Virus record (IMG/VR): IMGVR_UViG_3300012931_000759 | Coordinates: 124,001-188,000 of that record | Direction: 5' to 3' (one strand) | Length of the DNA stretch: 64,000 bases | Shown: piece by piece, positions 1-64,000 of the stretch | Position numbering within the stretch: position 1 is the first letter of the stretch | Layout: every line of letters starts with the position of its first letter | Notes under the pieces: model-generated | What the model was told of the DNA's origin: nothing | Databases searched by the model: none | Seen by the model: only the letters and a program-made list of their open reading frames with translations | Position numbers and translations under genes: made by a program

Positions 1-108
1 GATCGGCGCCAATTCCGATGCCAAGTTGATGGTGCGGGGATTTCGGCGTTGTCCGGATGAGCTCAGCCGGGAATCGTTCGACTGCCGCGTCGAGCCGGTG
101 AGCTAACC

Positions 109-555
109 ATGTGCTGGAGTAGCAAACTGAAGACATCATTAGGGTTGAAGGTAAATGCCAACAAAGTGCCCGGCCTTCCCACACTTGCCTCCTACGAGCG
201 TGCGCTGGCAATTTTGATCGAAGAGTGCGCAAAGAGGCTTGACCCGTCCGCCGTGTCGAAAGCCGTGTCGTCTGTCACGGTCGAATGGTGGGATAAGATA
301 GCTCCACGGCCGTCTACAGGTGTACTTGATACCGTGGTGGTGGATGGCGATGCGATCTACAGCGGCCTGACAATCGGGACGGTGTGTAAGGTTGCCTGGC
401 GCGGAAAGTTCTACAGGAGCGCGTTCTGCCACGAGATTTTACACGTTGTCGGGGCGGTAGCCCTGAATGACGCCGATCCTGGACATGTCAACAATCTCCT
501 ATGGAAAGAGCTGGAATCAGCGGCAAACGGTCGACTGGCGGCCGAGCAGCTCTAA
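109..555 (+). CDS. Hypothetical protein with HExxH motif (possible zincin-like metallopeptidase)
   Basis: ORF contains AFCHEILHVVG followed by DPGH; ATG follows a preceding TAA. Confidence 0.55.
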   Translation: MCWSSKLKTSLGLKVNANKVPGLPTLASYERALAILIEECAKRLDPSAVSKAVSSVTVEWWDKIAPRPSTGVLDTVVVDGDAIYSGLTIGTVCKVAWRGKFYRSAFCHEILHVVGAVALNDADPGHVNNLLWKELESAANGRLAAEQL

Positions 556-572
556 CTCTGCTAGGAGGGCCG

Positions 573-1136
573 ATGGCAGGCAAGAAAAGGAAGGCGTCTT
601 GGACCAAGGCGCAGCTGGACACTCTTCACGAATGTTGGAAGGCCTCACAGACTCGCCAGAAGTACTTAGAACTTGTCGCGCAGAGGATGCCGGAGATCCC
701 GCCACCCACGGCGCTGTTGCTTGCCCGAAAGCTTTCACGATCCGACCGCGACTGGCAGATGACGGCCAGGCGGAAGGAGCGCGAGTGCGAGGAGCGCCAG
801 CTGGCCAAGGAGCGGAACCGGCAGGACAGGTTGCGTCGTCACGACGAGCGGCAGCGTGCCAAGGAGTGGAAAGGGCAGCGGGAGGCGATACGTGAGGCGC
901 TGTCCAAGAAGCACGCCGAACAGGTTGAGGAGGTTGTGGGCAGTGAGTTCTTCTTTTGCCCGGATACACGCCAGCACGTGTGTCACCTCTCCTGCGTGTT
1001 TAGAGTGTTCTCGAAGGACGACAAGTACGGTTTTGTACATGGTGGACCGTGCGATAAGTGCGAGCGCATGGATGAGCATATCCCAGCCTTGGAACGGATA
1101 ATTGGAGGTTTAGGCGATGAAGGACAAAAATCTTGA
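573..1136 (+). CDS. Hypothetical protein, charged coiled coil plus Cys-rich C-terminus
   Basis: AGGAGG at 563-568 before ATG 573; CPD..CHLSC..CDKC cluster. Confidence 0.7.
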   Translation: MAGKKRKASWTKAQLDTLHECWKASQTRQKYLELVAQRMPEIPPPTALLLARKLSRSDRDWQMTARRKERECEERQLAKERNRQDRLRRHDERQRAKEWKGQREAIREALSKKHAEQVEEVVGSEFFFCPDTRQHVCHLSCVFRVFSKDDKYGFVHGGPCDKCERMDEHIPALERIIGGLGDEGQKS

Positions 1137-1614
1137 CGATATCAGACCGGCAAGGGGTGTGAAGCTGGGACACAAGGCTGCTCCTCAGCCGCAGCGGTCG
1201 GTAAGGGCGCAGGTAGTCAAGGATGTCCAGCAGCCCACCAGCGACATTTCTCCGCCTACCGAGGAGGCCGCCAAAATTGTCCTGGAGAACAATAGGGCCA
1301 AGGAGGTTCTGATCGAGGCGATCAAGGGCGTCAACCGCCTGATGAACAGGCGCATCCTACCCGAGAACCGGTCGGTCAGGGAAAACGACGAAGAGAAGGT
1401 GGCTATAACGGATCTGGTAAATGCTGCCATCGTCATGGAGGGCCTTAGCCCCGGCGAGGGACTGCTTGGAATGGCAACCTTGGCCGTACGGCAGGGACTG
1501 TCGCTGCGCGACGCTGGCAACCATCTGGCGTACGAACTGGAGCTGGCACGCCGCGAATTAGCCGAGCTGCGCAAGCGCCTGGATATCTGTGAGAAGACCA
1601 AGTCCGATGGCTGA
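1117..1614 (+). CDS. Hypothetical coiled-coil protein
   Basis: GGAGG upstream; tightly packed in the operon. Confidence 0.7.
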   Translation: MKDKNLDDIRPARGVKLGHKAAPQPQRSVRAQVVKDVQQPTSDISPPTEEAAKIVLENNRAKEVLIEAIKGVNRLMNRRILPENRSVRENDEEKVAITDLVNAAIVMEGLSPGEGLLGMATLAVRQGLSLRDAGNHLAYELELARRELAELRKRLDICEKTKSDG

Positions 1615-1780
1615 TGCTCACGGCGTGATATCCTCCGTACTAGAGGAGCTGGACACTGAATATACAGAGTACCAGGAACTCCACTGTAGGTACCATATAC
1701 GCGAGGACGATGTCGCAAAGATCGTCCACAAGCGGCTTGTTGAGCTGTGTAAGCGGCTCTTGAGGGAGATACCCAGATAA
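1607..1780 (+). CDS. Small hypothetical protein
   Basis: Fills the gap; its stop TAA overlaps the ATG of the next gene. Confidence 0.55.
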   Translation: MADAHGVISSVLEELDTEYTEYQELHCRYHIREDDVAKIVHKRLVELCKRLLREIPR

Positions 1781-2850
1781 TGACGGATCCGGGAATTGTC
1801 CTCGGCGACACGCTTCGCCAGTTTAAGATTAGGGCGAGGGTCAAGCAGTGCCGCCGTGAGGGGGCGTTCCTCGTCTGCGATATCATGCTGGAGCCAGGCG
1901 GCAAGGTCAGGCAGATAGAGCGGCACAGTATGGAGATTGCGCTTGCGATCCGTGCTACAGTCGAGCCGCTGGTGTATCCAGTGCCCTCCGAGGGTATTGT
2001 GCGGCTGGAGCTGATGATGGAGGATCCTGGTCCGGTGCCCTTCCAAGACGTGGTGAACTCAAAGGAGTTCCAAGTGGGAGATGCGGTTCTGCCGGTGGCT
2101 ATGGGCGTGGCGCGTAATGGTCGGAACCTCGTGGCGGATCTGGTACAGATGCCGCACCTGCTTGTCGCAGGGACGACTGGTTCTGGTAAGTCGATGGCTC
2201 TCCATGTCATCGTTAACAGTCTTATGCTGTGCGGCCAGGATCGGGTCCGCCTGGCCATGATAGATCCGAAGCGGATAGAATTCTCCCACTACATTGGAAT
2301 GCCGCAGCTGTACGCTCCCATCGCCAAGGATGTCGAATCGTCCATGGAGCTGCTTGGGCGCCTAATCTCCGACATGGAGACGCGGTTTGCCACTCTCCAG
2401 AAAGCAAAATGTCGTGACATTACACAGTATTGTGGCCGTATGCCGCGCATTGTGGTGCTGATTGACGAGTTTGCCGACCTCATGATGGCGTCGAAGCGCG
2501 CCGCGCAGGACCTGATCTGCCGTTTAGCCCAGAAGTCCAGGGCCTGCGGTATACACATGGTTCTAGCCACACAGAGGCCGTCTATCGATGTTGTGACTGG
2601 GCTCATCAAGGCGAACTTCCCCTCGCGCATGAGCTGCCAAGTCAGTTCGGCTACCGACAGCCGCGTCGTCCTTGATCGGAACGGGGCTGAGCGCCTGACC
2701 GGAAAGGGCGACGCCATCCTTGATTGTCCAGGCAATCGCTTCGTGCGGCTGAAGGGAGCCTTCCTGTCGGAGGCCGACATCATGCTAAACGTGAAGCGCC
2801 TAGCGTCGAACCAATCCTGGTGGAAGAGAATGTGGAGCGTAAAACCATGA
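1780..2850 (+). CDS. FtsK/SpoIIIE-family ATPase (motor domain only, no membrane or gamma domain)
   Basis: HLLVAGTTGSGKS Walker A, IDPK, IDEFADL Walker B, LATQRP, GAERLTGKGD. Confidence 0.9.
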   Translation: MTDPGIVLGDTLRQFKIRARVKQCRREGAFLVCDIMLEPGGKVRQIERHSMEIALAIRATVEPLVYPVPSEGIVRLELMMEDPGPVPFQDVVNSKEFQVGDAVLPVAMGVARNGRNLVADLVQMPHLLVAGTTGSGKSMALHVIVNSLMLCGQDRVRLAMIDPKRIEFSHYIGMPQLYAPIAKDVESSMELLGRLISDMETRFATLQKAKCRDITQYCGRMPRIVVLIDEFADLMMASKRAAQDLICRLAQKSRACGIHMVLATQRPSIDVVTGLIKANFPSRMSCQVSSATDSRVVLDRNGAERLTGKGDAILDCPGNRFVRLKGAFLSEADIMLNVKRLASNQSWWKRMWSVKP

Positions 2851-3872
2851 AAGTGTTGGCTCCTGAACTAGAGCGCGGCTTGGCGGACATACTTGCGCGC
2901 GGAGGCTGCGTATTCCCAATATGCTCTGACAGCAAACGCCCTCTGCCTCTGCCCGGATGTAGCATTGGCAAGCCGGGGAAAGGCGGGTATAAGCTGGCCA
3001 CTAATGATCCGCGCGTGGCGTGGCGGTATTTCAGGGGTGACCCTCTGCCGGACGGTACGCCCGACATTTCCAAGAAGACTTTGCGCGCTTGGAGGAGAAC
3101 CGAGAGCCCGAACGCGGCCGTGACGCTGGACATGAGTGGCATGATGGTTCTCGACGCCGACAACCTGGACGAGCTGCGTGTCTTTCGGGCTCAGTATGGC
3201 GATTTGCCGCCAACCTACTGCGTACGCTCGCCAAGGGAGAACGGCGGGCTACATTACTACTTTAGGGCGAACCCCGATGCGAACTTTAGGCGCACGGTGT
3301 CCGGGTTTCCGCATCTCGACGTGAAGCATCACGGTTACGTGTTGATTCCAGGCAGTGTGAAACGGAACGGATCCGGGGAAGTAGTTGGGCGCTACGCTGT
3401 TGTGGATGATAGTCCGATAGCCGAGCTGCCAGCTTGGCTGATTCCGCTGATCGAGAGGCCGCCGGTCCAGCCGGGAGAGTCCTCCAGGATGGCTGATGAA
3501 TGGGGAGGCATGTGCGCCGAGATTGAGAGGGCGCGCGCCTATCTGGCCAAGATGCCGTCCGCCATATCTGGGCAAGGCGGGCATAACGCCACCTTCGCCG
3601 CAGCCTGTATTCTGGTGCGTGGCTTCGCGCTTCCTGAGGAGGAGGCGTACGATCTTCTGGTTACCCACTTCAATTCTCGCTGCGAGCCCCCGTGGACGGA
3701 ATGGGAGTTGCGCCACAAAGTTAGGAGCGCCATGGAGGTTGGTGGTTCCCCGATTGGGTACCTGCTGGATGGTGGTGAGAGGGAATCCGAGGTCGCTGAG
3801 GCCGTGGAAGTTGGGCCATACGACATTACGCCCCTTTGGGACGAAGCTGGAAACGATTGGGGTAACACATGA
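2847..3872 (+). CDS. Bifunctional DNA primase/polymerase (Prim-Pol) with PriCT-like C-terminal domain
   Basis: VLDAD, GGLHYYF, GYVLIPGS motifs; C-terminal GQGGHNATF..CEPPW; ATGA overlap at 2847. Confidence 0.8.
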   Translation: MKVLAPELERGLADILARGGCVFPICSDSKRPLPLPGCSIGKPGKGGYKLATNDPRVAWRYFRGDPLPDGTPDISKKTLRAWRRTESPNAAVTLDMSGMMVLDADNLDELRVFRAQYGDLPPTYCVRSPRENGGLHYYFRANPDANFRRTVSGFPHLDVKHHGYVLIPGSVKRNGSGEVVGRYAVVDDSPIAELPAWLIPLIERPPVQPGESSRMADEWGGMCAEIERARAYLAKMPSAISGQGGHNATFAAACILVRGFALPEEEAYDLLVTHFNSRCEPPWTEWELRHKVRSAMEVGGSPIGYLLDGGERESEVAEAVEVGPYDITPLWDEAGNDWGNT

Positions 3873-5074
3873 AACTGGTTGTTCTTGGCGATCTCCATCT
3901 TGGCGGAGGATATTCACTCGGTAGGATAGATCCGTACAAGCAGTTGAACACCAGACTTATAGACCACTCGAACACATTCGACCACGTGGTCGATTTTATG
4001 GTGGATCATGGGGTGGAACACCTGGCGCTCACCGGAGATATCTACGAGCACCGCCGCCCGGAAGCCTCACAGATGGCGCTTTTTTCGGAGAAACTGGCGC
4101 GCCTGACGGACCTAGGCATACACACGCATATCGTAGCAGGGAATCACGACATAGTGCGGGCGCATAAGGCGACCACTATGGACAAATTCCGCCTCCTGCG
4201 GTTGCCGATGGTCCACGTGTACAATGACATTGAGAGTCACCACTGTATTGGGGCTGATGGAAACGGGATCAATCTGGTATTTCTGCCGTTCAGGACTAGG
4301 CAAATGCTCCAGTGCTGGTCGAACGGCGAGGCCGTAGCTTTCCTAAAGGAGAGGCTCCAGTTCGAGAAGCGTGGTTTTGGTAACGATAATCCAGCGGTCA
4401 TCGTCGGGCACTTGACATTACAAGGTGCGCAGTTACACGGCACGGCACTCGAGGAACATGCCGTGTTCGACATTGTAATGCCGCCAGACGCCTTTGACGG
4501 ATTCGAGGCTGTGTTCATGGGTCATGTACATCAGTTTCAGGTGCTGTCCAAGGATCCGTTGATTGCGCACGTGGGATCGATGGAGCGCACGGATTTTGGT
4601 GAGGCTGACCAGCCAAAGATGTTTGTGATGGTGGAGGTGTCCAAAGGACGGGTCGCGTGCGAGTTTGTGGCCCTGCCGGTAAAATCCCTGTGCGATATTG
4701 TGATCGATAGGACGGCCGACCATCCAGATGGGATGATGGATGGCATCAAGGCCTGGCTGAGAACCTATGCCTCGAGGAGCAGTTTGGTGGACAGCATTGC
4801 CAGGGTCACGATTACGGTCAGTGATGCGGCAGCTCATGCCGTGGACACCGCCGAGATCATGAGATTCTTGCTCCGCGATTTGGCGGTCAGCAACTGCGTC
4901 GGCGTACATGCGCAGATTGTGTCGAAACGACAGTTGCGAGATGCTACTATAACTGAGAAGTCCGACCCCTTGGTTTCCCTGAACAAATGGCTTGAACTTA
5001 ATGTCGCCGATCCAGCGACTCGCGACGAGATGGCCAAGGCGGGGGCGAGTATTATCGAAGGGAGCCGCAGATGA
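3869..5074 (+). CDS. sbcD: SbcD/Mre11-family nuclease
   Basis: GDLHLG, LTGDIY, AGNHD, GH, MGHVH metallophosphoesterase motifs; adjacent to SbcC. Confidence 0.9.
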   Translation: MKLVVLGDLHLGGGYSLGRIDPYKQLNTRLIDHSNTFDHVVDFMVDHGVEHLALTGDIYEHRRPEASQMALFSEKLARLTDLGIHTHIVAGNHDIVRAHKATTMDKFRLLRLPMVHVYNDIESHHCIGADGNGINLVFLPFRTRQMLQCWSNGEAVAFLKERLQFEKRGFGNDNPAVIVGHLTLQGAQLHGTALEEHAVFDIVMPPDAFDGFEAVFMGHVHQFQVLSKDPLIAHVGSMERTDFGEADQPKMFVMVEVSKGRVACEFVALPVKSLCDIVIDRTADHPDGMMDGIKAWLRTYASRSSLVDSIARVTITVSDAAAHAVDTAEIMRFLLRDLAVSNCVGVHAQIVSKRQLRDATITEKSDPLVSLNKWLELNVADPATRDEMAKAGASIIEGSRR

Positions 5075-7191
5075 TTCCGGTTTATCTGCTGCTTGAAGAC
5101 TTTATGTCGCATGCGCACTCTGAGCTGGACTTCACCCAGTTCGACATGGCGCTGATCATCGGGATGGAGAATGACGATCCGGACTCGTCGAACGGCATCG
5201 GTAAGACGGCGCTTTTCGACGCAATCCGCTGGGTGCTGTACGGCAAGCACCGTTTTCGCACCAAAAAGCGCGTGATCAAGCGCGGCAAGGTGACCTGCTC
5301 GGTCACTTTCATATTCCAGATACAGAATGAGATGTATAGGATCGTGCGCAAGTTGAGCCAGCGGGCAACCTTGAGTGAGGTGTCGCTTTTTGTCCAGGAC
5401 GGTCAGGATTGGCGGGATCTGTCATGCGATACGGCTACTGCCACGAACAGGAAGATAGAAGAGCTGATCAGGCTGACCGACGAGACCTTTGTGAACTCAA
5501 TCTGCTTTCCGCAGAATGACCTGCTGCGCTTTGCGTCAGCCACAGCTAGCCAGAAGAAGGAGATAATGAAGGAGAGTCTGGAGATTGAGATCTGGGATCG
5601 CTACTACGAGAGGGCGAAGGAGGTCGCGCGTCGGCTTTCGGCGCAAATATCTGCGCTCGACGACAGGATTAGGTCGTTTGGCAATCCTGAGCGCGAGTTG
5701 GCGTCAAACAAGGCGGCAATACAGGAACTTACAAATCGTATAGAGAGGGTCAAGGGAAGCATTGCGGACAACATGCGTGAGCTGAATGTACTACAGGCTT
5801 CGGCCGACCCATCTGCCGGGCGGCTAGAGGCTATAGTGACGCGTGCCGCTGCAATAAAAGATCGAAAGCAGGCGATCATGGCCGAACTGGCCAACTACAG
5901 GAGTGTGGCAGACGCCGCTCGGGAGAACCAATCGGCCCTAGTTGACCGTCTTGTCGAGGCTGCGCACCAGGTTCTCGTAGTCTTGGGCCACCCTGATCGT
6001 TCAAAGGCTGAGGATGTGTTCAGGATGTTTGCGCCTTCGCGTAAAGTGCCGACGTACGCAGTGTTTCGCGATAGGTTGGAGCAGGACAAGACCTCCCTGA
6101 AAGAGGCGCAGAAGAAGGCGGACGATGCGAGCATGAAGCTCCAACAACTTCTGACGTTGGAGCCGGGCAAGAAGTGTCCGACATGTCTGACGACGCTCGA
6201 TGATCCGGAAAAGGTGCTGCGGGAGCGCAAGAAGCGCACGAAGTTCCTCGAGAACGCCAAGAGAGAGGCCGAAACGCTCGCGGCCGAGTTTATGAAAACC
6301 GTGATACGTCAGGATGGGATCATCGCCAAGGCAGATGTAGCATCTGCCAACATTGTACACATGGTTGAATCCATGTCGCAGCTCGACGCCCAGTTGTCGA
6401 ACCTGTCCACTTGGTGTACTAGCCTGGAGGCTGAATTGGGTTCTCTGGCAGATGAGTGGAGAGCCCTGAAGGACGAGAAGGCCAGCCTGAAGGCTATTGA
6501 TTCCGAACGGGTTGGACGGAGTGCTGACGACCTGCGGGTATCGCTTGAATTACTGCGCCAGGATCTGCTTAGGATGAGTGTTGAGTACGGCAACATACAG
6601 GGTCACACAGAGGATCTTGAGAGACAGGTGTCAGAGCGTAGAACGCTCGTGTCCCAGAAACCAATTATCGCCAAGGAGCTGGATATTCATAACCAGCTCG
6701 TGAAGGCGTTCGGGAAGGGCGGCGTTCCGGCCATCATCATGGAGAACGTCACCGAGGATCTACAGAACTACGCGAACGAGATTTTGAGGCTTATATCGGA
6801 TAAGCCGATGTCCGTCGACTTCATAACCCAGAAGCGGACGGAATCCGGATCATGGACCGAGACCTTCGATATCGCCGTGACCATAGACGACGAGGCGAAC
6901 GAGTTCGAGGACCTGAGCGGCGGCGAACAGGTTAGGACAGCGATGGCTATCAGGTTGGCGCTCAGCAAAGTGCTTATGCGGCGAATGGGCAGCACGGCCA
7001 AGTTCCTGCTATTGGACGAAGTGGATCAAGCCCTAGACCGCCGTGGAGTCCAGGCCCTCGCGGACACCCTGGCCCTCTTGTCGAAGGAATTTAAGATCCT
7101 GGTGATCACCCACAACGAGAATATGAAGGAACGCTTCGATCACATTGTGACGGTTCAGAAGGGTCCTGATGGGAGTTTTCTGCGTCAATAG
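5071..7191 (+). CDS. sbcC: SbcC/Rad50-family SMC-like ATPase
   Basis: NGIGKT Walker A, Q-loop, CPTC zinc hook, LSGGE signature, LLLDE Walker B, ITH. Confidence 0.92.
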   Translation: MIPVYLLLEDFMSHAHSELDFTQFDMALIIGMENDDPDSSNGIGKTALFDAIRWVLYGKHRFRTKKRVIKRGKVTCSVTFIFQIQNEMYRIVRKLSQRATLSEVSLFVQDGQDWRDLSCDTATATNRKIEELIRLTDETFVNSICFPQNDLLRFASATASQKKEIMKESLEIEIWDRYYERAKEVARRLSAQISALDDRIRSFGNPERELASNKAAIQELTNRIERVKGSIADNMRELNVLQASADPSAGRLEAIVTRAAAIKDRKQAIMAELANYRSVADAARENQSALVDRLVEAAHQVLVVLGHPDRSKAEDVFRMFAPSRKVPTYAVFRDRLEQDKTSLKEAQKKADDASMKLQQLLTLEPGKKCPTCLTTLDDPEKVLRERKKRTKFLENAKREAETLAAEFMKTVIRQDGIIAKADVASANIVHMVESMSQLDAQLSNLSTWCTSLEAELGSLADEWRALKDEKASLKAIDSERVGRSADDLRVSLELLRQDLLRMSVEYGNIQGHTEDLERQVSERRTLVSQKPIIAKELDIHNQLVKAFGKGGVPAIIMENVTEDLQNYANEILRLISDKPMSVDFITQKRTESGSWTETFDIAVTIDDEANEFEDLSGGEQVRTAMAIRLALSKVLMRRMGSTAKFLLLDEVDQALDRRGVQALADTLALLSKEFKILVITHNENMKERFDHIVTVQKGPDGSFLRQ

Positions 7192-7201
7192 CATGGCGAA
7201 A

Positions 7202-7221
7202 TCTATCAATTTTCGGCTATT
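7202..7221 (+). promoter_or_regulatory. Candidate phage promoter motif TCTATCAAT-N7-TATT
   Basis: The same motif and spacing recur at 27891-27910; both copies are intergenic and upstream of genes. Confidence 0.45.
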
Positions 7222-7236
7222 TTACATAGAGGGGCT

Positions 7237-7806
7237 ATGGATATCCTTAAAACCATAATCGCTTTGGTAGGTCCCTTAGGGGCTGGAAAAGATACGGTGG
7301 CTAACTGCCTCATGGGTAGGCACAGTTTTCAGCGGTTCGCATTTGCGGACGAGATTAAACGCCAGTACTACGCGGCCAGTGGATATTCCGAGGAGAAGTT
7401 CAAGGCCGCGCGTGGAACGCCGCTCGAGGAGGAGATCAGGAGAGGATTGTGGCAGTATAGCGACCAGGTGAAGTGCGAGAAGGGTCCGCTGTACTTTATC
7501 AACATCGTCTCTGTGGCTGTCTGCGACTGTAAATTGCCCGTCGTTGTGACCGACATCAGGACATACGACGAGCTGGCAGCCATGCGGGCGACTGGAGCTA
7601 AAATCGTCCTTGTTGTCAAGCTCGCTTCCGGCGAGGCTTTCCAGGAGCCGAAAGCGGGTGACAGAATCCCCGGCACACGGCTGCTATACGGTGATCTCGG
7701 CCCGGAGCGGGGCCTGTTCGTGAACCGGGAGAATCCGGATCTTCAGGCGGCCGAAGCTGCCATCGAGGAATGGTACATGGCTGAAAGCGGCAAGATGCGC
7801 TCGTAG
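7237..7806 (+). CDS. Deoxynucleoside monophosphate kinase-like protein
   Basis: GPLGAGKDT P-loop, FAFADEIK, VVTDIR..E. Confidence 0.8.
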   Translation: MDILKTIIALVGPLGAGKDTVANCLMGRHSFQRFAFADEIKRQYYAASGYSEEKFKAARGTPLEEEIRRGLWQYSDQVKCEKGPLYFINIVSVAVCDCKLPVVVTDIRTYDELAAMRATGAKIVLVVKLASGEAFQEPKAGDRIPGTRLLYGDLGPERGLFVNRENPDLQAAEAAIEEWYMAESGKMRS

Positions 7807-7835
7807 CCGCCGTGCGCTTGACGCTCGGCGGCTTT
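7806..7835 (+). terminator. Terminator-like hairpin
   Basis: GCCGCCG-t-GCG [cttga] CGC-t-CGGCGGC followed by TTT, directly after the kinase stop codon. Confidence 0.45.
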
Positions 7836-7845
7836 GGAGACATCC

Positions 7846-8046
7846 ATGGTTGTCGAGTTTGCCACTACCAGAAGGGTACGCGCAGTCAGGCGGGCCATAA
7901 ACTTCTGGTATAGGAACCTGGCGGACAGGATGTCGCTTTTTAAGTTCCTGTCATGCTGCGACTGGTTGGAGACGGATGGGCAGCCGCTCCTGGTTTACGA
8001 CAGCGACAAGGCGGACGACGACACGAAGATCGCCGCCGGAGGGTGA
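7846..8046 (+). CDS. Small hypothetical protein
   Basis: GGAG before ATG 7846; fills the gap. Confidence 0.55.
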   Translation: MVVEFATTRRVRAVRRAINFWYRNLADRMSLFKFLSCCDWLETDGQPLLVYDSDKADDDTKIAAGG

Positions 8047-8049
8047 TGG

Positions 8050-8964
8050 ATGGCAGTCATCACGATAACCGCAATCGGACTCGGTCCCGACCTTGTGGCC
8101 GGGATACCGCAGCTTGTCGAACTGGCCACCAACCTCCCGGCGACGGTCTACTTTACCCTCGACGGATCCGAGCCTACCGCGTACTCGCCGGTCTATGTGA
8201 GCCCTATACAGCTTCCGACCGCCCTGCGCGTGCGCCTCAGGGCCTTGGCGATCAGCGGTCCGGACCAAGGAACGCTAGATCTGACCTTTAGTGCCTCACC
8301 CGGCCTCATCGGCGAGACTAGGAAGGGTACATTCACTGGAATTGTCGTGGACGCCTACGGGGTCCCCGAAGTCGTGGTCGACGGGTATGGGCCGAACATA
8401 GACCATCCGGTCACGGACAATGAGTTCACGGTGGATGTGCCCGTGCGCGGCTCCGACATTCCGCTGGTTGGCCTGGAGACAAAATATTCCAGAACCGGAT
8501 TCGATGGCGAGGGTCCCGGAACCCTGATTTCGATCGGTTTTCCTACCAAGGAGGAGCAGGAGCACGCCTCGGCTATCGATCCGAGGGCCAGCTCGCCAAA
8601 CAACGACAATGTCTATTTCAACCCGCGCTCGCAGTTCGTTGTGATAGATGGGCGGGACGGCTACCAGGATCAATCCGTATTCATCATCAACCGCCCGATG
8701 GGCGGAACAATGGACGATACTAAGTACCTAGGAGGTAAGTCACTCTACGAGCCAGCCCCGTATATCTCCGGGAGCCTGGTGCGGCATTTCTACAACTATG
8801 AGAAGGGAATAGCTGTTTTTTACTATTTTGATGGCAACGAATGCCGATGGATCAAAAGTATCCAAAAGTTACAAGAGCCACCGCTGCCGCCTGGAGTCGG
8901 ACAGAGACGAGGGGGAATGCCGCTTGTGTTCGCCTGGGTCTATGGCAGGCGCAGTATGATTTGA
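8050..8964 (+). CDS. Protein with N-terminal chitobiase/beta-hexosaminidase C-terminal (Fn3-associated) Ig-like domain; possibly structural
   Basis: ATVYFTLDGSEPT..SPVY..PI signature. Confidence 0.7.
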   Translation: MAVITITAIGLGPDLVAGIPQLVELATNLPATVYFTLDGSEPTAYSPVYVSPIQLPTALRVRLRALAISGPDQGTLDLTFSASPGLIGETRKGTFTGIVVDAYGVPEVVVDGYGPNIDHPVTDNEFTVDVPVRGSDIPLVGLETKYSRTGFDGEGPGTLISIGFPTKEEQEHASAIDPRASSPNNDNVYFNPRSQFVVIDGRDGYQDQSVFIINRPMGGTMDDTKYLGGKSLYEPAPYISGSLVRHFYNYEKGIAVFYYFDGNECRWIKSIQKLQEPPLPPGVGQRRGGMPLVFAWVYGRRSMI

Positions 8965-8979
8965 CCGGAAGGGGCGATT

Positions 8980-9768
8980 ATGGCAGACAATGAGACCGGA
9001 AAATCGGCTGAAGACGATGCCGAACAGGAGACCCGCAAAATCCTCATCAAACTTTCAGCATCGAGAGCAAAAACATTCGAGCAATGTCCTAGAAAATATT
9101 ATTATTTATACCTAGAACAGTTGCCGAAAAAAGAATGGGACCACCTTGAGCTGGGGACGTATGTCCACGCCGCGCTGGAGACCTTCCACCGCAGCATCAG
9201 GGACGGCTCCAAGGAGCCCCTGCGTAAGCTCATGGGGGCAGCCGTCGGCGATGCCTTCAAGCGGATGACCGACAAAGGCCGTTCGCTTCCCGACGAACAA
9301 CTTCGCGAGGCCAAGGTTATGCTCTCCGACTACCTGGTACGCATTGAGGAGAAGGGCCTTCCGGACGTCCTGGAGGTCGAATTCCCGTTTACCATCCCAC
9401 TGAACGACATGTACGACCTAACCGGAGTCATTGATCGCATAGACCGTGACTTAGATGGCACACTTCACATCGTGGACTACAAGACAAGCAAGAGTGCCAA
9501 ATATATGGAGCCTTTCCAGCTCAACACCTACGGGTTGCTTCTAGAGTCTAAGTATCCGGGCATCAAGCGTTTCAGGGCTTCGTACATCATGCTCAAGCTC
9601 GGCTGCCAGCCCCTGTCGTATGAGTTCACGTCCGACGACATCGAGAAGTGCCGCGCCAAGCTGATCAAATACGCCGACAGAATCACCTCCGAGGAACGCT
9701 GGCTCGCGAAGCCGGGAAGGCTTTGCGACTGGTGTGATTTCAAGGACGTCTGCTTCAATTCTTGGTAG
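8980..9768 (+). CDS. PD-(D/E)XK nuclease, Cas4/RecB/AddB-like with Fe-S cysteines
   Basis: CPRKY, GVIDRID, IVDYKTS, QL..Y, C-terminal CDWCDFKDVC. Confidence 0.85.
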   Translation: MADNETGKSAEDDAEQETRKILIKLSASRAKTFEQCPRKYYYLYLEQLPKKEWDHLELGTYVHAALETFHRSIRDGSKEPLRKLMGAAVGDAFKRMTDKGRSLPDEQLREAKVMLSDYLVRIEEKGLPDVLEVEFPFTIPLNDMYDLTGVIDRIDRDLDGTLHIVDYKTSKSAKYMEPFQLNTYGLLLESKYPGIKRFRASYIMLKLGCQPLSYEFTSDDIEKCRAKLIKYADRITSEERWLAKPGRLCDWCDFKDVCFNSW

Positions 9769-10354
9769 ACAATGGAGAAAAATATTGCGAACCGATGAGG
9801 CCCGGTTTTTTGTCGGCCACGCCCTGGTCTATGGTCGCCGGGTTTGTGTCGATACTGCCAGCGGAGTCGGCATTGCCGACGTGTTGGAAAGGATGTCCGC
9901 TTTCCTGGACGGCTTCGCTCGCTGGCGGCACACTGATCCCATGTTTGGCACCGCCGACATGCGTCAGGAAGCGTACGCTGCCGCTATAGAGGGGATGAGG
10001 GCATACCGGACCGGATATTCGGCACAGCTATCTACATTTTTACACATGTATGTACGAAATCGCATGATTGACATCAGACGCGGACGCCAACCTATCCACA
10101 CGGAGCTTCCGGACATCCCTGTCCCACAGACCATGAGCCCGGAGGAGGTCATCGATCTCGCCAATGCGATCGGGGACCTTGGGGAACGATGGGAACGCAT
10201 CGCGCGCAGGCTGCTTATCGAGGGTGAGCGTGTGGGCGACGTGGCCCGCGAGGAGCAGATGTCCCCGTGGGGTCTAACACGCGCTCTTAGGAAGCGGATG
10301 GATTTCGTCAGGCGCCAGAGGTGTCAGGACGGCAAACTGACAGGAAAGTCATGA
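9734..10354 (+). CDS. Sigma-70-family (ECF-like) RNA polymerase sigma factor; true start uncertain and probably downstream
   Basis: Region 2-like DMRQEAY..LSTFLHMYVRNRMID; region 4-like HTH near the C-terminus. Confidence 0.75.
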   Translation: MISRTSASILGRQWRKILRTDEARFFVGHALVYGRRVCVDTASGVGIADVLERMSAFLDGFARWRHTDPMFGTADMRQEAYAAAIEGMRAYRTGYSAQLSTFLHMYVRNRMIDIRRGRQPIHTELPDIPVPQTMSPEEVIDLANAIGDLGERWERIARRLLIEGERVGDVAREEQMSPWGLTRALRKRMDFVRRQRCQDGKLTGKS

Positions 10355-12372
10355 AGAGCAAGGAAGCTGAACTTGAAGCCAAGGCCTGGTTGGCGGAACA
10401 CGCCGTCCTGCTGGGACCGGAGGAGTTGCCGTTCGAAGAGGAAAAGTTGGCTGAAGCTTTCGTGCTCCGTGATGGCAGCTGGCCTTTGCCGCGCCAAGTT
10501 GAGCACATGGGGCAGTTCGCTGAAATAGTGGACGAGGGAAGTTTCAATAGGGTAGTGGGCGAACCCAGCAACTGGCAGATAATCCTCGACAGGCCCGATC
10601 TGTACCATTATTGGATCCTGCCAAAAGCTGCCGTCATATTTGGTCGGACTTGGTTCGAGCGTGTACAGTGGAAAAACTCCATCAGACGTGGCGTTCCGTT
10701 CGCCCTGTTCAGTACGGACGAACGCAGGGTGGCCAAGGAGTCCGGTATTCAGCTCGCGGAAACCACGGCCGGACGCAGCATTGTGTACAAGATCGTTTCG
10801 CGCATCGAACACGCCATGGATGTGTACCTTGCCGGGGGCGGCCGTTCGAAATCCGATGATCGTATCAAACAGCCCGGCGGATACATCGTCGAATCTATAG
10901 CTAACGAATTTATACAAGATGCGGGCGCAGACACGGGGTATCGACTCCTTCGCGTCCGGGCCTGTCCAAATTGCCTTGCGGCTGGGCAGGGGCGTTCCAA
11001 GCGTCGCCAGGTCAAGCATGTCGTGGGAAACATCTATCAATGCGAACAGTGCGTGGACACTGTGCGCAACCTCGACTTGGCCATCGACAAGCATTATGCG
11101 AACGGCACGCCCGTTCCGTCGGGGATCCTGTCGGAGCGTGAACGTGCAAGCCATTTCCAGGAATTTTCGGCCGTGGTGTGCGTCTGTCCGAACCCGGCGT
11201 GCCGGGGTCGTTTTGTGCCGACCGACTGTGTCGAGGACCCCGGATGGTGGTCTACACCCGAGGGACGCCTGGCAAAGGAGGAATTGTCACGCATCCATCC
11301 GCTCAAGGGGACGCAGAGGTTCCGGGATCCGCCCAATGCCATGATGAAGTTGCCACTACAGTGTCCGGTTTGCGAAGAGAAGTTTACACCGGCGTCCGCT
11401 ATGGCGGTCTCGAACGGATTCAGGGGACAGTCCGGGAAGTTGACGGGCCTGCCATCTATGTTCGTGTGGGTGAAGCGCGAAGTACGTGCAATCGACCACG
11501 GCCAGGCCAATATCCATTCGGTTCTCAAGGACAGCTTGGTTGACTCTTTGTGCCTAGATCCGGCACGGCGCATAAGTGCTGAACAGCATGTACGCATATT
11601 GACTGGGGAATTGGCCATATATGCGCAAGCGTTGTCCGGACAGACGGCTCCCGCCATCGTGTCGCGCTGTTTCTGTGAGGCAGTGTCAGAATGGATGGCC
11701 AGACATCCGGAGGACGCATCGCGGTACTTTTTCGAATGGTCGTCCGTGGGGAAGGATGAGAAGCGCATAACCAAGGTCGCCAAGGGACGGGAGGTGGCCA
11801 TCCACCAGACGATTCTGTCGGCGTGGTTGGCCCGGATCCTGGCGCGGATGGACGAGATACGCCGGGCGAAAGGATCGAAGATTAGGACCTTGGATGACTT
11901 GAAGTGGTTCTGCCGCTCTCCGGCATACAACGGTGGGCCAAGATCGTCATTCGTGGCTGAGGTCGACGACGGGCTTCGCGTGCGTAACGCGAGTCGCATA
12001 GTGTCCATGGACGGCACTACCGACAAGCCGCGGATGGCGTGGGTGTTTTCCGTTCGTCGGATTGGTGCGAACGGAAAATCCGGTCCGGAGCTTGCGCCGC
12101 TCATAAGGTCGCGTGAGTGGCAAGTCATCTCAATGTCCAGGGAATCCGGCTTGGTTCCGGGGGATAAGGTCAAGGTCGTGGCGCTCATGATGCCCGGACA
12201 CCATTGCCATGCGCCGATCCAGAGGATAATTAGGTTGAGGACATCCCTCCTGTCCGCCATCATCGAACGGATCAGATCCGAGGAATCTATGGGCGAGACC
12301 GACACGGCGTTCTGGTGGGAATGGCAGAAACGTGCTGAGGCGGCCAGGAAGGCCACAGGTATTGGCATCTGA
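10351..12372 (+). CDS. Unknown multi-zinc-finger protein; paralogue of the central region of 50026..55344
   Basis: CPNC, CEQC, CPNPAC, CPVC; ATGA overlap with the sigma gene; colinear similarity to the later ORF. Confidence 0.8.
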   Translation: MKSKEAELEAKAWLAEHAVLLGPEELPFEEEKLAEAFVLRDGSWPLPRQVEHMGQFAEIVDEGSFNRVVGEPSNWQIILDRPDLYHYWILPKAAVIFGRTWFERVQWKNSIRRGVPFALFSTDERRVAKESGIQLAETTAGRSIVYKIVSRIEHAMDVYLAGGGRSKSDDRIKQPGGYIVESIANEFIQDAGADTGYRLLRVRACPNCLAAGQGRSKRRQVKHVVGNIYQCEQCVDTVRNLDLAIDKHYANGTPVPSGILSERERASHFQEFSAVVCVCPNPACRGRFVPTDCVEDPGWWSTPEGRLAKEELSRIHPLKGTQRFRDPPNAMMKLPLQCPVCEEKFTPASAMAVSNGFRGQSGKLTGLPSMFVWVKREVRAIDHGQANIHSVLKDSLVDSLCLDPARRISAEQHVRILTGELAIYAQALSGQTAPAIVSRCFCEAVSEWMARHPEDASRYFFEWSSVGKDEKRITKVAKGREVAIHQTILSAWLARILARMDEIRRAKGSKIRTLDDLKWFCRSPAYNGGPRSSFVAEVDDGLRVRNASRIVSMDGTTDKPRMAWVFSVRRIGANGKSGPELAPLIRSREWQVISMSRESGLVPGDKVKVVALMMPGHHCHAPIQRIIRLRTSLLSAIIERIRSEESMGETDTAFWWEWQKRAEAARKATGIGI

Positions 12373-12383
12373 AGGAGATTTTT

Positions 12384-13700
12384 ATGGAAGAGCAGGTAAG
12401 GAAGGACGAGATTGAACAGCAGCAATGGCATCATGTTGTGACTTTGGAGGACCTTGGTGGCCTGAAGAGGAAGTTGGGTGTGACCTACGACCAGGAGGCA
12501 GTTAAGATGGCTTTCGACAAGGCCAACCAGGCTGTTGGTAAGCGGGCGATGATAAATGGTTTTCGTCGCGGGAAGGCTCCGCAGGCCCTGGTGGCGAGAT
12601 TCTGTGCGAAGGAGATCGAGACTGCTGCGTCCAGTATGCTGGCGCAGGAAGGATATCTTCACGCTGTTTACGAGCACAAGCTGGCTGCGCTCACTGAGCC
12701 TAAGGTGGAGAATCCCAAGTTCAATACTGATGGGACATTCTCTTGCGAGATCGTGGTCGAGGTACGTCCGGCCATTACCCCGACGGGATACGTGGGGCTC
12801 AAGCTGTCGAAACCACCGATCGATCCCGGACGGACGGTAGATGGTCTGATGGCCGAGCTGCGTAGTAGGTTCGCGACATTTGAGGAGCGAGAGAAGGTTG
12901 CCCCAGGCATGACCGTGGTGGTTGACTATTCCTTGGCGGTCGACGGGAAGGAGGTAATGGCACACCAAGGAGTACCTTTCACAGTAAGTGAGTCCGGCAC
13001 ATTGCCACTTGGAGGTGTTCAGGTAGCGGGTCTCGGGAGCGACGGATCTGCCACCGCCAAGATGACCCTGCCTGTAGATTTCAAGGACCACGGTGGTAAG
13101 GAGGCCGAGGTGCGCGTCCAGGTCAGGAAGATCCTGGAGAGCGTGCCCCCGACCGACGAGGAGCTGGCGGTCCGGAATGGCCAGGCATCTATAGACGACC
13201 TGGCCCGTAACGTACAGCAGCAGGCTAACATAGAGGTTGGACACAGGATCCGCCAGGTGCTTGAGGAGCAGGTTGTCGACAACTTGCTATCGTCACACCA
13301 GTTCGAAGTCCCTGGCGACTGGATCGACCGCGAATCACAGTACCTCGTCAAGCAGCTCGGCATTACCAGCGAGATGGACAACAATACGAAGGAGGCGGTG
13401 CGACAGCTCGCCGAGCGCAACGTGAGGCGCTCCTTTATGCTGGATGCCGTCTACGATTCCGAACCTGGCCTCCGTGTGAAAACCGAGGAGGTGGAAACAG
13501 TTCTCGACCAGGAAGCTGCCAGGCAGAGCGTCCCCAAAACGCAGCTAAAAAGGATGCTGCTCAAGCAGGGGATGATGGACAGTGTAGTCGAGCTGGTTAA
13601 GGGTCGGAAGATCATGGATTTTCTGATCTCGAATGCCGAGATCTTAACTGCGGACAGTGAGTCCGCGTCACAGGGGGCCTCGGCCCCCGTGGAAGCGTAG
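12384..13700 (+). CDS. tig: Trigger factor-like ribosome-associated chaperone
   Basis: GFRRGKAP ribosome-binding signature; EVRP..; FKBP-like middle region; C-terminal chaperone domain; 438 aa. Confidence 0.85.
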   Translation: MEEQVRKDEIEQQQWHHVVTLEDLGGLKRKLGVTYDQEAVKMAFDKANQAVGKRAMINGFRRGKAPQALVARFCAKEIETAASSMLAQEGYLHAVYEHKLAALTEPKVENPKFNTDGTFSCEIVVEVRPAITPTGYVGLKLSKPPIDPGRTVDGLMAELRSRFATFEEREKVAPGMTVVVDYSLAVDGKEVMAHQGVPFTVSESGTLPLGGVQVAGLGSDGSATAKMTLPVDFKDHGGKEAEVRVQVRKILESVPPTDEELAVRNGQASIDDLARNVQQQANIEVGHRIRQVLEEQVVDNLLSSHQFEVPGDWIDRESQYLVKQLGITSEMDNNTKEAVRQLAERNVRRSFMLDAVYDSEPGLRVKTEEVETVLDQEAARQSVPKTQLKRMLLKQGMMDSVVELVKGRKIMDFLISNAEILTADSESASQGASAPVEA

Positions 13701-13709
13701 GAGGGCAAG

Positions 13710-13925
13710 ATGGCCGACAAGATCAAGACGCAGCCGGTGCAGGGCTTCAAGGTGGACAGTTTCCTCGTCAAGAAGGACGAGATCAAACTGGTCCTCAAGG
13801 CAAGCAAAGACGACGTCCGCGCCGGGAACTTCAACCTCGGTGATGTGCTGGGGATGCTCGAACTCCACAGCACGGCCGACTACGCGGTCGAGTTGGCGCT
13901 CGTGTCCGAGGAGCTTCCGGAATGA
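13710..13925 (+). CDS. Small hypothetical protein
   Basis: AGGAGG upstream; ATGA overlap downstream. Confidence 0.65.
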   Translation: MADKIKTQPVQGFKVDSFLVKKDEIKLVLKASKDDVRAGNFNLGDVLGMLELHSTADYAVELALVSEELPE

Positions 13926-14218
13926 CCGCGAGGGCCGGCAGACGGAAGATCGGCACATGCCCCAGCGGGTGCGTGACTTTCGCGTACGACCTGCCGGTCC
14001 GGCTGGACGAGGGCATCCTGCCGTTCCTGGAACCGCTCGGCAGGTTTGCCCTCCCTTTTCTGAAGACGTCGGTTCTGAAGCTGGAGTGTCCTGGGTTCAC
14101 CGTGAGCGGAATCAAGCGCCTGCGGGAGATCCGGGTCGTTCTGAAGAAGGGCACGACCGAGCAGGACCTGCTCGCGTTCGAAGCTGCTCTCGACGACTGG
14201 CTTGCCAAGGCCGGTTAG
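13922..14218 (+). CDS. Small hypothetical protein
   Basis: ATGA coupling; fills the gap. Confidence 0.6.
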   Translation: MTARAGRRKIGTCPSGCVTFAYDLPVRLDEGILPFLEPLGRFALPFLKTSVLKLECPGFTVSGIKRLREIRVVLKKGTTEQDLLAFEAALDDWLAKAG

Positions 14219-14230
14219 GAACAACCGCAG

Positions 14231-14884
14231 ATGGAAACGACACCTGTAATCTATGCTATAGAAAACAGGATCAATCACAAGGTCTACATTGGCTCTGCGA
14301 CGCATTTCGATAAGAGATGTCGCATCCATCTGTATTATTTGAACAAAAACAAACATCACAGTAAACACCTCCAAGCAGCCTGGAACAAGTATGGGGCCGA
14401 CGCGTTCTATTTCCATGTTTTGGAATATGTGAATTGTTCCAATATGTTGAAGCGAGAACAATGGTGGCTCGATACGGTTCAACCCTTTCGTCGCGAAGTT
14501 GGATACAACATTTCACCCACAGCTGGCAACATCTCTGGAACAGAACTGTCGTATGAGGCCAAACGGCAAATTTCGGACAGAATGAGGAAAATTTGGGCTT
14601 CGCCGGATGGACGCAAGAAAATGTCAGATTCCATGAAAGAAGGATGGGATGCCGAAGCCCGCCAGAACAAATCGGTTGCTTCGCAACGAATGTGGACGCC
14701 GGAACGGAAAAGACGGCAGTCTGAAAGGATGAAACAGATATGGGCGCGCCCGGAGGAAAAGGAAAGTCGAGCAAATCTAATGAAAGAGGCCTGGGCCTCT
14801 GAAACCAGACGCCAAAACCTATCGAATGCCGCCAAACAAGTTTGGTCCAAACGCAAAGCCCAAGACAAGAGGAACAAGACATGA
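14231..14884 (+). mobile_element. Free-standing GIY-YIG homing endonuclease with C-terminal helical repeats
   Basis: VIYAIENRINHKVYIGSA; repeated R..MS..MK..W units; AT-richer than its neighbours. Confidence 0.85.
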
Positions 14885-17800
14885 AGTTTGTCAACCTACA
14901 TGTCCATTCGTCGATCGGTTCGATGCTAGACAGTCTCGCAACCGTGGATGGGCTTTTTTCCAGAGCGAAAGAACTTGGACAGACGGCATTAGGAATCACT
15001 GATCATGGTACACTTGCGGCCCATTTTGATGCGTACAAAATAAGCAAAACAAAAGGCTTGAAGTTTGTGCCAGGCTGTGAAGCGTATTTTGTACATGATT
15101 ACGATCCCATACCGGGAGAAAATAAGCGCAAGAAGAATGAGCCGAGGAAGCATATCATCCTCATCGCCCAGAACGACCTAGGCTACAAGAACCTCCTGTC
15201 GGCCACCTACAAGGCGTTCCAGCACAGTGAGATCACCGTGGGACGCGTGTATCCTCGCCTGAGCTGGGATATCTTGCGCGAGCACGCCGAGGGCCTAGTC
15301 TGTACCACCGCCTGTGGGCAGGGGATAGTCGCCGAGAAGCTCATGCTCGGCGACGAGCAGGGCGCCAAGGACATGGCCTCCACGCTGGCCGGGATCTTTC
15401 CCGGCCGTTTTTTCATGGAGATCCAGCCGCACCACCTGAAGGTGCCTAGGATTGATCAGGAACTGATCAATTCCGGCACCATCCGCATTGCCCGCGAGCT
15501 GGGCATCCCGCTCGTGGCAGGTGTGGACACACACTACCTGTCCAAGGGCATGGCGAAGTACAAGGACATGTTCTCTGCCCTCCGCCTGAAGCGATCGCTC
15601 GAGGAGCAGCTGTCCGACGAGGGTCCGGCGATCGACGAGTTCTACATGAAGAGCGGCGACGAGGTGTTCGAATTCTTCTCCAAGCACTACGGCGAAGAGG
15701 TGGCGACCGAGGCGGTGGGGAACACGGTGCGCATCGCGGAGGAGATGTGTGCCGAACCGGACTATCTGAAGCCGACCGGGAACCATCTTCCAGCGTACCG
15801 TCCGCAGGACGAGTCTGACTACGCGGAATTCGCGGAGTGGCGCAAAGTCAAGGTTCCGGAAACCTTGGATGAGGCCGCAGCTTTCATGCGTTTCAGGTGC
15901 TTCAAGGGCTTCATGGAGAAGTTCGGACACCGTGATCCGGAGATCCAGAAGCAGCGCTGGGACCGGGTGAAGTACGAGATCAGGATCCTGGAGAAGAACA
16001 AGTTCTCCAGCTACATGCTGGTCGTGGCCGATTTCATCAACTGGGCTAAGTCGAACGGCATCCTGGTGGGCATAGGGCGCGGCTCGGACGGAGGATGCCT
16101 GGTGGCACACCTGCTTGGTATTCATGGGGTTGATCCATTCGACTACGGCTTAATATTCGAAAGGTTCCAGAACGCCGAGAAGAAGTCTCTGCCGGATATC
16201 GACACGGACTTCACTTCGGCCGGGCGCGACATAGTCGAGGAATACGTCCGGGGTAAGTACGGGTATGACAAGTGTGCGCAGGTCAGTAACATCAACACTT
16301 TTACGCCAAAAAACACCATCAGCGAGCTCGCCCGCTCGATGAGGATTGGGGGAGGGGATGGCAAGAATTACTTCCAGACCGCTGTAGCGATCAAGGATTC
16401 CATACCGGATAAGGACGAGAAAGACCATAAGGTAACAACGCTCAAGCAAGCGCTAGAACTATCAGCCAAATTCCGGGAGTTTGCGACACAGTATCCGGAA
16501 CTCATGGAGCATGCCAAGCTTTTCATAGGCTTGGAGAAGGAGTACAGCACCCACGCCGGCGGTTTGGTTGTGTCCGACATCCCGCTGACCGAATTTGTTC
16601 CGTTGCGGATAGACAAGGACGGCAAGGTAGCCATCCAACTGGAGAAGAACCGCTGCGAGGAGCTTGGTCTGGTGAAGATGGACTTCCTGGCCATCAGCAC
16701 GCTGGATATCATAGACGAGGCTTTTAAGAATATTGCCAAACTAGGCGAGAATGGACCGGAATCGATGGAGGTGATCCCACTGGATGACCCAGAGACCTAC
16801 GCCATGATCGCCAAGGGACACACGCGGTGCGTGTTCCAACTTGGGAAAACTGGCATGATGGCGGCCCTTTGTAAACAGATAAAGCCGACCCGCATCATCG
16901 ACATCGCTATCATCAATGCCCTTGGCAGACCCTCCTCGAAATTGGTGAACAAGGACACCGGGCGTAGTGAGCGTGAGGAATTTGTTGGGCGCCGTTGCGG
17001 CGCCATTAAGGTGACATACCTCCATCCAAGCCTGGAATGTCTGAAGGAAACCAATGGTATGTGTATCATCGAGGACCAGTTGATGAAGGTGGCTCAGCAT
17101 GTTGCCGGATGGGACCTGAACAAAGCCGATGGTTTACGTAAACTTACAAAACTGAAAGAGAAAGGCAAGGATCTGGCCGCCAAGCTCGAGAAAGAGTTTG
17201 TCGAGGGTGCGATGGCCACCCATGCGATGACGAGGGAGCTTGCGCAGGAGATTTGGGACAAGATCGTGGGCAAGTTTGGAGGATATGGGTTTAACCTCAG
17301 TCATGCCGTCTTCTATTCGATCAATGGTTATTATACGGCGTATCTGAAATGCCACCATCCGGCAGCCTTCATGGCGGCTAAGCTCAAGATTGAAACCAGC
17401 AAGAACAGCATCACCAGCGACGACGAGATCGACGCGGCGAAGCAGGAGTGCAAGCGCCTGGGTATCCGCATCATGCCTCCGGACGTGAACCGGAGCGGCA
17501 CGGGCTACGAGGTGCTGGACGCCAAGACCATCATCACGGGCCTGGCGGCCATCAAGGGGCTGGGGGAGAAGGCGGCGGGCGAGATCGTGTCCAAGCAGCC
17601 CTACGCCTCCTTCGTGGATTTTCTCCAGCGCACGGATGCCAGGATCGTGAACAAGAGCAAGCTCGAGGCCATGGCGAAGGCCGGATGCTTCGACTCGCTC
17701 GGGGTGCCCCGCCGGTTTGTGTTCGAGGCGGGCAAGGACGCGCGGGAGAGGCTCAAGAGGGTGGTGGCGAAGCGCATGAAGGACGGGTACGCGGCGGAGG

Positions 17801-18294
17801 ACGCCGCGAGGGACTTCTCGCTGGGGACCTCGGACGAGTGGGACCGCAAGACCCTGCTTGAGCACGAGGCCGCGGTGCTCGGGCAATGCCTGTCGGGGAG
17901 CATCAACGAGATCTACGGTGGGTTCTTCACCGGAGTCAACGCGACGCCGCTGTCGCGCCTGAAGGCTCTCCCCAACCGCCACGAGATCGTGGTTGAGGTC
18001 CTGGTCAAGGCGGCGACCCGCGAGTTCACCATCCGCAAGGACGGGCGGAACAAGGGCCGTAAGATGATCAAGTACAGCGTTGAGGACATCGAGGGCACGG
18101 CCACCGAGCTCACGGTGTGGCCGGACCAGTACGAGATGGCCAAGCGACGGCTTTCGGACGGCGTACCGATACGGGCGCAGTGCCAAGTTAGTGACTTCAA
18201 CGGACAGAAGACGCTCATGCTTATGAAATTCCAGGAGATATATGGGGAAAAAAAGGACAAGGGCAAGGTTGACACGCCGGAGGAGGCGGGATAA
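14881..18294 (+). CDS. dnaE: DNA polymerase III alpha subunit (family C)
   Basis: PHP domain LHVHS/ITDHG, GRGS, PDIDTDF, KMDFL, YGFN.SH, C-terminal OB fold; ATG 14881 overlaps the HEG stop. Confidence 0.97.
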   Translation: MKFVNLHVHSSIGSMLDSLATVDGLFSRAKELGQTALGITDHGTLAAHFDAYKISKTKGLKFVPGCEAYFVHDYDPIPGENKRKKNEPRKHIILIAQNDLGYKNLLSATYKAFQHSEITVGRVYPRLSWDILREHAEGLVCTTACGQGIVAEKLMLGDEQGAKDMASTLAGIFPGRFFMEIQPHHLKVPRIDQELINSGTIRIARELGIPLVAGVDTHYLSKGMAKYKDMFSALRLKRSLEEQLSDEGPAIDEFYMKSGDEVFEFFSKHYGEEVATEAVGNTVRIAEEMCAEPDYLKPTGNHLPAYRPQDESDYAEFAEWRKVKVPETLDEAAAFMRFRCFKGFMEKFGHRDPEIQKQRWDRVKYEIRILEKNKFSSYMLVVADFINWAKSNGILVGIGRGSDGGCLVAHLLGIHGVDPFDYGLIFERFQNAEKKSLPDIDTDFTSAGRDIVEEYVRGKYGYDKCAQVSNINTFTPKNTISELARSMRIGGGDGKNYFQTAVAIKDSIPDKDEKDHKVTTLKQALELSAKFREFATQYPELMEHAKLFIGLEKEYSTHAGGLVVSDIPLTEFVPLRIDKDGKVAIQLEKNRCEELGLVKMDFLAISTLDIIDEAFKNIAKLGENGPESMEVIPLDDPETYAMIAKGHTRCVFQLGKTGMMAALCKQIKPTRIIDIAIINALGRPSSKLVNKDTGRSEREEFVGRRCGAIKVTYLHPSLECLKETNGMCIIEDQLMKVAQHVAGWDLNKADGLRKLTKLKEKGKDLAAKLEKEFVEGAMATHAMTRELAQEIWDKIVGKFGGYGFNLSHAVFYSINGYYTAYLKCHHPAAFMAAKLKIETSKNSITSDDEIDAAKQECKRLGIRIMPPDVNRSGTGYEVLDAKTIITGLAAIKGLGEKAAGEIVSKQPYASFVDFLQRTDARIVNKSKLEAMAKAGCFDSLGVPRRFVFEAGKDARERLKRVVAKRMKDGYAAEDAARDFSLGTSDEWDRKTLLEHEAAVLGQCLSGSINEIYGGFFTGVNATPLSRLKALPNRHEIVVEVLVKAATREFTIRKDGRNKGRKMIKYSVEDIEGTATELTVWPDQYEMAKRRLSDGVPIRAQCQVSDFNGQKTLMLMKFQEIYGEKKDKGKVDTPEEAG

Positions 18295-18318
18295 GTTGGT
18301 GGTTGAGGAGGAAATTCA

Positions 18319-18945
18319 ATGAACTGCGCAAGTTGTGGAGCACAGGTCCCGGCGGCCTTCGGCCACGCGATCAGGAAGAACGAGTGTCCGGCCTGCGGTA
18401 GCGTTCTCATGGACGAGGAATCTATGGCCATCGTGGAGGAGCTACGCGGCTTTGTTCTCCAGACCGTCAAGGTCAGGGAGGAGACGGCCGACACGCTGGC
18501 GCTGGCTTTGGTCGCAGCTTATCAGATCTCCGGGCGCGGGGACGCGCCACGGCAGCCGGTGACTAGGCCCTCTGCGGCCCAGAGGCCGAAGACGGGCGCG
18601 TCCGTCCAGCGGGCCGAGGAGGAGACCGGCGAGACGGCGGATGGTGAGTTCGTCAAGGCCTCCGACCTGTTTGATCCGAACAGCCCCCTTTCCAAGGAGG
18701 AAAGGGAGGCGGAAATCCAGCGCCGCATCGAGGAACGACTGATGACCCAGGCCATGATCCCGTCCAAGGTCGCGGCCAGGGTCGCCACGGCGGCCGGGGC
18801 GGGTCGCATGTTGACGGATCGCGAGTTGGCCGAGAGTCCCATCCTGGAGGCGCAACGCCTCGCCCGCCTGGAGCGGCAGGAGGCTAACCGGATGAACAAT
18901 CCGAGCAGCATGTGTTCGCCGGTAAGCCGCAGGGACGAGACGTGA
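18319..18945 (+). CDS. Zinc-ribbon hypothetical protein
   Basis: CASC..CPAC at the N-terminus; GAGGAGG upstream. Confidence 0.75.
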   Translation: MNCASCGAQVPAAFGHAIRKNECPACGSVLMDEESMAIVEELRGFVLQTVKVREETADTLALALVAAYQISGRGDAPRQPVTRPSAAQRPKTGASVQRAEEETGETADGEFVKASDLFDPNSPLSKEEREAEIQRRIEERLMTQAMIPSKVAARVATAAGAGRMLTDRELAESPILEAQRLARLERQEANRMNNPSSMCSPVSRRDET

Positions 18946-19247
18946 CCATCCAGATCATCGACCACAAGGCCGTCGATATGACGGACGAGGAGTTCGCCTA
19001 CTACCAGAAACTGGTTCAGGAGTTCACTGTGGGTATGGCGAATGGCAAAGATCAGTTCCACGATCTTTTTGAAGTGGATGGTGACGGCTGTATTATTCTC
19101 ATCCATCCACCCATCAGGCGGCAGATAGGCTGGGGCATTTTGTTTTTTGTACAGAACCTCATGATCAATCAGCGTCTTAGGCGCATGGAGAGTCAGGTCG
19201 GCCAGTGGCTTGTGCGCCTGGCGGCGGAGGGAAGAAATGGCCAGTGA
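18942..19247 (+). CDS. Hypothetical protein
   Basis: GTGA overlap start at 18942. Confidence 0.6.
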   Translation: MTIQIIDHKAVDMTDEEFAYYQKLVQEFTVGMANGKDQFHDLFEVDGDGCIILIHPPIRRQIGWGILFFVQNLMINQRLRRMESQVGQWLVRLAAEGRNGQ

Positions 19248-19728
19248 GCTTGGTGCCATCCTCGGGTTCGCGGATTTCGATCCAGAAAGGATCGACGTCA
19301 CCGAGATCAGGGAACTGACGGACGCCATCCCGCCGGATGGAAACGTCGATATTGTCATCGCCGAGGTTCTGGCGACCAAGTTCCTGCGGGGTGCCGATCG
19401 GTGCTCCGAAATCCTGGCCCAGCTGACTTGGTGGGAAGCCAAGATGGATGACGAGAAGCGGCGCGCGCTGGCGAAAGCTGCCCTTGTGACGGCCGTCGAG
19501 AAGGGTCTTAAGACGGCGACCGAGAAGCGGACGTATGCCGACGGGGATCCTGAATACCTCAAGGCATGCGAGTCGGCAAATAGGGCTAAGGCAATGAAAC
19601 AGTGGTTCAAGAACAAGCACGAGAGTCTTGTAAGCGCGCATTACCTCATGAAGGAGATCGCCAAGGGCGGAAGGTCGCACCAGGCGGCGGGCGGAAGTTC
19701 TTCATGGGGCGAACAGGAATGGAAGTGA
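19237..19728 (+). CDS. UvsY-like recombination mediator (putative)
   Basis: Helical protein with KRTYADGDPEY, reminiscent of T4 UvsY; next to SSB, near RecA. Confidence 0.5.
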   Translation: MASELGAILGFADFDPERIDVTEIRELTDAIPPDGNVDIVIAEVLATKFLRGADRCSEILAQLTWWEAKMDDEKRRALAKAALVTAVEKGLKTATEKRTYADGDPEYLKACESANRAKAMKQWFKNKHESLVSAHYLMKEIAKGGRSHQAAGGSSSWGEQEWK

Positions 19729-19906
19729 ATCAAAATGTCGACCGGACGCAAAAAGGCGCTTATCGATTATAACAGGGGCTAGGTGTATCCTAGCGTACAC
19801 GGTAATAGGATGATAGATCGCATCATAAACCGCACGCACAAGCCCAAATAGGGGCACAAAACGAACCCAGCAGGCCAAGGCCGCATGGGAAAACCAGGAG
19901 GACAAC

Positions 19907-20569
19907 ATGTCACAGGAATACAAATACGGCGAGCTACAGGATTGGAACGAGGCTGAGGTCAAGACCGGATCGGAGTTCATGAAACTGGTCGAGGGCGACA
20001 ATGTCGTAAGATTCATCACGAAGCCCCACCAGTTTGCGGTTGCCTGGATTACGGATGGCAGCGGAGTTCCCCGTAAAGTTCGCGCTTCGGATCAGAGGAA
20101 TTGTCCGCTTCGAAAGCGTGGGGAGAAGATTCAGAGTAGGTGGTATGTAGGCGTCATCAGCCGCAAGGCGAAGTCTGCCCAAATCCTGGAGATCTCCAGC
20201 CAGATTGTCTCTGCCATCAAGAAACTATACAAGGATGAGGATTGGGGCGATCCAGAGCAGTACGATGTCAACATCTGCCGTGGACCTGCAGGCTCCCAGC
20301 CATTGTACACTGTCATAGCCAAGCCCAAGAGGCCTCTTAACGATGACGACAAAGCGATGGCCGCAAGATTCGTCGAGAACACCGACCTCAAGAAGATGAC
20401 GACTCCTCCAACCCCGGAGGAGGTCGCCGAGCGCCTCGCTGCCATCGAGGGCGGACAGACCAACAACAGCAAGGGACAGCAGGGCGGATCCGCCCGCAAT
20501 AACGCTGGCGGCGGCGGACGTGTCGGCTCTGATCCGAGCCTCTTTAGCTTTGACGACGAGCAGATCTAG
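19907..20569 (+). CDS. Phage single-stranded DNA-binding protein (gp32-like)
   Basis: FMKL.EG.N.VRF, WGDP..YDVNI, Gly-rich linker, acidic/aromatic tail SFDDEQI; strong AGGAGG. Confidence 0.7.
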   Translation: MSQEYKYGELQDWNEAEVKTGSEFMKLVEGDNVVRFITKPHQFAVAWITDGSGVPRKVRASDQRNCPLRKRGEKIQSRWYVGVISRKAKSAQILEISSQIVSAIKKLYKDEDWGDPEQYDVNICRGPAGSQPLYTVIAKPKRPLNDDDKAMAARFVENTDLKKMTTPPTPEEVAERLAAIEGGQTNNSKGQQGGSARNNAGGGGRVGSDPSLFSFDDEQI

Positions 20570-20578
20570 TTACCGACC

Positions 20579-20612
20579 GACGCGGGAGTCGGCTGTGGTC
20601 GGCTCCCGCGTC
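20579..20612 (+). terminator. Long GC-rich hairpin after SSB (terminator or processing stem, no U-tract)
   Basis: GACGCGGGAG-TCGGC [TGTG] GTCGG-CTCCCGCGTC; 10 perfect pairs plus 5 pairs including G-U. Confidence 0.55.
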
Positions 20613-20630
20613 CTCCATTCCAAACACAAC

Positions 20631-21224
20631 ATGCCGGAAATCATATCCGCACAGATTATCAGCATTGGCCGCTTTCGCGCTTTCTTTTTCGGGTCGGTGC
20701 CTCCTCGTCTTGAGGCGGCGGTGGTGTTCGACGGCCAAACCCTGAGCCAGAAGCTTGTGTTCCAGATGATGGACATCAGCTGGCGGCACGGTTTTGGATG
20801 CTCAGCTCCACAGTTCGAGGAGAAAGGCGATATGGTGTTCTCCATCGGGGCTAACCTGCCGTCGCGGCGCTCGTTGCGTCGGTATGCTTCCAGGCTCGGC
20901 GCCTGCCTGGAGGAGGTGTCCGACTTTTCGGCGGAGTTTGCGCGCCAACTAGATTTCAGTAAACTTGACGTTTCGATGTTCGGGGATCTCGACCCGGCTG
21001 CTTTGGATCTGTCGTTCATAGCGGCTGTCCGCGACCAGCAGTACAATGGCGACTGGGATCGGTTTCTGCGCGCGATGCGAGACACGGATCGGCAGGAGGA
21101 GGCACATGTGATAGAAAGGTGCCGGGTCTTCGAAAATACCAACGGCAAAGATATCGGCCTCGTTGGAGGTAAGCTTCTGGATTTACTAGCTATCCTGTCG
21201 GAAGCCCCCTCCGGTCAGAACTGA
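20631..21224 (+). CDS. Hypothetical protein
   Basis: First ATG after the hairpin; ORF fills the gap to RuvC. Confidence 0.65.
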   Translation: MPEIISAQIISIGRFRAFFFGSVPPRLEAAVVFDGQTLSQKLVFQMMDISWRHGFGCSAPQFEEKGDMVFSIGANLPSRRSLRRYASRLGACLEEVSDFSAEFARQLDFSKLDVSMFGDLDPAALDLSFIAAVRDQQYNGDWDRFLRAMRDTDRQEEAHVIERCRVFENTNGKDIGLVGGKLLDLLAILSEAPSGQN

Positions 21225-21229
21225 GGAAT

Positions 21230-21817
21230 ATGGGATCGCGCAGAATTGTTCTTGAACCAGGATTTGACAGGAGCGGGACCGTTCTTGGCCTCGACTGTAG
21301 CTCGAAAACCATCGGCTGGGGACTTCTTGGCACACATCCCCCGGTTCTGGTAGCGCATGGACATTTCAATCCGTTACCCTCTAAACACTCCCTGATGGCC
21401 CGTCTGTCCGACGTATTTGACAGAATCACCACCCTGTGTGTCGAGCTTCGGCCGGATTTGGTGGCTGTCGAAGACATCATCCAGCACATGAAACGCGGCG
21501 GCGGATCGAGCGCCCAGACCATTACTATCCTTGCGGCCTTTAACCGCGTGGCGTCCCTTGCGGCCTGGCGGCAGGTCTGTGGAGGTCTTTCGTTCTATCC
21601 GGTCGCTACCATACGTAAAACAATCCGCGAGGGTGTCGGGCGGCAGACCAAGATCGAGAAGGAAGACATGCCGGTCGTCGTTCGGGCGCATTTGTGCCCG
21701 AAATTCTCGGATGTCATCTCCAAGCGGGGAGCCGTATCCGATTTTACGATGGACGAGGCCGACGGGATTGCCGTCGCCTGGTGCCACGTCCTCACGCTCG
21801 AAAGGGAAAGCAGATGA
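21230..21817 (+). CDS. ruvC: RuvC-like Holliday junction resolvase
   Basis: VLGLDCS..TIGWG, VAVED, DEADGIAVA acidic motifs. Confidence 0.82.
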   Translation: MGSRRIVLEPGFDRSGTVLGLDCSSKTIGWGLLGTHPPVLVAHGHFNPLPSKHSLMARLSDVFDRITTLCVELRPDLVAVEDIIQHMKRGGGSSAQTITILAAFNRVASLAAWRQVCGGLSFYPVATIRKTIREGVGRQTKIEKEDMPVVVRAHLCPKFSDVISKRGAVSDFTMDEADGIAVAWCHVLTLERESR

Positions 21818-22800
21818 GGAATCCGCATGAGATTCTCGGTGTGGCACCAAACGCCTCCGACGGGGATATCAAGAAGGCCTATAAGAAGATGGCTATGGAG
21901 TGGCATCCTGACCACCATGGCGGCAGCAAGGAGGCCGAGGAGAAGTTTAAGGAAATCAACGCGGCATACCAGATCCTGACCGGCAAGGCCAAGAACCAGG
22001 AGTCGGTTTTCCGCCCTAGCGCGACCGACGAGGAGGTGTTTGAGTTCTTCAGGAACGGCGGAGGATTCCCCTTTGATGACGTGTTTGCGCCTTTCATGCA
22101 CCGCGCGCGCATGCGTGTAAGTCTGACCATCATGATTTCTTTGGAGGAGGCCTATGCGGGTGGTCGCAAGACGATCCAGTACACAAGGCAGGATCCGTGC
22201 CCCGGTTGCGGTGGACACGGCCGCGAGATTAACGAGGAGGCCTGTACGTCCTGCGGCGGTTCCGGCAGGACGGCCGCATCCACAAGTTCTACCGTGTTCA
22301 CTATCATGTTTACCTGTCAGGCATGCTCTGGCCTTGGCAAAAAGTTCGGTAACGTCTGCGCCAAGTGCCGAGGTGCGCGCAACGTTACAACCCAGCGCGA
22401 AACTGTAGTAGATCTGCCGAAAGGGATCTCAGACGGCCAGCGTCTGGATGCGGCGGACGGATCGCAGATCATAGTGCGTTATCTTCCCCATCCATCCCTA
22501 TCGATAGTACCTGGTACACTAAATACGCAGAGCGAAGCGGAGGTGGGAATTTTCGATCTGATACTTGGCGGCAGCGTTTCTGTAAAGACGCTTGCCGGGG
22601 AAATGAGCGTAAAGATCGAACCTGGATGGCGGCCTGGCAATTCGCTCCGCATGAGAGGTGCGGGAATGGCTGGCTGCCAGGGGGCCAAGGGAGACCACAT
22701 TCTCCGTATTTGGGCGAGGATGCCCGCGCTCACAGAGGAGCAAAGGAAGGCTCTTGAGGCAATGAGGGCCAAGATCGAAGGAGGGGCTTATGGCAAGTGA
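21814..22800 (+). CDS. dnaJ: DnaJ (Hsp40) chaperone
   Basis: J-domain with HPD; four CxxCxGxG-type repeats; C-terminal domain; ATG 21814 overlaps the ruvC stop. Confidence 0.9.
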   Translation: MRNPHEILGVAPNASDGDIKKAYKKMAMEWHPDHHGGSKEAEEKFKEINAAYQILTGKAKNQESVFRPSATDEEVFEFFRNGGGFPFDDVFAPFMHRARMRVSLTIMISLEEAYAGGRKTIQYTRQDPCPGCGGHGREINEEACTSCGGSGRTAASTSSTVFTIMFTCQACSGLGKKFGNVCAKCRGARNVTTQRETVVDLPKGISDGQRLDAADGSQIIVRYLPHPSLSIVPGTLNTQSEAEVGIFDLILGGSVSVKTLAGEMSVKIEPGWRPGNSLRMRGAGMAGCQGAKGDHILRIWARMPALTEEQRKALEAMRAKIEGGAYGK

Positions 22801-23905
22801 GAAGTGTGCTCCCAGCGCCATGGATAAGATATGGGATGAGGTCTACAAGACTTTCGGTTCGGACGGCATGTTCGAGGGTGATGGCGATTTCATCGAACCG
22901 GCATCCCCCGAGACGTCTGGCAGTCCATCGTTGGACGAGGCGATCGGCATCTGGGGCTATCCCAAGGGACGGCTGATCCAGGTGGCCGGCCACGAGAGTA
23001 GTGGCAAGACGCTGTTGTCCCTTATGGCCATCCGCGAGTGGCAACGCAAGGATCCGAAGAACTGGGCCCTGTTTATTGATGCCGAGTACACTTTCGACCC
23101 ATCGTGGGCCAAGCGCCTAGGTGTCGACCTGTCCAGGCTGCGCATCATGAAGACAAACTCGGGCATCGAAATCTTCGAGCGCTTGTGTGGCAAGCCGCAC
23201 AAGGAGCCGGGGAAGCCAAAGGTGAAAAAGGGTTTCCTGGACCTGGTGATCGAGCAGGGGGGCGCCGACAAGTCCGGCCTCGGCATTATCGTCCTGGACA
23301 GCGTGGCGGCCGTGGTGCCTCCGCAGGAGGAGGCTAGCGAGGTCGGGAAGCAGAACGTGGCCGCACTGGCCAGGTTCCTGACGCCAGAACTTCGCAGGAT
23401 ACTTCCAATTCTCGCGGAGAGCCAGGTAGTGTTCATTGGCATCAATCACCTGAAAGTCGCTATCGGCGTGTACGGCGATCCGGAAACGAGCCCCGGCGGC
23501 GCGGCTTGGAAGTTCCATTGCTCCCTCATGCTTAATGTAGCCAGGATCAAGAAGGAGGAATGTAAGATCTACGAGGGCAACGAGCAGGTCGGGCACCGCA
23601 TCAGAATGAAAATCGGCAAGAACAAGATGGCACCCCCGTTTCAGGAGGCCGAGGTGGACATCGCCTACCTGCGGGGTTTCGTCAATCGCCATGCGGAGAT
23701 CAAGGACCTGGCAGTGAAGTACGGCGTCGTCAAGAGGCCCAACAACCAGACATACGTATTTGGGGATCTCAACGTGCGCGGAAAAGACAACTTTCTAAAG
23801 TATCTGGAGCAGGATCCTGCGCTGTGTGACAAGTTGTTGGTGCTGGTTAAGGAGGCGAAGGCCTCCGGAACGAAGTTGACCGAAGCGACGGAAGAAGAGG
23901 AGTAA
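22790..23905 (+). CDS. recA: RecA recombinase
   Basis: GHESSGKT, FIDAE, IVLDSVAA, PETSPGG, KNKMAPPF. Confidence 0.95.
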   Translation: MASEKCAPSAMDKIWDEVYKTFGSDGMFEGDGDFIEPASPETSGSPSLDEAIGIWGYPKGRLIQVAGHESSGKTLLSLMAIREWQRKDPKNWALFIDAEYTFDPSWAKRLGVDLSRLRIMKTNSGIEIFERLCGKPHKEPGKPKVKKGFLDLVIEQGGADKSGLGIIVLDSVAAVVPPQEEASEVGKQNVAALARFLTPELRRILPILAESQVVFIGINHLKVAIGVYGDPETSPGGAAWKFHCSLMLNVARIKKEECKIYEGNEQVGHRIRMKIGKNKMAPPFQEAEVDIAYLRGFVNRHAEIKDLAVKYGVVKRPNNQTYVFGDLNVRGKDNFLKYLEQDPALCDKLLVLVKEAKASGTKLTEATEEEE

Positions 23906-23912
23906 TAACAAC

Positions 23913-24263
23913 ATGTTGATTACCTGTACAAACAAAGGCTGCCTACAGTCCACCGAGGCGAAGCTCGACAAGAAGACGAATGAAGTCGTCTGTATGGTCT
24001 GCGGAAAGCCGATCTCCAACCTGACTGAGCAGATGAAGCGGACGCTTGTGGCGTTCGGCCAGGTCACGCGGTCAGCAGAACGGAAGCCGTTCCAGATCCA
24101 TTGCTCGAAATGCGCGGCACAACGCGATATCTCTCTGTCAGGGGATGTAGCCCATTGCTCGACATGTGGTACAGAGCTGCGCATGTCGACGTCCTTCCTG
24201 AACGCCTTCAAGCAGCATATTATACAGGCCGACAAAGAAAAGAAAAGCGACGGGGACAAGTAG
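23913..24263 (+). CDS. Double zinc-ribbon protein
   Basis: CTNKGC, CMVC, CSKC, CSTC. Confidence 0.75.
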   Translation: MLITCTNKGCLQSTEAKLDKKTNEVVCMVCGKPISNLTEQMKRTLVAFGQVTRSAERKPFQIHCSKCAAQRDISLSGDVAHCSTCGTELRMSTSFLNAFKQHIIQADKEKKSDGDK

Positions 24264-24282
24264 GCGACCGCATAGGAGCGCG

Positions 24283-24840
24283 ATGGGGATGTCAACATAC
24301 GATCGTTTAGACGACGACATCGACGGTGATCTCGACGATACTGAGGGGGAGAAGGAGGGCGGCGAACCGGCTCAGCCGACTGTCGAGGTGTTTTCGTTGG
24401 CACGCCGCAATAAGTCCGATTCGTACCAGTATCGCATCATCGAAATCGCGATTGATCCCTTCCTCCTGTCAGATTTTCCGAACGAGGACGGGTTTGGGGC
24501 GCAAGTGAATACTTCTGGATACTCAGAGGAGCTCTCCGAGCTGCGTCATGAGTTGATCCACGAAGTGCGGCGTCTAATCAAGACCTCCCTGACCAAGCGA
24601 CAAGTACAGGTTATGTCCCTGCGGTTACAAGGGAAGACGCAGGTTGAAATCGGGCAGAAGCTTGGGATTAAGCAGCCTACCGTACACAATGCGATCAATG
24701 GCGTCATAGATTACAAGAACGGAGGAGCCAAGTACGGCGGGGCTATAAAGAAGTTGCGCAAGATGTGTCTTAAGGATGAACGCGTGCTTAGCATCCTAAA
24801 AAGGATAGAGGAGATCCGTTCGGAGGAGGGCGATGCCTGA
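24283..24840 (+). CDS. Sigma-70 region 4 / LuxR-type HTH protein
   Basis: LTKRQVQVMSLRLQGKTQVEIGQKLGIKQPTV. Confidence 0.75.
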   Translation: MGMSTYDRLDDDIDGDLDDTEGEKEGGEPAQPTVEVFSLARRNKSDSYQYRIIEIAIDPFLLSDFPNEDGFGAQVNTSGYSEELSELRHELIHEVRRLIKTSLTKRQVQVMSLRLQGKTQVEIGQKLGIKQPTVHNAINGVIDYKNGGAKYGGAIKKLRKMCLKDERVLSILKRIEEIRSEEGDA

Positions 24841-25030
24841 TGGCTTTGCTCCTGTGCTGTAACTGTATGGTTCTGCTGCGTGCGAAACGCGGTCACAGGT
24901 GCCGGACGAGCTATCCTAAGTCGACCTCTGACAGCCTCGGTGTGGCCAGGATAGGGGTGCTGAACATGCTGTGTATCGACAAACTGTGGCCACGGGAATG
25001 CCCGTGGACCTTGCGAAGGGAAACCATCAT

Positions 25031-27799
25031 ATGAACGGCGACGATATCCTTAGCCGCATTCTGGAGAGGTGTGCCAAGATCACTATCGTGGGTGGCGGCT
25101 ATGTGGGGCTTCCGCTCGCCATTCGATGCGCTAATGTAGGACATGTTGTGACAGTGTACGACATAGACCAGCGTAAGATTGATAGTTTGGCCGCTGGCAA
25201 ATCTTACATTGACGACGTAAAAGATGAGCAGCTCCAGCTTAACGGTTATCCGCTCCTGTGTGCGACATCTGATCCAGTCATCGCAATGCGTGATCCGGAC
25301 ATTGTGATCATCTGCGTTCCCACGCCGCTCAACAAAACAAAGGACCCCGATGTCTCCATGGTGGTCAGCGCGGCGAGGATGGTGCGCGACCACACGCCGT
25401 TCCCTCCTCCCGAGCGCCTTGTTGTCCTGGAGTCGACCGTCTATCCAGGCTTCACCCGTGAGGTTATGCTGCCAGAGCTGCTTGTCGGCGGAACGCATGA
25501 TGAAAAAACGCTGGCCATGGAGAGCCTTTTCGTGGCATTCTCCCCTGAGAGGGTGGACCCCAGCAATCCCGTATTTGGCGTCCAGAACACGCCCAAGGTC
25601 GTGGGCGGCCTGACCCCAAGGAGTGCCGAACTCGCGGTCGCCTTCTACACCGACCTCGTGCCCAAGGTGGTGCCCGTCAGTTCCTGCGACGCAGCCGAAA
25701 TGGCCAAAGTTGTTGAGAATACCTTCAGAATGGTGAATATTGCCTTGGCCAACGAGACCGCACTCGAGTGTGGCAAGCTTGACCTGGACGTCTGGGAAGT
25801 GATAGGTGCCGCAGCAACCAAGCCTTTCGGCTTTATGCCCTTTTGGCCAGGTCCCGGCGTGGGCGGTCATTGTCTGTCAGCCAATGAATGGGTGTATTTT
25901 CGGCGCAATAGTCACATTGGCATAGACACAACGGCCAGCTTGTGGAAAATATTGGCAAATCCAGATCAGAATCTTGTTTTTCCCGAAAATCTACAAGTGC
26001 TTGCTTTGGATGAATCAGGACAGGTGCGATGGTCTGCTGTCAAGGCCTTCTCAAAACGCAGCTTTTCTGGCGACATGGTGCGCATAAAAACAGGATATGG
26101 ATATGTTTTGGATGTTACCGCCGATCATCCCATGCTGACTGCGGTATGCGGTGCTATACAGACAAAAACAGCCGACAAGGTAGAACCAAAGGATATAATT
26201 CCTGTTTTTGTAGGCGGAGCCCCAGAGAATAGTGCTGTTCCCACCATAGATATCATAGAATATTTGTTGCCACAACAAATGGACAATATACGCGTGCGTC
26301 TGCGTAACAGGGACTGGAAATCCTACAAGGATATTATATATAGACTAGTTGACAATCAGAATAAATATGATTTCATCAAAAACAACTGTATACCTCTTCA
26401 TATTTTCTTGGAATTCGAGAAAGTTTGCGGTAGCAATTTCAGGGAAGACGCCTTTCTGCTAACGGGTCGCGGACCATCTTTTTCCATGACACCGGCAATA
26501 CTCACCATCGATTGTGATTTCGCACGCCTGGTTGGTTATTATCTCAGCGAAGGGTGTTTGACCGAGGAAAAGTTGCTGCCGCGCGTGCGTCTTACTTTTG
26601 GGGCGCATGAGAGAGAGTACATAAGCGATGCGCATGCCATATTGTCGAAACTCGGAATGCGATGGTCTGACCATGTGTGTAACAATGCGCATCATATACG
26701 AATCGCATCCGCTGTTTTTGGATTTGTCCTGCGGGATATCCTGAAGTGCGGGTGTAACAGTCTTGGAAAAAGAATTCCCGCCTCACTGCTTGATTTGCCG
26801 ACATTACAACGAAGACATTTGCTAGGAGCTTTGATAAAAGGCGACGGATCATGTGGGGGATCACACGGCAAAAAGCAATATGTTAAGAATGGTCGGAAAT
26901 ACAGCCATCAGAACAACAGTGTACGAGTGTCCTTCTTCTCGGCAAGTGAAAATCTGTCCAGGGGCGTGGCATACTTGATGCAGTCTCTGGGAATCATTCC
27001 ACGAATTGGACAAAAGAAAAACCAGAATGGGATGGAAGTGACCATCGGCGGCGGATCCGCCGCCATACACAGTTGTCTAGATTTCTTGGGTTCAGAGAAA
27101 GGTGATCGCATAAGGAAAATCCTTGCTTGTACAAGACACGAATCAGGTGCTCATTTAATGCGGCGCGAAGGTCCATTTATTGGCGTTCCCGTCATTGGTG
27201 TTGGCAAATATCGTGTTTTTGACAACGATGTGTTTTCGTTCGAGGTGGAGGGCCCACATACTTTTGCCGCTGGTTTTGGATGTTTTGTCCACAATTGTAT
27301 CGGCCTGGATCCTCACTATTTAGCATGGAAGTTGCGAAGCCTCAACTACAGATCGCGGTTTATAGAGTTGGCTGAACAGATCAACTCGGCCATGCCGGAG
27401 CATGTTGTGCGCCTGGTTGTCGATACCCTGTCGCAGCGGTGCGGGAAGGCGATCTCCGGCGCCAAGGTGCTGGTGCTCGGCATGGCGTATAAGCCGAACG
27501 TCTCCGATGTACGCGAATCCCCGGCTTTCGACATTGTCCGCCTGCTGGATCAGCACGGTGCCAAGGTCAGGTTTTTCGATCCGCACGCTCCGACCGTGCG
27601 GTTGGAGAACGGGGATAGGTGGCACGCCGTATCAGATCCCGTGGAGGAGGCCAAGACCTCGGATTGTGTCCTGATAGTGACCGACCACCGTGCGGTCGAC
27701 TATCGCGCCGTGTGCGAGGCGGCTCAGCTCGTGGTCGATTCGCGCAACGCCACCAAGGAGCTCCGCAAGGAATTCCCAAACAAAATCGTGGTTCTATAG
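25031..27799 (+). CDS. UDP-N-acetylhexosamine/UDP-glucose 6-dehydrogenase (WecC/TviB family) containing an intein
   Basis: GGGYVG Rossmann motif, ICVPTP, LESTVYPG, SPER, GPGVGGH/CI, LGMAYK..SDVRESP; start placed at ATG 25031. Confidence 0.92.
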   Translation: MNGDDILSRILERCAKITIVGGGYVGLPLAIRCANVGHVVTVYDIDQRKIDSLAAGKSYIDDVKDEQLQLNGYPLLCATSDPVIAMRDPDIVIICVPTPLNKTKDPDVSMVVSAARMVRDHTPFPPPERLVVLESTVYPGFTREVMLPELLVGGTHDEKTLAMESLFVAFSPERVDPSNPVFGVQNTPKVVGGLTPRSAELAVAFYTDLVPKVVPVSSCDAAEMAKVVENTFRMVNIALANETALECGKLDLDVWEVIGAAATKPFGFMPFWPGPGVGGHCLSANEWVYFRRNSHIGIDTTASLWKILANPDQNLVFPENLQVLALDESGQVRWSAVKAFSKRSFSGDMVRIKTGYGYVLDVTADHPMLTAVCGAIQTKTADKVEPKDIIPVFVGGAPENSAVPTIDIIEYLLPQQMDNIRVRLRNRDWKSYKDIIYRLVDNQNKYDFIKNNCIPLHIFLEFEKVCGSNFREDAFLLTGRGPSFSMTPAILTIDCDFARLVGYYLSEGCLTEEKLLPRVRLTFGAHEREYISDAHAILSKLGMRWSDHVCNNAHHIRIASAVFGFVLRDILKCGCNSLGKRIPASLLDLPTLQRRHLLGALIKGDGSCGGSHGKKQYVKNGRKYSHQNNSVRVSFFSASENLSRGVAYLMQSLGIIPRIGQKKNQNGMEVTIGGGSAAIHSCLDFLGSEKGDRIRKILACTRHESGAHLMRREGPFIGVPVIGVGKYRVFDNDVFSFEVEGPHTFAAGFGCFVHNCIGLDPHYLAWKLRSLNYRSRFIELAEQINSAMPEHVVRLVVDTLSQRCGKAISGAKVLVLGMAYKPNVSDVRESPAFDIVRLLDQHGAKVRFFDPHAPTVRLENGDRWHAVSDPVEEAKTSDCVLIVTDHRAVDYRAVCEAAQLVVDSRNATKELRKEFPNKIVVL
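25871..27295 (+). mobile_element. Intein (475 aa) with LAGLIDADG endonuclease in the sugar dehydrogenase
   Basis: CLSANE N-terminus, VTADHP block B, LVGYYLSEG and LIKGDGS, ends FVHN before +1 Cys; AT-richer DNA. Confidence 0.93.
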
Positions 27800-27890
27800 C
27801 CACGTACGCCAAATTCCCACCATCAGGGCCTCCGGCCCTCCCTCCCCGGTTTCCCCTTCCTTTCTGTACAAACCGCATGTGCGCATTTTT

Positions 27891-27910
27891 TCTATCAATA
27901 TCTGGGTATT
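27891..27910 (+). promoter_or_regulatory. Candidate phage (late?) promoter motif TCTATCAAT-N7-TATT
   Basis: Matches 7202-7221; sits at the boundary between the replication block and the head block. Confidence 0.5.
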
Positions 27911-27969
27911 AACTTGAACCCGCGTCCAGCGCGCGTTGCACGCCTATTCCTGGCGTCCTAGGAGACCCG

Positions 27970-28836
27970 ATGGGAGCATTCGATCTGGACTATTCGCACC
28001 TTCGCGCGGTCGTCGCGCCCGACAGGATTCCCCTGCGCGGGAACGAGCACCGTCTCGCGAGGGTCGCGTTCGACTTGTTCAAGCTCGACGAGGACAAGGA
28101 GCACCTGTGGCAGGTCCAGGCGGACGACGACGGCAACGAGTTCCTCGTCCGCACGTACGAACTGCCGAAGGAGGAACTCCAAGCCAAGTCCGATTGGAGT
28201 GTGGTCGAGGATGGCAAGAAGGCAAGCCTGACCGTGGCGTACCGCGGCATGCCCGTTCACCGCGTTGTAGCCGCCAAGTACGGCGCGCACACGCCCGAGG
28301 ACGTGGGGCTTCTGCGTGATCTGCTCCAGGCCAAACTTACGGACGACGAGTTCGCGGCCCGTTTCCTGATGTCCATGCCCCAGTCGAAGCGCGCCGCCCT
28401 CGCGGCGCTTTTCCCCAAGTTCGCAGCCATGGTTCCCAAGGCTCCGCCAGCCGACGAGCTGCCGGAGGAGACTGAAAGCGAGCCCTCCGAGGAGCAGGAT
28501 CCGGACGTATGGCGTGCCATGGCCTTTGAGGCCGACATGGGACGTCCGGCGCTCAGGCAGGAAGCCAAGGAGATCGTTCCGAAAGTCATGGCCTATTTGA
28601 GGTCTCGCCCAGGCAAGAAGGTCTCTCTCCAGAACATCTATATGGACCTGGAGGTCAACGACATCCCCCTCTACATGGCGCTACACGCGCTTGTGAAGGG
28701 CGGGGCGATCCAAGGCGTGTCCCCGTACGACACACAGTCGGCCGAGATGGCCGCACTGACCGGCCAGCCGGAGACGACGCACAGGGACCTGTTCTATAGT
28801 GTGGGCGGTTCGAAACTTCAGAACGCGGATCGATGA
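27970..28836 (+). CDS. Hypothetical protein (first gene of the putative late/head block)
   Basis: AGGAG upstream; coding-like composition. Confidence 0.75.
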   Translation: MGAFDLDYSHLRAVVAPDRIPLRGNEHRLARVAFDLFKLDEDKEHLWQVQADDDGNEFLVRTYELPKEELQAKSDWSVVEDGKKASLTVAYRGMPVHRVVAAKYGAHTPEDVGLLRDLLQAKLTDDEFAARFLMSMPQSKRAALAALFPKFAAMVPKAPPADELPEETESEPSEEQDPDVWRAMAFEADMGRPALRQEAKEIVPKVMAYLRSRPGKKVSLQNIYMDLEVNDIPLYMALHALVKGGAIQGVSPYDTQSAEMAALTGQPETTHRDLFYSVGGSKLQNADR

Positions 28837-28892
28837 CGCGCCAGCCGGAAATGCCGGATGGAGGAAGACACCTTTACGGAGGAGAGGATTCC

Positions 28893-30560
28893 ATGAGCCA
28901 CTTCAACGAGCTCAAGCGCCGTGCGGAGGCCCTGCTGTCGCAGATGGAGCGCGGCAAGGAGTACACCGTCGGGCATGTGAGCCAGCGCCTCGAGAGGGCG
29001 GCGGCGGACCATCCGCAGGACACGGTCATACGCGCCGTGGCGGGAGTCCTCGACAAAATGAGCCGCCAGAATCCGGGCACCCTGATCAGCCAGGCCGACA
29101 TGGACAAGATCTACAACCAGCTTGTCGGACTGGACGCCAGCGGCACCCGATTCCGGGAGGTGCTGGGCGACCTGCTGCTGTCGGAGAAGCCGGCCTCGGC
29201 CGCGCCTGATCCGAAATATGCGGAGGCTCGCCGAGATCCTCTACAGGAGGCGTTGTCCGAAACCGAGCCCGCCTTGACCCAAGAGCTGGGCGCGATGTTC
29301 GATTTCGCGGACAGCCACTATGATCCGAGGCACGCCCTGCTGGCACGCGAGAAGATCGGCATGGAGCTACACTCCATGGGGCTGCGTAACGCGCGGGTAC
29401 GGATCGCGGGGGGCAACCCGCGCCATCTGGTGTTCGCGACCGACATCGACACCAATCGCGGGGCGGTCAGAGTCTACATCCCAGTCGAGGCCTCCGGCGG
29501 CAAGCTCCCGAGCGTTTTCGTCGCAGGCGACCGTTTCGCCGAACTTACACCCTCCAATTTAAAAACCCATCTCGACCAGGCGTCCATCCGTAGCGACAAA
29601 CTGCCTGACGTCTCGGCCATCCTGAAATCCCTCGACGTCCTGACCATGCAATCGAAACGACAGGTTCCGGCCGACAAGGTGGCGAAGATCGCTGCCATGC
29701 TCCCGGACAACAATGGCAGCGTCGGCCTGTCCGCACCAGGGCTTTTCGCATCCCTGCCTGAGGGCAAGGGTATCGGCGAGGTCAAGATCCCCAGAATTGA
29801 ACCGCCCGAGCCATTGAAGTCGTTGGCTGCCGAAATCGAGGAAAGTGTCCTCGAGGCTGCCGTCGGCTATCCCCAGGTTGCCGTCAGGCTCGCGAAACGC
29901 ATGCTGCTGGCTGAGCTGGCCGCGATGGGGTTTAAGGGCACGCAGGTTCGCGTGGCCGCCCCGACAAGCGACGGCTTCATTTGCGAGGCGGTGCTCAACA
30001 CGCCGCGCGGCAAGATCTCCGTAGATGTGCCGATCGAGATGCGCGACAACCAGCCGCTTATGCCGGCCGTGTTCGCACAGGGCGACAAGGTGGAAGATTT
30101 CACCGAGACCAATTTGAAGGTAATGCTCGCCCGTGAACCTGAGACGGTCAACATCGCCGTACGCCGCGACAGCCAGTTGCTCGGCATGGAGTACCACGAC
30201 TTGAAGGACGCGCTCATCAGGAATGCTGCCCAGGGTAATCTGACGGCGTGCGACGAGGTGATGGAGGCGATCGCCGAGAAGTTTGGGTCGGAGATCTACC
30301 GGAACGCGTTGTTCGACTATCAGAAGCTCCTCATTGACCTCGGCAGCGCCAGGCAGCAGACCGAGTCTCGTTGCGGGCGCGTGCTAAGGAGCTCCACTTC
30401 CATTTTCCCGCTGTGCGGGCACTTCATGGTTCCCCTACACAAGGTAGTCCAGGACGAGGATGGCGCGTGCCACCTTGCCTCGACTTACTACTCCCGCAAG
30501 AACCAGATGGAGGAGGGCGCATTCTTCAGCAACGCCAAGGTGCTACTCGGCGACAAGTAA
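28893..30560 (+). CDS. Hypothetical putative structural protein with an internal ~70-aa duplicated domain
   Basis: GGAGAGG before ATG 28893; repeats ELHSMGL..T.RG.V.V.IPVE and ELAAMGF..T.RG.I.V.VPIE. Confidence 0.8.
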   Translation: MSHFNELKRRAEALLSQMERGKEYTVGHVSQRLERAAADHPQDTVIRAVAGVLDKMSRQNPGTLISQADMDKIYNQLVGLDASGTRFREVLGDLLLSEKPASAAPDPKYAEARRDPLQEALSETEPALTQELGAMFDFADSHYDPRHALLAREKIGMELHSMGLRNARVRIAGGNPRHLVFATDIDTNRGAVRVYIPVEASGGKLPSVFVAGDRFAELTPSNLKTHLDQASIRSDKLPDVSAILKSLDVLTMQSKRQVPADKVAKIAAMLPDNNGSVGLSAPGLFASLPEGKGIGEVKIPRIEPPEPLKSLAAEIEESVLEAAVGYPQVAVRLAKRMLLAELAAMGFKGTQVRVAAPTSDGFICEAVLNTPRGKISVDVPIEMRDNQPLMPAVFAQGDKVEDFTETNLKVMLAREPETVNIAVRRDSQLLGMEYHDLKDALIRNAAQGNLTACDEVMEAIAEKFGSEIYRNALFDYQKLLIDLGSARQQTESRCGRVLRSSTSIFPLCGHFMVPLHKVVQDEDGACHLASTYYSRKNQMEEGAFFSNAKVLLGDK

Positions 30561-30690
30561 GGGAAGCGGAATGGGCAGAATGGCGAAAGATAAGATGACC
30601 GGCGGCGCCCCGGTTCCGGCAGTTGCCCAGCGCCGGAAATGGCTACAGTAGCGGAGCCGGTCATTTCCATGGGAGGACGATGTTCGAGCC

Positions 30691-31698
30691 ATGTCCCAGC
30701 CGATTTCGAAACGTGCCCTGAACAGGCCGCTAGCGGCCCTTGTTCATAAAATACAGCCGCTGGTCAGTGGCATGCTCATGTTCACTAAGAGGGTTGGCGG
30801 CGAGACCGAGGAGAATTTGTCCGCCCAGATGGAGACCATGCGCGGCTACCTCCTAGAGATGGGCTGCCTACTCGAAAAGCACGATTCGTTGGTCTGCCGC
30901 AGTGCCGCAGTTCCCGTCCTGGTGCGACTAGCCGATCAGCTTGACGCTATCGGCGCGCATGCGATGGCTGACGTAGCCGACGAGGCTGCCCAGCTCATCA
31001 AAACCGCCCAGGCATCCCAGGCCCCACAGCAGCAGCTCGCCCAGCAGCAACAGCAACAAACCACACTCCAGCAGCTTGCCGACAGGTTCATCAACATTCA
31101 CACCGAGATGCTCAACGCGACCCGCCTGTTCTCGAATCCGGCCACCATCCCGTCCGGTATGAAACGTCTGCTAGACGCAGCCAGGGAGATGGGTTTGGCT
31201 GCCAACGCGCTGAAACAATCCATCTCCACCACGACCACAACGACTTCTACTCCAATCCCAGCCACCACGTCCGCAGTTCCGGGGGGACCGACCACGGCTG
31301 CTGACGCCGCCAGAGAGCTTGTCGCATTGGCCAACAGGCTGGATGTCGAGGGGAACTACGTGCTCGCCGACTTGGCGGATTGCGCGGCCAAGATGGTGCT
31401 AAAGTTTTCCGACAATCGGGAGCAGGAGGAATCACCGATCAGGCCGGGTCATCTCTCTCCGCTGTCGACGCGCTATTGCCCTGATCACTGTGGCGTACAA
31501 GCTTACAGGGTAGCCGACAGGGTGTTCCAATGTCCTATAGACGGGCGCATGTACGACTACGAGGGCGGGTACGTGGATTACAGCGGACAGAGGGTTCCGG
31601 GTGGCAACATCGCCAACCAGACCCCAACAACGATGCCATACCAGCTGCCACAGCGCTTGTATGACCCGAACCAGTACGTACTGAACACGATGAATTGA
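30691..31698 (+). CDS. Hypothetical putative head protein: PISKRA N-terminus, two LAxxLDxxG tags, Q/T-rich linkers, C-terminal Cys/His domain
   Basis: Motifs visible in the translation. Confidence 0.8.
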   Translation: MSQPISKRALNRPLAALVHKIQPLVSGMLMFTKRVGGETEENLSAQMETMRGYLLEMGCLLEKHDSLVCRSAAVPVLVRLADQLDAIGAHAMADVADEAAQLIKTAQASQAPQQQLAQQQQQQTTLQQLADRFINIHTEMLNATRLFSNPATIPSGMKRLLDAAREMGLAANALKQSISTTTTTTSTPIPATTSAVPGGPTTAADAARELVALANRLDVEGNYVLADLADCAAKMVLKFSDNREQEESPIRPGHLSPLSTRYCPDHCGVQAYRVADRVFQCPIDGRMYDYEGGYVDYSGQRVPGGNIANQTPTTMPYQLPQRLYDPNQYVLNTMN

Positions 31699-31705
31699 GG
31701 AACGC

Positions 31706-32464
31706 ATGGCTTTCCCGAAAATAATGGAGCATCCGGACAAGAATCGGATCGTAAAATGGCTGCTTGAGGGCAAGGGTGTGCGCAGGGTCAGCAAGATGCT
31801 GCGCGAGATGTATCCCGACGACAAGGAGAAGCAGTTGTCGGTGCCTACGCTCCAGGATTTTAGGAAGAAGCACCTCAAGTTGGAGGGTGACGCGCTGGAG
31901 GACGTAAAGAAGGCGAAACGCCAGCATGACGGCGAGAAGACACTACAGAAGGAACACACGCAGGTTAAAAACCTGCCGACCTATAAGCAGAAGCTGAACG
32001 AAGTTGTTGATCTCCATCTCGACATCAAGAGAGGTTTGGTCGGCATGGAGAAACTGATCACAGCGCGGCTTGAGGATTTGTTCGATATGGCGGCCCGTGG
32101 CGAGGCCACGATCGACAAGGAAAAGCTGTTACAGGGCTATTTCGACCGCTATTTCATGATGATAGACAAGTGGGCCAAGTACGTGGACAAGGTGGCTGAC
32201 TTCAAGATCGAGGCAAATGTCAACGTGACGGTCATACAGGATCAGATGGCCGTCCTGAGGCAAGTTGTGTACGAGCTTCTGCGAGAGATGGACCCCGAGC
32301 TGGCCATCGGGTTCCTGGATCGGCTGAATAACCACGTGCGCACCCTGACGTACAGGCCTACCACGCCGTCAAAGGCGGCCTCGCTAGCGACCTTGCGCGA
32401 CGAAATCGCAGCGCTACCGGATGCCCAAATTATTGACGCTCCGGAGGGATACGATGCCGACTAG
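31706..32464 (+). CDS. Hypothetical helical protein with N-terminal HTH-like segment (possible terminase small subunit)
   Basis: IVKWLLEGKGVRRVSKML..LSVPTL HTH-like pattern; function inferred only from context. Confidence 0.65.
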   Translation: MAFPKIMEHPDKNRIVKWLLEGKGVRRVSKMLREMYPDDKEKQLSVPTLQDFRKKHLKLEGDALEDVKKAKRQHDGEKTLQKEHTQVKNLPTYKQKLNEVVDLHLDIKRGLVGMEKLITARLEDLFDMAARGEATIDKEKLLQGYFDRYFMMIDKWAKYVDKVADFKIEANVNVTVIQDQMAVLRQVVYELLREMDPELAIGFLDRLNNHVRTLTYRPTTPSKAASLATLRDEIAALPDAQIIDAPEGYDAD

Positions 32465-34055
32465 CTATGTCGACGACATGATGGGCGACATTTCCGGAGA
32501 CGGGATGGACGACGAGTTGCGGCAGCTAGCCGACGACGACGAGACTATGCTTGGTCGGCTTGGCGTCGGGGACGAACGCGAGCGTAACCTGGCTTTCTAT
32601 CTGGATCATTTTCTCGACGAGTTCTGCGCCGAGATGGGCATGCCAGTTCCGGACGACAGGCGGGCCGTTGTGGCTGCCGCTTTCTCCGACCTGCGAGGCG
32701 GAGCCAATGTCGGACTTGCGGACATCAGGAGCGCTCTGTACCGCGCGATGGGCGGGAAACGGTCCGTGAAAAGGGCTTATCCGAATGTCACCGGAATCAT
32801 GGAGGCGAACGTCAAGCCGCAGCGTGATGTTTCGAAGTGGGTCAGGACGCTCGGCGACATTCGCGCAGCAGAGCGCATTGGGGAGGGTGGTGACGGGGTC
32901 AAGAGAAGACTTACCGAGGAGTGGGATCCTGTGGAGAAACAGGACTTCGAGCAGTGGCTCCGCTTCTACGAGCGGGGCGATCATGAGAAATACGCCGGCA
33001 TTGAGTCAGAGGTTGCGTCTCCTATTCCAGCCGGGCAGGCCTCCCCGGTTACTCAGCATCCAGTAGTCGGCCCTCGGCGCGGTCGCCCCAAGGCGGATAC
33101 TCGCACACTAGCCGACAACCAGAAGGCCCTGATTGGGAGGCTCGATGCCGCCAAACGCCTCCTGCGTCTCTTTAGGCCGCCTATTTGGCCGCAGGAGCGC
33201 TGGTATAGCATCTACCGGGCGCTGTCGGATCTTGAGCAAGAGATTGTCAGTTTGCGCACCACAGCATCGATGCGCGATAGGATCATCAGAACCGCTGGAC
33301 TGTTGACAAGGGCTGGTTTCCGGGAGGGTGCTGATGTGCTGCTTAAGGTTGCACAGCCCCCGGACGAGGATGTGGCGAGCCAGATCGAGAAGGCGTTGAC
33401 TGGTCGCGAGTACGACATCAAGTCGCCCGGTGGCTCAGCTGAACTCCCTGGCGGGATGTCGGATATTCCGTCCACGCCCGCTCCAGAGGCGGGAGGAACA
33501 ATCCCGGTCCCTCCGGAAAGCGAATCTGCGCCTCCAGCGTCGCCAGAAGGCATGCCGCCGGAGGCCATGGGGAAACTGCCGGAACCGCCGCCACCCCCTG
33601 AGCCCGAGGCCGAAGCCGAAAAGCCTAAGCCCAAAAAGGATGAGAACCCCTACGCCGGGGCCACCACTAAGGATATCCTTGAAGTTCTTGAGCCGCTCAT
33701 GAAGAGGTTTAAGGAGCGGGAGATTGTTAGGCAGCTGTCCAAGGCGGACATGATGATGGATGCCTTGAACATCGTCTCCTATTTCCCGGAACTTGGGGAG
33801 GCCATCGGCCGCCTGATCGAGACGGACTCGTATGTTGGCACGCGGCTGGAGAAAGTCATCGGCAAGCTGCGAGGAGGCCTGAAAGAGGAGGAGGGAAAGG
33901 GCAAGAAAAAACCAGAGCCTCCTAGCATCGAGATGGGTCCGCCGCCCGAGGAGGTTGCTACCGAGGTATCCGAGAAGCCGACCGAGGAGACGGCGGTGGA
34001 GGTTGGCGAGCGTCCGACTGCGGCCCCTGAAGCGCCTGCGGCGCCTGGAGTGTGA
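32454..34055 (+). CDS. Hypothetical putative head protein with Pro/Glu-rich linkers and one helical tag
   Basis: GGAGG before ATG 32454; IIRTAGLLTRAGFREGADVLLKVA. Confidence 0.8.
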   Translation: MPTSYVDDMMGDISGDGMDDELRQLADDDETMLGRLGVGDERERNLAFYLDHFLDEFCAEMGMPVPDDRRAVVAAAFSDLRGGANVGLADIRSALYRAMGGKRSVKRAYPNVTGIMEANVKPQRDVSKWVRTLGDIRAAERIGEGGDGVKRRLTEEWDPVEKQDFEQWLRFYERGDHEKYAGIESEVASPIPAGQASPVTQHPVVGPRRGRPKADTRTLADNQKALIGRLDAAKRLLRLFRPPIWPQERWYSIYRALSDLEQEIVSLRTTASMRDRIIRTAGLLTRAGFREGADVLLKVAQPPDEDVASQIEKALTGREYDIKSPGGSAELPGGMSDIPSTPAPEAGGTIPVPPESESAPPASPEGMPPEAMGKLPEPPPPPEPEAEAEKPKPKKDENPYAGATTKDILEVLEPLMKRFKEREIVRQLSKADMMMDALNIVSYFPELGEAIGRLIETDSYVGTRLEKVIGKLRGGLKEEEGKGKKKPEPPSIEMGPPPEEVATEVSEKPTEETAVEVGERPTAAPEAPAAPGV

Positions 34056-34058
34056 GAT

Positions 34059-34829
34059 ATGAGACTCGAGGAGCTGCTCGGCATTCTTGGCCACCTGGCG
34101 GAGACGGCCGATCTGTCGGAACCCTTTCTGGTCGGGGGATTCCCGAGAGATAGGCGACTCGGAAAGCTGCCAACGCAGGTCGAGGATATCGACCTGACGA
34201 CTGGAGACAAGGATAGCCTGGCGTTGGCCCTGCTGGCTAGCAGACAGTGGCAGGACGCGGCGTTCCGCTCGTACGACGACGGGCACGTGTCCTTGTCTTT
34301 TAAGAACATCAGGATGGATTTTTCGAACCATTTTGTCCTACCTGGCATCGATGCCGAACTGGTCAAGAGGGGAATCACGGAGCCCACGAACCTACAGCGC
34401 GAAATGTTCTCCAGGGATTTCACGGTGAACACGCTTCTACAGCCCATGAATCTATCGCGCGAGCCCGGCGATCCTACAGGAATGGGCCTGGCCGACTTGG
34501 AGGCAAAGCTGCTGCGGACGCCGGTCGATCCGGATCTGACGATAGGCCACGACTCGAGACGGATCCTGCGCGCTCTAAAGCTGTCGCTGCGGCTGGGATT
34601 CAGGATAGATGAAGACCTCGGGAAAGCAATGTTGAAGTATCGCGGGGCGGTCGGCCAGCTGTCCGCCGGGCATGTGCGCCGCCAAGTACACCAGATGTTC
34701 CATCTGGATTCGAGAAAGGCTATTGAACTGCTGTCGGAGTACAAGTTGCTTCCGATTATCCCGCTCAGCAGGTTGATGGCTATGGAGATGGCCAAGCACC
34801 GCATGATCCAGCACCTGCTGGATTCATGA
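34059..34829 (+). CDS. Class II nucleotidyltransferase (CCA-adding / poly(A) polymerase family), compact, no HD domain
   Basis: FLVGGFPRD..DIDL, RDFTVN, D..RILRA. Confidence 0.88.
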   Translation: MRLEELLGILGHLAETADLSEPFLVGGFPRDRRLGKLPTQVEDIDLTTGDKDSLALALLASRQWQDAAFRSYDDGHVSLSFKNIRMDFSNHFVLPGIDAELVKRGITEPTNLQREMFSRDFTVNTLLQPMNLSREPGDPTGMGLADLEAKLLRTPVDPDLTIGHDSRRILRALKLSLRLGFRIDEDLGKAMLKYRGAVGQLSAGHVRRQVHQMFHLDSRKAIELLSEYKLLPIIPLSRLMAMEMAKHRMIQHLLDS

Positions 34830-34885
34830 GATTAATGGTGGTTAGCAATACAAATACAAATACAAAGAGAGAGAGGACATTACTG

Positions 34886-35557
34886 ATGGAGACCACCACT
34901 ACGACACCCTCTGAGGACAAAGATAAGAAAAAGGCTTCCCCGCTGGATCGTCTGCTTCGCTTGGCGACTGTCATGGAGGATGCTGGCGCGGACACGGTGG
35001 CTTTTGATTGTCAACTTGATCTCTACCTACAACGCGGCATCCAACGCAGGGCTCACGTGGTGCCTAGCAAAGAGACGAACACGCCTCCCATGTGGAGAAA
35101 GAACATGGACTACGCGCCGAAGGAGGAATCATCCTATTTCGGCAGTGTATCAGAGTTCATGAAGCGATTTCCTGGTGGAATCGCCGAGTGGAAGAAGTGG
35201 CGTGGAAAGACCCGTAAGCAGCGCGAGCGCAAGTGGCGCATTGCGTCCCTGATGCCAGGAACACAGGACGACGGCCTGGACGCTTTCCTTATGGAAGCGT
35301 GGAAGCAGGAAGAGAAGCCAGAACTGGCGCTGGCCCATTTTGTGCCCGAGGGCGGGGACGACGTTGACAAACTTGGCGGCAAAGAGCCGAAACTTTGGTC
35401 CGACGACCCCAAATGGAAGAGCATCGGGGAGTTCTTGGAGGCGCACAGCGAGCATTTCGGCCAGGACGCTGACGATGCGGCCCTTAGGGCCGCGCGTGAC
35501 TTTGTGAAGTACTGGAAGCTCACAACTAAGAAGTCCAAGGGGTCGAAGGGTAAATGA
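34886..35557 (+). CDS. Hypothetical protein with degenerate helical tag
   Basis: GAGG before ATG 34886; LLRLATVMEDAG. Confidence 0.7.
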   Translation: METTTTTPSEDKDKKKASPLDRLLRLATVMEDAGADTVAFDCQLDLYLQRGIQRRAHVVPSKETNTPPMWRKNMDYAPKEESSYFGSVSEFMKRFPGGIAEWKKWRGKTRKQRERKWRIASLMPGTQDDGLDAFLMEAWKQEEKPELALAHFVPEGGDDVDKLGGKEPKLWSDDPKWKSIGEFLEAHSEHFGQDADDAALRAARDFVKYWKLTTKKSKGSKGK

Positions 35558-36186
35558 AAAAGACCTGTTGGATACGCGGTGAGGATAAGGTGAAACGGTG
35601 CCCGTTCGGGCTGCCGATCACCCTTGCCTGTAAAAACGCGGGCGAGTCTGTCACGCACATGTGCCCGCTGGAGGGTCTGTCAGAGGGGAACGGCGGGCGG
35701 ATTGCACTGGCTAACAAGAGGGTGTACATATACCACAAGAGCGGCCAACGATGTTTGTATGCTGTGAATGTTATGGACGAGGCCCAGGCAGTGAACTGTG
35801 ATTTCGGGGACGCTGGCGCCGGAATGGGCGGGACCCCCTTTGCGGGCAGCCCGTTGTACACCCAGACCTTCAGCGGCATCGGCCTGGACGGCCTGTATGC
35901 GTTCCCGATGGGCTTCTATGCCGACAACAACGAGTCGCGTAACCTATTCCAAGGATTGTTCTCACTGTTGGGTGCGGCAGCCCCGACCATAGTCAAGATG
36001 GCCATTGAGGAGGGCGACGCAGGCCTTTGGGCGAAACTCAGGGAAGGCGAACCGCTCACGGGTGAGGAGAAAGCGCGGTTGGAGGGCATCATCGAGAACT
36101 GCCGTCGAGAGTTCGAGGCGGCGCGCACTGATCCAGCTAAGGCCAGGGAGCTTGTTGATAAATTCAATCCCCGGCTAGGCTTGTGA
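35554..36186 (+). CDS. Cys-rich hypothetical protein
   Basis: CW..CPFGLPI..AC..CP..C..C pattern; ATGA overlap. Confidence 0.75.
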   Translation: MKKTCWIRGEDKVKRCPFGLPITLACKNAGESVTHMCPLEGLSEGNGGRIALANKRVYIYHKSGQRCLYAVNVMDEAQAVNCDFGDAGAGMGGTPFAGSPLYTQTFSGIGLDGLYAFPMGFYADNNESRNLFQGLFSLLGAAAPTIVKMAIEEGDAGLWAKLREGEPLTGEEKARLEGIIENCRREFEAARTDPAKARELVDKFNPRLGL

Positions 36187-36195
36187 AATCGCGAG

Positions 36196-36549
36196 GTGTA
36201 TCTCATGGAGTTGACTAGCAGCGCGTTGACGGCGGCCCTTGTGGGCGTAATCGTCGTCCTGACCAAGGTGATCGAGTGGCTTATGAATCGCAGCGGGAAC
36301 GGGAAAACTAAGGCGGGCAAGGAGTTCAATGGTCACGGAGATACCCTGACGAGGGTTGAGGCAAAACTCGACATGGTCGCCAGTGGTTTACAGGAGATGA
36401 GGCAAGGTCGGGCGCTGATGGTGGAGCACATGGCCAGCGTGGCAAGTGGCCAAGAGCACATCATCGAGCGCCTCGGTGACGTGGCACGTGGGGTGGAGAG
36501 GGTCGCAGATAATGTCGCCGAACTGAGAAGCGATATCAAGCACCGGTAG
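36196..36549 (+). CDS. Small single-TM protein with coiled coil (holin-like architecture)
   Basis: N-terminal hydrophobic helix ALTAALVGVIVVLTKVIEWL, then heptad repeats. Confidence 0.6.
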   Translation: MYLMELTSSALTAALVGVIVVLTKVIEWLMNRSGNGKTKAGKEFNGHGDTLTRVEAKLDMVASGLQEMRQGRALMVEHMASVASGQEHIIERLGDVARGVERVADNVAELRSDIKHR

Positions 36550-36568
36550 AACCGACGGAGGGTACAAC

Positions 36569-37477
36569 ATGGCCACGAATGAGGAAGCGATTATCGCGGT
36601 GTCCGAGACGAGCACCGTCACGGCCGAGGGCGACACCATTGTTGTCAAGGAGGCCTTTGGCGAAATGCCGAGTCAGGTCATGCCGCCCGCGCCGGAGCCG
36701 ATGCCAGCTCCGTCACCAGAGCCACAGCCTCCCGATATGGGCGACAATGGAGGGGCGCGGGCTCCGGCGGACAAGCTAAAGGGATGGATGGATTCTCAGG
36801 AAGCCAAGGATTTCGTGCCATTCCTTGTCGGAGAGATGAAGCGCATCAAACAACCTGGTGCGTGCGCCAGGAATCGCAACGAGGCTGAACGTGCCCTTGG
36901 GCAGTCCAAGAAGTTGGATGCCTATGTCTCCAAGGCGCTGCGCGAGGACTGGGCCGATGATATCCCAATCGGAGATGTCGATCGCATGCGGCAGCAGCTG
37001 GAACAGAATATTGAAGCGTTCGAGCGCATGCTGGAAGCACACCACGAGATGAAGAGGCAGCGTAGGCAGGTGCGCAGGCACCGTCGCGCCTCAGATGATT
37101 CCGTGTGTCCAAAATGCGCCGTCCCGCTGTGGAATGACGATGGGAGTGCGGTCTGCCTTGCCTGTGGTGGTGACAGTCTGAGGAAGGAGGCTGGCACGCC
37201 GCATTTCGAAGGGCTCCAGTACCAGATCAGCGCTTTCGAGCGTGCCCTGGTGGGGACGCTTATCAACGCCGTGGTTGCGGGTGGCCGCGATATGGAGGAG
37301 CTGTTTAAGAAGCTGGAGAAAAAGTATAAGCTTGACCCCCGCGAGCGGCTGGCGGTCCAACAGATTCTGGCCGACATGGGGTATCCTGTGTTCAAGGACC
37401 GCGCCCGTATCGATGAGGACGAGGATCCGACCGACCCCGACGAGCCGCGCGAATGGCAGTCGCAGTACTATGCGTGA
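36569..37477 (+). CDS. Hypothetical protein with internal zinc ribbon
   Basis: CPKC..CLAC flanked by RRRA and RKEA; GGAGG upstream. Confidence 0.78.
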   Translation: MATNEEAIIAVSETSTVTAEGDTIVVKEAFGEMPSQVMPPAPEPMPAPSPEPQPPDMGDNGGARAPADKLKGWMDSQEAKDFVPFLVGEMKRIKQPGACARNRNEAERALGQSKKLDAYVSKALREDWADDIPIGDVDRMRQQLEQNIEAFERMLEAHHEMKRQRRQVRRHRRASDDSVCPKCAVPLWNDDGSAVCLACGGDSLRKEAGTPHFEGLQYQISAFERALVGTLINAVVAGGRDMEELFKKLEKKYKLDPRERLAVQQILADMGYPVFKDRARIDEDEDPTDPDEPREWQSQYYA

Positions 37478-37487
37478 GGTGGGAGAT

Positions 37488-38168
37488 ATGGTTTTCGGCA
37501 GGGAATACGAGATAGCCAGACCGTCTGCCGTACCGGAGTGGCTGCGCGAGTTTGCTGAAAGCGCGTTACGCCGATCGGCCGACGGCTCGAATCCGTTCCA
37601 GGAACTTAAGAGCTTATTCCAGAGGAATAAGGATCTTGGCGCCATCGAGGAGCGTGTCCGCGAATTGAAGGACCGGATCGGCTTGAGTTTACTTGCGGGA
37701 CACGAGGCCGACCATCCCCCTGTTAAGACGGCCTCTGTAGCTTTCCGGCCGGACATGGCGAGGTTGGTTCGCTTGGCCAATTGGCTCGACAAGTGTGGTC
37801 TCGAAAACGAGGCGCGGGACGTGGATAATATGATCTGCGTGCGGGCCGCCCAGGCAAAGGCAGACGGTGTGTTTGCCAAATACCCTAAACTGAAGTCTTT
37901 CTTGGACAATGTGATCCGGTCGCGCGGTGGCCACGTGACGGTGCCCGCCCTCCTAAAGATGGTGAGGGACGAACGTCCCGATGAGAGTGTGGCGGCCTCC
38001 GACGAGTCGCTGAGGGAGTACGTGGAGAGCATGATCCGCAGCGAGAAGCGCGAGGTGGGCGACGCCAGCGACAGCCTTGCTGGTTTTGGTGTGGGGCTCT
38101 CCGTGCCCGAGGTTGATCTCCAGGAAGACAACAAAATGTTCGAGCCAGCAAAACCAGCCAACAGATAG
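37488..38168 (+). CDS. Hypothetical protein with helical tag
   Basis: GAGGTGGGA before ATG 37488; VKTA then LVRLANWLDKCGLENEARDVD. Confidence 0.75.
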   Translation: MVFGREYEIARPSAVPEWLREFAESALRRSADGSNPFQELKSLFQRNKDLGAIEERVRELKDRIGLSLLAGHEADHPPVKTASVAFRPDMARLVRLANWLDKCGLENEARDVDNMICVRAAQAKADGVFAKYPKLKSFLDNVIRSRGGHVTVPALLKMVRDERPDESVAASDESLREYVESMIRSEKREVGDASDSLAGFGVGLSVPEVDLQEDNKMFEPAKPANR

Positions 38169-38171
38169 CCG

Positions 38172-38348
38172 ATGATAGTGCCGAACACGCGGCGCCTAAA
38201 ACGCTTCGCGGTGATATACAAGGGAAGATCTTGCGGCCCGACCACGTCGTGGCCGCAAACCATTTGGTTTGATAAGGAGGAGGAGTACGATGAGGCGGTT
38301 CGCAAGCTGAAGACGCTGGTCGTGGATCTGAATGCCAATGCCGATTAG
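38172..38348 (+). CDS. Small 58-aa hypothetical protein (below the ORF-track cutoff)
   Basis: ATG 38172 to TAG 38348 fills the gap before the terminase (MIVPNTRRLKRF...). Confidence 0.4.
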   Translation: MIVPNTRRLKRFAVIYKGRSCGPTTSWPQTIWFDKEEEYDEAVRKLKTLVVDLNANAD

Positions 38349-40182
38349 GACAATTAACACCAGCCGTTGGGCTCCGGAGAACAGCTTCGAAGAGCTGAAG
38401 GCCGAACTGATGAAAGTCGATCCGGTCTATTTCGCCGAGTCATACCTGACGCTCGACGGAAATCCGATGAAGCTGACGGGCAATGGATGGAAGTTCATCG
38501 CCGACATCTACCGCTACATCATGTCCAAGGCGGTGTCGCCCGACGGCAAACCGATCGTCATCGTCAAGGGTCGCCAGGTCGGCGCCACAACGATGGCCTC
38601 GGCGCTGGAATTACACATGGTCGCCAGTGGTGTGTTTGGGCAGGGCGGAGCCAGGCCTATCCGCGTCATGCATGCTTTCCCACAGTTGGAGCTGATGCAT
38701 GCCTTCTCCAAGGACAAGCTGGAGAAAATGGTTCGTGAGTCGGCGATGGTTCCGGATCCGGATGATCCGCGGCACCAGATGAGGCCTTTCGTCGAGACTA
38801 TGAAAGATGCCTCGCGTGAGGCTTCCGACAGCCTGACCTACAAACAGTTCAAGCACGGCAACACCCTGTGGTGTGATTCCATAGGAAATGAGGGGGTTAG
38901 GGTGCGCGGCCGTACCATCGATGCCATCTTTTTCGACGAGGCCCAGCTCATGACGAAGCAGGCGGTCGACACGGCGGTCAAGTGTACCACGCGAGCCCAG
39001 TATGGTCCACAGCCTGGCGGCATCCAGGTCTACTTCGGCACCCCGGAGCATAAGAACTCTCACTTCTACGAAATGTGGGAAAACTCCGACCAACGCCGGT
39101 ATTACCTCGGCTGCGCTGAATGCCACCGCTACTTCCTTCTATACACTCCTGGCTCCGATAAGTGGGAGAAGGACATCTGGCTATACGAGAATGTGGTGAA
39201 ATGTCCTAACTGCGGTCACGAGCAGGACAAGGTAGAAGCAATCGAGCGCGGCAAATGGCTCCCTGCCCCCGGTAAAGAGGACGCTAAGATCGTCGGTTTC
39301 CACTTCAACCAACTCTTTATTCCGGAGTTTACGAAGGAAAAGATCCTCAATGAGAGCCCGGCGTATAACCCGATGAAGAGGGAGGTGGACTGGAACAATG
39401 AGGTGCTTGGCGAGTTTCACACGGGAACCGGCCTACCAATCACCCGCGAGGAGATCTATAAAACCTGCCGGGACCCTATGCGCACGATGGCCAAGCATAT
39501 CACCAAAGACGAGCGAAAGATGGTGTACATGGGTATCGACTGGGGAGGTAAGCCGGATATCGACGACGTAAAGACCCGTGGACAGTCCTTCTCCTGCGCA
39601 GTTGTGATCTCGGTAGAACACGACGGCCGGGTGTTGATAGAGTTCGCCCAGAAGTTAAAGAAGCTAGACCTACAGTCCAAGATGCAGTTTGTCGAGGAAA
39701 TGATGCGCCTGTACAACGTGCGGATGGTCGGGGCGGACATTGGGTATGCCGAGGACATTTCGGGTGAACTGAAAGCACGCCTAGGCGACCGCTTCAAGAC
39801 AGTGCGGAACTCCGCCCAGGTTCTCAGTGGCACCAAGTACCGGGAGGACGAGTTGGAGATCGTCATTGACAAGGATAAGTGGATTGGCGATATGTTCAAT
39901 CTGCTGCGTCGCGGCGGCGTTCGTTTCCCGTGGGGAAGCTACGAGCGCGTGGCCTGGCTGGTAGACCATTGCTGCTCCATGGAGAGCAAGCAGACCATCC
40001 GCGCGGGCATGCCGCATACCATGTTTGTCAAGGGGAAAACACACAACGACGGGCTGATGGCGCTCATTTACGCCTATGTCGCATACAAGTTCGAGCAGAC
40101 GCATGGCTTCAAGGCCACGCCTGGCAATGCGGTCGCGAAGTCGGTGAAGCCGGTCCTGGCGTTCGTTCCGCGCATGAGATGA
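38332..40182 (+). CDS. terL: Terminase large subunit (lambda GpA-like, with Zn-binding cysteines)
   Basis: IVKGRQVGAT Walker A, IFFDE Walker B, GTP coupling motif, CAEC/CPNC, GFHFNQL, MGIDWG nuclease motif. Confidence 0.9.
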   Translation: MPMPIRTINTSRWAPENSFEELKAELMKVDPVYFAESYLTLDGNPMKLTGNGWKFIADIYRYIMSKAVSPDGKPIVIVKGRQVGATTMASALELHMVASGVFGQGGARPIRVMHAFPQLELMHAFSKDKLEKMVRESAMVPDPDDPRHQMRPFVETMKDASREASDSLTYKQFKHGNTLWCDSIGNEGVRVRGRTIDAIFFDEAQLMTKQAVDTAVKCTTRAQYGPQPGGIQVYFGTPEHKNSHFYEMWENSDQRRYYLGCAECHRYFLLYTPGSDKWEKDIWLYENVVKCPNCGHEQDKVEAIERGKWLPAPGKEDAKIVGFHFNQLFIPEFTKEKILNESPAYNPMKREVDWNNEVLGEFHTGTGLPITREEIYKTCRDPMRTMAKHITKDERKMVYMGIDWGGKPDIDDVKTRGQSFSCAVVISVEHDGRVLIEFAQKLKKLDLQSKMQFVEEMMRLYNVRMVGADIGYAEDISGELKARLGDRFKTVRNSAQVLSGTKYREDELEIVIDKDKWIGDMFNLLRRGGVRFPWGSYERVAWLVDHCCSMESKQTIRAGMPHTMFVKGKTHNDGLMALIYAYVAYKFEQTHGFKATPGNAVAKSVKPVLAFVPRMR

Positions 40183-40194
40183 TAAGGAGAATTC

Positions 40195-43100
40195 ATGGTT
40201 GACCAGAGCAGGCGGGCAACGGGGCGGACACCAGGACCGAAGGTCCTACGAACATCTCCCAAGCTAGCCAATGTGTTGTCGCCAATTCGGCGCGGAGCGC
40301 TACAGGACGAGGTTGAGAATGGCATAGTCAGGGAGGGCGCACAGTACGGCGGTAGTATGCTGCGTCGAGGAATTGCCGAACCTATGCCTGCGGATCTCGA
40401 CAAAGGTCTTGCTCGCGGAGTGTGGATGGAGGGGGGTCGGCCAACCAGCGGGAAGAAAGCTGCAGAGGGCAGCCAGGCCCTGATCGCGCACAGCCCATCC
40501 TTCAGAAAACAGGCCGCCGTGGGCGTGATGAATGGCGGTGTCGGCAGTACGGCCGGCGCGCCGGTGGAGCGCCTGGCGCCCGAGGTGTATTCGCCATTGT
40601 TCGTGATGGCGAACCTAAACCTGCCGCGTGATCGCATCACGGTGAATGCGTGGTGTTTTCTTCCAGGAACAATGGTGTGGATGGCCGACGGGACACGTAA
40701 GCCTATCGAGGAAATCTGTGTCGGAGACATGGTCCTGTCTGGCGAGGGTTTGCCGCGCCGAGTCACAACCGTGTTTCGGCGACATGTGGACGAGGAGATT
40801 GTTGGTCTCCGTGTCAAAAACTCGCAGGAAACTGTGTGGTGTACTACAAATCACGGCTTCAATGCCGTCAAGGCTGATGCTGTCCGCTGCCACGATAAAA
40901 CGACGTTTGTAAAATGTAAGCCGGACGGGGATGGATGTTTTTGTTCCCGTTGCGGGCGTAAAGATGACCCATATGTGTTCGGGAAAGTGGAGTCCGGACA
41001 ACTTGGAGAAAGAGACATTCTCTATATGCCGGTGCCCAAACTAGAACCGGTTTCGAATGATCCATTGTTGAGCAATCCCGAAGCCATAGAACTTCTTGGC
41101 TATTATGCCGCCGAAGGCTTCGTCGCACACAATAGGGTGACTTTCTCGCTGGGCAGTCATGAGAAGCAGTTGGCTGTTAGGATTGAGGAATTGGTCGGCA
41201 AACTGTTTGCTGAAGGTCAAATCCATACGCGATCAGACAGGTCGACGGAAATCTATGTGGATTGTTCCAATGCCAAATTGGCTGCTTTTGTTTTGCGGCA
41301 CTGCGGACAAGGCTCCCTGACAAAACGCCTGTCGTTCGAATTGATGTCGGTTGAGCCCGGATTGCTGCTGCGGTTCCTGGTTGCCTGGCTGGACGGGGAC
41401 GGTGGACAGGAAAAGTATAATTCGGGCATTTTTGTTGGCAACACTTCCTCCGAGAACCTAGCCTGGCAAATGCGAATGTTGTGTTTGCGCTGCGGCCTGG
41501 TGGCACATGTGTTCCGGGCCCATAGCCAGAAAACTATGGTTTCACCAACCAACGGGGAAACATATCCCGCTGCTCCTCGCTACTATGTTAAGATTCGTGG
41601 CAAATCAGCACTAAAACTGGCGGAATGTTTTTCGTCTGAGTTTTATAGGTTTGCCGCCATCGAACGCTCATATGAGCGCGACGGCTGCTGTTTTATCCAC
41701 AAAGACAAAGCGATCCAGTGGATCAACACCGTGAAGAGGTCAGGCTACATAGGGTTCGTCCACAATATCGAGGTTGAAATTGACCACACCTATGTGGTTG
41801 GATATGGTGTAAGTGTTCGAAATTGCAGGAATTTTTTTGATTTGCACCCGCTTGTGCGCAACGCGATCACGATGCATGCGACCTATCCGATCTCCAAGAT
41901 CAGCATCAGGTGCCAGGACAAGAAGGTTCAGCAGTTCTTCGAGGACATGATCGAGGAGATGGACCTGCTCGGGGCGCTCGGGGATATCTCACTGGAGTAT
42001 TGGAAGCTCGGTGAGGCTTTCCCTTACGCGGAGCTTGACGAGAACACGCTGAAGTGGAAGAGGATCGTCGTTCAGAACCCGGACTACATCCACGTCAAGA
42101 AGATGGTGATCGCCAGCGAGCCGGTTATCTCACTGCGTCCGGATGCCGTACTACAGCGGCTCGTCATGAGCAACAACCCAGCCGACGTCCAGCTGCGCAA
42201 GCAGATCCCGCAGCACATTGTGTACCACGTGCGCCGCGGGGAGAATATTCCCTTGGACAATTTTAACGTCAGCCACCTAAAGATGTTGTCAAGCCCGTAC
42301 GATGTGCGCGGCACCAGCGTCATTGTGGCAGCCTTCAAAGACCTGATGCTTTATGACAAAATTAGGGAATGTTTCTCAATAGATAGCGAAATCATGACCG
42401 AAAGGGGCTTCAAAACTTATGACGAGATCAAGGAGGATGACAGGCTTGCCACTTTCAACCCGGCCACTGGGATAATGGAGTTCCAACCATATACAGCTCG
42501 CATCAAAAGGCGACATGACGGGGATATGTGCCATTTTCATGGCAAGAAGGTGGATGTTCTAGTAACGCCCAACCATCGCATGTGGCTCGCTCAAAGTAGA
42601 TCGCATGGGGGCGGATATCACGATTTCGGCATTATCGAGGCCCAGGATGTTAAGAAGGGCTATTTCTACAAGTTGCGATGCGTTGCCGACTGGGTGGGCA
42701 AGGAACTGAAGACAATTTCGGTTCTCGGGCACGAAATGCCAGCCGAAACCTATATGAGAATCCTTGGGCACCTAGTAGCCGAAGGATGTATCCACTACAA
42801 GAATATCAACAACTATAAGTACAAAGTTGGCATAAGCCAAAACCTTGACCAGAATGAATTGATTTTCGGTCATATTTGCCAATCTATGGTTGATCTTGCT
42901 CGGTTTTGTGGGAAACATCTTGGAACATATGACCATAGGAATACCAAGGGGTTTTCGGTCAACAAGCCATCCGAGATGAGGAATTGGACAATTTCCAGCA
43001 AGGAACTCGCTGCCCATTTTGCCGCCGAGATTGGTACAAACAGTCACGACAAGCATCTGCCGCGCTGGGTGTTCGACTTGTCCCCGCGCCTGTTGCGTAT

Positions 43101-44451
43101 CCTGCTTGATGCCGCCACGGAGGGCGATGGGACGGTCAAGTCCAGTAAATACGGTACGGAATCTGTTGGTATCCGCTACACCACGGTATCCAAGCAACTG
43201 GCGGACGACATCCAAGAGATCGCCTTCAGGTGCGGCTATGCGCCCATCATGCGACGCGACCAGAATGGTCAAGGCAAGTGGTTCTGGGCGGTTGACTGGT
43301 CGAACACGTCTTATGGACATTTTCCCACGGTTTACGGCAATCGCAAAGCCAAGAGGAACGGTGGTGGTGCGACCTTCGAAAGGATTCCGTACAACGGCGA
43401 TGTGTTCTGTTTCGAAGTGCCAAACGGTCTGCTGGTGGTTCGGCGCAATGGGCATATCTCGATCCAGGGCAATTGTAAATTCGCGCAGGCCGACGACCTC
43501 ATCAACCCGATTACGTTGGTGAAGATCGGCGGCACGGGCGAGGGCGAGTTCCACCCGGACGACGCACAACTCGAGGCGTGGCGCAACGTTATCGAGGAGG
43601 CTCAGTACGACAAGAACTTCAAGATTGTTACTCACGCGGGCGTAGTGATCGAGCGCGTGGGATCCTCCGGAGCTGTTCTCGACATCAGCCAGGACATGGA
43701 TCTCATCATCAAGAACATCATGTGGGGTCTCATGGTACCGCACGCCGTGATCGACACTGAGAGCGCCGTGTATGCTTCGGCCTCCATTGGTCTAGAAGTA
43801 CTGCGGCAGCGATACTTCAACTTCCGCAACATGATAGCCAAGTGGTTGACGAACAAGATTTTCTCGCCCATCAGCGATCTCCAGGGATTCTATAGGGCGG
43901 AAGCTGGGTACAAGAAGCTAATCGTTCCCGAGGTCGAGTGGAACCACATGAACCTGTATGACCTACAGGATTACATCAGCAATGTCTCTAGCCTGGTGAC
44001 GGCAAAGCAGGTGTCTCTACAGACGCTGTACAGGAGCCTCGGACTCAATTACGAGGAGGAACGTCAGAAAATGCGCAAGGAGGCGATCAACGACGCTGTA
44101 CGCCAACGCGAGGAACAGGCGCTGTCCAGCATGTCCCTCCTGGAGCTTAGGTCTCTTGACCCCGAACGCGAGATCATGGAGTCTACGCAGGCGGCGCAGC
44201 CGATGGGAGGGCCCTCCATGGGCGCACCTGGTGCGCCGGGATCCGATATGGGCGCTCCGCCGATGGGTGGAGGGGCTCCCCCGATGGGCGGTGGAGGCGG
44301 CGGTCTTCCGGGAGGATTGCCCGAACTAGCCCCGCCGCCCGGTGAAGCAATGGCAGGGCCTGGTGGTGCCGGGGCACCACCTCCTGGGGGAGCAACCCCT
44401 CCGCTCGGACCGGGTGGGCCGGGGGCTCCCCCGGCAGGGCCAGGGAAGTAG
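40195..44451 (+). CDS. Portal protein (about 660 aa after splicing) with two inteins and a Pro/Gly-rich C-terminal tail
   Basis: Directly after terL; HPLVRNAI, YWKLGEAF, VSHLK..PYDVRGTS portal-like motifs. Confidence 0.8.
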   Translation: MVDQSRRATGRTPGPKVLRTSPKLANVLSPIRRGALQDEVENGIVREGAQYGGSMLRRGIAEPMPADLDKGLARGVWMEGGRPTSGKKAAEGSQALIAHSPSFRKQAAVGVMNGGVGSTAGAPVERLAPEVYSPLFVMANLNLPRDRITVNAWCFLPGTMVWMADGTRKPIEEICVGDMVLSGEGLPRRVTTVFRRHVDEEIVGLRVKNSQETVWCTTNHGFNAVKADAVRCHDKTTFVKCKPDGDGCFCSRCGRKDDPYVFGKVESGQLGERDILYMPVPKLEPVSNDPLLSNPEAIELLGYYAAEGFVAHNRVTFSLGSHEKQLAVRIEELVGKLFAEGQIHTRSDRSTEIYVDCSNAKLAAFVLRHCGQGSLTKRLSFELMSVEPGLLLRFLVAWLDGDGGQEKYNSGIFVGNTSSENLAWQMRMLCLRCGLVAHVFRAHSQKTMVSPTNGETYPAAPRYYVKIRGKSALKLAECFSSEFYRFAAIERSYERDGCCFIHKDKAIQWINTVKRSGYIGFVHNIEVEIDHTYVVGYGVSVRNCRNFFDLHPLVRNAITMHATYPISKISIRCQDKKVQQFFEDMIEEMDLLGALGDISLEYWKLGEAFPYAELDENTLKWKRIVVQNPDYIHVKKMVIASEPVISLRPDAVLQRLVMSNNPADVQLRKQIPQHIVYHVRRGENIPLDNFNVSHLKMLSSPYDVRGTSVIVAAFKDLMLYDKIRECFSIDSEIMTERGFKTYDEIKEDDRLATFNPATGIMEFQPYTARIKRRHDGDMCHFHGKKVDVLVTPNHRMWLAQSRSHGGGYHDFGIIEAQDVKKGYFYKLRCVADWVGKELKTISVLGHEMPAETYMRILGHLVAEGCIHYKNINNYKYKVGISQNLDQNELIFGHICQSMVDLARFCGKHLGTYDHRNTKGFSVNKPSEMRNWTISSKELAAHFAAEIGTNSHDKHLPRWVFDLSPRLLRILLDAATEGDGTVKSSKYGTESVGIRYTTVSKQLADDIQEIAFRCGYAPIMRRDQNGQGKWFWAVDWSNTSYGHFPTVYGNRKAKRNGGGATFERIPYNGDVFCFEVPNGLLVVRRNGHISIQGNCKFAQADDLINPITLVKIGGTGEGEFHPDDAQLEAWRNVIEEAQYDKNFKIVTHAGVVIERVGSSGAVLDISQDMDLIIKNIMWGLMVPHAVIDTESAVYASASIGLEVLRQRYFNFRNMIAKWLTNKIFSPISDLQGFYRAEAGYKKLIVPEVEWNHMNLYDLQDYISNVSSLVTAKQVSLQTLYRSLGLNYEEERQKMRKEAINDAVRQREEQALSSMSLLELRSLDPEREIMESTQAAQPMGGPSMGAPGAPGSDMGAPPMGGGAPPMGGGGGGLPGGLPELAPPPGEAMAGPGGAGAPPPGGATPPLGPGGPGAPPAGPGK
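40654..41823 (+). mobile_element. Portal intein 1 (390 aa) with LAGLIDADG domain
   Basis: CFLPGT start, CTTNH block B, LLGYYAAEG and WLDGDG, ends VRN before +1 Cys. Confidence 0.9.
42370..43473 (+). mobile_element. Portal intein 2 (368 aa) with LAGLIDADG domain
   Basis: CFSIDSEI start, VTPNH, LGHLVAEG and TEGDG, ends IQGN before +1 Cys. Confidence 0.9.
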
Positions 44452-44454
44452 CCC

Positions 44455-44907
44455 ATGGATCGTTCGGAACTCTTGTTTAGGGACGGCTGCCGCAAATGGC
44501 ATGCCTACTTCGAGCGGTGCGCGAACGATGGTCGGATGGCCGAGATTCCGCATCTTATCAGGAAAATCGCGCAATACCTGGATGCCTGGAAGGGTGGCCT
44601 CGTGGCCGCTCATCGCAAGACGCAGGAGGCTGAAAAGTACCTCCTGGAGTGCCGTCAGAAGGAGGCCTCGATCCAGTCTCGGCTGAGGCTGCTGGGGCAG
44701 CTCGCCGCCACCATGGATAGCAGATTTGCCGAGAGGAGTCAGCAGGAGCGTTTTGTCAGGAGGGAGCGCGCGCTAGCGGCGGCCGAAACCTGGAGGCTGG
44801 TGGAGGGAAAGAAGCGGGAGGAATCCGAGCGGGAAAGGCTCGAGAGGGCTGAGAGGCACATGGCCGCACAAGAGCAGGAAGGCAGATCCGGAGGCGACAA
44901 TGAATAG
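44455..44907 (+). CDS. Hypothetical coiled-coil protein
   Basis: Fills the gap after the portal. Confidence 0.65.
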   Translation: MDRSELLFRDGCRKWHAYFERCANDGRMAEIPHLIRKIAQYLDAWKGGLVAAHRKTQEAEKYLLECRQKEASIQSRLRLLGQLAATMDSRFAERSQQERFVRRERALAAAETWRLVEGKKREESERERLERAERHMAAQEQEGRSGGDNE

Positions 44908-46081
44908 GGAAATAACATTTGCCAAGATCGCCGCTATGGCGCAGCTGCTGGACGATCACGGGCTACACGACGACGCCACAGTTATGGATGAAGTGCTGGA
45001 GGCGGCCGCGTTTCCCGGCATCCTCAAGGAGGCAGGATTGTGGAAGAACATCTTGTCCAGGCTGAGCGGCTGGGCGCGTAAGGTCCTTTTTAGTGAGTAT
45101 CGCGAGATGTACGATATGGCTGAGGAGGCCCAGAACGCACTCGATGAGCGCATCGAGGCACTCCAGGATGCCAACAAGGAACTCAAGGCCATGCTGTCGC
45201 GTCACGAGCTTCCCGAATGGCGCAAGAATATTGCTACCATCATCGCTGGTGTCGGCGAGAATGCGGATGAGGTCATGTCCGACTATGATTCGCTCCACGC
45301 GAAGATGACGGCGCGTCTGCTGAAGCTCGCCCCGGCGGCCAAAAAGAGGGAAAAGAAGCCAACAACGCCCGCGCTGCTACCGAAAGAGGAGGGGGAAAAG
45401 GAGGAGCCCAAGTCCCCAGAGAAGGCCATAGAAGAGACCTTAGTTCCCGAAAAACCGGCCGAGCCAACCAGCATCCCGGAGGAGCCGATTCCCCTGACCG
45501 AGGTCAAAAAGAAGCCGACGCCGGAAGCGCCCCCGGAGCCTGCGCCAGCCCCGAAGCCAACTCTCGCTCCGGTAGCTCCGCTACCCAACTGGAAAAAAGA
45601 GAGGTTCGGCACTAGCGGCAAACATGGCTGGGAATGGGAATGGGAAGTGTCACCTGACAACAACCAGCTGCGCCTTCTGAAGAGCCAGCTGGCTGCTGCC
45701 TCCAGCGGCAAGGGGAAGGTCCTACATAGGCATGGGGATAAGTACCGCCCGACCGGTGGCACGTCCAGCATTAAGCTGCGTAAACTCATGGGCGGCACGT
45801 TTTGGGAGATGGACGACGACCCCTCTGATCCAAACATGGTGATCCTGACGCGTACGGAAGAGGTTGTACCTTTTCCGCTGTCGATGCGCCAGGAGCCGGT
45901 CGAACAGGCCAAGAAGCTTAAGGAGCTCGGCAAGTCTTCCAAAGAGCGGATGAACCGACTTGTGACCATTGCTGTCGGCAGATCGGCCGGGGAAGAGATG
46001 AGCGAGGAGGAGAAGCTCGACGTGGCCGCCGAGGCTCTGCTCGAGGGTTTCGAATCCGAGGAGACCGAGGAGGAAATTTAG
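44900..46081 (+). CDS. Hypothetical putative head protein with N-terminal helical tag
   Basis: AKIAAMAQLLDDHGLHDDATVMD..LKEA; Pro/Glu/Lys-rich linker; acidic tail. Confidence 0.8.
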   Translation: MNREITFAKIAAMAQLLDDHGLHDDATVMDEVLEAAAFPGILKEAGLWKNILSRLSGWARKVLFSEYREMYDMAEEAQNALDERIEALQDANKELKAMLSRHELPEWRKNIATIIAGVGENADEVMSDYDSLHAKMTARLLKLAPAAKKREKKPTTPALLPKEEGEKEEPKSPEKAIEETLVPEKPAEPTSIPEEPIPLTEVKKKPTPEAPPEPAPAPKPTLAPVAPLPNWKKERFGTSGKHGWEWEWEVSPDNNQLRLLKSQLAAASSGKGKVLHRHGDKYRPTGGTSSIKLRKLMGGTFWEMDDDPSDPNMVILTRTEEVVPFPLSMRQEPVEQAKKLKELGKSSKERMNRLVTIAVGRSAGEEMSEEEKLDVAAEALLEGFESEETEEEI

Positions 46082-46083
46082 TT

Positions 46084-49000
46084 ATGGCGTGGCCATCCCT
46101 TTCGCGACGCGCTTCCCCCGGCATATCCCCGGTGGCCCTGATGCGCCTGACGGAGATTGATGATCCTGATGAACTACTCAAAAAGTTCAACAGAGATGAT
46201 ATTATAGTAGAACATAAATACGATGGCTGGAAGGCGCAGATCATCAAGGACGGGGAAAAGGTCCGCATCTTCAGCAGGCGCGGCGAGGAGGTCACTGGGA
46301 ACTTCCCGGCGATCGCCAAGGAGATGGTTGGTCTTCCTGACGGTACCCTTGTCGAGGGCGAGCTGGTCTACTGGGACAAGGGCAAACAGGATGTGACGAA
46401 GGTAACGTCCCTTGCCGGAAGCTCGGTCGACAAGGCCTTGGAGAAAGTGAAGGGGCTGCCCGGCAAGATGAAGCTCCATATCTACGACATCCTGTGGCTC
46501 AAGGGCAAAAACGTGGCCGACAGACCCTTCTCCGAGAGGCGCAAGCTGCTTGAGTCGGCTGTGAAGACCTCCGATACGGTCCTCCTGACAAAGCAGTACC
46601 CTTTCGCCAAGTGGCAGAATGCCATGAACACGGCAGTCGGCCAAGGTGGCGAGGGCATCGTACTCAAGCTCAAAGGCACCAAGTACCAGTACAAGCCCAA
46701 GGGCGAGTCCGAGCCAAAACCAAAAGATACGATGTGGAAGTATAAGGGCGGGGCTGGCAAGCACGACTCCGACGACTATGTGGTCTACGGCACGACCAAG
46801 AGCAAGACCGGCAAGCTCATGGCGCAGTTCGGCCAGTACTACAAGGGCAAGCTGTACGCCATCAGCGAGATCGACAACTTCTCGGCCGAGAACGAAGCCG
46901 AGATCGAGAAGCGCCTGAAAAAGGGTCCGTTCGTCATCGAAATTGGTTTCCAGGAGCGCGTGCCGGGCGGGCTGCGGCACCAGAAGTTTCTCAGGTTTCG
47001 GGACGACAAAAAGCCCAAGGATGCCACCATGCACGAATTCCATGCGGAGCATATCGGCGAGTTCGAACCAGCCAAGATGGAGCGGAAAGCAATGTTTGCG
47101 CTGGCGGGTACTCCCGATCTCGCCAAACTTGTTACGACGCTGGAACGGGCGGTTGGAAAAACAGACCCCATGAAGACGGGACCGACAAGGATCGGCGACG
47201 TGGGTGGTGTGGATGGCGACAAACTGTTCCAGCTCGTATCCAAACTTGAATCGAACGGTAGGACAGATGTTGTAGGAGACGCTGGAACGTCCTTTGGACC
47301 GACACAAATTCATGGGCCCTACCTCCTGGCCAGGCTTGCTGGAATGTCCGGCGCGCAGGCGGCCACCGGCTTGTCGCCCGATGAGATGCGCAAACTCTCC
47401 TCTTCCTGGCTGGACACCCTGAGGCAGCTTCGCGGCGCGCGCGTTTGGAAAGAGGTTCCAGTAGATCAGGACGAGGCGCGGAGATTACCTAGGATCAAGC
47501 GCCTGGAGAAGACCTTTATCCGCAGGCCGGATATGGTCATCGAGCAGAGGGACGGCCGGTATGTCGGTCGCATCTTGGATCTGGACGCCCTGCGAAGCCT
47601 GGGCTTCGATGTCGACTCGCAGATCTTCAGGAACGCCTTGCGCAGGATCTACGCGGAGTACATCACCGACAATGTCGCACTTAGCGGCCTGGCCCAGGCC
47701 CATCTGGGCTCCTTGGCCCCCGAGGCCTTCTACAAGTTCAAAAGGCAGTTCAACCCCGCCGGTATCCGGAAGAACAAGCCCCTAGCATCCCTGCTGGAGA
47801 GGGCCTCAACTAGCGACCTAACCAGCAGGATCGCTGCCGTGGTCCGGATGGTCGAGAAATCCGGGTACGACACGACTGCGCCGGGCGCGTTCAGCATCCC
47901 GCAGCTGGTCTTCATCGCCAACGGGAGCGGTATAGGGCGGGTCCAGCAGTTCCTCATGGACAGGAAGCCCTTCGCGCCGGGGAACTTACACTACCTACAG
48001 AGCCCCAGGTTTAAAGCCGCCATGAGCGCCTTTGTGAAAAACGATCCCGATCTTCGTGGAATGGCCACCCAGCTGCTCGCCGGGCTTCCTTCCGGCGACG
48101 GCATAGCTGGCTTTAAGGGGGAGGTTGCCGCTCGCATCGCGGCGCTGCTCGGGGCGGACAGCGAAGAGATCAGCCGGTCCGATGCAGTGAGGATGTTAAC
48201 GTTCGCCGACGGCCATCCAGATCGAGGGCGTGGCCGCTATCCGCGCTGGAATCCGGCCCTCCAGGCCCGCGAGATCATGAACTTGGTCGACCGCTGGCTG
48301 AACTATGAGAACATCCGGCCAATTGACCTGAAGGCGGTGGGCGTGACGCTCATTCGCGTCGACAGGGAGCAGGATCCGCCAAAGCTCGTCCTCTGGATCA
48401 TGGGGGACATTCAGGCGCTACAACGCCTGCTGCCGAGAAAGATGTGGGGCATGCCCGTTGTTCTACACTCCGACATCCCGAGGGCGACAACGGAGCTACC
48501 GGCCGTCACGGAGTTCGAGGAGGAACCGACGCTCGTTGACGTGGAGTCAAGAATGCCGACTAAGCTGTTCCAGGAGTACAGTGATCTCCTGGTGCGGGTA
48601 CGCGCCGAACTAAAGAGGACGCACAGGCACGTTCCCGAGGATCAGCTAAGACGTACGGTCTTTCTACACATTGCCGAGGAGCTGGGATACGATCTCGGGG
48701 AGCTGGAGAGAACCCTGGGTGAGCACGCCTGGCTCAGATTCTCCCATTGGCAGCCTCCTTTGTCCAAGCTGGCGATGGGCAATCGTGGCGTGCTCGCGTT
48801 CCCTGGACAGTACGCTGAGGATATCAAATCCGGCAAGATGGAACGGACGATCAGGCCTGGTGACATGCCGGTCGAGCCGGAGGAAGTGGTAGACGCTATC
48901 ACCTATTCGGGAGGACCTATTTGCCGGATCAAGATTCTGCTTAAGGAGATCATGAGCCTGCCGCGTCTCGCCAAGGCGTTCGGCAAGCATGTGGCCAGGT

Positions 49001-49980
49001 CCCTCGAGCACCGTTTCGGGCCGGACAGGCGCTTTATGGTCATCCGTTTCACTCGCTTCGGGGAGCAGGATGCCGACGACGGTGAACTTGACGAGAAAAA
49101 GCGCGGCGAGATCCTGATCGACAAGGATGGGATCGAACTCACGCGCGGGCAGATCTACGACCACTACGCCAAACCAGCGATCCGCAAACAGATCATGTCC
49201 CGCATCAAAGGCAAGCCTGTGCTAGTCTATCTTGGTGTGGGCAAGAACGAGAAGATCTTGAAGCGCAACCATGACAGTAAACCCATCGTCATTTCCAGCG
49301 ATGACCCAAAAGGGGATGGAGACAGTGGAAATTACTGGTACTGGGTCAAACGTCGGCTATTGGCTATTCATCAAGTGTTCGGTACGAAAACAGGTATTGG
49401 TTTTGTCGACCTGGATCTACATGGCGGATACCCACTCGATAAGAGCAAGGAGTACGCTAGGAAGGCAGTTGCGGCCATCAAGGAAAAGTATGGCGTTCAG
49501 CCGAAGGTCTACCAGAGTGGCGGCACTGGGCTCCATGTGGAGTTTGAGCTTGGCAAGGAGGTTGGTATCGACGGCCTGCGCAAGGAGTTGCGTGAGCTGC
49601 TCGACAAACTGAACGAGGATTTCGAGGGCGCGACGACCGGCCTTGTGAAGGGAAAAGGTATGCGGACGGATGTGAGTACACTTCACAACAAGGGCAGCCT
49701 ACGTGTGCCTGGTTCATTGGGTGAAACTTGGGGCAAGATGAAAAAGTCTTTGTCCCAATCGACCGATGACGATTATCAGAATGGGCAATTTGGTGGCAAA
49801 TATTCGGACACTGGCCCATTTGGCGATGGTGGTTCTATTGTGCCTATGCCCTATCAGTCTTCGGCTCCCGAACAGGTCGGAGCTGCGACGGCCTCTGAGA
49901 GAATCAAGTTATTCCGAATTGTTGCGCAGCAGTACGATGATGAAGTGAAGCCTGGAACAATAGCTCCTGGAAAATTTTGA
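46084..49980 (+). CDS. Mosaic protein: ATP-dependent DNA ligase + lysozyme/transglycosylase-like + unknown + ASCH + LigD-type primase-polymerase
   Basis: EHKYDG, EGELV, YDIL, EGIVLK, LRH..F.RFRDDK; LESNG..GDAG.SFGPTQI; LAFPGQYAEDIKSGK..TIR; FVDLD, SGGTGLHV, RVPGS. Confidence 0.85.
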   Translation: MAWPSLSRRASPGISPVALMRLTEIDDPDELLKKFNRDDIIVEHKYDGWKAQIIKDGEKVRIFSRRGEEVTGNFPAIAKEMVGLPDGTLVEGELVYWDKGKQDVTKVTSLAGSSVDKALEKVKGLPGKMKLHIYDILWLKGKNVADRPFSERRKLLESAVKTSDTVLLTKQYPFAKWQNAMNTAVGQGGEGIVLKLKGTKYQYKPKGESEPKPKDTMWKYKGGAGKHDSDDYVVYGTTKSKTGKLMAQFGQYYKGKLYAISEIDNFSAENEAEIEKRLKKGPFVIEIGFQERVPGGLRHQKFLRFRDDKKPKDATMHEFHAEHIGEFEPAKMERKAMFALAGTPDLAKLVTTLERAVGKTDPMKTGPTRIGDVGGVDGDKLFQLVSKLESNGRTDVVGDAGTSFGPTQIHGPYLLARLAGMSGAQAATGLSPDEMRKLSSSWLDTLRQLRGARVWKEVPVDQDEARRLPRIKRLEKTFIRRPDMVIEQRDGRYVGRILDLDALRSLGFDVDSQIFRNALRRIYAEYITDNVALSGLAQAHLGSLAPEAFYKFKRQFNPAGIRKNKPLASLLERASTSDLTSRIAAVVRMVEKSGYDTTAPGAFSIPQLVFIANGSGIGRVQQFLMDRKPFAPGNLHYLQSPRFKAAMSAFVKNDPDLRGMATQLLAGLPSGDGIAGFKGEVAARIAALLGADSEEISRSDAVRMLTFADGHPDRGRGRYPRWNPALQAREIMNLVDRWLNYENIRPIDLKAVGVTLIRVDREQDPPKLVLWIMGDIQALQRLLPRKMWGMPVVLHSDIPRATTELPAVTEFEEEPTLVDVESRMPTKLFQEYSDLLVRVRAELKRTHRHVPEDQLRRTVFLHIAEELGYDLGELERTLGEHAWLRFSHWQPPLSKLAMGNRGVLAFPGQYAEDIKSGKMERTIRPGDMPVEPEEVVDAITYSGGPICRIKILLKEIMSLPRLAKAFGKHVARSLEHRFGPDRRFMVIRFTRFGEQDADDGELDEKKRGEILIDKDGIELTRGQIYDHYAKPAIRKQIMSRIKGKPVLVYLGVGKNEKILKRNHDSKPIVISSDDPKGDGDSGNYWYWVKRRLLAIHQVFGTKTGIGFVDLDLHGGYPLDKSKEYARKAVAAIKEKYGVQPKVYQSGGTGLHVEFELGKEVGIDGLRKELRELLDKLNEDFEGATTGLVKGKGMRTDVSTLHNKGSLRVPGSLGETWGKMKKSLSQSTDDDYQNGQFGGKYSDTGPFGDGGSIVPMPYQSSAPEQVGAATASERIKLFRIVAQQYDDEVKPGTIAPGKF

Positions 49981-50025
49981 ATATCAGTTTGTGTAAATAT
50001 TTGAGATCGCTCAACATTATGGAGT

Positions 50026-53000
50026 GTGGTGCTGATGGTCAGCCTTCGTAGACGAATCCTCATGCTGGTGGCCCCGAAAGGGTTCTTTGAACCCGAATAT
50101 TCGGCATCACGTGCCGTGTTTGCCGATAGGGGCATCGATGTGGCCGTGGCCACGGCCGGTAAGTCGGCTGTGAGTGCGCAGGGCACAACCATCAGGGTCG
50201 ACCTTGACGTAGCGGACGCTGACGCAAAGGACTTCGACGCACTGTTTGTGGTCGGCGGCAAAGGTATGATCGAGTTTTCGGACGACAAGGCCGCTAAGCG
50301 CATCCTGCGCAAGTTTGTGCGCGTCGGCAAGCCGGTAGCCATGATCTGTCACGCCCCGCTCTTGGCGGCAAAGGCGAAGGTTGCTGCCGGTCGGCAGATG
50401 ACCGGATGGCCAGAGATCCGTCCCGATATGGTGGCCTCCGGAGCCAAGTGGACCGGCATGCCGGTGGAGCGGGACGGCGATCTGTTTACAGCCGTGGGAC
50501 CGGAGGATGCCGAATCCCTCGCCGACATCCTGGTCCGGCGGATGGATGGTGCCCCGACGCTCTCCGAGGCAATGTTAGATGACAACGCCGCCATGCGCAA
50601 ATTGGCGCGCCTGTGGCGCGCCGCAGCAAGGCTCGACAAGCCGATGACGGACGAGGAGGCCGAGCGCTGGTTGACGGAGTTTGAGCGCAGGGACGAGGGC
50701 GAGGAGGAGCCACCTTCTGAACCTACCACTCCCAAGCCGGTTCTAGCACCCGCGCCGAAATCGGTCCCGGCGCTCGCCGCCAAACCCAAACCTGAACCAG
50801 AGTTTACGCCCGACCCAGAGAGGCGCGATCAGATCACACATAAGCCGAAAAACGAATGGAATATTGTGGTGGAGCTTCGGCCACCCCGCACAGACGGCGG
50901 CTGGCCGGAACTTCCCGAGACCCCTCCAGTCGGATTCCCGTTCCCAGCTGAGGCGCTGAAGGACAGCCCTTCCATCAGGGCGCTATTCCAGAAGCCTGAG
51001 ACCTGGCGCGCACTCAAAGAGATTGCCGCCAATCCCAACAAGAGTGGTACAATACAGTCATACCTCGTGCCGACGCTAGTGCTCGTTATCGGCAAGGCCT
51101 GGTGGGAGATCAACAAGCGTCGCAAGCAGCTCGGCAACGCGCCGTTCGGCCTTTTCTCGTCCGACGAGTACAAGACCATACAGGACGCCAATGTCCCCAT
51201 GGAGGAGACGCAGATTGGACGGGCCTTCATTGCGCTGATCAACTGGCAGGTTACCAAGATACTCCAGTTCTACCTCGCCACCGGCAAGATCGAGAATGCT
51301 CGGCTGGATGGCTATATCTATGACGCCCTGAACAAGCACATGGTGAACGATGCGGGCAAGCGGCACGGATTCGAACCCAAGCGCCAGCCCGCCTGTGCCT
51401 ACTGTCGCAGCAAGCGCGTCATAGAGACGACGCCTCCGTTCCTTTCGCAGATCGGGACGCACACTGTCCAGGAAAGGAATCTGACGCGAAGCCGTCCCCT
51501 GTTCAAGTGCCCAACCTGCGAGGATCTGATCGAGACCAAGGAACAGGAGCTTCGCCTGAAGGAACAGGGTGTCCGCAACGCGGAAGAGAGTTTGCGCGAT
51601 ATAGCCAAGAATGTCCGGAACACCAAGGACAATCTGACCAAGGATCCGGACAGTGCCGAGCTGAAGCAGCGCCTGGTGAACTATGAGGCTATGTTGGCCA
51701 GCTACCGCCCACAGGTAGAGGAACTTGCCAAGGAGCGCAACACCCTGAAGGGCGAGATCCAGAACAGGCGCAATATGATAGGCGTGCCTTATTCGCATCT
51801 CTCTTGTATTAACGAGGCCTGCCCAGGCGCCGCTATACCCCTCACGTTCGTGGACTGGGACAACTCTTTCTGGAAGACGCCTGCTGGAGATGTGGCCAGG
51901 CGTGACCTAGCCAGCTTCTACCACATCGAGAAGAGTCCCGAAGGTCAGAAGGCTGAGGATGCGCCACAGGAAAGCGTTCAGCCTACATCTGAGCGCGCCG
52001 GGAAAAAACCGCCCCCGTGGATGTGGCACATTCCGTTCCGCTGCCCGTTTGATGGGCTTGTTTTCACGCCGCATGAGGCATTCGGGAAGGGGCGTGTCGG
52101 CGAGGACGGGACAAGACTTGGTGGCTTGTTTGTTAACCCGCCTCGCGCCACTAGGTGGTGGAAGCCGATGTCTCTCGAGCAGCAGCGGATGCCCGATGAC
52201 GAGGGCCAGAAGCAGCGCATCGAGGAGATCCGGTCGTTGACCGGTATCGAAACCACCACGGACTCGCCGGATTTCCTGCGCTCTCAGGAGATGAAACAGG
52301 AGAACGCCTGGCTGGCGGACCGCCTGCGCGAGGATATCCTCCGGCAGAGGGAAAATTTTATGAAAGAGCGCGGAACGCTTGAGGGCCATCGCGAGGTCAA
52401 GCTCCGCAGGACTATGTTCGACGCTTTGCTTGAATGGGCATATCTACATCCCATACATCTTGTGGCATTCTATAGCGCGCGTTCCCAGGCTACACAGAAG
52501 CCGCAGACGCACGTGCCAGTCGGCACCGAGCCAGTTGTGGACGGAAAGAGTGGGGAAGTCAAGGAGCATCTCGACGAAAAGAACATTAAGATGTCCCCAA
52601 AGCAGGCCGAGCGGATCATCTCCGCAATCATACAGGTGTGGTTCGAGAAGATGCTGGCCGAGAAGGATGGGCTGACCATCCTCAAAGGTAGGCCGGGCAA
52701 AGGGCGTTCAGGCAAGCTCACGGGACAGGGCAACTACCTGGCCATCAAGGAAGTCGACGGCGTAGAGCCGGACGGCTTTTTTGTCACGACGGTACAGCGA
52801 GCGTTGGACGGGCAGCTCGAAGCGCTTTGTAATCTCCGCACAACCAGCCCTAAGACTCGCGGGGCCGGATACTACCCCGCTCCATGGATGGCGCTTGTAC
52901 AGGGTATCTGGGACTACGACGGCCCAGCCGAGCGAATGGGTATCTCTATGCCCCTCGTGGAGGGGCAGAAGCTGGTCGCGGGCAAGAGAAGCCATCTCCA

Positions 53001-55344
53001 CGAAATGGAGACCCACAACAGCCATGGCATCCGATTCGACCCCGAAACGACGCTGAAGGAGGGGGATCGCATTGTTGTGAAGGCCCTGCTGATGCCGCGT
53101 AACTCCTCCTGGCCTCCCAATAAGTTCGTTAGCCATATCCGGCAAGGTCTGAAGTGGGACATCGGCGATGCCAAGGTCTACTACTCGGCGCTGCGCCGCC
53201 GCCAGAAACCTAAACCCTCGGACGAGCAGGTTATGGCCTTCTGGACGAAAAAGATGCAAGAAGCCAACATGACCGAGAAACTTGAGAAGTTTTATGAGAC
53301 GGTATACGACAGGCTGCGCCACAAGGAGGACCTCTCGGCTTTCGAGATAAGGCTGTTGGAGCAGTTTGAGCAAGCCAAGGAACAGGAGGCGTCCGACACC
53401 ATGGTTTCCGAAGCCAAGGATCCCCTCGCAAAATACCAGGGCAAGCGCGAATTCGACAAGACCACGGAGCCGAAAGGTAAGGAGTCGGAGGGTGGGAACA
53501 GGTACCGCTTTGTCATCCAACTACACCATGCCAAGAAAGCGGGTGACCATTACGATTTACGCCTAGAGAACGACGAGGGCGCATTGTCGTCGTGGAGTAT
53601 CCCGAAGCACCGGCTACCCAAGGGCAAGGAGAAGTTGCTCGCTGTCAGGACCGAAGACCATCCGGTCGAATACCTGAAGTTCAAGGGCGAAATCCCGGCG
53701 GGCGAGTATGGGGTCGGCACGATGGAGATCCACGACTCGGGAACCTACGAGGAGATCGAGGCCGGCAAGACCAAGATCGTCTTCTGCTTGAAGGGAAAGA
53801 AGGAGAAGGGGGCCTACAAGTTATTCCGGGCAGGCGAGGGAAACAAATGGATGGTGATGGAACATACAGAAAATAAACAGGAAAAGAAAGAGGCAGCCTG
53901 TGGCTCGAGTGTAACTCTATTCTCCAAACGAATTGGCAGTGTTCCGTTGTCAAAGATGGCGGCGCACAGTGGTGCGATGTTGGCTCTCATGGCTCCGTCG
54001 GCCATTGCCAGGAAGATGCGCAAGGCCAAGATGGTAGAGGACGAAGATCTGTCTGATACCCTTCACATGACTCTGTTGTACCTCGGGAAAGCTGCTGACC
54101 TCAGCAAAGAGACGCTGGAAGCAGTCCGGAAGGCGGCAGAGAAGGTGTGCGAGCGGCACGACCCGCTAAAGATGGGTGTTTCGGGTGCCGGGACATTCAC
54201 TCCGGAAGAAGATGGCACTCCGGTATACGTGGTACCTAATGCGAAGGGATTGAGCGCTCTACAGGCCGACCTGGAGAATGTTATCGGCAGCATCGTCGAC
54301 CTGCCCTCTGAGCACGGCTGGGTTCCGCATATGACTGTATGCTACTGCCGCGACGGGAAACCGGAACTCCCAGACCTGACGGAGAAACTGGAGTGGACCG
54401 CTGATAAGGTGCGTCTACAGGCTGGTGACGAGAAGATCGCGGACATTCCCATTGGCCGCAGGAAAAAGGGTGGAAGCGAGCTTCCGCTGTCCAGGCGGGC
54501 TGCGCTGGAGCGGTTGCCGATAGCCGCTGATCCTGTAATGTGGACGGATGAACAGTTGGTGGAAGCCGTCCGTCGACCGGAACTGTTCGGAAACGACAAA
54601 GATCGGTATCGGGCAGCAGTCGAACAGTTGGCCAAACGCGGTCTGGTGAAAAAGGTGGAGCCAACAGACATCGGCGAATGGCGTGAGCGCGGTTGGTGGC
54701 TACTAATGTGGGCGGGGATCCCACTCGCTTTCTACAACAACGATGCTGCTGCCAGTATGGCTAAACGGCTGCTCGCAGAGGATTTCGCCAAGGACGGCAC
54801 GCAGCCTATTGCTGCGCGTAAGTTTGATCCGATCCATTCCCGTCTGCGTTGGCAACTCGACGAGGTCATGGATCTGGGCCCGGCCGAGGACTACGAGGAG
54901 GCTGATCACCGGCGCGGTAGGGCAGGAACGGCCGTGGATGAACTGGTTACGCATCCTATGTACGCAAAACGGCGCAGGGAATTCGCCGAGAAGGCATTGA
55001 ACATCGCCAAGGCTCCCGCTGGTTTCAGACCGTTCAAAGAGTCGGTTCCCTCAGGTGCGCGACCAACCGAAACTAACGCTGACGCAGCTGAGGCTCGCAT
55101 CACGGACATGCGGTTCGGTAACACCCTGCCGGAGTTTACTGGACCGCTGGTGGATTCCCAGGAGGCTGCGAAGGACGCCGGTGACGAACTGGTCGAGGAC
55201 ACCGCCAAGAGACTTGCCAAGCGGCTGGAGGCCGAGCGGGCCGGTCTAGATCCTGAAAAACTGGCGGACGACGATGCGCTGGAACTAGCCCTGATCGAGC
55301 CGGACGAGGTTCCGCTCTCGAAGCGGACGGAAACATACCAATAA
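50026..55344 (+). CDS. Mosaic protein: DJ-1/PfpI + multi-zinc-finger domain (paralogue of 10351..12372) + LigD 3'-phosphoesterase + 2H phosphoesterase + unknown domain
   Basis: AMICHAP; FVIQLHHA..HYDLRLE..SWSIPK..AVRTEDHP..Y..F.GEIP.GEYG.G; LHMTL and PHMTV. Confidence 0.85.
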   Translation: MVLMVSLRRRILMLVAPKGFFEPEYSASRAVFADRGIDVAVATAGKSAVSAQGTTIRVDLDVADADAKDFDALFVVGGKGMIEFSDDKAAKRILRKFVRVGKPVAMICHAPLLAAKAKVAAGRQMTGWPEIRPDMVASGAKWTGMPVERDGDLFTAVGPEDAESLADILVRRMDGAPTLSEAMLDDNAAMRKLARLWRAAARLDKPMTDEEAERWLTEFERRDEGEEEPPSEPTTPKPVLAPAPKSVPALAAKPKPEPEFTPDPERRDQITHKPKNEWNIVVELRPPRTDGGWPELPETPPVGFPFPAEALKDSPSIRALFQKPETWRALKEIAANPNKSGTIQSYLVPTLVLVIGKAWWEINKRRKQLGNAPFGLFSSDEYKTIQDANVPMEETQIGRAFIALINWQVTKILQFYLATGKIENARLDGYIYDALNKHMVNDAGKRHGFEPKRQPACAYCRSKRVIETTPPFLSQIGTHTVQERNLTRSRPLFKCPTCEDLIETKEQELRLKEQGVRNAEESLRDIAKNVRNTKDNLTKDPDSAELKQRLVNYEAMLASYRPQVEELAKERNTLKGEIQNRRNMIGVPYSHLSCINEACPGAAIPLTFVDWDNSFWKTPAGDVARRDLASFYHIEKSPEGQKAEDAPQESVQPTSERAGKKPPPWMWHIPFRCPFDGLVFTPHEAFGKGRVGEDGTRLGGLFVNPPRATRWWKPMSLEQQRMPDDEGQKQRIEEIRSLTGIETTTDSPDFLRSQEMKQENAWLADRLREDILRQRENFMKERGTLEGHREVKLRRTMFDALLEWAYLHPIHLVAFYSARSQATQKPQTHVPVGTEPVVDGKSGEVKEHLDEKNIKMSPKQAERIISAIIQVWFEKMLAEKDGLTILKGRPGKGRSGKLTGQGNYLAIKEVDGVEPDGFFVTTVQRALDGQLEALCNLRTTSPKTRGAGYYPAPWMALVQGIWDYDGPAERMGISMPLVEGQKLVAGKRSHLHEMETHNSHGIRFDPETTLKEGDRIVVKALLMPRNSSWPPNKFVSHIRQGLKWDIGDAKVYYSALRRRQKPKPSDEQVMAFWTKKMQEANMTEKLEKFYETVYDRLRHKEDLSAFEIRLLEQFEQAKEQEASDTMVSEAKDPLAKYQGKREFDKTTEPKGKESEGGNRYRFVIQLHHAKKAGDHYDLRLENDEGALSSWSIPKHRLPKGKEKLLAVRTEDHPVEYLKFKGEIPAGEYGVGTMEIHDSGTYEEIEAGKTKIVFCLKGKKEKGAYKLFRAGEGNKWMVMEHTENKQEKKEAACGSSVTLFSKRIGSVPLSKMAAHSGAMLALMAPSAIARKMRKAKMVEDEDLSDTLHMTLLYLGKAADLSKETLEAVRKAAEKVCERHDPLKMGVSGAGTFTPEEDGTPVYVVPNAKGLSALQADLENVIGSIVDLPSEHGWVPHMTVCYCRDGKPELPDLTEKLEWTADKVRLQAGDEKIADIPIGRRKKGGSELPLSRRAALERLPIAADPVMWTDEQLVEAVRRPELFGNDKDRYRAAVEQLAKRGLVKKVEPTDIGEWRERGWWLLMWAGIPLAFYNNDAAASMAKRLLAEDFAKDGTQPIAARKFDPIHSRLRWQLDEVMDLGPAEDYEEADHRRGRAGTAVDELVTHPMYAKRRREFAEKALNIAKAPAGFRPFKESVPSGARPTETNADAAEARITDMRFGNTLPEFTGPLVDSQEAAKDAGDELVEDTAKRLAKRLEAERAGLDPEKLADDDALELALIEPDEVPLSKRTETYQ

Positions 55345-55353
55345 TCCCGTATC
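55336..55353 (+). promoter_or_regulatory. Variant of the candidate promoter motif (TACCAAT-N7-TATC)
   Basis: Same spacing as 7202 and 27891; 17 nt upstream of ATG 55371. Confidence 0.3.
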
Positions 55354-55370
55354 CGTAGGGGTGATCCAAC

Positions 55371-55664
55371 ATGGGCATGGCTGAGTACATCGCGAAGAAA
55401 TTTATGGGCGAAGAAATCTGGGTCGACTTGGACGACGAGGCGGAGACTGTCGTATACAGTGAAGTATGGGCAAAAAATCGCGAAATAATTCGAGGCATTG
55501 TACGCACAGTTGAAGAAGGAGTGCTAGAATTCGAGATTCCCACCGTTGGTGTGATCTATATTAACTGTGACTGTATCAAAGTGCTCTGGAAACCAGGAAT
55601 TGATTGGCGAAAGGCAACAAAAGGATCTTTCACCAATCGTCTCCTTAGTGCCAACAGGCGATAA
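55371..55664 (+). CDS. Small beta-rich protein (possible Sm/LSm-like fold)
   Basis: IRGIVRTVEEGVLEF..VIYINCDCI strand pattern. Confidence 0.6.
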   Translation: MGMAEYIAKKFMGEEIWVDLDDEAETVVYSEVWAKNREIIRGIVRTVEEGVLEFEIPTVGVIYINCDCIKVLWKPGIDWRKATKGSFTNRLLSANRR

Positions 55665-55667
55665 CAA

Positions 55668-56864
55668 ATGTCAAAAAAGAAGGCAACTCCCGATAACAAT
55701 CTACAATCTGTCAATCCTGAATTGGCGAAAGAGTGGCATCCGACCAAGAATGGGAGTCTGAAGCCGACAGAGGTCTTGCCGTATAGCCAAAAGAAAGTCT
55801 GGTGGAGTTGTGTCAAAGGGCACGAATGGTCTGCCGAGATAGGAAGCCGTTCACAAGGGTACAAATGTCCATATTGTTGGGGAAGATTTGCTACGCCCGA
55901 GAACAATCTTGCGATTATACATCCGGAAGTGGCCACAGAATGGCATCCGATGAAAAATGGCACCTTGCGCCCAATCGATGTGACACCATTGTCGAGCAAA
56001 AGGGTGTGGTGGAAATGTACCAATGGGCATGAAAGATGCTCAACGGTAAAAAGTCGTGTGCGCGCTAATGGATGTCCGTGTAAAAAAGGCAGGTTGTTTT
56101 CCCAAGAACACAGTCTCGCCGCACTTTTCCCCAAAGTAGCGAAACAATGGCATCCAACCAAGAATGGCCGCTTGGCGCCCTGCGATGTTGGCCCCAGATC
56201 AAACAAAATTGTATGGTGGATATGTGAACAAGGACATGAATGGAAAACATTCGTATATACGCGGACAGATGGATGGGGGTGTAGGATTTGTAGTGGGCGA
56301 GTGGCAACTTCCGAACACAATCTAGAAATCGCATTTTCTGACATAGCATTACAGTGGTGTTTAGTAAAAAATGGTTCTCTGAAACCTTGCGATGTAACCC
56401 CGCATTCAGGCACAAAAGTGTGGTGGAAATGTATAAACGGGCATGAATGGGAAGCGGCTATCTGTAACAGGACAAGCACCAACAAGACAGGATGTCCATA
56501 TTGTTCCACACGCGTCTCCAAGGGTTGTGTGAAATGGCTTGACAGCATTGGGTTGCCGAACGATAGCCAGCATCGAGAAGTGATATTGAAAGCGGGCAAA
56601 CACTGGTACTGTGTTGATGGGTTTGATAAAGATATAAACACAGTATATGAATATCTTGGAGACTTTTGGCACGGCAATCCTAATAGGTTTAAACCAACTG
56701 GTGTAAATCCACAATGTAAAGAAACATACGGGTCATTGTTGTTAGGAACAGTAGACAAGTTGAATAATATTTACAACGGCGGCTTCAAAATTATATATAA
56801 GTGGGAAAGTGCCGCCAATCATCAGGTATACAAGCCTGGAGTGATAAGCGCATCGGCGCATTGA
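55668..56864 (+). mobile_element. Putative homing endonuclease: four zinc-ribbon (DUF4379-like) repeats plus C-terminal nuclease
   Basis: 4x L...P..A.EWHP.KNG..VWW.C..GHEW..C..C; C-terminal VDG..VYEYLGDFWHG; AT-rich. Confidence 0.75.
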
Positions 56865-56873
56865 GGCGCATCC

Positions 56874-57581
56874 ATGGAGAAGCAGGCTAACATAGTCAAG
56901 ATCGCCTTCATCCGCAAAGTGAAAGGTAAGGGATGGTGCGTTTTTGCCCACCGCAAAACCAAAAGCGGAAAACGCCAGAATTTCGGATGCTACAAATCGA
57001 AGGCGGCCGCGAAAAAACGCCTTGGTCAGATCTATTTCTTCAAGGGTCGCGGAGCTTTGGATGGCATGATCGGCATTGCGGATGACTTGGATCGCAGGGG
57101 ACTTCTCCATTTCGCGGACGCCCTGATGGATAGTCTGGAGCAGATCGTGGCTGCCAGCCTAGGCGAGATATCTGAGCGCCCGGTCTCCGTGACCATCGGC
57201 AAGATCGCCTCACTGCTGGAGAAAAAGGGCGAGGCAGCGCTCGCAGAGCGGCTGGACAGTCTTCTGCCAGCCGTGCTGGATGTGGAGTGTGGCGGAGTTG
57301 ACTGCCCCGACTGCCCGGACATGGTGGTCGAGGCCGATCTCGGCCGCTGCGGCGGCATCACTAGGCAGGTGTCCGCCGACAAGCTGTATGCGATGGCGGC
57401 CCGCTGCCGCCAGATGTACCGCGAGGGCATGATAGACGAGAACAGCTTCGAATACAGGAAGTTCCGTGAGCTGCGCTATATGCTGCGCACTGGTTTCCTG
57501 TTCCCGCCCCCTGAGGGACAGGGCGTCCCAAAGGACGCCGCGAACTGGTGGGACCATTTCGAGAAGGAGGCGGGCGAATGA
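56874..57581 (+). CDS. Hypothetical putative head protein with basic N-terminal module and two helical tags
   Basis: EKQA/VKIA; IRK..GWCVF..NFGCY..AKKRL.QI.FFK; IADDLDRRG, IASLLEKKG. Confidence 0.8.
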   Translation: MEKQANIVKIAFIRKVKGKGWCVFAHRKTKSGKRQNFGCYKSKAAAKKRLGQIYFFKGRGALDGMIGIADDLDRRGLLHFADALMDSLEQIVAASLGEISERPVSVTIGKIASLLEKKGEAALAERLDSLLPAVLDVECGGVDCPDCPDMVVEADLGRCGGITRQVSADKLYAMAARCRQMYREGMIDENSFEYRKFRELRYMLRTGFLFPPPEGQGVPKDAANWWDHFEKEAGE

Positions 57582-58153
57582 GCGGACGACTTTTGAGGCT
57601 GGCCAAGGCCATCGCCGTGATCGATGTCAAGGAGCCGGAGGGCGGCTGCTTTCCCGGTGCCGAGAAGGTTTTAGAAAAGCAGAAAGGTCCCGGCGGCATG
57701 TGGCGCGAGGACGAGTTGCTGGACTATGGGCGCGCCAAAGGCACCGTGCCGGACAAGAAGCCGAAAGATCTCGACCTGAGGGCCGAGGACCTCGCCAACC
57801 GGCTCGAGGAGGCTGTGGCTGCCATTGGCGACTGCGTGGCAATCCTGAAGGAATTGGGAATGGACGAGGGGAAGGCTGGGGACAAAATCCTCTCCATCGT
57901 CCGGGACGAGACGCTCGGACCGGAGAGGATTCCGGGCGGGTTCTCGGAGGGCAAACCGGACTCCGAGTTCGACCCCGACCAGCTGGAGAAGGGCATCAAG
58001 GTCGAATTGGAGCATACGGGCAACATCGGGGTCGCAAAAGAGGTCTCCAAAGACCATCTTTGCGAAAACAAGCGTTATTACGATTACTTAGAAGAAATGG
58101 AAGAAAAAGCCGAAAAGAAGGGCGATTCGTGTAGGTTGGCGGATCAAACATGA
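57578..58153 (+). CDS. Hypothetical protein with C-terminal DUF5661-like domain
   Basis: FDPDQLEKGIKVELEHT..AKE..KDHL.E..RYY; AAGGAGG and ATGA overlap at 57578. Confidence 0.7.
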   Translation: MSGRLLRLAKAIAVIDVKEPEGGCFPGAEKVLEKQKGPGGMWREDELLDYGRAKGTVPDKKPKDLDLRAEDLANRLEEAVAAIGDCVAILKELGMDEGKAGDKILSIVRDETLGPERIPGGFSEGKPDSEFDPDQLEKGIKVELEHTGNIGVAKEVSKDHLCENKRYYDYLEEMEEKAEKKGDSCRLADQT

Positions 58154-59016
58154 ATCTGTGTCAATGTGGCTGCGGCGCCCTCGTTGAGAAGCGTTACAAA
58201 AAAGGTCATGGGCGGCGTGGCAAAACAAATACTCCAGAACACAATCAGAAAATAGGTCTGGCCAATTCTGGTAGGAAACACACGCGAGTTGGTACAACCA
58301 GCGAATACAAAGCTGTTCCTGATTCTTTCCTCCAAAACCAACAGGTTGGTCGTCGTCTGTCCGAAGAAACAAAGGCGAAAATGAGTCGCATCGCCAAAGA
58401 AAAGGGTTTTGGAAAATGGATGGTCGGCAGAAAACGATCTGAGGAAAGTATCAAAAAAGGAGCAGACAAGGTAAAAGGACACGAAGTGTCCTCCGATACG
58501 CGCAAAAAGATCTCCGATGCCAACGGTGGTCAGAACAACGGTATGTTTGGGAAACGTCACACAGAGGAAGCGAAAACGAAAATTGCTGAAGCCGCTGCTG
58601 CTATGTGGGAAAACCCGGAAATCAGAGCACAACTGCTTGAGGCGTTCAATGCTCCAGAACATATCGAAATGCTGCGCCAGAGAAGGGCCAATATGGTGTT
58701 GCCCGTCAAGGACACAACCATTGAGGTGATCGTGCGCGGATTCTTGGACGCTTTGGGTGTTCTGTATCAACAGCACAAGATGATCAAGGACATAGAGCAC
58801 AGATATCAATGCGATTTTTATGTAGAGGCTCATGGGCTGGTCATAGAATGCGATGGCGATTACTGGCATCAGTATCCACATGGCCGCGACATAGACCGCG
58901 CGCGAACCTTTGAGATGGAACAGCAGGGATATAAAGTATTGCGACTGTGGGAGCACTCCATTCGCAAAATGTCCTGCGATGATTTTCGTCTGGTATTAGA
59001 AAAGGTGGTCAGATGA
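58150..59016 (+). mobile_element. Putative homing endonuclease: NUMOD3 repeats + Vsr/DUF559-like nuclease
   Basis: CQCGCG, SEETKAKMS-type repeats, CDFY..IECDGDYWH, GYKVLRLWE. Confidence 0.8.
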
Positions 59017-60137
59017 ACCTGCGCCAGAGGTTATTGGTCCTGCGCCCCGCCATGGCGGCGGCCGCCCAGAAGGTGGTCGACGAGTGGCAGCTGGACGAGG
59101 AGGGGCTTGATCCGGAGCTGGGCGCGGGCGGGATCTGCGACCGCGTGGCCGACGCCATCACCGACACGCTGTACTCCCATCTCGGCGATGTCGAGGTGGC
59201 GCTTGGCGCTCCGGAGGGCGAGGACCACCAGTGGGTTGTTGTGAGTGACGGGAAGGAGGCCTTTGTGGTCGACATCCCGCCAGGCGCGTACGAAACCGGC
59301 GGCGGCTACGCCTGGACAAAGATCGAAGGCGCCCGGATCGAACCAAGTGATGTGTTCGTAGGCCCGATCGACCTAGAACTAGCGCAAGACCTTCTCAAGG
59401 AGGGTGGACGGATGCATAGACTCGTTGTCCTGGCCGAGGCGCTCGAGGCGCTCGGCGAAGCGAACAGTGCCGCGCTCGCGCGCGTGCTGGCGGTCCCCGA
59501 ACTCGTCAGCGAGGCACAGGGCTGGGCTGATCGGTTTTTTAAGGCGAATCCCGAACTACTGGACAGGGCTGAGCAATTCGCTGAGGCCAAGGGTATCTCA
59601 GTCGGGCAATATCTCGGCCATCTTGAGCAGCTTCCGGAGGATATCGGCCGCAAAAAGGTCCATCAGGATCTCGGTTATGTCGGAATGGGCGCGGCGTGGT
59701 CCCCGACCGGTAAACCGACCGCAAAACCGGAGCCTAAGCCGGAGAAGCCGGAGCCGAAACTACAGCCGGAGACCGAACTCCGGTGGCCGTTCCCGCCGCC
59801 GAATGTCCTCCAGGACAGAAAGGCCTTCATTGCCGCCGCCCTCGGATGGGCGATGGGCGAGGGCAGGGACCTCTACGGGCGCATGTACGGTTCGCAGGGG
59901 CTGCGCGACACGGGCAGGAAGGGGGAGGTGGGGGCTGCGCGCGCCTATCTGCGATACCTCATGAAGGATGTGGCGCCGCGCCTGGCCGCCACCCTGCAGG
60001 CCAAATGGAAGGAGGCCTCGACCAAGGGCGACACGGAGGCGCAGCGCACGCTGAGAGCCTGGTGGTCGTCGCTGTCGGACGTGTGGGAGCTGATCCAGGA
60101 TATGGTCGGCAACATCAACGAATATTCTATGGAATAG
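59013..60137 (+). CDS. Two-module hypothetical protein; N-terminal module has a possible papain/transglutaminase-like C-H-D triad
   Basis: GGICD..HQWVV..VVDI; second module starts at an internal AAGGAGG..ATG (59412). Confidence 0.7.
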   Translation: MNLRQRLLVLRPAMAAAAQKVVDEWQLDEEGLDPELGAGGICDRVADAITDTLYSHLGDVEVALGAPEGEDHQWVVVSDGKEAFVVDIPPGAYETGGGYAWTKIEGARIEPSDVFVGPIDLELAQDLLKEGGRMHRLVVLAEALEALGEANSAALARVLAVPELVSEAQGWADRFFKANPELLDRAEQFAEAKGISVGQYLGHLEQLPEDIGRKKVHQDLGYVGMGAAWSPTGKPTAKPEPKPEKPEPKLQPETELRWPFPPPNVLQDRKAFIAAALGWAMGEGRDLYGRMYGSQGLRDTGRKGEVGAARAYLRYLMKDVAPRLAATLQAKWKEASTKGDTEAQRTLRAWWSSLSDVWELIQDMVGNINEYSME

Positions 60138-60140
60138 TTA

Positions 60141-60815
60141 ATGGTTTCTGGGATATACCTCATAACAAACACCATAAATGGCCATCGGTATGTGGGCAGC
60201 AGCGCCGATGTTGACATGCGCTGGAGCCAGCACAAATGGAATGCCGGAAAGAACAAACACATAAACCCTCATTTTCAGCATGCCTGGAACAAATACGGGC
60301 AACAAGCATTCGCGTTCGAGGTGTTGGAAATTGTACCGGATCCTGCTGATTTGGTGACCATAGAGCAGTACTACCTGGATTGGCTGGAACCGGAGTACAA
60401 CATTTGTCCTGTGGCGGGTAGTTGCCTTGGTCGGGCGTGTTCCAAACAGCATCGGGCAAGAATCAGCGCGTCGCACAAGGGCAAAGTGCTGTCGGAGGAA
60501 CACAAGACCAAGATCAGCGCGTCTCATCAAGGCAAGCCCCTGTCGCAATCGCATCGGGATCACATAGGTGCCGCACATCTTGGACGACACCTTTCCGAGG
60601 AGACCAGAGCGAAACTCAGGGCCGCAAACATGGGAAAATGTCCTTCTGAAGCGACATTGGCGGCAGTACGCAAAGCAAATAAAGGAAGGCCATTGTCCGA
60701 GGAACATCGTGCCAAATTGAGTGCGGCACACAAGGGCAAGGTGTTTTCTGACGAACACCGCGCCAGGTTGAGCGAAGCGGCCAAACGCAGATATGGTCGC
60801 TTGTCGGAGGGCTAG
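60141..60815 (+). mobile_element. Free-standing GIY-YIG homing endonuclease with NUMOD3 repeats
   Basis: SGIYLITNTINGHRYVGSS; repeated SEEHRAKLSAAHKGK. Confidence 0.88.
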
Positions 60816-60818
60816 GCC

Positions 60819-61202
60819 ATGGCGACTCCACCGCTCTCCAAGAGGAGCAATTCCACACCGCTGCTTCCCATCTCGAAGCGGGCGCAGGATCCCGTGCGCC
60901 GCACGGCTGAGTCCATCCTGAAGATCATCACCTTCATCCTTTTCCGCGTGGCGCCGAAAGACAAGACACGATACCTACAGCGTATTAGAGGAAAAATACT
61001 AAGGATTCCAACAGGGCAAGTGAGTCTGAAAAAGTTGCCGCAAACAGCGGCCATTGGACAAGCTATCAGTTTGACCAAAAACATCTTGTCCGGTTTGAAC
61101 CCCTTCTTTGTCAAAAGAGTGGTGGACGAACTGGCGAACCTTATGCTTCTACAGGTGCCCGTTCGCCAGACTCTACCAATCCAGCGACCTAGGGTCCAAT
61201 GA
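60819..61202 (+). CDS. Small basic hypothetical protein with tandem PLSKRS/PISKRA N-terminal motifs
   Basis: MATPPLSKRSNSTPLLPISKRA; GGAGG upstream. Confidence 0.75.
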   Translation: MATPPLSKRSNSTPLLPISKRAQDPVRRTAESILKIITFILFRVAPKDKTRYLQRIRGKILRIPTGQVSLKKLPQTAAIGQAISLTKNILSGLNPFFVKRVVDELANLMLLQVPVRQTLPIQRPRVQ

Positions 61203-61855
61203 TGAAAACCTGTACGCGCTGTAACCAACCAAAATCCAAAGACGAATTCTACGCAGATCATAGGGTTTACGACGGACGACGAAGTGTTTGTAAACAGTGT
61301 CAAGATACTGTGAATAATCAATATCGCACTCAGCATAAGAATGAGGTGGAGGCACAGCGGGCCGCCTATCGCGAAGCGCACAAAAACGAGAACCAGGCGT
61401 ATCAGAAGCAATATCGTGCCATCCACAGACAAGAACTATCTGAGAAAAAACGGGCATACTACAATCAGTCCGATGTGAGGGATGCGAAACAACTCCATGA
61501 CAGGGCGTACCATGCTAGTAACAAAGAAAGTCGCGCGGAGACCATGAAGCGTTGGCGGCAAACTGACGCCGGACAGGCCTCCAGAGCAAATTCGTGTGCC
61601 AAACGTCGCTCCAGGGTTGGAGACAACATCATCTCAACAACCGAGTGGCAACTCATCATGTCCAATGCCAACTGGCATTGCGTTTATTGTGACATCGCGC
61701 TCACCCCAGAAAACCGTAGTCTGGATCATGTGGTGCCTCTATCGAAAAACGGATCACATTGCGTAGACAATCTAGTGGCATGTTGTAGAACATGTAATTC
61801 CAGTAAAAAAGACAAACCTGTCCTGGAATTTGTCTCCAACAGAGGTCAGATATGA
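61199..61855 (+). mobile_element. Free-standing HNH endonuclease
   Basis: CTRC..CKQC N-terminus; CVYC..DHVVPLS..G.H..NLV.CC..CN..K. Confidence 0.88.
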
Positions 61856-63345
61856 TTCCCCTCAGCAAACGCGCGATCCAGGTCGTCATCGAGCCGCTTG
61901 ATCCTGCGGTCCAGCAGGCTGTGACGCGCATCAATGCGCGCGACCCTGCTCTTCTTGCGCGTGTCCACAAGATTGTGGTACACCCAGGTGGCGGAGCCGA
62001 GTTGGGTCATGTTCAATCCGGAAAAGGACATGATCCGCAGGAGATCCACCTTTTCAAGGGGCGCATAGAGCAGATGGTTCGTCAGCAGACCAGCGCCACC
62101 GGCGTGAAGCCAACCCCGACGGATTTCGCCCAGGCTTTGGAACAGGCAATAGTGGAAGTAATCGGCCATGAGGCCGGGCACATCGGGCCGGAGCGGCCGA
62201 TTGTGCCGGGAGCGCAGCCTTTCCTTGGGGAACCGGAGGCTGAGACGAAGGCCAAGGAGACCGTCCGGAGGATCTATCCCGGAGCCGTCGCGCACGCGGC
62301 CATCGAACTGGACGACATCAGACGGAAATTCATGCCAGATGCCCCCATGGGCGAGCCGGATCTGGCCTTTGTGGCAAAGGTTGCCGCCGGAAACGGCGCT
62401 GGCGCCCTGCGCGACGGGTTGAGGATCTTGCGCCACGGCAGCGTGCCTGTGGCTTTGGCTATGGGACAGGCCTGCGTGTTCAACAGCCAGGTCGCGCGTC
62501 GCACGGATGTGGCCAGGAAGTTGGGCTTCCTAGTGAGCCTGTTTGGGGCGCTGCCGAACTCCAACGATTTCGCGATGGCGCTTGCCGCCTGCCAAACGGA
62601 CAACGGCCTCGAGCCGACAGGGAAGCTCGACCGTCCAACCATAGCGCACCTGCGCGCCCGCATGGCGCCCTCCGAGGAGTTCCCGCGCAACTTCGGCATG
62701 GTGGCCGAGGGACTGTATCGCGGAAGGCAGCCCGACAGCATCGGGCAGCTCGCGGCCCTGCGCGACAGGCTGGGCGTCCGCCGCGTTGTGACGCTGAACG
62801 ACGACGGCCCACCGATCGCCGACTGGTGCCGCCAGCTGGGCCTGGGGCACCTCCACGCGATGCTGTCGTCCGGCGCTCCCCAGGAGCCCGGATGGCAGGT
62901 TTTCGGCCCCGAGCTGTCGGATTTCCTGCTTGAGACCCCCACATTCGTCCATTGCCGCCATGGAGCCGACCGGACGGGCGGCGTCGTGGCGCGGTGCCGC
63001 ACCGAGATGGGTTGGCCCTGCGACCTGGCATACGCCGAAGCCAAAGCCTTCGGTTTCAAGGACCGTTTCCCCGACATGGTCGACCGGTTTACCGACGCCT
63101 GCGGACACGACCCGCACGGGCACCGGCACCCGCCCATCGACACCGCCCTGATCCGCCGCATCATGGGGGCGGAGCTTGCCGCCAACGCCCCGCGTCCTTC
63201 GGTCGAGCAGGATCTGCTCGAGCCCACCCCGTTTGACCTCCACTACACCACCGACAACAACAGCTACGAGAGTGGGATCGATACGATCCTGTCGCCATAT
63301 TCCATCATGTCTATTCCGACAGGTTTTCCGGGGGCGGGGAGATGA
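61852..63345 (+). CDS. Mosaic protein: HExxH module + peptidoglycan-binding-like helix pair + tyrosine/dual-specificity phosphatase
   Basis: PLSKRA N-terminus; IGHEAGH; CQTDNGLEPTGKLD..T; LYRG.QP, FVHCRHGADRTG (CX5R). Confidence 0.8.
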   Translation: MIPLSKRAIQVVIEPLDPAVQQAVTRINARDPALLARVHKIVVHPGGGAELGHVQSGKGHDPQEIHLFKGRIEQMVRQQTSATGVKPTPTDFAQALEQAIVEVIGHEAGHIGPERPIVPGAQPFLGEPEAETKAKETVRRIYPGAVAHAAIELDDIRRKFMPDAPMGEPDLAFVAKVAAGNGAGALRDGLRILRHGSVPVALAMGQACVFNSQVARRTDVARKLGFLVSLFGALPNSNDFAMALAACQTDNGLEPTGKLDRPTIAHLRARMAPSEEFPRNFGMVAEGLYRGRQPDSIGQLAALRDRLGVRRVVTLNDDGPPIADWCRQLGLGHLHAMLSSGAPQEPGWQVFGPELSDFLLETPTFVHCRHGADRTGGVVARCRTEMGWPCDLAYAEAKAFGFKDRFPDMVDRFTDACGHDPHGHRHPPIDTALIRRIMGAELAANAPRPSVEQDLLEPTPFDLHYTTDNNSYESGIDTILSPYSIMSIPTGFPGAGR

Positions 63346-63911
63346 GTTGTGAACTGACCCTCCTTGTACACCTAGCCGACGAGTTGGACAGGCGCGGAAT
63401 GCTCTGGGAAGCTGATGAGGTCGACCACATAGTGCGCTTGGCTGTCGGCGGGCCGGATGTAAGGGACTGGTTGCGCCGCCAGTATGAGCGTCTGCGCCGA
63501 CTCTTTTCCAGGAAAAAGACTGATCCAGGTGCCGCGAAGACGTACGACGCCGCTGCGGCGAACCGTCTGGATGACATGTTGCGTCGCAAACAGAGTGGCC
63601 CGCCGGATGAGCGCGTGTTTCTCTGGTTTTGCCAGCAGTTCCCGAATTCCTGTCCAGCTTGTCGCGGCCGACACGGCCGCATGCGAACCATGCGCCAATG
63701 GCGCGGGGAAGGCCTGCCAGGCCCCATGGTCTGTGAAAAGGACGATTGCGCGTGCCACCTTGTGCCGCTGCTGCCAGGAGGTGTTGCCCAGATGGATGAG
63801 GATGGCGACATCATGGCGAACATTACCGGCCTCCAGGAGGACAGCTCTGGCCACAGCATGAATCAAGGATTTGCTCTCGAGCCCTTCTTCAGCGACACAA
63901 CAACTAGTTGA
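63342..63911 (+). CDS. Helical-tag protein with MuF/gp7-like Cys-rich C-terminal module
   Basis: LADELDRRG..EADEVD; CPAC..RHG..W...GLPG...C..DC.C.L.P. Confidence 0.65.
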   Translation: MSCELTLLVHLADELDRRGMLWEADEVDHIVRLAVGGPDVRDWLRRQYERLRRLFSRKKTDPGAAKTYDAAAANRLDDMLRRKQSGPPDERVFLWFCQQFPNSCPACRGRHGRMRTMRQWRGEGLPGPMVCEKDDCACHLVPLLPGGVAQMDEDGDIMANITGLQEDSSGHSMNQGFALEPFFSDTTTS

Positions 63912-63917
63912 GAAAGC

Positions 63918-63992
63918 CTGAGCGGCATCTACTTGATTACCAACCGCGTGAATAGAAAACAGTACATTATCGCAGCAAAACACACGGACTAG
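63918..63992 (+). pseudogene. Truncated GIY-YIG endonuclease remnant
   Basis: Reads LSGIYLITNRVNRKQYIIAAKHTD*; no ATG and a premature stop. Confidence 0.55.
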
Positions 63993-64000
63993 ACAAAACA

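What the first reader, a model, noticed from the sequence alone, without database searches (positions are those of the whole stretch)
30919..63425. Repeated ~21-aa helical tag [LI]xx[LIMT]Axx[LM][DE]xxGxxxxA[DE]xxD
Copies seen: LVRLADQLDAIGAHAMADVAD (~30919), LVALANRLDVEGNYVLADLAD (~31318), IIRTAGLLTRAGFREGADVL (~33282), LLRLATVMEDAGADTVAFD (~34952, weak), LVRLANWLDKCGLENEARDVD (~37764), IAAMAQLLDDHGLHDDATVMD (~44927), MIGIADDLDRRGLLHFADALMD (~57066), IGKIASLLEKKGEAALAERLD (~57195), LVVLAEALEALGEANSAALA (~59421, weak) and LVHLADELDRRGMLWEADEVD (~63363). The host proteins share nothing else obvious, the DNA is not repeated, and a [KR]-x-A often flanks the tag. Inference: a helix-turn-helix hairpin that docks on a scaffold or capsid, or mediates co-assembly.
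Basis: partly seen in the sequence, partly recalled or inferred. Interest (0 to 1): 0.82.

Follow-up and report, generated by a model that had tools for sequence, protein, structure and literature searches.

The report
Portable helical-hairpin tag of huge phages
A real, roughly 30-residue helix-turn-helix module, absent from the curated family libraries searched, is attached to many unrelated proteins of an uncultured huge-phage lineage and clusters in the head-assembly genes, so it most likely docks proteins onto a shared assembly; that function is inferred, not shown.

Summary
All ten copies are at the stated coordinates. Seven are robust by profile search. Three are weak but keep the A-x6-G-x4-A core.

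A strict pattern occurs 10 times in 101 kb of this contig, against 0.004 expected. Every copy is on the coding strand.

The window belongs to a 340-kb wetland huge-phage contig. Over the 101 kb examined, all 11 significant copies lie in the head-morphogenesis block, between the replication genes and the major capsid gene. None lies outside it.

The module is widespread. 1137 cluster representatives match at E<=0.001 in a 1.84-billion-protein library. Hits are dense in viral contigs. In 596 Gb of cellular genomes, true copies were found only on five short MAG contigs.

No Pfam, PHROG, NCBIfam or PDB entry covers it.

About 60% of copies start at the protein's first residues. Runs of 5-10 neighbouring, mutually unrelated genes all carry it.

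AlphaFold2 folds a natural tandem pair into two hairpins (pLDDT 88). The nearest folds are TPR proteins, but not significantly.

Best reading: a portable TPR/LisH-like docking hairpin, probably recruiting proteins to the prohead scaffold or core. Fold and tag behaviour are supported. Partner and destination are inferred.

The parts
30919..30993 (+). Hairpin copy 1 in gene 30691-31698 (family D, 335 aa, residues 77-101)
   Evidence: Profile hit of 28.5 bits. Leave-one-out 18.2 bits, best non-member. An orthologous copy is present in L015.
31318..31392 (+). Hairpin copy 2 in gene 30691-31698 (family D, residues 210-234)
   Evidence: Profile hit of 27.8 bits. Family D is the most widespread host: 65 of the 145 best library hits. 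It has a conserved C-terminal CPDH...CPxDG domain.
33282..33341 (+). Probable divergent copy in gene 32421-34055 (544 aa)
   Evidence: Below the profile threshold (0.9 bits). It keeps A-x6-G-x4-A. Counterparts occur in relatives L016, L004, L014 and L013.
34952..35008 (+). Possible divergent copy in gene 34826-35557 (243 aa)
   Evidence: Matches the relaxed core pattern only. Profile score is -1.2 bits. No orthologue support was found. This is the weakest of the ten.
37764..37838 (+). Hairpin in family U gene, true extent 37488-38168 (226 aa), directly upstream of the large terminase
   Evidence: 34.8 bits. The gene start is fixed by an exact database match and 27 homologues. The hairpin is invariant at A97/G104/A109/D113 across 26 homologues. 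AlphaFold2 places it as helices 88-102 and 106-131 at the head of a helical C-terminal domain.
38332..40182 (+). Large terminase subunit (context)
   Evidence: Pfam GpA_ATPase 5.8e-19; PHROG 675 9.2e-58.
40195..44451 (+). Portal protein interrupted by intein-like elements (context)
   Evidence: PHROG 16240 portal 1.6e-45; Hint and LAGLIDADG domains.
44927..45001 (+). N-terminal hairpin (residues 10-34) of family P gene 44900-46081 (393 aa), directly downstream of the portal
   Evidence: 27.0 bits. The same N-terminal copy is present in the post-portal gene of 12 related loci. No named family matches.
57066..57140 (+). Hairpin copy 1 in gene 56874-57581 (235 aa)
   Evidence: 24.9 bits. Orthologue in L021.
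57195..57269 (+). Hairpin copy 2 in gene 56874-57581
   Evidence: 19.8 bits, the lowest accepted member. Orthologue copy in L021 scores 11.0 bits.
59421..59480 (+). Probable divergent copy in gene 59013-60137 (374 aa)
   Evidence: 6.0-8.1 bits. The core is kept. A conserved counterpart occurs in L021.
63363..63437 (+). N-terminal hairpin (residues 8-32) of gene 63342-63911 (189 aa)
   Evidence: 31.1 bits. Leave-one-out 17.6 bits. The rest of the protein has Phage_Mu_F-like leads only.

Best explanation
The motif is a lineage-specific protein module of about 30 residues. Its consensus is M-[IL]-[KE]-[EK]-L-[IV]-K-L-A-[ND]-x-L-D-x-[KR]-G-x-x-K-E-A-[DN]-x-[ILV]-D-x-x-[ILV]-K-K-x-A.

It folds as a helix-turn-helix hairpin. 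Ala9, Gly16 and Ala21 form the tight inter-helix contact. Their spacing is the same as TPR positions 8, 15 and 20.

It behaves as a portable tag. It usually sits at the extreme N-terminus and usually occurs once per protein, on dozens of unrelated proteins.

Proposed mechanism (inferred): one hairpin packs against a second one to form a four-helix unit. This happens in cis in two-copy proteins, and in trans (homo- or heterotypically) in single-copy proteins. The pairing recruits different proteins into one shared assembly.

In this phage that assembly is most likely the interior of the prohead, meaning the scaffold or core built around the portal. This would be functionally comparable to the hairpin domains of the P22 and phi29 scaffolding proteins and to the T4 capsid-targeting sequence.

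Shown: the module is real, virus-restricted and tag-like, and it is predicted to be a hairpin that packs in cis. Inferred: pairing in trans and the prohead destination.
For: **Reality and conservation**
- 34 copies separate cleanly from background in the window and 14 related loci, all on the coding strand.
- A9, G16 and A21 are invariant, and D25 is at least 90% conserved.
- 1137 cluster representatives match at E<=0.001 among 1.84 billion proteins.

**Virus restriction**
- The DNA pattern gives 104 stretches in IMG/VR, many on contigs of 100-440 kb.
- It gives 9 stretches in 596 Gb of GTDB genomes. Five are true and all lie on MAG contigs of at most 8.4 kb.
- tblastn of two hairpin-bearing proteins found nothing in GenBank phages.

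**Tag behaviour**
- 98 of 148 copies lie within 40 codons of the upstream stop, and 90 have a Met just before them.
- 127 of 137 ORFs carry a single copy.
- The best 145 proteins fall into 53 families once the motif is masked.
- L019 has 9-10 neighbouring tagged genes and L098 has 5. Their tag-less remainders share no similarity.
- L098 tags are 81-87% identical in DNA on unrelated genes.

**Fold**
- AlphaFold2 of a natural tandem pair gives pLDDT 88 and pTM 0.72, with four helices forming two hairpins.
- The top Foldseek hits are TPR proteins.

**Head context**
- In 101 kb of this contig, all 11 significant copies lie between window-equivalent 30,910 and 77,269.
- They lie in the genes directly flanking the large terminase and the portal, in a gene with Mu F-like leads, in a 1216-aa protein with a lysozyme-like domain, and in genes next to a protease-like gene.
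- The block ends just before the major capsid gene.
- 52 of 80 motif-selected IMG/VR loci carry homologues of these head-block genes.

**Precedent**
- P22 scaffold hairpin on coat and portal (PMC12005531); T4 capsid-targeting sequence (PMC5694885).
Against: - No partner was identified, and no multimer prediction, proteomics or expression data were available.
- One tagged protein (P0050) lies next to helicase, UDG and thymidine kinase genes, so tags are not confined to head modules.
- Family U sits where a small terminase would be. A small terminase is not packaged.
- In the family U model, the hairpin is part of a larger helical domain rather than a free tag.
- The two giant enzyme fusions inside the head block (46084-49980 and 50026-55344) carry no hairpin.
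- The conserved residues can all be explained by hairpin stability. They do not point to a binding surface.
- Only about 30% of the contig was examined.
- The motif-selected loci were found with a pattern derived from this clade. Their head-block enrichment partly reflects that families D, U and P are the conserved hosts.
Confidence: 0.42

Rival explanations
1. The hairpin is a plain self-association motif, like LisH. It dimerises whichever protein carries it by forming a four-helix bundle. There is no common destination and no link to the capsid.
For: - It is N-terminal, about 30 residues long and helix-turn-helix, as LisH is.
- Weak LisH matches: 15.4 bits against a 21.6 cutoff, and LisH_WDR26 at E 0.06.
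- Two hairpins are predicted to pack together in cis.
- Most proteins have a single copy.
- Tags occur outside head modules.
Against: - It does not explain why all copies in 101 kb of this contig fall in the head block.
- It does not explain why whole runs of unrelated neighbouring genes share near-identical tags.
- The LisH matches are below the family cutoffs.
Confidence: 0.25
2. The hairpin docks cargo onto another hub. Candidates are a phage replication or translation factory, a phage-built compartment, or a host structure.
For: - In L019, my reading of the sequences suggests a ParB-like nuclease, a 2H-phosphoesterase-like protein and a possible acetyltransferase among the tagged proteins. 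No family search was run on them.
- P0050 lies in a replication and nucleotide-metabolism neighbourhood.
Against: - No hub candidate was found.
- In the window's contig the replication module (window 1-30 kb plus 9.5 kb upstream) has no copy.
- The conserved hosts flank the large terminase and the portal.
Confidence: 0.15
3. The motif is an ordinary TPR/Sel1-type repeat, or a chance family of amphipathic helices with no specific meaning.
For: - The small-residue spacing equals TPR positions 8, 15 and 20.
- The profile picks up a few TPR-like cellular repeat proteins at low per-repeat scores (P0021, P0045, P0056, P0059, P0129).
- The top Foldseek hits are TPR proteins.
Against: - No Pfam TPR or Sel1 model matches tag-only peptides, even at E<=10.
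- Copies are single, not tandem arrays.
- 10 observed against 0.004 expected.
- The motif is strongly virus-restricted.
- Asp13 and Asp25 are conserved, which TPR repeats lack.
Confidence: 0.03
4. The conserved 5' gene ends reflect a nucleic-acid signal, such as a shared translation-initiation or regulatory element, rather than a protein module.
For: In L098 the tags of neighbouring genes are 81-87% identical in DNA, and most copies sit at gene starts.
Against: - In the window the copies share only 43% nucleotide identity while keeping the residue pattern.
- A third of copies are internal or C-terminal.
- The invariant positions are amino acids with a structural rationale.
Confidence: 0.02

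Closest known systems
Coat/portal-binding helix-turn-helix of phage scaffolding proteins (P22 gp8 C-terminal domain; phi29 gp7)
   Same: Both are a short helix-turn-helix hairpin at one end of an otherwise extended protein encoded in the head module. In P22 the hairpin or hook anchors the scaffold to coat and portal inside the procapsid (PMC12005531). Family P here has the hairpin at its N-terminus and is encoded right after the portal.
   Different: No sequence similarity was found. The known hairpins occur in one protein per phage. This one is on at least nine proteins in one genome and on dozens of families across the lineage. Binding to coat or portal is untested.
T4 capsid-targeting sequence and the N-terminal propeptides of giant-phage head proteins (SPN3US/phiKZ group)
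   Same: Both are an N-terminal element shared by otherwise unrelated proteins, and in T4 it is sufficient to bring them into the prohead core (PMC5694885). Here about 60% of copies are at the first residues, and a protease-like gene lies in the same block.
   Different: The T4 sequence is 10-20 residues, is not a conserved folded hairpin, and is removed by the prohead protease. Here no consistent cleavage motif follows the tag (reading). A third of copies are internal.
Tetratricopeptide (TPR) / Sel1 repeats
   Same: Both are a helix-turn-helix with small residues at the helix-packing positions. A9/G16/A21 match TPR 8/15/20 (TPR consensus is from general knowledge). TPR proteins are the top structural neighbours.
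   Different: No TPR or Sel1 profile match. Copies are single rather than arrays of three or more. The conserved Asp13 and Asp25 are absent from TPR repeats. Foldseek E-values are not significant (>=0.26).
LisH dimerisation motif
   Same: Both are about 30 residues, typically N-terminal, two helices joined at a Gly, on many unrelated proteins. LisH forms a four-helix dimer (general knowledge). Weak profile matches were seen.
   Different: The matches are below the Pfam cutoff. The Gly and Ala register is shifted by one residue. LisH is eukaryotic. Dimerisation is untested here.
NCBIfam TIGR02996 (repeat-companion domain of Gemmata and Myxococcus proteins)
   Same: A similar stretch [YL]-A-[DN]-W-L-[ED]-x-x-G occurs in the family U copies.
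   Different: There was a single 12-residue match of 11.7 bits against a cutoff of 29.05, in one related copy only.

Membership tests
TPR repeat (Pfam clan TPR) | Match to a curated TPR/Sel1 profile | tested here: not met
   Pfam scan of six tag-only proteins and four window hairpin peptides at E<=10 found no TPR or Sel1 family. 136 hairpin proteins scanned at E<=0.001 gave none.
TPR repeat (Pfam clan TPR) | Small residues at helix-packing positions 8 and 20 (and Gly at 15) | tested here: met
   A9, G16 and A21 are invariant in 34 copies. The spacing, 7 and 5, is the same as TPR 8/15/20. The TPR consensus is taken from general knowledge.
TPR repeat (Pfam clan TPR) | Tandem arrays, usually three or more repeats forming a superhelix | tested here: not met
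   127 of 137 ORFs in the pattern-selected sample have one copy, 9 have two and 1 has three.
TPR repeat (Pfam clan TPR) | TPR-like three-dimensional fold | tested here: inconclusive
   The top PDB and BFVD neighbours of the tandem-pair model are TPR/Sel1 proteins, but E>=0.26 and TM<=0.51.
LisH motif | Match to the Pfam LisH profile above its cutoff | tested here: not met
   Best match 15.4 bits against a cutoff of 21.6. LisH_WDR26 scored 13.2 against 27.
LisH motif | Mediates homodimerisation through a four-helix bundle | not testable with these tools
   Only monomer prediction was available. Cis packing of two hairpins is predicted.
T4-type capsid-targeting sequence | N-terminal location on unrelated head-internal proteins | tested here: inconclusive
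   About 60% of copies are N-terminal. In the window only 2 of 7 robust copies are N-terminal. Whether the hosts are head-internal is unknown.
T4-type capsid-targeting sequence | Removed by the prohead protease after assembly | not testable with these tools
   A protease-like domain is encoded 1.7 kb beyond the window. No consistent cleavage motif was seen after the tags. Mature N-termini would need proteomics.
Scaffolding-protein coat-binding hairpin (P22 gp8 type) | Helix-turn-helix at the end of a scaffold protein | tested here: inconclusive
   The hairpin fold is predicted. Family P has the gene position and, by my reading of its sequence, the composition of a scaffold. No family, PDB or fold match confirms it.
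Scaffolding-protein coat-binding hairpin (P22 gp8 type) | Binds the inner surface of the coat shell and/or the portal | not testable with these tools
   This needs multimer prediction or binding assays.
NCBIfam TIGR02996 | Profile match above the curated cutoff | tested here: not met
   11.7 bits against 29.05, in one related copy only.

The most novel reading that the evidence does not exclude
The hairpin is a general cargo-loading tag of a large uncultured huge-phage lineage. Any protein carrying it is recruited by hairpin-hairpin pairing into the prohead core and delivered to the next host with the DNA. Candidates include nucleases, phosphoesterases, cell-wall hydrolases and Mu F-like proteins. 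The runs of tagged genes would then be a modular arsenal of injected effectors. They would be diversified by moving the tag-coding 5' end between genes.
Probability: 0.25. Interest if true: 0.85.

Novelty: new variant of a known kind. Interest (0 to 1): 0.64.

Why it matters
Huge phages are known almost only from metagenomes, and most of their proteins have no annotation. This module would give a handle on hundreds to thousands of such proteins: at least 1137 clusters, in at least 53 host families among the best 145 hits.

If it is a docking or loading tag, it defines which proteins travel or assemble together. That would make capsid-interior composition and injected effectors predictable from sequence in an uncultured lineage.

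It could also offer a short, transferable tag for loading foreign proteins into phage-derived particles, as the T4 targeting sequence does.

At minimum it is a clean, uncurated domain family worth a Pfam entry. It is also a marker for mis-binned phage contigs in MAGs.

Tried and rejected
- **Family libraries.** Pfam, PHROGs and NCBIfam scans of the host proteins gave nothing above cutoffs.
- **TIGR02996.** A resemblance I recalled from memory gave only 11.7 bits, so it was rejected as membership.
- **Solved structures.** PDB sequence searches found nothing meaningful with the motif profile, the family U profile, the family D C-terminal domain or the protease-like protein.
- **Family U.** The AlphaFold2 model (pLDDT 71, pTM 0.39) had no significant Foldseek neighbour. 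Whether U is the small terminase stays open.
- **ESM Atlas.** It gave only a Phage_Mu_F lead for gene 63342-63911, and nothing for family P or the tandem pair.
- **GenBank phages.** No close relative exists (large terminase at most 25% identical). tblastn with two hairpin proteins found no copy.
- **Names and domains.** Homologue searches for families U and P and for gene 28833-30560 returned only unnamed metagenomic proteins without Pfam domains.
- **Cleavage site.** I looked for a protease cleavage motif after the tag, such as [LIV]-x-E. Some family P copies fit and most others do not, so I make no claim.
- **Literature.** Searches found analogies but no description of this motif.
- **Sequencing runs.** Only wetland DNA runs hold the sequence and no RNA run was shown to, so read mapping was not attempted.

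Full report
**Where the window comes from.** The window is part of IMGVR_UViG_3300012931_000759, a 340,392-bp viral contig. Window position 1 corresponds to about contig position 124,001. Two wetland metagenome runs hold the sequence.

All genes are on the + strand. The first 30 kb is a replication and nucleotide-metabolism block:
- an SbcC-like ATPase at 5071-7191;
- a DnaE-type polymerase at 14842-18294;
- a UDP-glucose dehydrogenase with an intein at 24971-27799.

The large terminase is at 38332-40182. A portal gene interrupted by intein-like elements is at 40195-44451.

No GenBank phage is close. The best large-terminase identity is about 25%, and there was no nucleotide match. IMG/VR holds relatives on contigs of 161, 302 and 442 kb, with large terminase 62-83% identical. 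This is an uncultured huge phage.

A profile was built from the seven clear copies. It was then iterated over the six-frame translations of the window and 14 related loci. It converged on 34 copies scoring 19.8-36.6 bits. The next hit scored 10.2 bits, and all 34 were on the coding strand.

Leave-one-out tests using the window alone recovered five of the seven as the best non-member. Copies 44927 and 57195 needed the relatives to become significant.

In the 34-copy alignment, Ala9, Gly16 and Ala21 are invariant and Asp25 is nearly so.

I stitched 101 kb of the contig from fetched pieces. In it:
- A strict residue pattern occurs 10 times in the + strand proteome. Residue shuffles predict 0.004, and the minus frames have none.
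- A relaxed core without the acidic residues occurs 14 times against 0.14 expected.

The three weak copies are therefore probably diverged members. Copies 33282 and 59421 also have conserved counterparts in relatives. Copy 34952 has none and is the least secure. The relaxed pattern was loosened after I had seen the weak copies, so this is supporting evidence only.

- The copies are not DNA repeats. Mean identity is 43% and the longest exact run is 8 nt.
- With hairpins masked, the window's host proteins share no similarity.
- A K-K-x-A ending is moderately common.

**How widespread is it?** The 34-copy profile was searched against one representative per 50% cluster of about 15 billion proteins. 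It found 1137 proteins at E<=0.001 and 59 at E<=1e-10.

The broad consensus is M-[IL]-[KE]-[EK]-L-[IV]-K-L-A-[ND]-x-L-D-x-[KR]-G-x-x-K-E-A-[DN]-x-[ILV]-D-x-x-[ILV]-K-K-x-A.

Five of the top 150 are cellular-looking repeat proteins, with many low-scoring TPR-like units. The other 145 carry one to three sharp copies.

Of 136 proteins scanned, almost none has any Pfam or PHROG family. The ten looked up have no informative name. No PDB sequence carries the motif; the best match is a designed helical repeat at E 0.034.

I back-translated the motif into a degenerate DNA pattern.
- In IMG/VR it hit 104 stretches, many on contigs of 100-440 kb and several more than once per contig.
- In 596 Gb of GTDB genomes it hit 9 stretches. 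Five are true copies, all on MAG contigs of 1.5-8.4 kb. The other four, on larger contigs, fail the profile.

That test is not met.

**Tag-like behaviour.** In the pattern-selected sample, 148 validated copies were found.
- 98 lie within 40 codons of the upstream in-frame stop, and 75 lie within 15.
- 90 have a Met within a few residues upstream.
- 127 of 137 ORFs carry a single copy.

Among the best 145 library proteins, 83 have a copy in the first ten residues. After masking the motif they fall into 53 families.

Two loci are striking:
- L019 has nine to ten consecutive genes that each start with the tag.
- L098 has five such genes.

The remainders of these proteins show no mutual similarity. 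From my reading of the L019 sequences, they appear to include a ParB-like nuclease, a 2H-phosphoesterase-like protein and membrane proteins. No family search was run on them, apart from a precomputed DUF1232 hit on one.

Three L098 tags are 81-87% identical in DNA although their genes are unrelated. This suggests the tag-coding 5' end moves between genes.

**Fold.** Several small proteins consist of little more than two adjacent copies. AlphaFold2 on one of them (P0039 residues 1-76, 12-sequence alignment) gave pLDDT 88 and pTM 0.72. It has four helices, at 5-18, 22-39, 43-55 and 59-75, which form two hairpins in one compact unit.

The top Foldseek neighbours in the PDB and in viral models are TPR and Sel1 proteins. 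None is significant: E>=0.26 and TM<=0.51.

The spacing of the invariant small residues (7 and 5) equals that of TPR positions 8, 15 and 20. The TPR consensus here is from general knowledge.

No TPR or Sel1 Pfam model matches tag-only peptides, even at E<=10. The weak sub-threshold matches are LisH, LisH_WDR26 and the TPR-like chaperone YscG.

I therefore describe it as a TPR/LisH-like hairpin, and I do not file it in either family.

In the window's family U protein, AlphaFold2 gave pLDDT 71 with a 26-sequence alignment. The hairpin forms helices 88-102 and 106-131, at the start of a helical C-terminal domain with pLDDT 80-88.

**Genomic context.** Three host families are conserved near the large terminase in relatives:
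- Family U lies directly upstream of the large terminase. Its true gene is 37488-38168, as fixed.
- Family P lies directly downstream of the portal and has the hairpin at its N-terminus. By my reading of its sequence, a helical, heptad-like stretch and a Pro/Glu/Lys-rich linker follow. That looks scaffold-like, but it is only an inference.
- Family D (30691-31698) has two copies and a conserved C-terminal CPDH...CPxDG domain. It accounts for 65 of the 145 best library hits.

Walking downstream of the window found the following, in window-equivalent coordinates:
- a 1326-aa protein with a head-maturation-protease-like domain, at 65,622-69,602;
- a 263-aa protein with one copy;
- a 1216-aa protein with an N-terminal lysozyme-like domain and two copies, at 72,201-75,851;
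- a paralogous 435-aa protein with one copy;
- the major capsid protein at 79,147-80,172 (PHROG 2522, E 3e-76).

Over the 101 kb examined, all 11 significant copies lie between 30,910 and 77,269. None lies in the 40 kb upstream (replication block) or in the 14 kb after them, which includes the capsid gene.

Of the 80 IMG/VR loci fetched through the motif pattern alone, 52 carry homologues of this block. The counts are large terminase 26, portal 22, genes 28833-37477 18-27 each, and protease-like 15.

There is a counter-example. P0050 has hairpins at both ends and lies beside helicase, UDG and thymidine kinase genes.

**Most likely mechanism.**

Shown:
- The module is real, conserved and virus-restricted.
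- It is predicted with high confidence to be a helical hairpin that packs against a second hairpin in cis.
- It is distributed like a portable tag, and in this genome it is concentrated in the head block.

Inferred:
- Single-copy hairpins pair in trans, with themselves or with other tagged proteins, and so gather different proteins into one assembly.
- In this phage that assembly is the prohead scaffold or core around the portal.

The inference rests on the gene neighbourhood and on the hosts. It also rests on precedent: the P22 scaffold hairpin that anchors to coat and portal (PMC12005531), and the T4 capsid-targeting sequence shared by unrelated internal proteins (PMC5694885).

My confidence by step:
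| Claim | Confidence |
|---|---|
| Real module | about 0.95 |
| Hairpin fold | about 0.85 |
| Protein-docking tag | about 0.7 |
| Prohead destination | about 0.35-0.4 |

**Rivals.**
- A plain LisH-like dimerisation motif fits the size, position and cis packing. It does not explain the clustering in the head block or the runs of tagged neighbours.
- Docking to another hub fits the enzyme cargos and the P0050 context. No hub candidate was found, and the replication block here has no copy.
- A generic TPR repeat or chance amphipathic helix is excluded by the statistics, the single-copy architecture and the virus restriction.
- A nucleic-acid signal at gene starts is unlikely. The window copies keep the residue pattern at 43% nucleotide identity, and a third of copies are internal.

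**Novelty and value.** The kind of thing is known: a short helical docking or targeting module. This family is not in Pfam, PHROGs, NCBIfam or the PDB, and I found no paper describing it.

It is large, sharply defined and specific to an uncultured huge-phage lineage. I rate it a new variant of a known kind, with moderately high interest.

The decisive work is multimer prediction, biophysics of the hairpin, tag-dependent loading into procapsid-like particles, and viral-fraction proteomics.

Noticed in passing
window 40195-44451: The portal gene is 1418 aa. It carries Hint and LAGLIDADG domains, plus stretches matching thymidylate-synthase and PhoH PHROGs. It probably contains one or more inteins with homing endonucleases.
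   Followed up: no
window 24971-27799: The UDP-glucose/GDP-mannose dehydrogenase is split by an intein with a LAGLIDADG domain. The N-terminal and central domains are at residues 36-319 and the C-terminal domain is at 834-929.
   Followed up: no
window 46084-49980 and 50026-55344: Two giant fusion proteins lie inside the head block. One is 1298 aa: an ATP-dependent DNA ligase domain plus about 900 unassigned residues. The other is 1772 aa: DJ-1/PfpI, LigD 3'-phosphoesterase and 2H phosphoesterase domains. Neither has the hairpin. In several relatives the protease-like gene follows the portal within about 15 kb, so this stretch may be an insertion.
   Followed up: partly
window 55668-61855: This is a cluster of homing-endonuclease-like genes interleaved with hairpin genes. 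It includes a DUF4379 zinc-finger/HNH gene (55668-56864), a NUMOD3 plus Vsr/DUF559 gene (58150-59016), a GIY-YIG plus NUMOD3 gene (60141-60815) and an HNH gene (61199-61855).
   Followed up: no
window 57548-58153; L011:3445-4293: A DUF5661 domain is present in gene 57548-58153. A similar segment appears as an insertion between the N-domain and the hairpin of the family U orthologue in L011. Other U orthologues carry different insertions at the same point, so it looks like a hotspot for domain insertion.
   Followed up: partly
window 36569-37477 and 37242-38168: The mechanical ORF 37242-38168 overlaps the preceding gene. Homologues show that the real gene starts at 37488 (226 aa).
   Followed up: yes
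window 63342-63911: Beyond its N-terminal hairpin, this 189-aa protein has a Cys-rich C-terminal part. Its ESM Atlas neighbours include Phage_Mu_F head-morphogenesis families. This is a lead only; Pfam gave no hit.
   Followed up: partly
window 31381-31695 (family D C-terminus): This C-terminal domain of about 100 residues is strongly conserved. Its invariant residues are C-x2-H ... C-P-x-D and a Q-T-P ... D motif. It has no match in Pfam or the PDB.
   Followed up: partly
L098:1903-4780; L019:4762-11903: These are runs of neighbouring, mutually unrelated genes that all begin with the tag. In L098 three tags are 81-87% identical in DNA. This suggests recent copying of the tag-coding 5' end between genes.
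   Followed up: partly
L027, L029, L031, L033, L035 (GTDB MAG contigs); P0224: True hairpin copies occur on short contigs binned into Rickettsiaceae, Eubacteriales, Flavobacteriales and Methylococcus MAGs. A homologue of gene 28833-30560 on a 243-kb contig is labelled Patescibacteria. These are probably phage contigs binned with bacteria.
   Followed up: no
window 28833-37477: A block of genes upstream of the large terminase is conserved with it across many IMG/VR relatives. It comprises a 555-aa protein, family D, a 252-aa and a 544-aa protein, a PolyA_pol-type nucleotidyltransferase at 34059-34829, and two more genes. Most have no known family.
   Followed up: partly

What the first reader, a model, noticed from the sequence alone, without database searches (positions are those of the whole stretch)
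46084..49980. Ligase fused to a lysozyme/transglycosylase-like domain and an ASCH domain
Between the ligase and polymerase domains lie LESNGRTDVVGDAGTSFGPTQIH (~47245-47313), resembling the catalytic Glu and G-x-x-Q of lysozyme-like folds, and an ASCH/PUA-like domain (~48775-49060). A cell-wall hydrolase and DNA-repair enzymes act in different compartments, which makes most sense if the chain is a virion polyprotein that is cleaved.
Basis: partly seen in the sequence, partly recalled or inferred. Interest (0 to 1): 0.7.

Follow-up and report, generated by a model that had tools for sequence, protein, structure and literature searches.

The report
Jumbo-phage polyvalent ligase–lysozyme-like–ASCH–primase protein
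This intact 1298-residue gene next to the portal gene of an uncultured 340-kb wetland phage joins a DNA ligase, a very divergent lysozyme-like domain, an ASCH domain and a primase-polymerase, and is probably one half of a giant multi-enzyme protein that travels in the capsid and may be cut at a repeated "LSKRA" motif.

Summary
ORF 46084-49980 (+) is intact at 1298 aa, a separate assembly reproduces it base for base, and 21 full-length homologues (39-81% identity) come from other samples.

- **Ligase:** clear by Pfam (E 1.4e-31).
- **ASCH and LigD-type primase-polymerase:** sub-threshold in this protein, but supported across the family (14/21 and 21/21 members, best E 2e-8).

New findings:

- The downstream 1772-aa ORF (DJ-1/PfpI, LigD phosphoesterase, 2H) is fused to this protein in relatives of 2200-3800 aa.
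- The gene follows the portal gene, after one to three small genes, in the four relatives whose DNA was fetched.
- A motif, F-x-L-S-K-R-A, recurs at domain junctions (37 observed vs 4 expected). It also sits at the N-termini of neighbouring proteins.

Best reading: a capsid-delivered, probably processed "polyvalent protein" carrying a LigD-like repair kit. Packaging and cleavage are inferred, not shown. This is a new variant of a known kind.

The parts
46084..49980 (+). Whole ORF, 1298 aa (P0001): ligase, lysozyme-like domain, variable region, ASCH, primase-polymerase, conserved tail
   Evidence: Searches give the ORF. One search shows the Shine-Dalgarno sequence. One search shows a contig identical over 45500-50500. 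Searches give 21 full-length homologues.
46084..46140 (+). Conserved N-terminal leader (aa 1-19) holding the first junction-type motif, LSRRA (aa 6-10, 46099-46113)
   Evidence: The leader is conserved in 18 of 21 homologues. Distant giants start M-F-P-L-S-K-R-T. The JGI gene call that starts at M20 omits it.
46159..47058 (+). ATP-dependent DNA ligase: nucleotidyltransferase domain (aa 26-207) and OB domain (to about aa 325). No separate DNA-binding domain.
   Evidence: Pfam PF01068 E 1.4e-31; phrog_114 aa 25-356; PDB ligases E to 3e-20. Invariant motifs are K45-x-D47-G48, E91-G-E93, E190-G-x-x-x-K195, K219/K221 and R304-F-R-D-D-K309.
47077..47091 (+). Junction between ligase and lysozyme-like domain: MERKA (aa 332-336), a variant of the LSKRA motif
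Evidence: The same alignment column reads ISRKA in P0011. It reads LSKRA or LSKRG in giants P0025 (334), P0038 (339) and P0032 (332).
47185..48138 (+). Divergent lysozyme-like (family-1 lytic-transglycosylase-like) domain, aa 368-685, with about 170 aa of insertions. Candidate catalytic Glu389 at 47248-47250.
48139..48753 (+). Variable region, aa 686-890: a degenerate junction motif ISRSD (aa 696-700), a small alpha/beta domain (about 720-800) and a helical domain (about 818-888). Absent in several relatives.
   Evidence: Model of aa 335-900. In P0024, P0030, P0035, P0039 and P0040-42 the lysozyme-like domain is followed almost directly by ASCH.
48760..48774 (+). Junction motif LSKLA (aa 893-897) just before ASCH
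   Evidence: Lies in a linker with pLDDT under 50. The column is conserved as P-[LFI]-S-K-x-[AG]. The equivalent LSKRA sits 8-12 aa before ASCH in P0025, P0027, P0029, P0031 and P0032, and at the start of the aligned segment in P0026.
48790..49068 (+). ASCH domain, aa ~903-995 (G917, T922, R924 invariant)
   Evidence: Pfam PF04266 hits 14 of 21 family members, best E 2e-8; P0001 itself scores 12.6 bits, below the cut-off. The family profile weakly matches YqfB / N4-acetylcytidine amidohydrolase (E 0.36-0.41).
49081..49758 (+). Archaeo-eukaryotic primase-type (LigD-like) primase-polymerase, aa ~1000-1225
   Evidence: Pfam PF21686 hits 21 of 21 members, best E 2e-8; P0001 itself scores 14.9 bits, below the cut-off. 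PriS match at motif II. Invariant D1109-x-D1111, S1145-G-G-x-G-L-H1151 and D1196.
49759..49923 (+). Conserved Gly/Asp-rich C-terminal tail (aa ~1226-1280), function unknown. It is retained internally in fused relatives.
   Evidence: Invariant D1229, N1233, G1237, K1239, G1250, A1270, R1273 and F1277. Giants align through P0001 aa 1262-1275.
50026..55344 (+). Downstream ORF, 1772 aa (P0023), the second half of the same unit: DJ-1/PfpI (aa 9-169, Cys107-His108), an unknown ~850-aa core with two CxxC pairs and a coiled coil, LigD 3'-phosphoesterase (1165-1268) and 2H phosphoesterase (1341-1464). LSKRA-type motifs at aa 1299, 1308, 1488 and 1764.
   Evidence: Pfam. Fused with P0001 parts in one polypeptide in P0025-P0039. 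Motifs. Two in-frame stops separate it from P0001.
38332..44451 (+). Context: large terminase (38332-40182) and intein-containing portal (40195-44451), followed by two small ORFs (44455-44907, 44900-46081)
   Evidence: phrog_675 E 9e-58 for the terminase and phrog_16240 E 1.6e-45 for the portal. The order portal, small genes, giant recurs in L002-L005.

Best explanation
**What is shown**
- P0001 is a real, conserved multidomain protein. Its order is ATP-dependent DNA ligase, a highly divergent lysozyme-like domain with an invariant Glu, a variable region, ASCH, and an AEP primase-polymerase.
- Together with the next ORF (DJ-1/PfpI, an unknown core, LigD 3'-phosphoesterase, 2H phosphoesterase) it is the split form of a single giant polypeptide found in related huge phages.
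- The pair lies just after the terminase and portal genes, with two small ORFs between.
- A linear motif, consensus F-x-[L/I]-S-K-R-A, marks the domain junctions.

**What is inferred**
- This is a 'polyvalent protein' in the sense of Iyer et al. 2017. It would be loaded into the capsid, probably cut at the LSKRA-type junctions by a phage protease, and released with the DNA at infection.
- The lysozyme-like module would open the peptidoglycan locally during entry.
- The ligase, primase-polymerase and phosphoesterase are the three activities of bacterial LigD. Helped by 2H, ASCH and DJ-1, they would heal and seal nicks or breaks in the incoming genome before any phage gene is expressed.
For: **Real and conserved**
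-.

**Domains**
- Ligase.
- ASCH and LigD-type primase-polymerase across the family.
- In the Atlas shape search, 7 of the 10 nearest clusters carry SLT or destabilase families.
- Glu389 ends helix 11-23 of the model. The aligned ranges put it within 0-3 residues of the catalytic Glu of Slt70, MltE, MltC and P. aeruginosa Slt.
- E389, D399, G405, N613 and G616 are 23/23.

**One functional unit with the next ORF**
- P0038 (3163 aa), P0032, P0025, P0039 and others contain P0001 and P0023 segments in one chain.
- A closer relative splits the unit into three ORFs.

**Head-gene context**
- Terminase and portal lie upstream here.
- In L003 the order terminase, portal, two small genes, giant recurs. 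In L002, L004 and L005 the gene one to three small genes upstream of the giant ends in a Gly/Pro-rich tail like this portal's.

**Junction motif**
- [LIVFM]-S-[KR]-[KR]-[AGST] occurs 37 times in 19 giants, against 4.1 +/- 2.1 in shuffles (maximum 11 of 200).
- It lies 3-12 residues after the end of the lysozyme-like domain in seven giants. It sits 8-12 residues before ASCH in five giants and coincides with the ASCH-segment start in a sixth.
- In P0001 the sites fall in the lowest-confidence linkers.
- Synonymous codons differ between copies, so the constraint is on the protein.
- The strict form occurs 8 times in the genome (2.0 expected); 7 of these lie in the window between 30691 and 63345, three of them at or near the N-termini of other ORFs.

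**The ligase here is not the replicative one**
- A standalone ATP ligase lies elsewhere in the genome.

**The lysozyme-like domain is not needed as the endolysin**
- An Amidase_2 gene lies at genome 336163-336648.

**Precedent**
- Polyvalent proteins with lysozyme, primase-polymerase and 2H domains, encoded beside portal and terminase genes, are proposed to be packaged and injected (PMC5512222).
Against: - There is no direct evidence of packaging, cleavage or muralytic activity. No cultured relative exists in the phage collection; only the ligase part matches anything, at most 24% coverage.
- No prohead protease (S78, S77, ClpP, S49) and no HK97-type capsid Pfam hit was found in the 84%-complete genome. 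The proposed cutter is therefore unidentified.
- Foldseek found nothing significant in PDB, AFDB clusters or BFVD.
- Profile-profile comparison with SLT domains is not significant (probability 0.3-1.6%).
- In the P0001 clade two of the four junction motifs are degenerate (MERKA, ISRSD). Some lineages (P0041, P0042) lack the canonical motif.
- No Ku gene is present, so a classical end-joining pathway is not complete.
- Jumbo-phage gene order is mosaic: homing endonucleases and metabolic genes sit in the same stretch.
Confidence: 0.5

Rival explanations
1. The pair is packaged and injected as intact multi-enzyme chains, like the N4 virion RNA polymerase. On this reading the LSKRA motif is not a cleavage site. 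It would be a capsid-targeting or docking signal (for portal or scaffold), or a modification site on its invariant Ser.
For: - The motif also sits 2-5 residues from the N-terminus of separate proteins (ORFs 30691, 61852 and P0001 itself). That position suits a targeting tag at least as well as a cut site.
- Ser is 36/36 in the motif and is followed by two basic residues.
- A neighbouring motif-bearing ORF (61852-63345) has a PTP/DSP-type phosphatase domain.
- N4 virion RNA polymerase is packaged unprocessed (PMC5512222).
Against: - A targeting tag would not need to recur three to six times per chain, precisely at domain boundaries.
- Evolution has repeatedly split the chain into separate ORFs, and in at least one place (the start of P0001) the separate ORF keeps the motif. 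Some pieces therefore work when separated.
Confidence: 0.2
2. It is a cytoplasmic, non-virion repair or replication multi-enzyme. It would be a phage LigD analogue made after infection, in which the lysozyme-like domain is a structural or binding module without a role in cell-wall passage.
For: - Ligase, primase-polymerase and phosphoesterase are cytoplasmic DNA enzymes.
- The lysozyme-like domain is too divergent for any sequence model.
- No capsid or protease gene was identified nearby.
- The DNA polymerase III alpha gene is in the same window.
Against: - The candidate catalytic Glu and the two other SLT-like motifs are invariant over very distant relatives. That argues for retained catalysis.
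- The lysozyme-like plus ASCH pair, not the ligase, is the constant core of the family.
- The position after the portal gene is conserved.
- A separate standalone ligase exists.
Confidence: 0.18
3. The lysozyme-like glycosidase fold together with the adjacent ASCH domain (a modified-base or RNA binding fold) acts on sugar-modified nucleic acid rather than on peptidoglycan. It might, for example, trim or read a glycosylated DNA modification during repair.
For: - The lysozyme-like domain and ASCH are adjacent in 19 of 20 long family members, often only about 15-25 residues apart.
- All other domains act on nucleic acids.
- The window encodes a UDP-glucose/GDP-mannose dehydrogenase, hinting at sugar-nucleotide metabolism.
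Against: - I know of no precedent for a GH23-like fold acting on DNA.
- Lysozyme domains in polyvalent and internal virion proteins are well explained by cell-wall breaching (PMC5512222).
- The closest structures are all muramidases, transglycosylases, chitosanases or chitinases.
Confidence: 0.06
4. The long ORF is an assembly or frameshift artefact that joins unrelated genes.
For: None was found. The only oddity is that JGI called the start at M20.
Against: - An identical contig comes from an independent assembler.
- There are 21 full-length homologues from different samples and sources with the same domain order.
- Even longer fusions exist in relatives.
Confidence: 0.01

Closest known systems
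Polyvalent proteins of phages and conjugative elements (Iyer, Burroughs, Anand, de Souza, Aravind 2017, PMC5512222)
   Same: - A giant chain combining unrelated enzymatic domains.
- Encoded by a phage with portal-terminase packaging, beside virion genes.
- Lysozyme/transglycosylase, primase-polymerase and 2H phosphoesterase domains are all listed as components.
- Packaging and injection are proposed, sometimes with processing.
   Different: - The text of that paper does not mention ASCH or DJ-1, and its three mentions of 'ligase' that I read concern RNA ligases.
- No zincin-like metallopeptidase, MuF, ART or N4-type RNA polymerase module is detected here.
- The lysozyme-like module is a distinct, insertion-rich family found in only 26 clusters among 1.84 billion representatives.
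- A defined junction motif has not, to my knowledge, been described for them.
Family-1 lytic transglycosylases (SLT, GH23: Slt70, MltC, MltE, MltF; phage phiKZ gp144; T7 gp16 N-terminal domain)
   Same: - Lysozyme-like fold.
- A Glu-Ser pair at the end of a helix.
- A following G-x-x-Q and a later N-x-x-G motif in the same order as E-S, G-L-M-Q and A-Y-N-x-G.
- In T7 gp16 the domain is likewise part of a 1318-aa internal virion protein.
   Different: - No significant sequence or profile similarity.
- About 170 extra residues, including a beta-sheet subdomain (model residues 88-131) and several helices.
- Activity is untested.
Bacterial LigD (non-homologous end joining; ligase + primase-polymerase + 3'-phosphoesterase)
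   Same: All three catalytic modules are present with their signature residues: PF01068; PF21686 in 21 of 21 family members; PF13298 at E 1.3e-25 in the next ORF.
   Different: - The modules are dispersed over two ORFs and interleaved with lysozyme-like, ASCH, DJ-1 and 2H domains.
- The ligase is closer to archaeal/eukaryotic Lig1-type nucleotidyltransferase domains (E 3e-20) than to LigD ligase domains (E 2e-6).
- No Ku gene in the genome.
Phage P1 Dar head proteins (DarB, DdrB) and T4 internal proteins
   Same: These are head-packaged proteins co-injected with DNA to protect it. Processing by a head protease, and for T4 a short N-terminal targeting sequence, are known. This rests on my own knowledge and on PMC5512222.
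   Different: They have different domains (methyltransferase/helicase, ParB-like) and act by blocking restriction rather than by repairing DNA. There is no sequence relationship.

Membership tests
ATP-dependent DNA ligase (PF01068 + OB) | Significant match to the nucleotidyltransferase profile, above the curated cut-off | tested here: met
   110.2 bits against a cut-off of 26.2, E 1.4e-31, aa 26-207. PDB ligases to E 3e-20.
ATP-dependent DNA ligase (PF01068 + OB) | Motif I lysine (K-x-D-G) and motifs III, IV, V, VI | tested here: met
   K45, D47, G48, E91-G-E93, E190, G191, K195, K219, K221 and R304/R306/K309 are invariant in 21 sequences. Motif assignment rests on established knowledge of the covalent nucleotidyltransferase superfamily.
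SLT / family-1 lytic transglycosylase (PF01464, GH23) | Lysozyme-like alpha+beta fold | tested here: met
   [not shown]
SLT / family-1 lytic transglycosylase (PF01464, GH23) | Catalytic Glu (followed by Ser) at the C-terminal end of the first core helix | tested here: inconclusive
   E389 is 23/23 and residue 390 is Ser or Thr. E389 is the second-to-last residue of helix 11-23 of the model. Offsets of the aligned ranges place it 0-3 residues from E478 of Slt70, E64 of MltE, E217 of MltC and E503 of P. aeruginosa Slt. No residue-level superposition was available.
SLT / family-1 lytic transglycosylase (PF01464, GH23) | G-L-M-Q and A-Y-N-x-G motifs | tested here: inconclusive
   S-F-G-x-T-Q (G405 23/23, Q408 22/23) and I-A-N-x-S-G (N613 and G616 23/23) occur in the right order. 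hhalign puts them in register with GLMQ and AYNAG once the insertion is removed, but at probability 1-2% and P 0.03-0.07.
SLT / family-1 lytic transglycosylase (PF01464, GH23) | Significant sequence-profile match to the family | tested here: not met
   No PF01464 hit in P0001 or in any of 21 members, even at E 1. The genome scan is negative. The family profile against PDB gives 0 hits. I therefore file it as lysozyme-like/LT-like, not as a member of PF01464.
SLT / family-1 lytic transglycosylase (PF01464, GH23) | Cleaves the MurNAc-GlcNAc bond of peptidoglycan | not testable with these tools
   Needs a zymogram or muropeptide analysis of aa 338-699 and an E389Q control.
ASCH (PF04266) | Profile match | tested here: inconclusive
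   P0001 itself scores 12.6 bits (cut-off 21.2, E 0.22). However, 14 of 21 aligned homologues match, best E 2e-8. Three have precomputed PF04266 hits. The family profile weakly hits YqfB-type ASCH structures at E 0.36-0.41. No structure was predicted for this part.
LigD-type AEP primase-polymerase (PF21686) | Profile match and catalytic motifs I (D-x-D), II (S-G-x-G-x-H) and III (D) | tested here: met
   21 of 21 homologues match, best E 2e-8; P0001 itself scores 14.9 bits, below the cut-off. D1109, D1111, S1145, G1146, G1147, G1149, H1151 and D1196 are invariant. PriS aligns at motif II.
Bacterial LigD / NHEJ system | Ligase, polymerase and phosphoesterase in one system, together with Ku | tested here: not met
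   The three enzyme modules are present. No Ku (PF02735) was found, even at E 1, in the 84%-complete genome.
Polyvalent proteins (PMC5512222) | Two to fifteen unrelated effector or enzyme domains in one polypeptide of a phage or mobile element | tested here: met
   P0001 has four recognisable domains, and the fused relatives (2181-3824 aa) have up to eight.
Polyvalent proteins (PMC5512222) | Encoded in a virion-gene neighbourhood of a portal-terminase phage | tested here: met
   Terminase and portal lie upstream here. The same order recurs in L002-L005.
Polyvalent proteins (PMC5512222) | Packaged in the capsid and delivered with the DNA | not testable with these tools
   There is no cultured relative. 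This needs virion proteomics.

The most novel reading that the evidence does not exclude
An uncultured clade of huge phages packs a complete LigD-like end-healing and sealing kit into the capsid as a giant precursor. The kit comprises ligase, primase-polymerase, 3'-phosphoesterase and 2H, with ASCH and DJ-1. A head protease cuts the precursor at a dedicated F-x-L-S-K-R-A code, which also tags other cargo proteins. The pieces are injected through a hole made by its own lysozyme-like module, so that the incoming genome can be resealed after attack by restriction or CRISPR nucleases. This would be counter-defence by pre-loaded DNA repair, together with a new capsid-cargo processing signal.
Probability: 0.25. 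Interest if true: 0.8.

Novelty: new variant of a known kind. Interest (0 to 1): 0.6.

Why it matters
If these proteins are capsid cargo, this would be the first case I know of in which a phage carries a DNA ligase, a gap-filling polymerase and end-cleaning phosphoesterases into the cell with its genome. That would be repair as an immediate-early counter-defence, rather than inhibition of the host nuclease.

The lysozyme-like module defines a rare, insertion-rich branch of the lysozyme superfamily that sequence methods miss. It occurs in 26 clusters among 1.84 billion representatives.

The LSKRA junction motif gives a concrete, testable handle on how giant phage proteins are processed or targeted. 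It could be used to predict capsid cargo in uncultured huge phages.

If instead the protein proves cytoplasmic, it is still an unusual re-assortment of LigD modules with a conserved lysozyme-like/ASCH core that needs explaining.

Tried and rejected
**Lysozyme-like domain**
- Sequence routes gave nothing: Pfam on P0001 and on each of 21 members, PHROGs, family profile against PDB, and a PF01464 scan of the genome.
- Foldseek gave nothing significant. This covers the 566-residue model against PDB and AFDB clusters, and the domain model against PDB and BFVD. The AFDB list held a few SLT-named entries at E of about 0.5 only.
- hhalign of the domain family against a five-sequence SLT alignment (E. 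coli Slt70, MltE, MltC, MltD; T7 gp16) was not significant, with or without the insertion.

**Search for a processing protease or capsid protein in the genome**
- PF04586, PF03420, PF00574, PF01343 and PF05065 were all negative.
- The DJ-1/PfpI domain keeps its Cys107-His108. I considered it as the processing protease and set it aside, because giants P0025, P0026, P0027 and P0031 carry LSKRA motifs but show no match to that domain.

**Neighbouring and downstream proteins**
- The 393-aa ORF and the motif-bearing 335-aa ORF: Atlas and tblastn were uninformative.
- The ~850-aa core of the downstream ORF: Atlas, PDB profile and Pfam gave only coiled-coil noise.

**Checks on the motif**
- The weaker genome-wide motif hits outside the portal region are in HNH endonucleases, so I treat them as chance.
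- A DNA-level explanation was rejected because synonymous codons vary between copies.
- Read-through joining P0001 to the next ORF was rejected. They share a frame, but two stops intervene.

**Other**
- Cluster look-up gave no names.

Full report
**1. The observation**

The window is part of a 340,392-bp IMG/VR virus record, at positions 124001-188000. The record is linear and estimated 84% complete. Runs holding it are wetland metagenomes.

ORF 46084-49980 (+) is uninterrupted and encodes 1298 aa. Its ATG lies 2 nt after the previous stop and 10 nt after a GGAGG. Both sets of coordinates are correct.

The ORF is not an artefact, for three reasons:
- A 67.6-kb contig built by a different assembler covers 45500-50500 with no difference, although the run may be the source sample.
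- The exact protein is on record from a second assembly, a 210-kb contig.
- 21 full-length homologues of 1234-1408 aa (39-81% identity over aa 330-1298) come from JGI, ENA, NCBI and Logan. Their contigs reach 442 kb, and the domain order is the same.

**2. Domains that sequence methods recognise**

- **Ligase.** The N-terminus is an ATP-dependent DNA ligase: PF01068 at E 1.4e-31 for aa 26-207, phrog_114 for aa 25-356, and PDB ligases to E 3e-20. All nucleotidyltransferase motifs and the OB-domain motif VI are invariant.
- **ASCH and primase-polymerase.** The C-terminal 420 residues score below threshold in P0001 itself. When each of the 21 homologues is scanned, PF21686 (LigD primase-polymerase) matches 21 of 21 and PF04266 (ASCH) matches 14 of 21, both with best E 2e-8.
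- The AEP triad (D1109-x-D1111, S-G-G-x-G-L-H1151, D1196) is invariant.
- The family profile weakly finds PriS and YqfB-type ASCH structures.

**3. The middle segment**

No Pfam, PHROG or PDB sequence or profile search recognises aa 335-900.

AlphaFold2 with the 21-sequence alignment gave a good model for aa ~374-664. The domain alone (aa 368-685) gave pLDDT 93.5 and pTM 0.87.

- Each has 130-146 residues aligned, spread over model residues 1-300.
- All 50 listed rows are lysozyme-superfamily proteins or T4-lysozyme fusions.
- The larger model gave the same picture at lower Z.

An independent shape search of the ESM Atlas returned ten nearest clusters. Seven carry SLT or destabilase families and three are unnamed. 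TM normalised by the hit is 0.54-0.66 for the six small (129-164 aa) viral clusters among them.

The signature is as follows:
- Glu389 is the second-to-last residue of the first long helix.
- The aligned ranges place it within 0-3 residues of the catalytic Glu of Slt70, MltE, MltC and P. aeruginosa Slt. The Glu positions were taken from E. coli sequences and from the PDB titles (E64Q, E503Q).
- Across 23 representatives, including proteins only about 30% identical, E389, D399, G405, N613 and G616 are invariant. Q408 is 22/23 and residue 390 is Ser or Thr.
- With the insertion removed, hhalign puts L-E-S, S-F-G-x-T-Q and I-A-N-x-S-G in register with E-S, G-L-M-Q and A-Y-N-x-G of SLT domains. 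The score is not significant, at probability 1-2%.

I therefore call the domain lysozyme-like or LT-like, and not a member of PF01464.

**4. What the gene belongs to**

A profile of the domain, searched against 1.84 billion cluster representatives, found only 26 proteins. Most are 1900-3800 aa long.

BLASTP shows that these giants are made of P0001 segments followed by segments of the next ORF of the window, 50026-55344 (1772 aa). That ORF holds DJ-1/PfpI at E 2e-34, LigD 3'-phosphoesterase at E 1e-25 and 2H phosphoesterase at E 7e-16.
- P0038 (3163 aa) aligns to P0001 aa 11-1267 and then to P0023 aa 282-1279.
- P0032, P0025, P0039, P0037, P0029 and P0031 behave likewise.
- A closer relative splits the unit into three ORFs.
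- In this window the two ORFs are separated by two in-frame stops.

The ligase and the primase-polymerase are optional in the family. The lysozyme-like domain followed by ASCH is the constant core, present in 19 of 20 long members.

Upstream lie the large terminase and an intein-bearing portal gene, then two small ORFs. In L003 the terminase and portal were identified by Pfam. In L002, L004 and L005 the upstream gene has the same Gly/Pro-rich C-terminus as this portal. The order portal, one to three small genes, giant therefore recurs in all four relatives whose DNA was fetched.

Elsewhere the genome has a standalone ATP ligase and an Amidase_2 gene, a candidate endolysin. It has no Ku.

**5. 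A junction motif**

L-S-[K/R]-[R/L/M]-[A/T] occurs at the following places:
- P0001 aa 6 and aa 893, just before ASCH;
- the downstream ORF at aa 1299 and 1308, between the phosphoesterase and 2H;
- the downstream ORF at aa 1488, after 2H, and at aa 1764, the C-terminus.

In the giants the consensus is K-x-[A/K]-S-F-x-[L/I]-S-K-R-A.
- It occurs 37 times in 45,150 residues, against 4.1 +/- 2.1 in shuffles (maximum 11 of 200).
- Its copies lie before the lysozyme-like domain and 3-12 residues after its end. A further copy lies 8-12 residues before ASCH in five giants, and at the start of the ASCH-aligned segment in P0026.
- The giants showing this pattern are P0025, P0026, P0027, P0029, P0031, P0032 and P0038.

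In P0001 the ligase/lysozyme-like junction reads MERKA. It reads ISRKA in P0011 and LSKRA in distant giants. The junction after the lysozyme-like domain is degenerate (ISRSD). All P0001 sites fall in or beside the lowest-confidence linkers of the model. Codons differ between copies, so the constraint is on the protein.

Genome-wide, the strict form P-phi-S-[KR]-x-[AG] occurs 8 times against 2.0 expected. Seven of these lie between window positions 30691 and 63345. They include the extreme N-termini of ORF 30691-31698 and ORF 61852-63345 (a PTP-like protein), and a site at aa 17 of ORF 60819-61202, which also carries a looser PLSKRS copy at aa 5-10.

Relatives keep the motif in the orthologous pieces and in another multidomain protein, a topoisomerase I + 2H protein in L002. 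One lineage (L004) lacks it both in the giant and in the orthologue of ORF 60819.

A short, invariant, linker-located motif that recurs at domain boundaries, and that sits where evolution has split the chain at the start of P0001, is what a protease-processing code would look like. Its N-terminal copies also recall capsid-targeting leaders. Neither role is shown, and no protease was identified.

**6. Interpretation**

The best-supported explanation is a polyvalent protein in the sense of Iyer et al. 2017. That paper describes giant phage proteins encoded beside portal and terminase genes. They combine lysozyme, primase-polymerase, 2H and other domains, and are proposed to be packaged and injected (PMC5512222).

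Here the cargo is unusual because it holds the three LigD activities plus ASCH and DJ-1. That suggests healing and sealing of the entering genome, with the lysozyme-like module serving entry through the wall.

The steps that are shown:
- the domain identities;
- the fold;
- the conservation;
- the fusion/split relationship;
- the synteny;
- the motif enrichment.

The steps that are inferred:
- packaging;
- cleavage;
- muralytic activity;
- the repair role.

The rivals are packaging without cleavage, a purely cytoplasmic enzyme, and action on sugar-modified nucleic acid. They are listed with their tests.

**7. Novelty**

No cultured phage in the collection has anything beyond the ligase part. 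Two relevant comparative papers do not mention ASCH, LigD or DJ-1 in this context.

I rate this a new variant of a known kind. The polyvalent-protein theme is known. Three things appear new: this composition, this cryptic lysozyme-like family, and the junction motif.

Noticed in passing
window 30691-31698, 60819-61202, 61852-63345 (+): Three other ORFs near the portal region carry the LSKRA-type motif at or near the N-terminus: MSQPISKRA, two tandem copies in the 127-aa ORF, and MIPLSKRA in a 497-aa protein with a PTP/DSP-type phosphatase domain. They may be co-processed or co-targeted cargo.
   Followed up: partly
window 50026-55344 (+), aa ~280-1140: An ~850-residue core conserved in all fused giants, with two CxxC pairs (aa 457, 495), further invariant Cys/His residues and a coiled coil. 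Pfam, PDB profile and Atlas gave no assignment.
   Followed up: partly
window 50026-55344 (+), aa 1312-1481: The 2H phosphoesterase part matches phrog_18402, which is annotated 'head maturation protease' (E 1.6e-9, profile positions 400-561 of 861). In some phages a 2H domain is therefore fused to a head protease.
   Followed up: no
window 40195-44451 (+) and 24971-27799 (+): The portal gene is interrupted by intein(s) with LAGLIDADG and Hint domains (1418 aa). A UDP-glucose/GDP-mannose dehydrogenase gene also carries an intein.
   Followed up: no
window 55668-60815 (+): A cluster of homing-type endonuclease genes lies directly downstream of the giant pair: two HNH (55668-56864, 58150-59016) and one GIY-YIG/NUMOD3 (60141-60815).
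   Followed up: no
window 14842-18294 (+): A phage-encoded DNA polymerase III alpha subunit (PHP + DnaE domains, 1150 aa).
   Followed up: no
genome G000 30049-31467 (outside the window; locus L017): A second, standalone ATP-dependent DNA ligase of 472 aa (phrog_114, E 1.7e-34). It is probably the replicative ligase.
   Followed up: partly
[not shown]
   Followed up: no
L002 16411-19272: A relative encodes a 953-aa protein with topoisomerase I and 2H domains that starts MIMLSKRM. It has two internal LSKRA/ISKRA sites, so it is a further motif-bearing multidomain protein near the giant.
   Followed up: no
window 49759-49923 (P0001 aa 1226-1280): A Gly/Asp-rich tail after the primase-polymerase, with eight invariant positions. 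It is kept internally in the fused giants. Function unknown.
   Followed up: no

What the first reader, a model, noticed from the sequence alone, without database searches (positions are those of the whole stretch)
46084..55344. All three LigD (NHEJ) activities split across two adjacent giant mosaic proteins in the head module
Seen: an ATP-dependent ligase (~46130-47030) and a LigD-type AEP polymerase (~49100-49745) in ORF 46084, and a classic LigD 3'-phosphoesterase (~53419-53860) in ORF 50026. Established: bacterial LigD combines LIG, POL and PE domains and works with Ku to repair double-strand breaks. No Ku is visible in this window. Inference: a phage end-healing and sealing kit placed among head genes, rather than replication genes, may be injected with the DNA. 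It could repair restriction or CRISPR cuts, or circularise the genome before gene expression.
Basis: partly seen in the sequence, partly recalled or inferred. Interest (0 to 1): 0.85.

Follow-up and report, generated by a model that had tools for sequence, protein, structure and literature searches.

The report
Jumbo-phage head-module DNA repair polyproteins
Two giant neighbouring genes just after the portal gene of an uncultured 340-kb phage carry intact copies of all three enzyme activities of the bacterial break-repair enzyme LigD, on a conserved scaffold protein, and they are probably delivered with the phage DNA to mend or seal it, though delivery is not yet shown.

Summary
ORF1 (46084-49980) has an ATP-dependent ligase with all six nucleotidyltransferase motifs. 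It also has a divergent primase-polymerase whose predicted fold matches LigD polymerase domains first (Foldseek E 1e-11).

The genes are not stray insertions. In 22 of 23 related loci the order is terminase, portal, a 393-aa gene, LIG-POL-(DJ-1)-PE, then DUF6897. The same content appears as one gene (2,594 aa), two genes (this window) or three. One relative has a compact LIG-POL-PE protein. In others the polymerase module is fused to topoisomerase IB, a CCA-adding enzyme, an SNF2 helicase, GGDEF or Acb1.

This fits the "polyvalent proteins" of phages (Iyer et al. 2017), which are thought to be injected with the DNA. That paper's main text never mentions LigD, and 50,697 GenBank phage records have no match to the polymerase or phosphoesterase.

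Packaging into the virion, end joining and the absence of Ku remain inferences. Only 64 kb of the 340-kb contig was readable, and no Ku was found in it. Verdict: real, a new variant of a known kind, and of moderately high interest.

The parts
38332..40182 (+). Large terminase subunit, upstream anchor of the module
   Evidence: PHROG 675 at E 9e-58. About 24% identity to annotated TerL genes of GenBank phages. Relatives carry Pfam GpA_ATPase.
40195..44451 (+). Portal protein (1418 aa) with two intein-sized insertions
   Evidence: PHROG 16240 portal at E 1.6e-45. Hint and LAGLIDADG domains. The portal of L002 is 617 aa, with no insertion.
44455..44907 (+). 150-aa gene of unknown function, conserved in close relatives
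   Evidence: No Pfam or PHROG hit. tblastn finds it in the same position in L006, L007 and L010.
44900..46081 (+). 393-aa gene of unknown function that always lies between the portal and the ligase
   Evidence: No Pfam, PHROG or NCBIfam hit. Atlas model has low confidence. Present in about 18 of the 23 related loci between the portal and LIG or MID1.
46084..49980 (+). ORF1, polyvalent protein 1 (1298 aa): LIG - MID1 - ASCH-like - POL - short tail
   Evidence: The ATG at 46084 is supported by homologues that align from residue 1.
46129..47088 (+). ATP-dependent ligase (nucleotidyltransferase plus OB domain, no N-terminal DNA-binding domain)
   Evidence: Pfam E 1.4e-31. PDB 2hiv E 3e-20, against LigD LIG 1vs0 at E 1.7e-6. 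NCBIfam dnl1 scores 98 bits and NHEJ_ligase_lig 79.7 bits, both below cut-off. Motifs I, III, IIIa, IV, V and VI are unchanged in 27 of 27 sequences, except for one motif VI Arg that is Lys in two.
47185..48003 (+). MID1, a conserved domain of unknown fold class with an invariant Glu-Ser ... GD-G-SFG ... Q motif
   Evidence: Confident model (pLDDT 84) with no significant Foldseek match in PDB or BFVD. A transglycosylase resemblance is only a lead and was not supported by profiles. Found in 37 POL-bearing proteins.
48766..49053 (+). ASCH-like region (tentative)
   Evidence: PF04266 is pre-computed for homologues P0015, P0017, P0018 and P0043. The stretch is conserved. There was no PDB profile hit, and the window copy gave no ASCH hit in the Pfam scans.
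49063..49773 (+). LigD-type primase-polymerase (AEP) module
   Evidence: Alignment A1 shows invariant D-x-D, SGG-G-H and R-x-D motifs. 19 of 19 members hit PF21686. The 16 best Foldseek PDB matches are all LigD POL, NHEJ polymerase or Prim-PolC. Only 340 representative clusters in 1.84 billion proteins match.
50026..55344 (+). ORF2, polyvalent protein 2 (1772 aa from GTG 50026; likely start ATG 50035 or 50062): DJ-1 - MID2 - PE - 2H - C-terminal region
50050..50553 (+). DJ-1/PfpI domain (deglycase, glyoxalase or cysteine peptidase family)
   Evidence: Pfam E 2.3e-34. PDB matches to DJ-1D and PfpI. The Cys108-His109 elbow is kept in 14 of 15 sequences.
50923..53325 (+). MID2, the conserved backbone: invariant Cys pairs flanking an ~85-residue coiled coil, rest unknown
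   Evidence: Alignment A10. PDB profile search returns only coiled coils. No hydrophobic segment that looks membrane-spanning. In L001 it occurs with MID1 as a 1700-aa protein with no LIG, POL, DJ-1, PE or 2H match and no Pfam hit on record.
53425..53868 (+). LigD-type 3'-phosphoesterase (PE)
   Evidence: Pfam E 1.3e-25. PDB 3p43 at E 6e-30 and Pseudomonas LigD PE 2lj6 and 3n9b. NCBIfam 138.4 bits against a cut-off of 144. The His, His-x-Asp-x-Arg and His...Tyr residues are invariant in 14 of 14 sequences.
53959..54468 (+). 2H (LigT/ThpR-like) phosphoesterase
   Evidence: Pfam 2_5_RNA_ligase2 at E 6.6e-16 and LigT_PEase at E 9e-6. Two H-x-T motifs at aa 1347 and 1435, invariant in 5 of 5 sequences. 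NCBIfam RNA 2',3'-cyclic phosphodiesterase scores 39 bits, below cut-off.
55371..55664 (+). DUF6897-like 97-aa gene, the constant downstream neighbour
   Evidence: Pfam E 7e-4. Same position in 18 loci.
56874..57581 (+). 235-aa conserved module gene of unknown function; fused to the C-terminus of the LIG-POL-PE protein P0022 in L001
   Evidence: No PDB, Pfam, PHROG or NCBIfam hit.

Best explanation
ORF1 and ORF2 are 'polyvalent' multi-enzyme proteins of an uncultured clade of huge (jumbo) phages. A conserved non-enzymatic backbone (MID1 and MID2) is encoded in the slot right after the portal gene. This backbone carries a set of enzymes that heal and seal nucleic-acid ends.

Shown:
- The set comprises an ATP ligase, a LigD-type polymerase, a LigD-type 3'-phosphoesterase, a 2H cyclic phosphodiesterase and a DJ-1/PfpI domain.
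- All catalytic motifs are intact.
- The gene order is fixed across the clade.
- The same domains are fused, split and swapped among relatives.

Inferred:
- The proteins are built into the head and leave it with the DNA, as proposed for polyvalent proteins and as shown for P1 Dar, the N4 virion RNA polymerase and phiKZ head proteins.
- Once in the cell, the phosphoesterase and the 2H domain would clean blocked 3' ends (3'-phosphate, 2',3'-cyclic phosphate, ribonucleotide tracts).
- The polymerase would fill gaps or add a ribonucleotide, and the ligase would seal.
- This would close nicks, gaps or cohesive ends of the incoming genome, or breaks made by host nucleases, before any phage gene is expressed.
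- Ku would not be needed for nick or gap repair, or for sealing annealed cohesive ends.
For: - Domain identities.
- Catalytic residues are invariant across 5 to 27 homologues down to ~25-45% identity.
- The three LigD activities travel together. P0022 is LIG-POL-PE in 952 aa. P0042-47 carry LIG, POL and PE in one 2.6-3.0-kaa chain.
- Among 30 POL-bearing proteins, 19 also have PE and 13 have LIG.
- Synteny TerL - portal - g393 - [LIG..POL..PE] - DUF6897 - g235 holds in 22 of the 23 related loci; the 23rd has no upstream DNA.
- The content appears as one, two or three genes.
- The backbone alone forms a 1700-aa protein in L001, where the enzyme triad is instead fused to the module gene g235.
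- Other fusion partners are typical of polyvalent proteins: TopoIB, CCA-adding/HD, SNF2, GGDEF, GNAT, NUDIX, Acb1 (PMC5512222).
- An intein sits inside the PE catalytic motif in P0051, as inteins do in proteins under strong constraint.
- Co-injected head enzymes are documented in jumbo phages (PMC13282480).
- Mycobacteriophages Omega and Corndog use host LigD to circularise at cos sites (PMC12848934, citing Pitcher 2006).
- Relatives' terminases carry the lambda GpA-type ATPase domain. From my own knowledge, that type is associated with cohesive ends.
Against: - There is no direct evidence of virion association. No cultured relative or proteome exists.
- No major capsid, scaffold or protease gene was recognised nearby.
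- No MuF domain or confirmed cell-wall hydrolase domain is present. The transglycosylase lead failed profile tests.
- In L003 and L004 the ligase is a free-standing gene upstream of the terminase gene, so it need not be part of the backbone.
- Another phage lineage places POL-PE beside RNA polymerase genes, not head genes.
- The ligase could simply be the phage's general ligase.
- The 2H, ASCH-like and CCA-adding partners fit RNA substrates as well as DNA.
Confidence: 0.5

Rival explanations
1. The proteins are late-expressed cytoplasmic enzymes and are not packaged. They would mend nicks, gaps and blocked ends in replicated concatemers so that the terminase can package intact DNA. Alternatively they serve as the phage's general replication and repair ligase and gap-filling polymerase. 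Their place beside the terminase and portal genes would then reflect co-timing only.
For: - They lie in the same tightly packed + strand gene run as TerL and the portal.
- The ligase is a free-standing gene directly upstream of TerL in L003 and L004.
- The window also encodes a Pol III alpha, RecA, SbcCD-like and PD-(D/E)XK repair set, so the phage invests in DNA maintenance.
- No second ligase was seen in the window. This is a weak point, because one search lists only 25 of 46 families.
Against: - It does not explain the ~1,100 residues of conserved non-enzymatic backbone.
- It does not explain the 2.6-3.8-kaa single chains.
- It does not explain the polyvalent-type partner domains (SNF2, GGDEF, GNAT, Acb1, TopoIB).
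- It does not explain the fusion of the triad to the module gene g235.
Confidence: 0.25
2. The target is RNA or signalling nucleotides rather than DNA. The kit would repair tRNAs or other RNAs cut by host anticodon nucleases or toxins: 2H and PE heal 2',3'-cyclic phosphate ends, the ligase seals, and the CCA-adding enzyme in relatives rebuilds 3' ends. Alternatively the 2H domain degrades cyclic or 2'-5' nucleotide signals, as Acb1 does.
For: - The 2H domain has both H-x-T motifs.
- There is an ASCH-like region.
- Relatives fuse the same POL module to CCA-adding/HD enzymes and to Acb1.
- A PolyA_pol-type nucleotidyltransferase gene is a constant member of the neighbourhood.
- PMC5512222 proposes RNase or signal-degrading roles for 2H domains of polyvalent proteins.
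- LigD PE acts on ribonucleotide 3' ends (established biochemistry, from my own knowledge).
Against: - The ligase belongs to the DNA-ligase family and has an OB domain and motif VI.
- The RNA_ligase model scores below its cut-off.
- The polymerase fold matches DNA break-repair polymerases first.
- Topoisomerase IB, a DNA enzyme, is a recurrent partner.
- 2H is the least constant member, present in 6 of 174 POL proteins.
Confidence: 0.12
3. This is canonical Ku-dependent end joining. The enzymes work as a split LigD together with a Ku encoded elsewhere in the 340-kb genome or supplied by the host, joining true double-strand breaks. The mechanism would be as in bacteria, regardless of whether the proteins are packaged.
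For: - All three LigD activities are present and are co-inherited.
- Phages are known to combine their own Ku with host LigD (PMC12848934).
- Only 64 of 340 kb could be searched here.
Against: - No Ku was found in the window by Pfam (the last partial).
- A phmmer search with the verified Ku of Corndog also found none.
- No Ku was called in any of the ~20-kb flanks of related loci where Pfam hits are on record.
- The ligase and polymerase fall far below the LigD equivalog cut-offs.
Confidence: 0.08

Closest known systems
Bacterial DNA ligase D (LigD) of the Ku-LigD end-joining pathway
   Same: The same three catalytic domain types are present: ATP ligase, AEP polymerase and 3'-phosphoesterase. 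The same active-site residues are kept. Relatives place all three in one chain (P0022, LIG-POL-PE).
   Different: - In this window the activities are split over two genes and embedded in 1.3-1.8-kaa proteins with extra domains (DJ-1, 2H, ASCH-like, backbone).
- They are encoded by a phage, next to the portal gene.
- The ligase is nearer to Lig1 and archaeal ligases.
- The polymerase belongs to a rare, divergent clade that a sequence profile barely links to LigD (E 0.016), although the fold does (E 1e-11).
- No Ku was found.
Polyvalent proteins of phages and conjugative elements (Iyer, Burroughs, Anand, de Souza, Aravind 2017; PMC5512222)
   Same: Giant proteins combine several unrelated enzymatic domains. 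They are encoded beside portal and terminase genes, and domains are extensively shuffled, fused and split. Partner domains seen here (2H, PrimPol-type AEP, SNF2, GGDEF, GNAT, NUDIX) are on that paper's list or of its type.
   Different: - The main text of that paper contains no mention of LigD, and its three uses of 'ligase' did not include a DNA ligase in the passages shown.
- It states that the 2H domains of polyvalent proteins were never seen with RNA ligases; here 2H sits in the gene next to an ATP-dependent DNA-type ligase, and in one chain with POL and PE in relatives.
- No MuF domain was detected in the neighbouring 393-aa gene (Pfam). A zincin-like HExxH motif was seen only in the g497 consensus and was not tested.
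Virion-delivered phage enzymes: P1 DarB, N4 virion RNA polymerase, phiKZ head and inner-body proteins
   Same: These are very large enzymes or enzyme sets that are packed in the head and released with the DNA to act before phage gene expression (PMC5512222, PMC13282480).
   Different: Those act in anti-restriction or transcription. None is a ligase, gap-filling polymerase and end-healing set. Delivery is demonstrated for them and only inferred here.
Mycobacteriophages Corndog and Omega (phage Ku plus host LigD)
   Same: A phage uses LigD chemistry on its own genome, to circularise it at short cohesive ends (PMC12848934, citing Pitcher et al. 2006).
   Different: The division of labour is the opposite. 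Those phages bring Ku and borrow the host's LigD. This phage brings the LigD activities, and no Ku is seen in the window.
Repair enzymes packaged in virions of large eukaryotic DNA viruses (e.g. the polymerase X, ligase and AP endonuclease set of African swine fever virus; poxvirus virion topoisomerase IB). This item is from my own knowledge and was not checked here.
   Same: The concept is the same: a large virus carries polymerase, ligase, end-cleaning enzymes or topoisomerase IB inside the particle to service the incoming genome.
   Different: The enzymes and hosts are unrelated, and the enzymes are separate small proteins rather than giant fusions.

Membership tests
Bacterial LigD | ATP-dependent ligase domain with nucleotidyltransferase motifs I, III, IIIa, IV, V and OB-domain motif VI | tested here: met
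   Pfam E 1.4e-31. The K-x-D-G lysine and the other motif residues are unchanged in 27 of 27 sequences, apart from one motif VI Arg that is Lys in two.
Bacterial LigD | Ligase domain belongs to the LigD/NHEJ ligase equivalog | tested here: not met
   NCBIfam NHEJ_ligase_lig scores 79.7 bits against a cut-off of 227.75. The whole-LigD model scores 71 against 373, and the generic dnl1 model scores higher. PDB matches to archaeal and Lig1 ligases reach E 3e-20, against E 1.7e-6 for Mycobacterium LigD LIG.
Bacterial LigD | AEP polymerase domain of the LigD/NHEJ clade with D-x-D, SG-G-H and a third Asp | tested here: met
   Invariant motifs. 19 of 19 members hit PF21686. The 16 best Foldseek matches are all LigD POL, NHEJ polymerase or Prim-PolC. 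By sequence the window copy is below the Pfam cut-off (16 bits against 27.4).
Bacterial LigD | 3'-phosphoesterase domain with the His/His-Asp-Arg/His-Tyr active site | tested here: met
   Pfam E 1.3e-25. PDB LigD PE structures match. Residues are invariant in 14 of 14 sequences. NCBIfam scores 138.4 against 144 for the window copy, and 147.8 (passing) for P0022.
Bacterial LigD | The activities reside in one polypeptide | tested here: not met
   In the window they are split between ORF1 and ORF2, with two stops and a new start between. The feature is met in relatives P0022 and P0042-47.
Bacterial LigD | Partner Ku protein | tested here: inconclusive
   No Ku in the window by Pfam (the last shows only 25 of 46 families). 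A phmmer search with Corndog gp87, verified as Ku at 167.7 bits, also found none. About 276 kb of the contig was not readable, and a scan of the viral collection with that Ku found only itself.
Bacterial LigD | Joins double-strand DNA ends | not testable with these tools
   Needs biochemistry or genetics.
Polyvalent proteins (PMC5512222) | Two or more domains of disparate biochemical activity in one large polypeptide | tested here: met
   ORF1 has ligase plus polymerase (plus an ASCH-like region). ORF2 has DJ-1, PE and 2H.
Polyvalent proteins (PMC5512222) | Encoded by a phage or conjugative element in a neighbourhood of virion or packaging genes | tested here: met
   The genes follow TerL and the portal in the window and in 22 of the 23 related loci. 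Contigs come from IMG/VR and are up to 442 kb long.
Polyvalent proteins (PMC5512222) | Combinatorial domain architectures across relatives | tested here: met
   One-, two- and three-gene versions exist. Domain orders include LIG-POL-PE, POL-PE, TopoIB-POL, TopoIB-CCA-HD-POL and POL-2H-PE.
Polyvalent proteins (PMC5512222) | Association with a processing peptidase (zincin-like) or with MuF | tested here: inconclusive
   No MuF or zincin Pfam hit in ORF1, ORF2 or g393. DJ-1/PfpI could be a cysteine peptidase. An HExxH motif appears in the consensus of the nearby g497 family but was not tested.
Polyvalent proteins (PMC5512222) | Delivered into the host with the DNA | not testable with these tools
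   No cultured relative and no virion proteome.
2H phosphoesterases (LigT/ThpR) | Two H-x-T/S motifs in a duplicated fold | tested here: met
   H-M-T at aa 1347 and 1435, invariant in 5 of 5 sequences. Pfam E 6.6e-16.
DJ-1/PfpI | Nucleophile-elbow cysteine (Cys-His) | tested here: met
   Cys108-His109 is kept in 14 of 15 sequences. Pfam E 2.3e-34.
Lytic transglycosylase (SLT/GEWL) in MID1 | Significant profile or fold match to a lysozyme-like domain with a catalytic Glu | tested here: inconclusive
   No Pfam hit in 18 members at E up to 5, and no PDB profile hit. Foldseek gives only sub-threshold SLT/GEWL rows (E 0.4-3). The Atlas score of 0.75 is at chance level. An invariant Glu-Ser ... G-SFG ... 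Q motif exists.

The most novel reading that the evidence does not exclude
A clade of huge phages packs a self-sufficient, Ku-independent DNA 'first-aid kit' in its head. The conserved zinc-ribbon and coiled-coil backbone (MID2) would act as the end-holding scaffold in place of Ku. It would present the phage genome's ends, nicks or nuclease cuts to the tethered phosphoesterase, polymerase and ligase, so that the genome is sealed or circularised within seconds of entry and before any phage gene is expressed. This would be a new counter-defence principle: repairing the damage rather than avoiding it.
Probability: 0.25. Interest if true: 0.85.

Novelty: new variant of a known kind. Interest (0 to 1): 0.68.

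Why it matters
If these proteins do travel with the DNA, they would be the first phage example of a virion-delivered DNA-repair machine. Known delivered proteins act in anti-restriction, transcription or end protection instead.

Such a machine would give a concrete and testable answer to how very large phage genomes survive entry. These genomes offer many targets to restriction enzymes, CRISPR nucleases and nickases, and they accumulate damage while dormant in the particle.

The finding also supplies natural variants of LigD chemistry that may work without Ku, including a compact LIG-POL-PE enzyme. These could be useful as end-joining reagents in bacteria that lack NHEJ. Finally, it extends the catalogue of polyvalent proteins to DNA ligase, LigD polymerase, LigD phosphoesterase, topoisomerase IB and CCA-adding enzymes.

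Tried and rejected
1. Reading ORF1 and ORF2 as one gene through a stop. They share a frame, but two TGA stops, a GGAG and an ATG lie between them, and relatives also have separate genes. Rejected.
2. Nearest known phage. There is no nucleotide match in 50,697 GenBank phages. Protein matches cover only the ligase, 2H and DJ-1 domains. The POL and PE domains have no match even at E 1.
3. A lytic transglycosylase in MID1, which would have argued for a virion role. The only support was an Atlas lead, a motif and sub-threshold Foldseek rows. Pfam and PDB profiles gave nothing and Foldseek against PDB was not significant. Left as an unsupported lead.
4. Finding the major capsid, scaffold or protease genes to firm up the 'head module'. 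The 235-, 374-, 393- and 497-aa genes gave no Pfam, PHROG or NCBIfam hits (for the 497-aa gene the Pfam output was only the truncated family list). The 497-aa gene proved to be a phosphatase-containing multidomain protein, not a capsid protein. The 235-aa and MID2 profiles found nothing informative in PDB.
5. Ku. None was found in the window. A collection scan with Corndog Ku finds only near-identical sequences, so the rest of the genome could not be checked.
6. Promoter and terminator scans around the genes were at chance level. There are no tRNA genes in the window.
7. Literature. There is no paper on a virion LigD or phage LigD phosphoesterase. The polyvalent-protein and jumbo-phage papers do not mention it.


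Full report
THE OBSERVATION

They share a reading frame but are separate genes. Between them lie a TGA stop, seven codons, a second TGA, a GGAG and an ATG at 50035. Public gene calls start ORF2 at 50035 or 50062 and ORF1 at 46141. Homologues that align from residue 1 support the ATG at 46084 for ORF1.

DOMAIN IDENTITIES

ORF1 begins with an ATP-dependent ligase.
- Pfam DNA_ligase_A_M matches at E 1.4e-31.
- PDB matches run through the OB domain and motif VI.
- There is no N-terminal DNA-binding domain.
- By sequence it is nearer to archaeal and Lig1-type ligases (E 3e-20) than to Mycobacterium LigD LIG (E 1.7e-6).
- It fails the NCBIfam NHEJ-ligase cut-off, scoring 79.7 bits against 227.75.

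The polymerase claim was the weakest on first test. The window copy gives only E 0.008-0.03 against Pfam LigD_Prim-Pol. Three further results settle it.
- Residues ~994-1230 form a discrete module that recurs, at 45-86% identity, in proteins with quite different surroundings.
- All 19 aligned copies hit LigD_Prim-Pol, the best at E 5e-9.
- The alignment-based AlphaFold model (pLDDT 86.8, pTM 0.81) has as its 16 best PDB matches only Mycobacterium and Pseudomonas LigD polymerase domains, the Methanocella NHEJ polymerase and Prim-PolC (E 1e-11 to 8e-9, TM 0.65-0.72). CRISPR-associated Prim-Pol, human PrimPol and archaeal PriS follow far behind.

The D-x-D, SGG-G-H and R-x-D motifs are invariant.

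ORF2 carries a textbook LigD 3'-phosphoesterase: Pfam E 1.3e-25, PDB 3p43 E 6e-30, and NCBIfam 138.4 bits against a cut-off of 144. One is an N-terminal DJ-1/PfpI domain (E 2.3e-34). The other is a 2H (LigT-like) phosphoesterase with both H-x-T motifs (E 6.6e-16).

An ASCH-like region just before the polymerase is tentative. It rests on pre-computed Pfam hits in homologues.

CATALYTIC RESIDUES

- Every ligase motif residue checked is unchanged in 27 of 27 homologous segments, except one motif VI Arg that is Lys in two.
- The phosphoesterase His, His-x-Asp-x-Arg and His...Tyr residues are invariant in 14 of 14.
- The two 2H motifs are invariant in 5 of 5.
- The DJ-1 Cys-His is present in 14 of 15.

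GENOMIC SETTING

The window comes from a 340,392-bp IMG/VR contig. Relatives lie on contigs of 116 to 442 kb, so this is an uncultured huge-phage clade. Its terminase is only ~24% identical to any GenBank phage terminase.

Upstream of ORF1 lie:
- the large terminase (PHROG E 9e-58);
- a 1418-aa portal gene (PHROG E 1.6e-45), swollen by two intein-sized insertions;
- a 150-aa gene;
- a 393-aa gene.

I mapped 19 window proteins or domains onto the 23 related loci fetched, one of which is the window's own contig. The order is TerL, portal, (g150), g393, LIG, MID1, POL, (DJ-1), MID2, PE, (2H), DUF6897, g235, all on one strand. This order holds in every locus that has upstream DNA, which is 22 of 23. 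These genes are therefore a fixed part of the packaging and head gene block of the clade, not a mobile insertion. No major capsid, scaffold or protease gene could be recognised, so 'head module' rests on the terminase and the portal.

ARCHITECTURE ACROSS RELATIVES

The same content appears in several forms.
- One gene: P0043, 2594 aa, LIG-MID1-ASCH-POL-DJ-1-MID2-PE.
- Two genes: this window.
- Three genes: L007, with products of 1268, 1376 and 698 aa.
- In L001 the two non-enzymatic stretches MID1 and MID2 form a 1700-aa protein with none of the enzyme domains mapped here. A compact 952-aa LIG-POL-PE protein follows, fused at its C-terminus to the module gene g235.
- In more distant loci the slot after the portal holds TopoIB-POL, a 2H protein and CCA-adding-HD-PE. 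The ligase there is a free-standing gene in front of the terminase.

A profile of the polymerase module finds only 340 representative clusters among 1.84 billion proteins, many of them 2-3.8 kaa long. Of 30 such proteins scanned, 19 also carry PE and 13 carry the ligase. Single cases add SNF2 helicase, GGDEF, GNAT, NUDIX, rubrerythrin and the anti-CBASS enzyme Acb1.

Two conclusions follow. Ligase, polymerase and phosphoesterase are kept together by selection through many rearrangements, which argues that they cooperate as they do in LigD. The carrier is a conserved backbone of unknown function onto which enzymes are grafted.

THE BACKBONE

MID1 gives a confident model (pLDDT 84) with no significant structural match. 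MID2 has invariant Cys pairs flanking an ~85-residue coiled coil and matches nothing else. Neither ORF has a hydrophobic segment of membrane-spanning type.

HOW IT MOST LIKELY WORKS

The architecture, the neighbourhood and the combinatorial shuffling match the 'polyvalent proteins' of Iyer et al. (PMC5512222). Those authors argue from P1 Dar proteins, the N4 virion RNA polymerase and plasmid primases that such proteins are delivered with the DNA. Jumbo phages are known to co-inject head enzymes (PMC13282480).

On that reading the proteins are built into the head. After ejection they would service the incoming genome in three steps, following established LigD and 2H biochemistry (from my own knowledge).
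- The 2H and PE domains convert blocked 3' ends (2',3'-cyclic phosphate, 3'-phosphate, ribonucleotide runs) to a ligatable 3'-OH.
- The polymerase fills gaps or adds a ribonucleotide.
- The ligase seals.

Possible substrates are nicks or gaps in virion DNA, cohesive ends to be closed for circularisation, or cuts made by host nucleases. Relatives' terminases carry the lambda GpA-type ATPase domain, which is compatible with cohesive ends. Mycobacteriophages Omega and Corndog do use LigD chemistry at cos sites (PMC12848934). Nick, gap and cos sealing would not need Ku.

The domain identities, intact active sites, co-inheritance and fixed position are shown. Packaging, the substrate and independence from Ku are inferred. 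I put this explanation at about 0.5.

RIVALS

(a) The proteins are late cytoplasmic enzymes that mend concatemers before packaging, or that serve as the phage's general ligase and gap filler. The free-standing ligase beside the terminase in L003 and L004 favours this. The conserved backbone and the polyvalent-type partner domains argue against it. Confidence 0.25.

(b) The target is RNA or signalling nucleotides. The 2H, ASCH-like, CCA-adding and Acb1 partners favour this. The DNA-ligase family, the break-repair polymerase fold and topoisomerase IB argue against it. Confidence 0.12.

(c) This is ordinary Ku-dependent end joining, with a Ku encoded elsewhere or supplied by the host. No Ku was found in the window by Pfam (the last incomplete). 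A phmmer search with Corndog gp87, which I verified as Ku at 167.7 bits, also found none. None was called in the flanks of relatives. However, ~276 kb of the contig could not be read. Confidence 0.08.

COMPARISON WITH WHAT IS KNOWN

This is not a member of the LigD family in the strict sense.
- The activities are split in this window.
- The ligase and polymerase fail the equivalog thresholds.
- No Ku was found.

It does contain LigD-type POL and PE domains, and it probably works like LigD at the chemical level. It meets the descriptive criteria for polyvalent proteins, except for the untestable one of delivery.

The main text of the polyvalent-protein paper has no mention of LigD. It also states that its 2H domains were never seen with RNA ligases. 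Two jumbo-phage surveys do not describe anything like this. Full-text searches found no paper on a virion or phage LigD. Among 50,697 GenBank phage records there is no tblastn match to this POL or PE even at E 1. I therefore rate it a new variant of a known kind.

VERDICT

The finding is real, apparently undescribed, and gives a directly testable hypothesis: repair enzymes delivered in the virion. Interest 0.68. The main weakness is that every step from 'encoded next to the portal gene' to 'injected and joining ends' is inference.

Noticed in passing
window 40195-44451: The portal gene is 1418 aa, against 617 aa in relative L002. It holds two ~370-aa insertions with Hint and LAGLIDADG domains, so it probably contains two inteins. 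Relatives carry none, one or two (portals of 617, 1001 and 1053 aa).
   Followed up: partly
window 55668-56864, 58150-59016, 60141-60815, 61199-61855: Four free-standing homing-endonuclease-type genes lie within 6 kb of the head-gene block: a four-fold DUF4379 zinc-finger/HNH-like gene, NUMOD3 plus Vsr-like, GIY-YIG plus NUMOD3, and HNH. In close relatives L006 and L007 the flanking genes are contiguous, without them.
   Followed up: partly
window 61852-63345: The 497-aa gene, first suspected to be the capsid gene, is another multidomain enzyme. Its family consensus has an HExxH motif, a stretch resembling a peptidoglycan-binding domain, and an H-C-x5-R cysteine-phosphatase loop. A PDB profile search hits Siw14 and the periplasmic phosphatase TpbA at E 4e-5. 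A cell-wall-binding, peptidase-like protein in this block would fit a set of virion-delivered proteins.
   Followed up: partly
P0051 residues ~2700-3052 (relative; no window coordinates): A LAGLIDADG intein-like insert splits the phosphoesterase domain just before its catalytic His-x-Asp-x-Arg motif. P0163, and locus L011 (two PE matches ~1.2 kb apart), show a similar split.
   Followed up: partly
L001 3355-8457 and 10001-12859: In this NCBI metagenome contig the MID1+MID2 backbone is a 1700-aa protein with no LIG, POL, DJ-1, PE or 2H match and no Pfam hit on record. A compact LIG-POL-PE protein (P0022, 952 aa) lies after DUF6897 and is fused to a homologue of the window's 235-aa gene.
   Followed up: yes
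L026 10001-13057: In another phage lineage a POL - P-loop (AAA_17, possibly a kinase) - PE protein of 1018 aa sits between multisubunit RNA polymerase genes, next to an SNF2 helicase and an RNase H. LigD-type POL-PE modules in big phages are therefore not confined to the portal neighbourhood.
   Followed up: no
window 34059-34829: A 256-aa PolyA_pol-type nucleotidyltransferase gene (E 1.7e-7) lies a constant ~4 kb upstream of the terminase gene, here and in L002, L003 and L004. Relatives fuse a fuller CCA-adding/HD enzyme to the POL module.
   Followed up: no
window 50923-53325 (ORF2 aa 300-1100): The backbone MID2 has invariant cysteine pairs (C-x-x-C twice, then H-x-x-C-x4-C and a further Cys) on either side of an ~85-residue coiled coil. 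This layout is loosely reminiscent of zinc-hook or zinc-ribbon bridging proteins. PDB matches are to coiled coils only.
   Followed up: partly
window 1-28000: The left part of the window encodes a cell-like DNA maintenance and chaperone set: Pol III alpha with a PHP domain, RecA, FtsK/SpoIIIE, a PD-(D/E)XK/Cas4-like nuclease, an SMC/SbcC-like ATPase with a Metallophos protein, a separate Prim-Pol (PF09250), DnaJ, trigger factor, UDP-glucose dehydrogenase and dNMP kinase. The families were seen only as a pooled list and were not assigned to individual ORFs.
   Followed up: no
window 57548-58153: A DUF5661 domain (E 3e-9) lies at the C-terminus of a 201-aa module gene. The same domain ends the 1608-aa POL-CCA-HD protein P0025, which hints at a shared C-terminal tag or interaction domain.
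   Followed up: no
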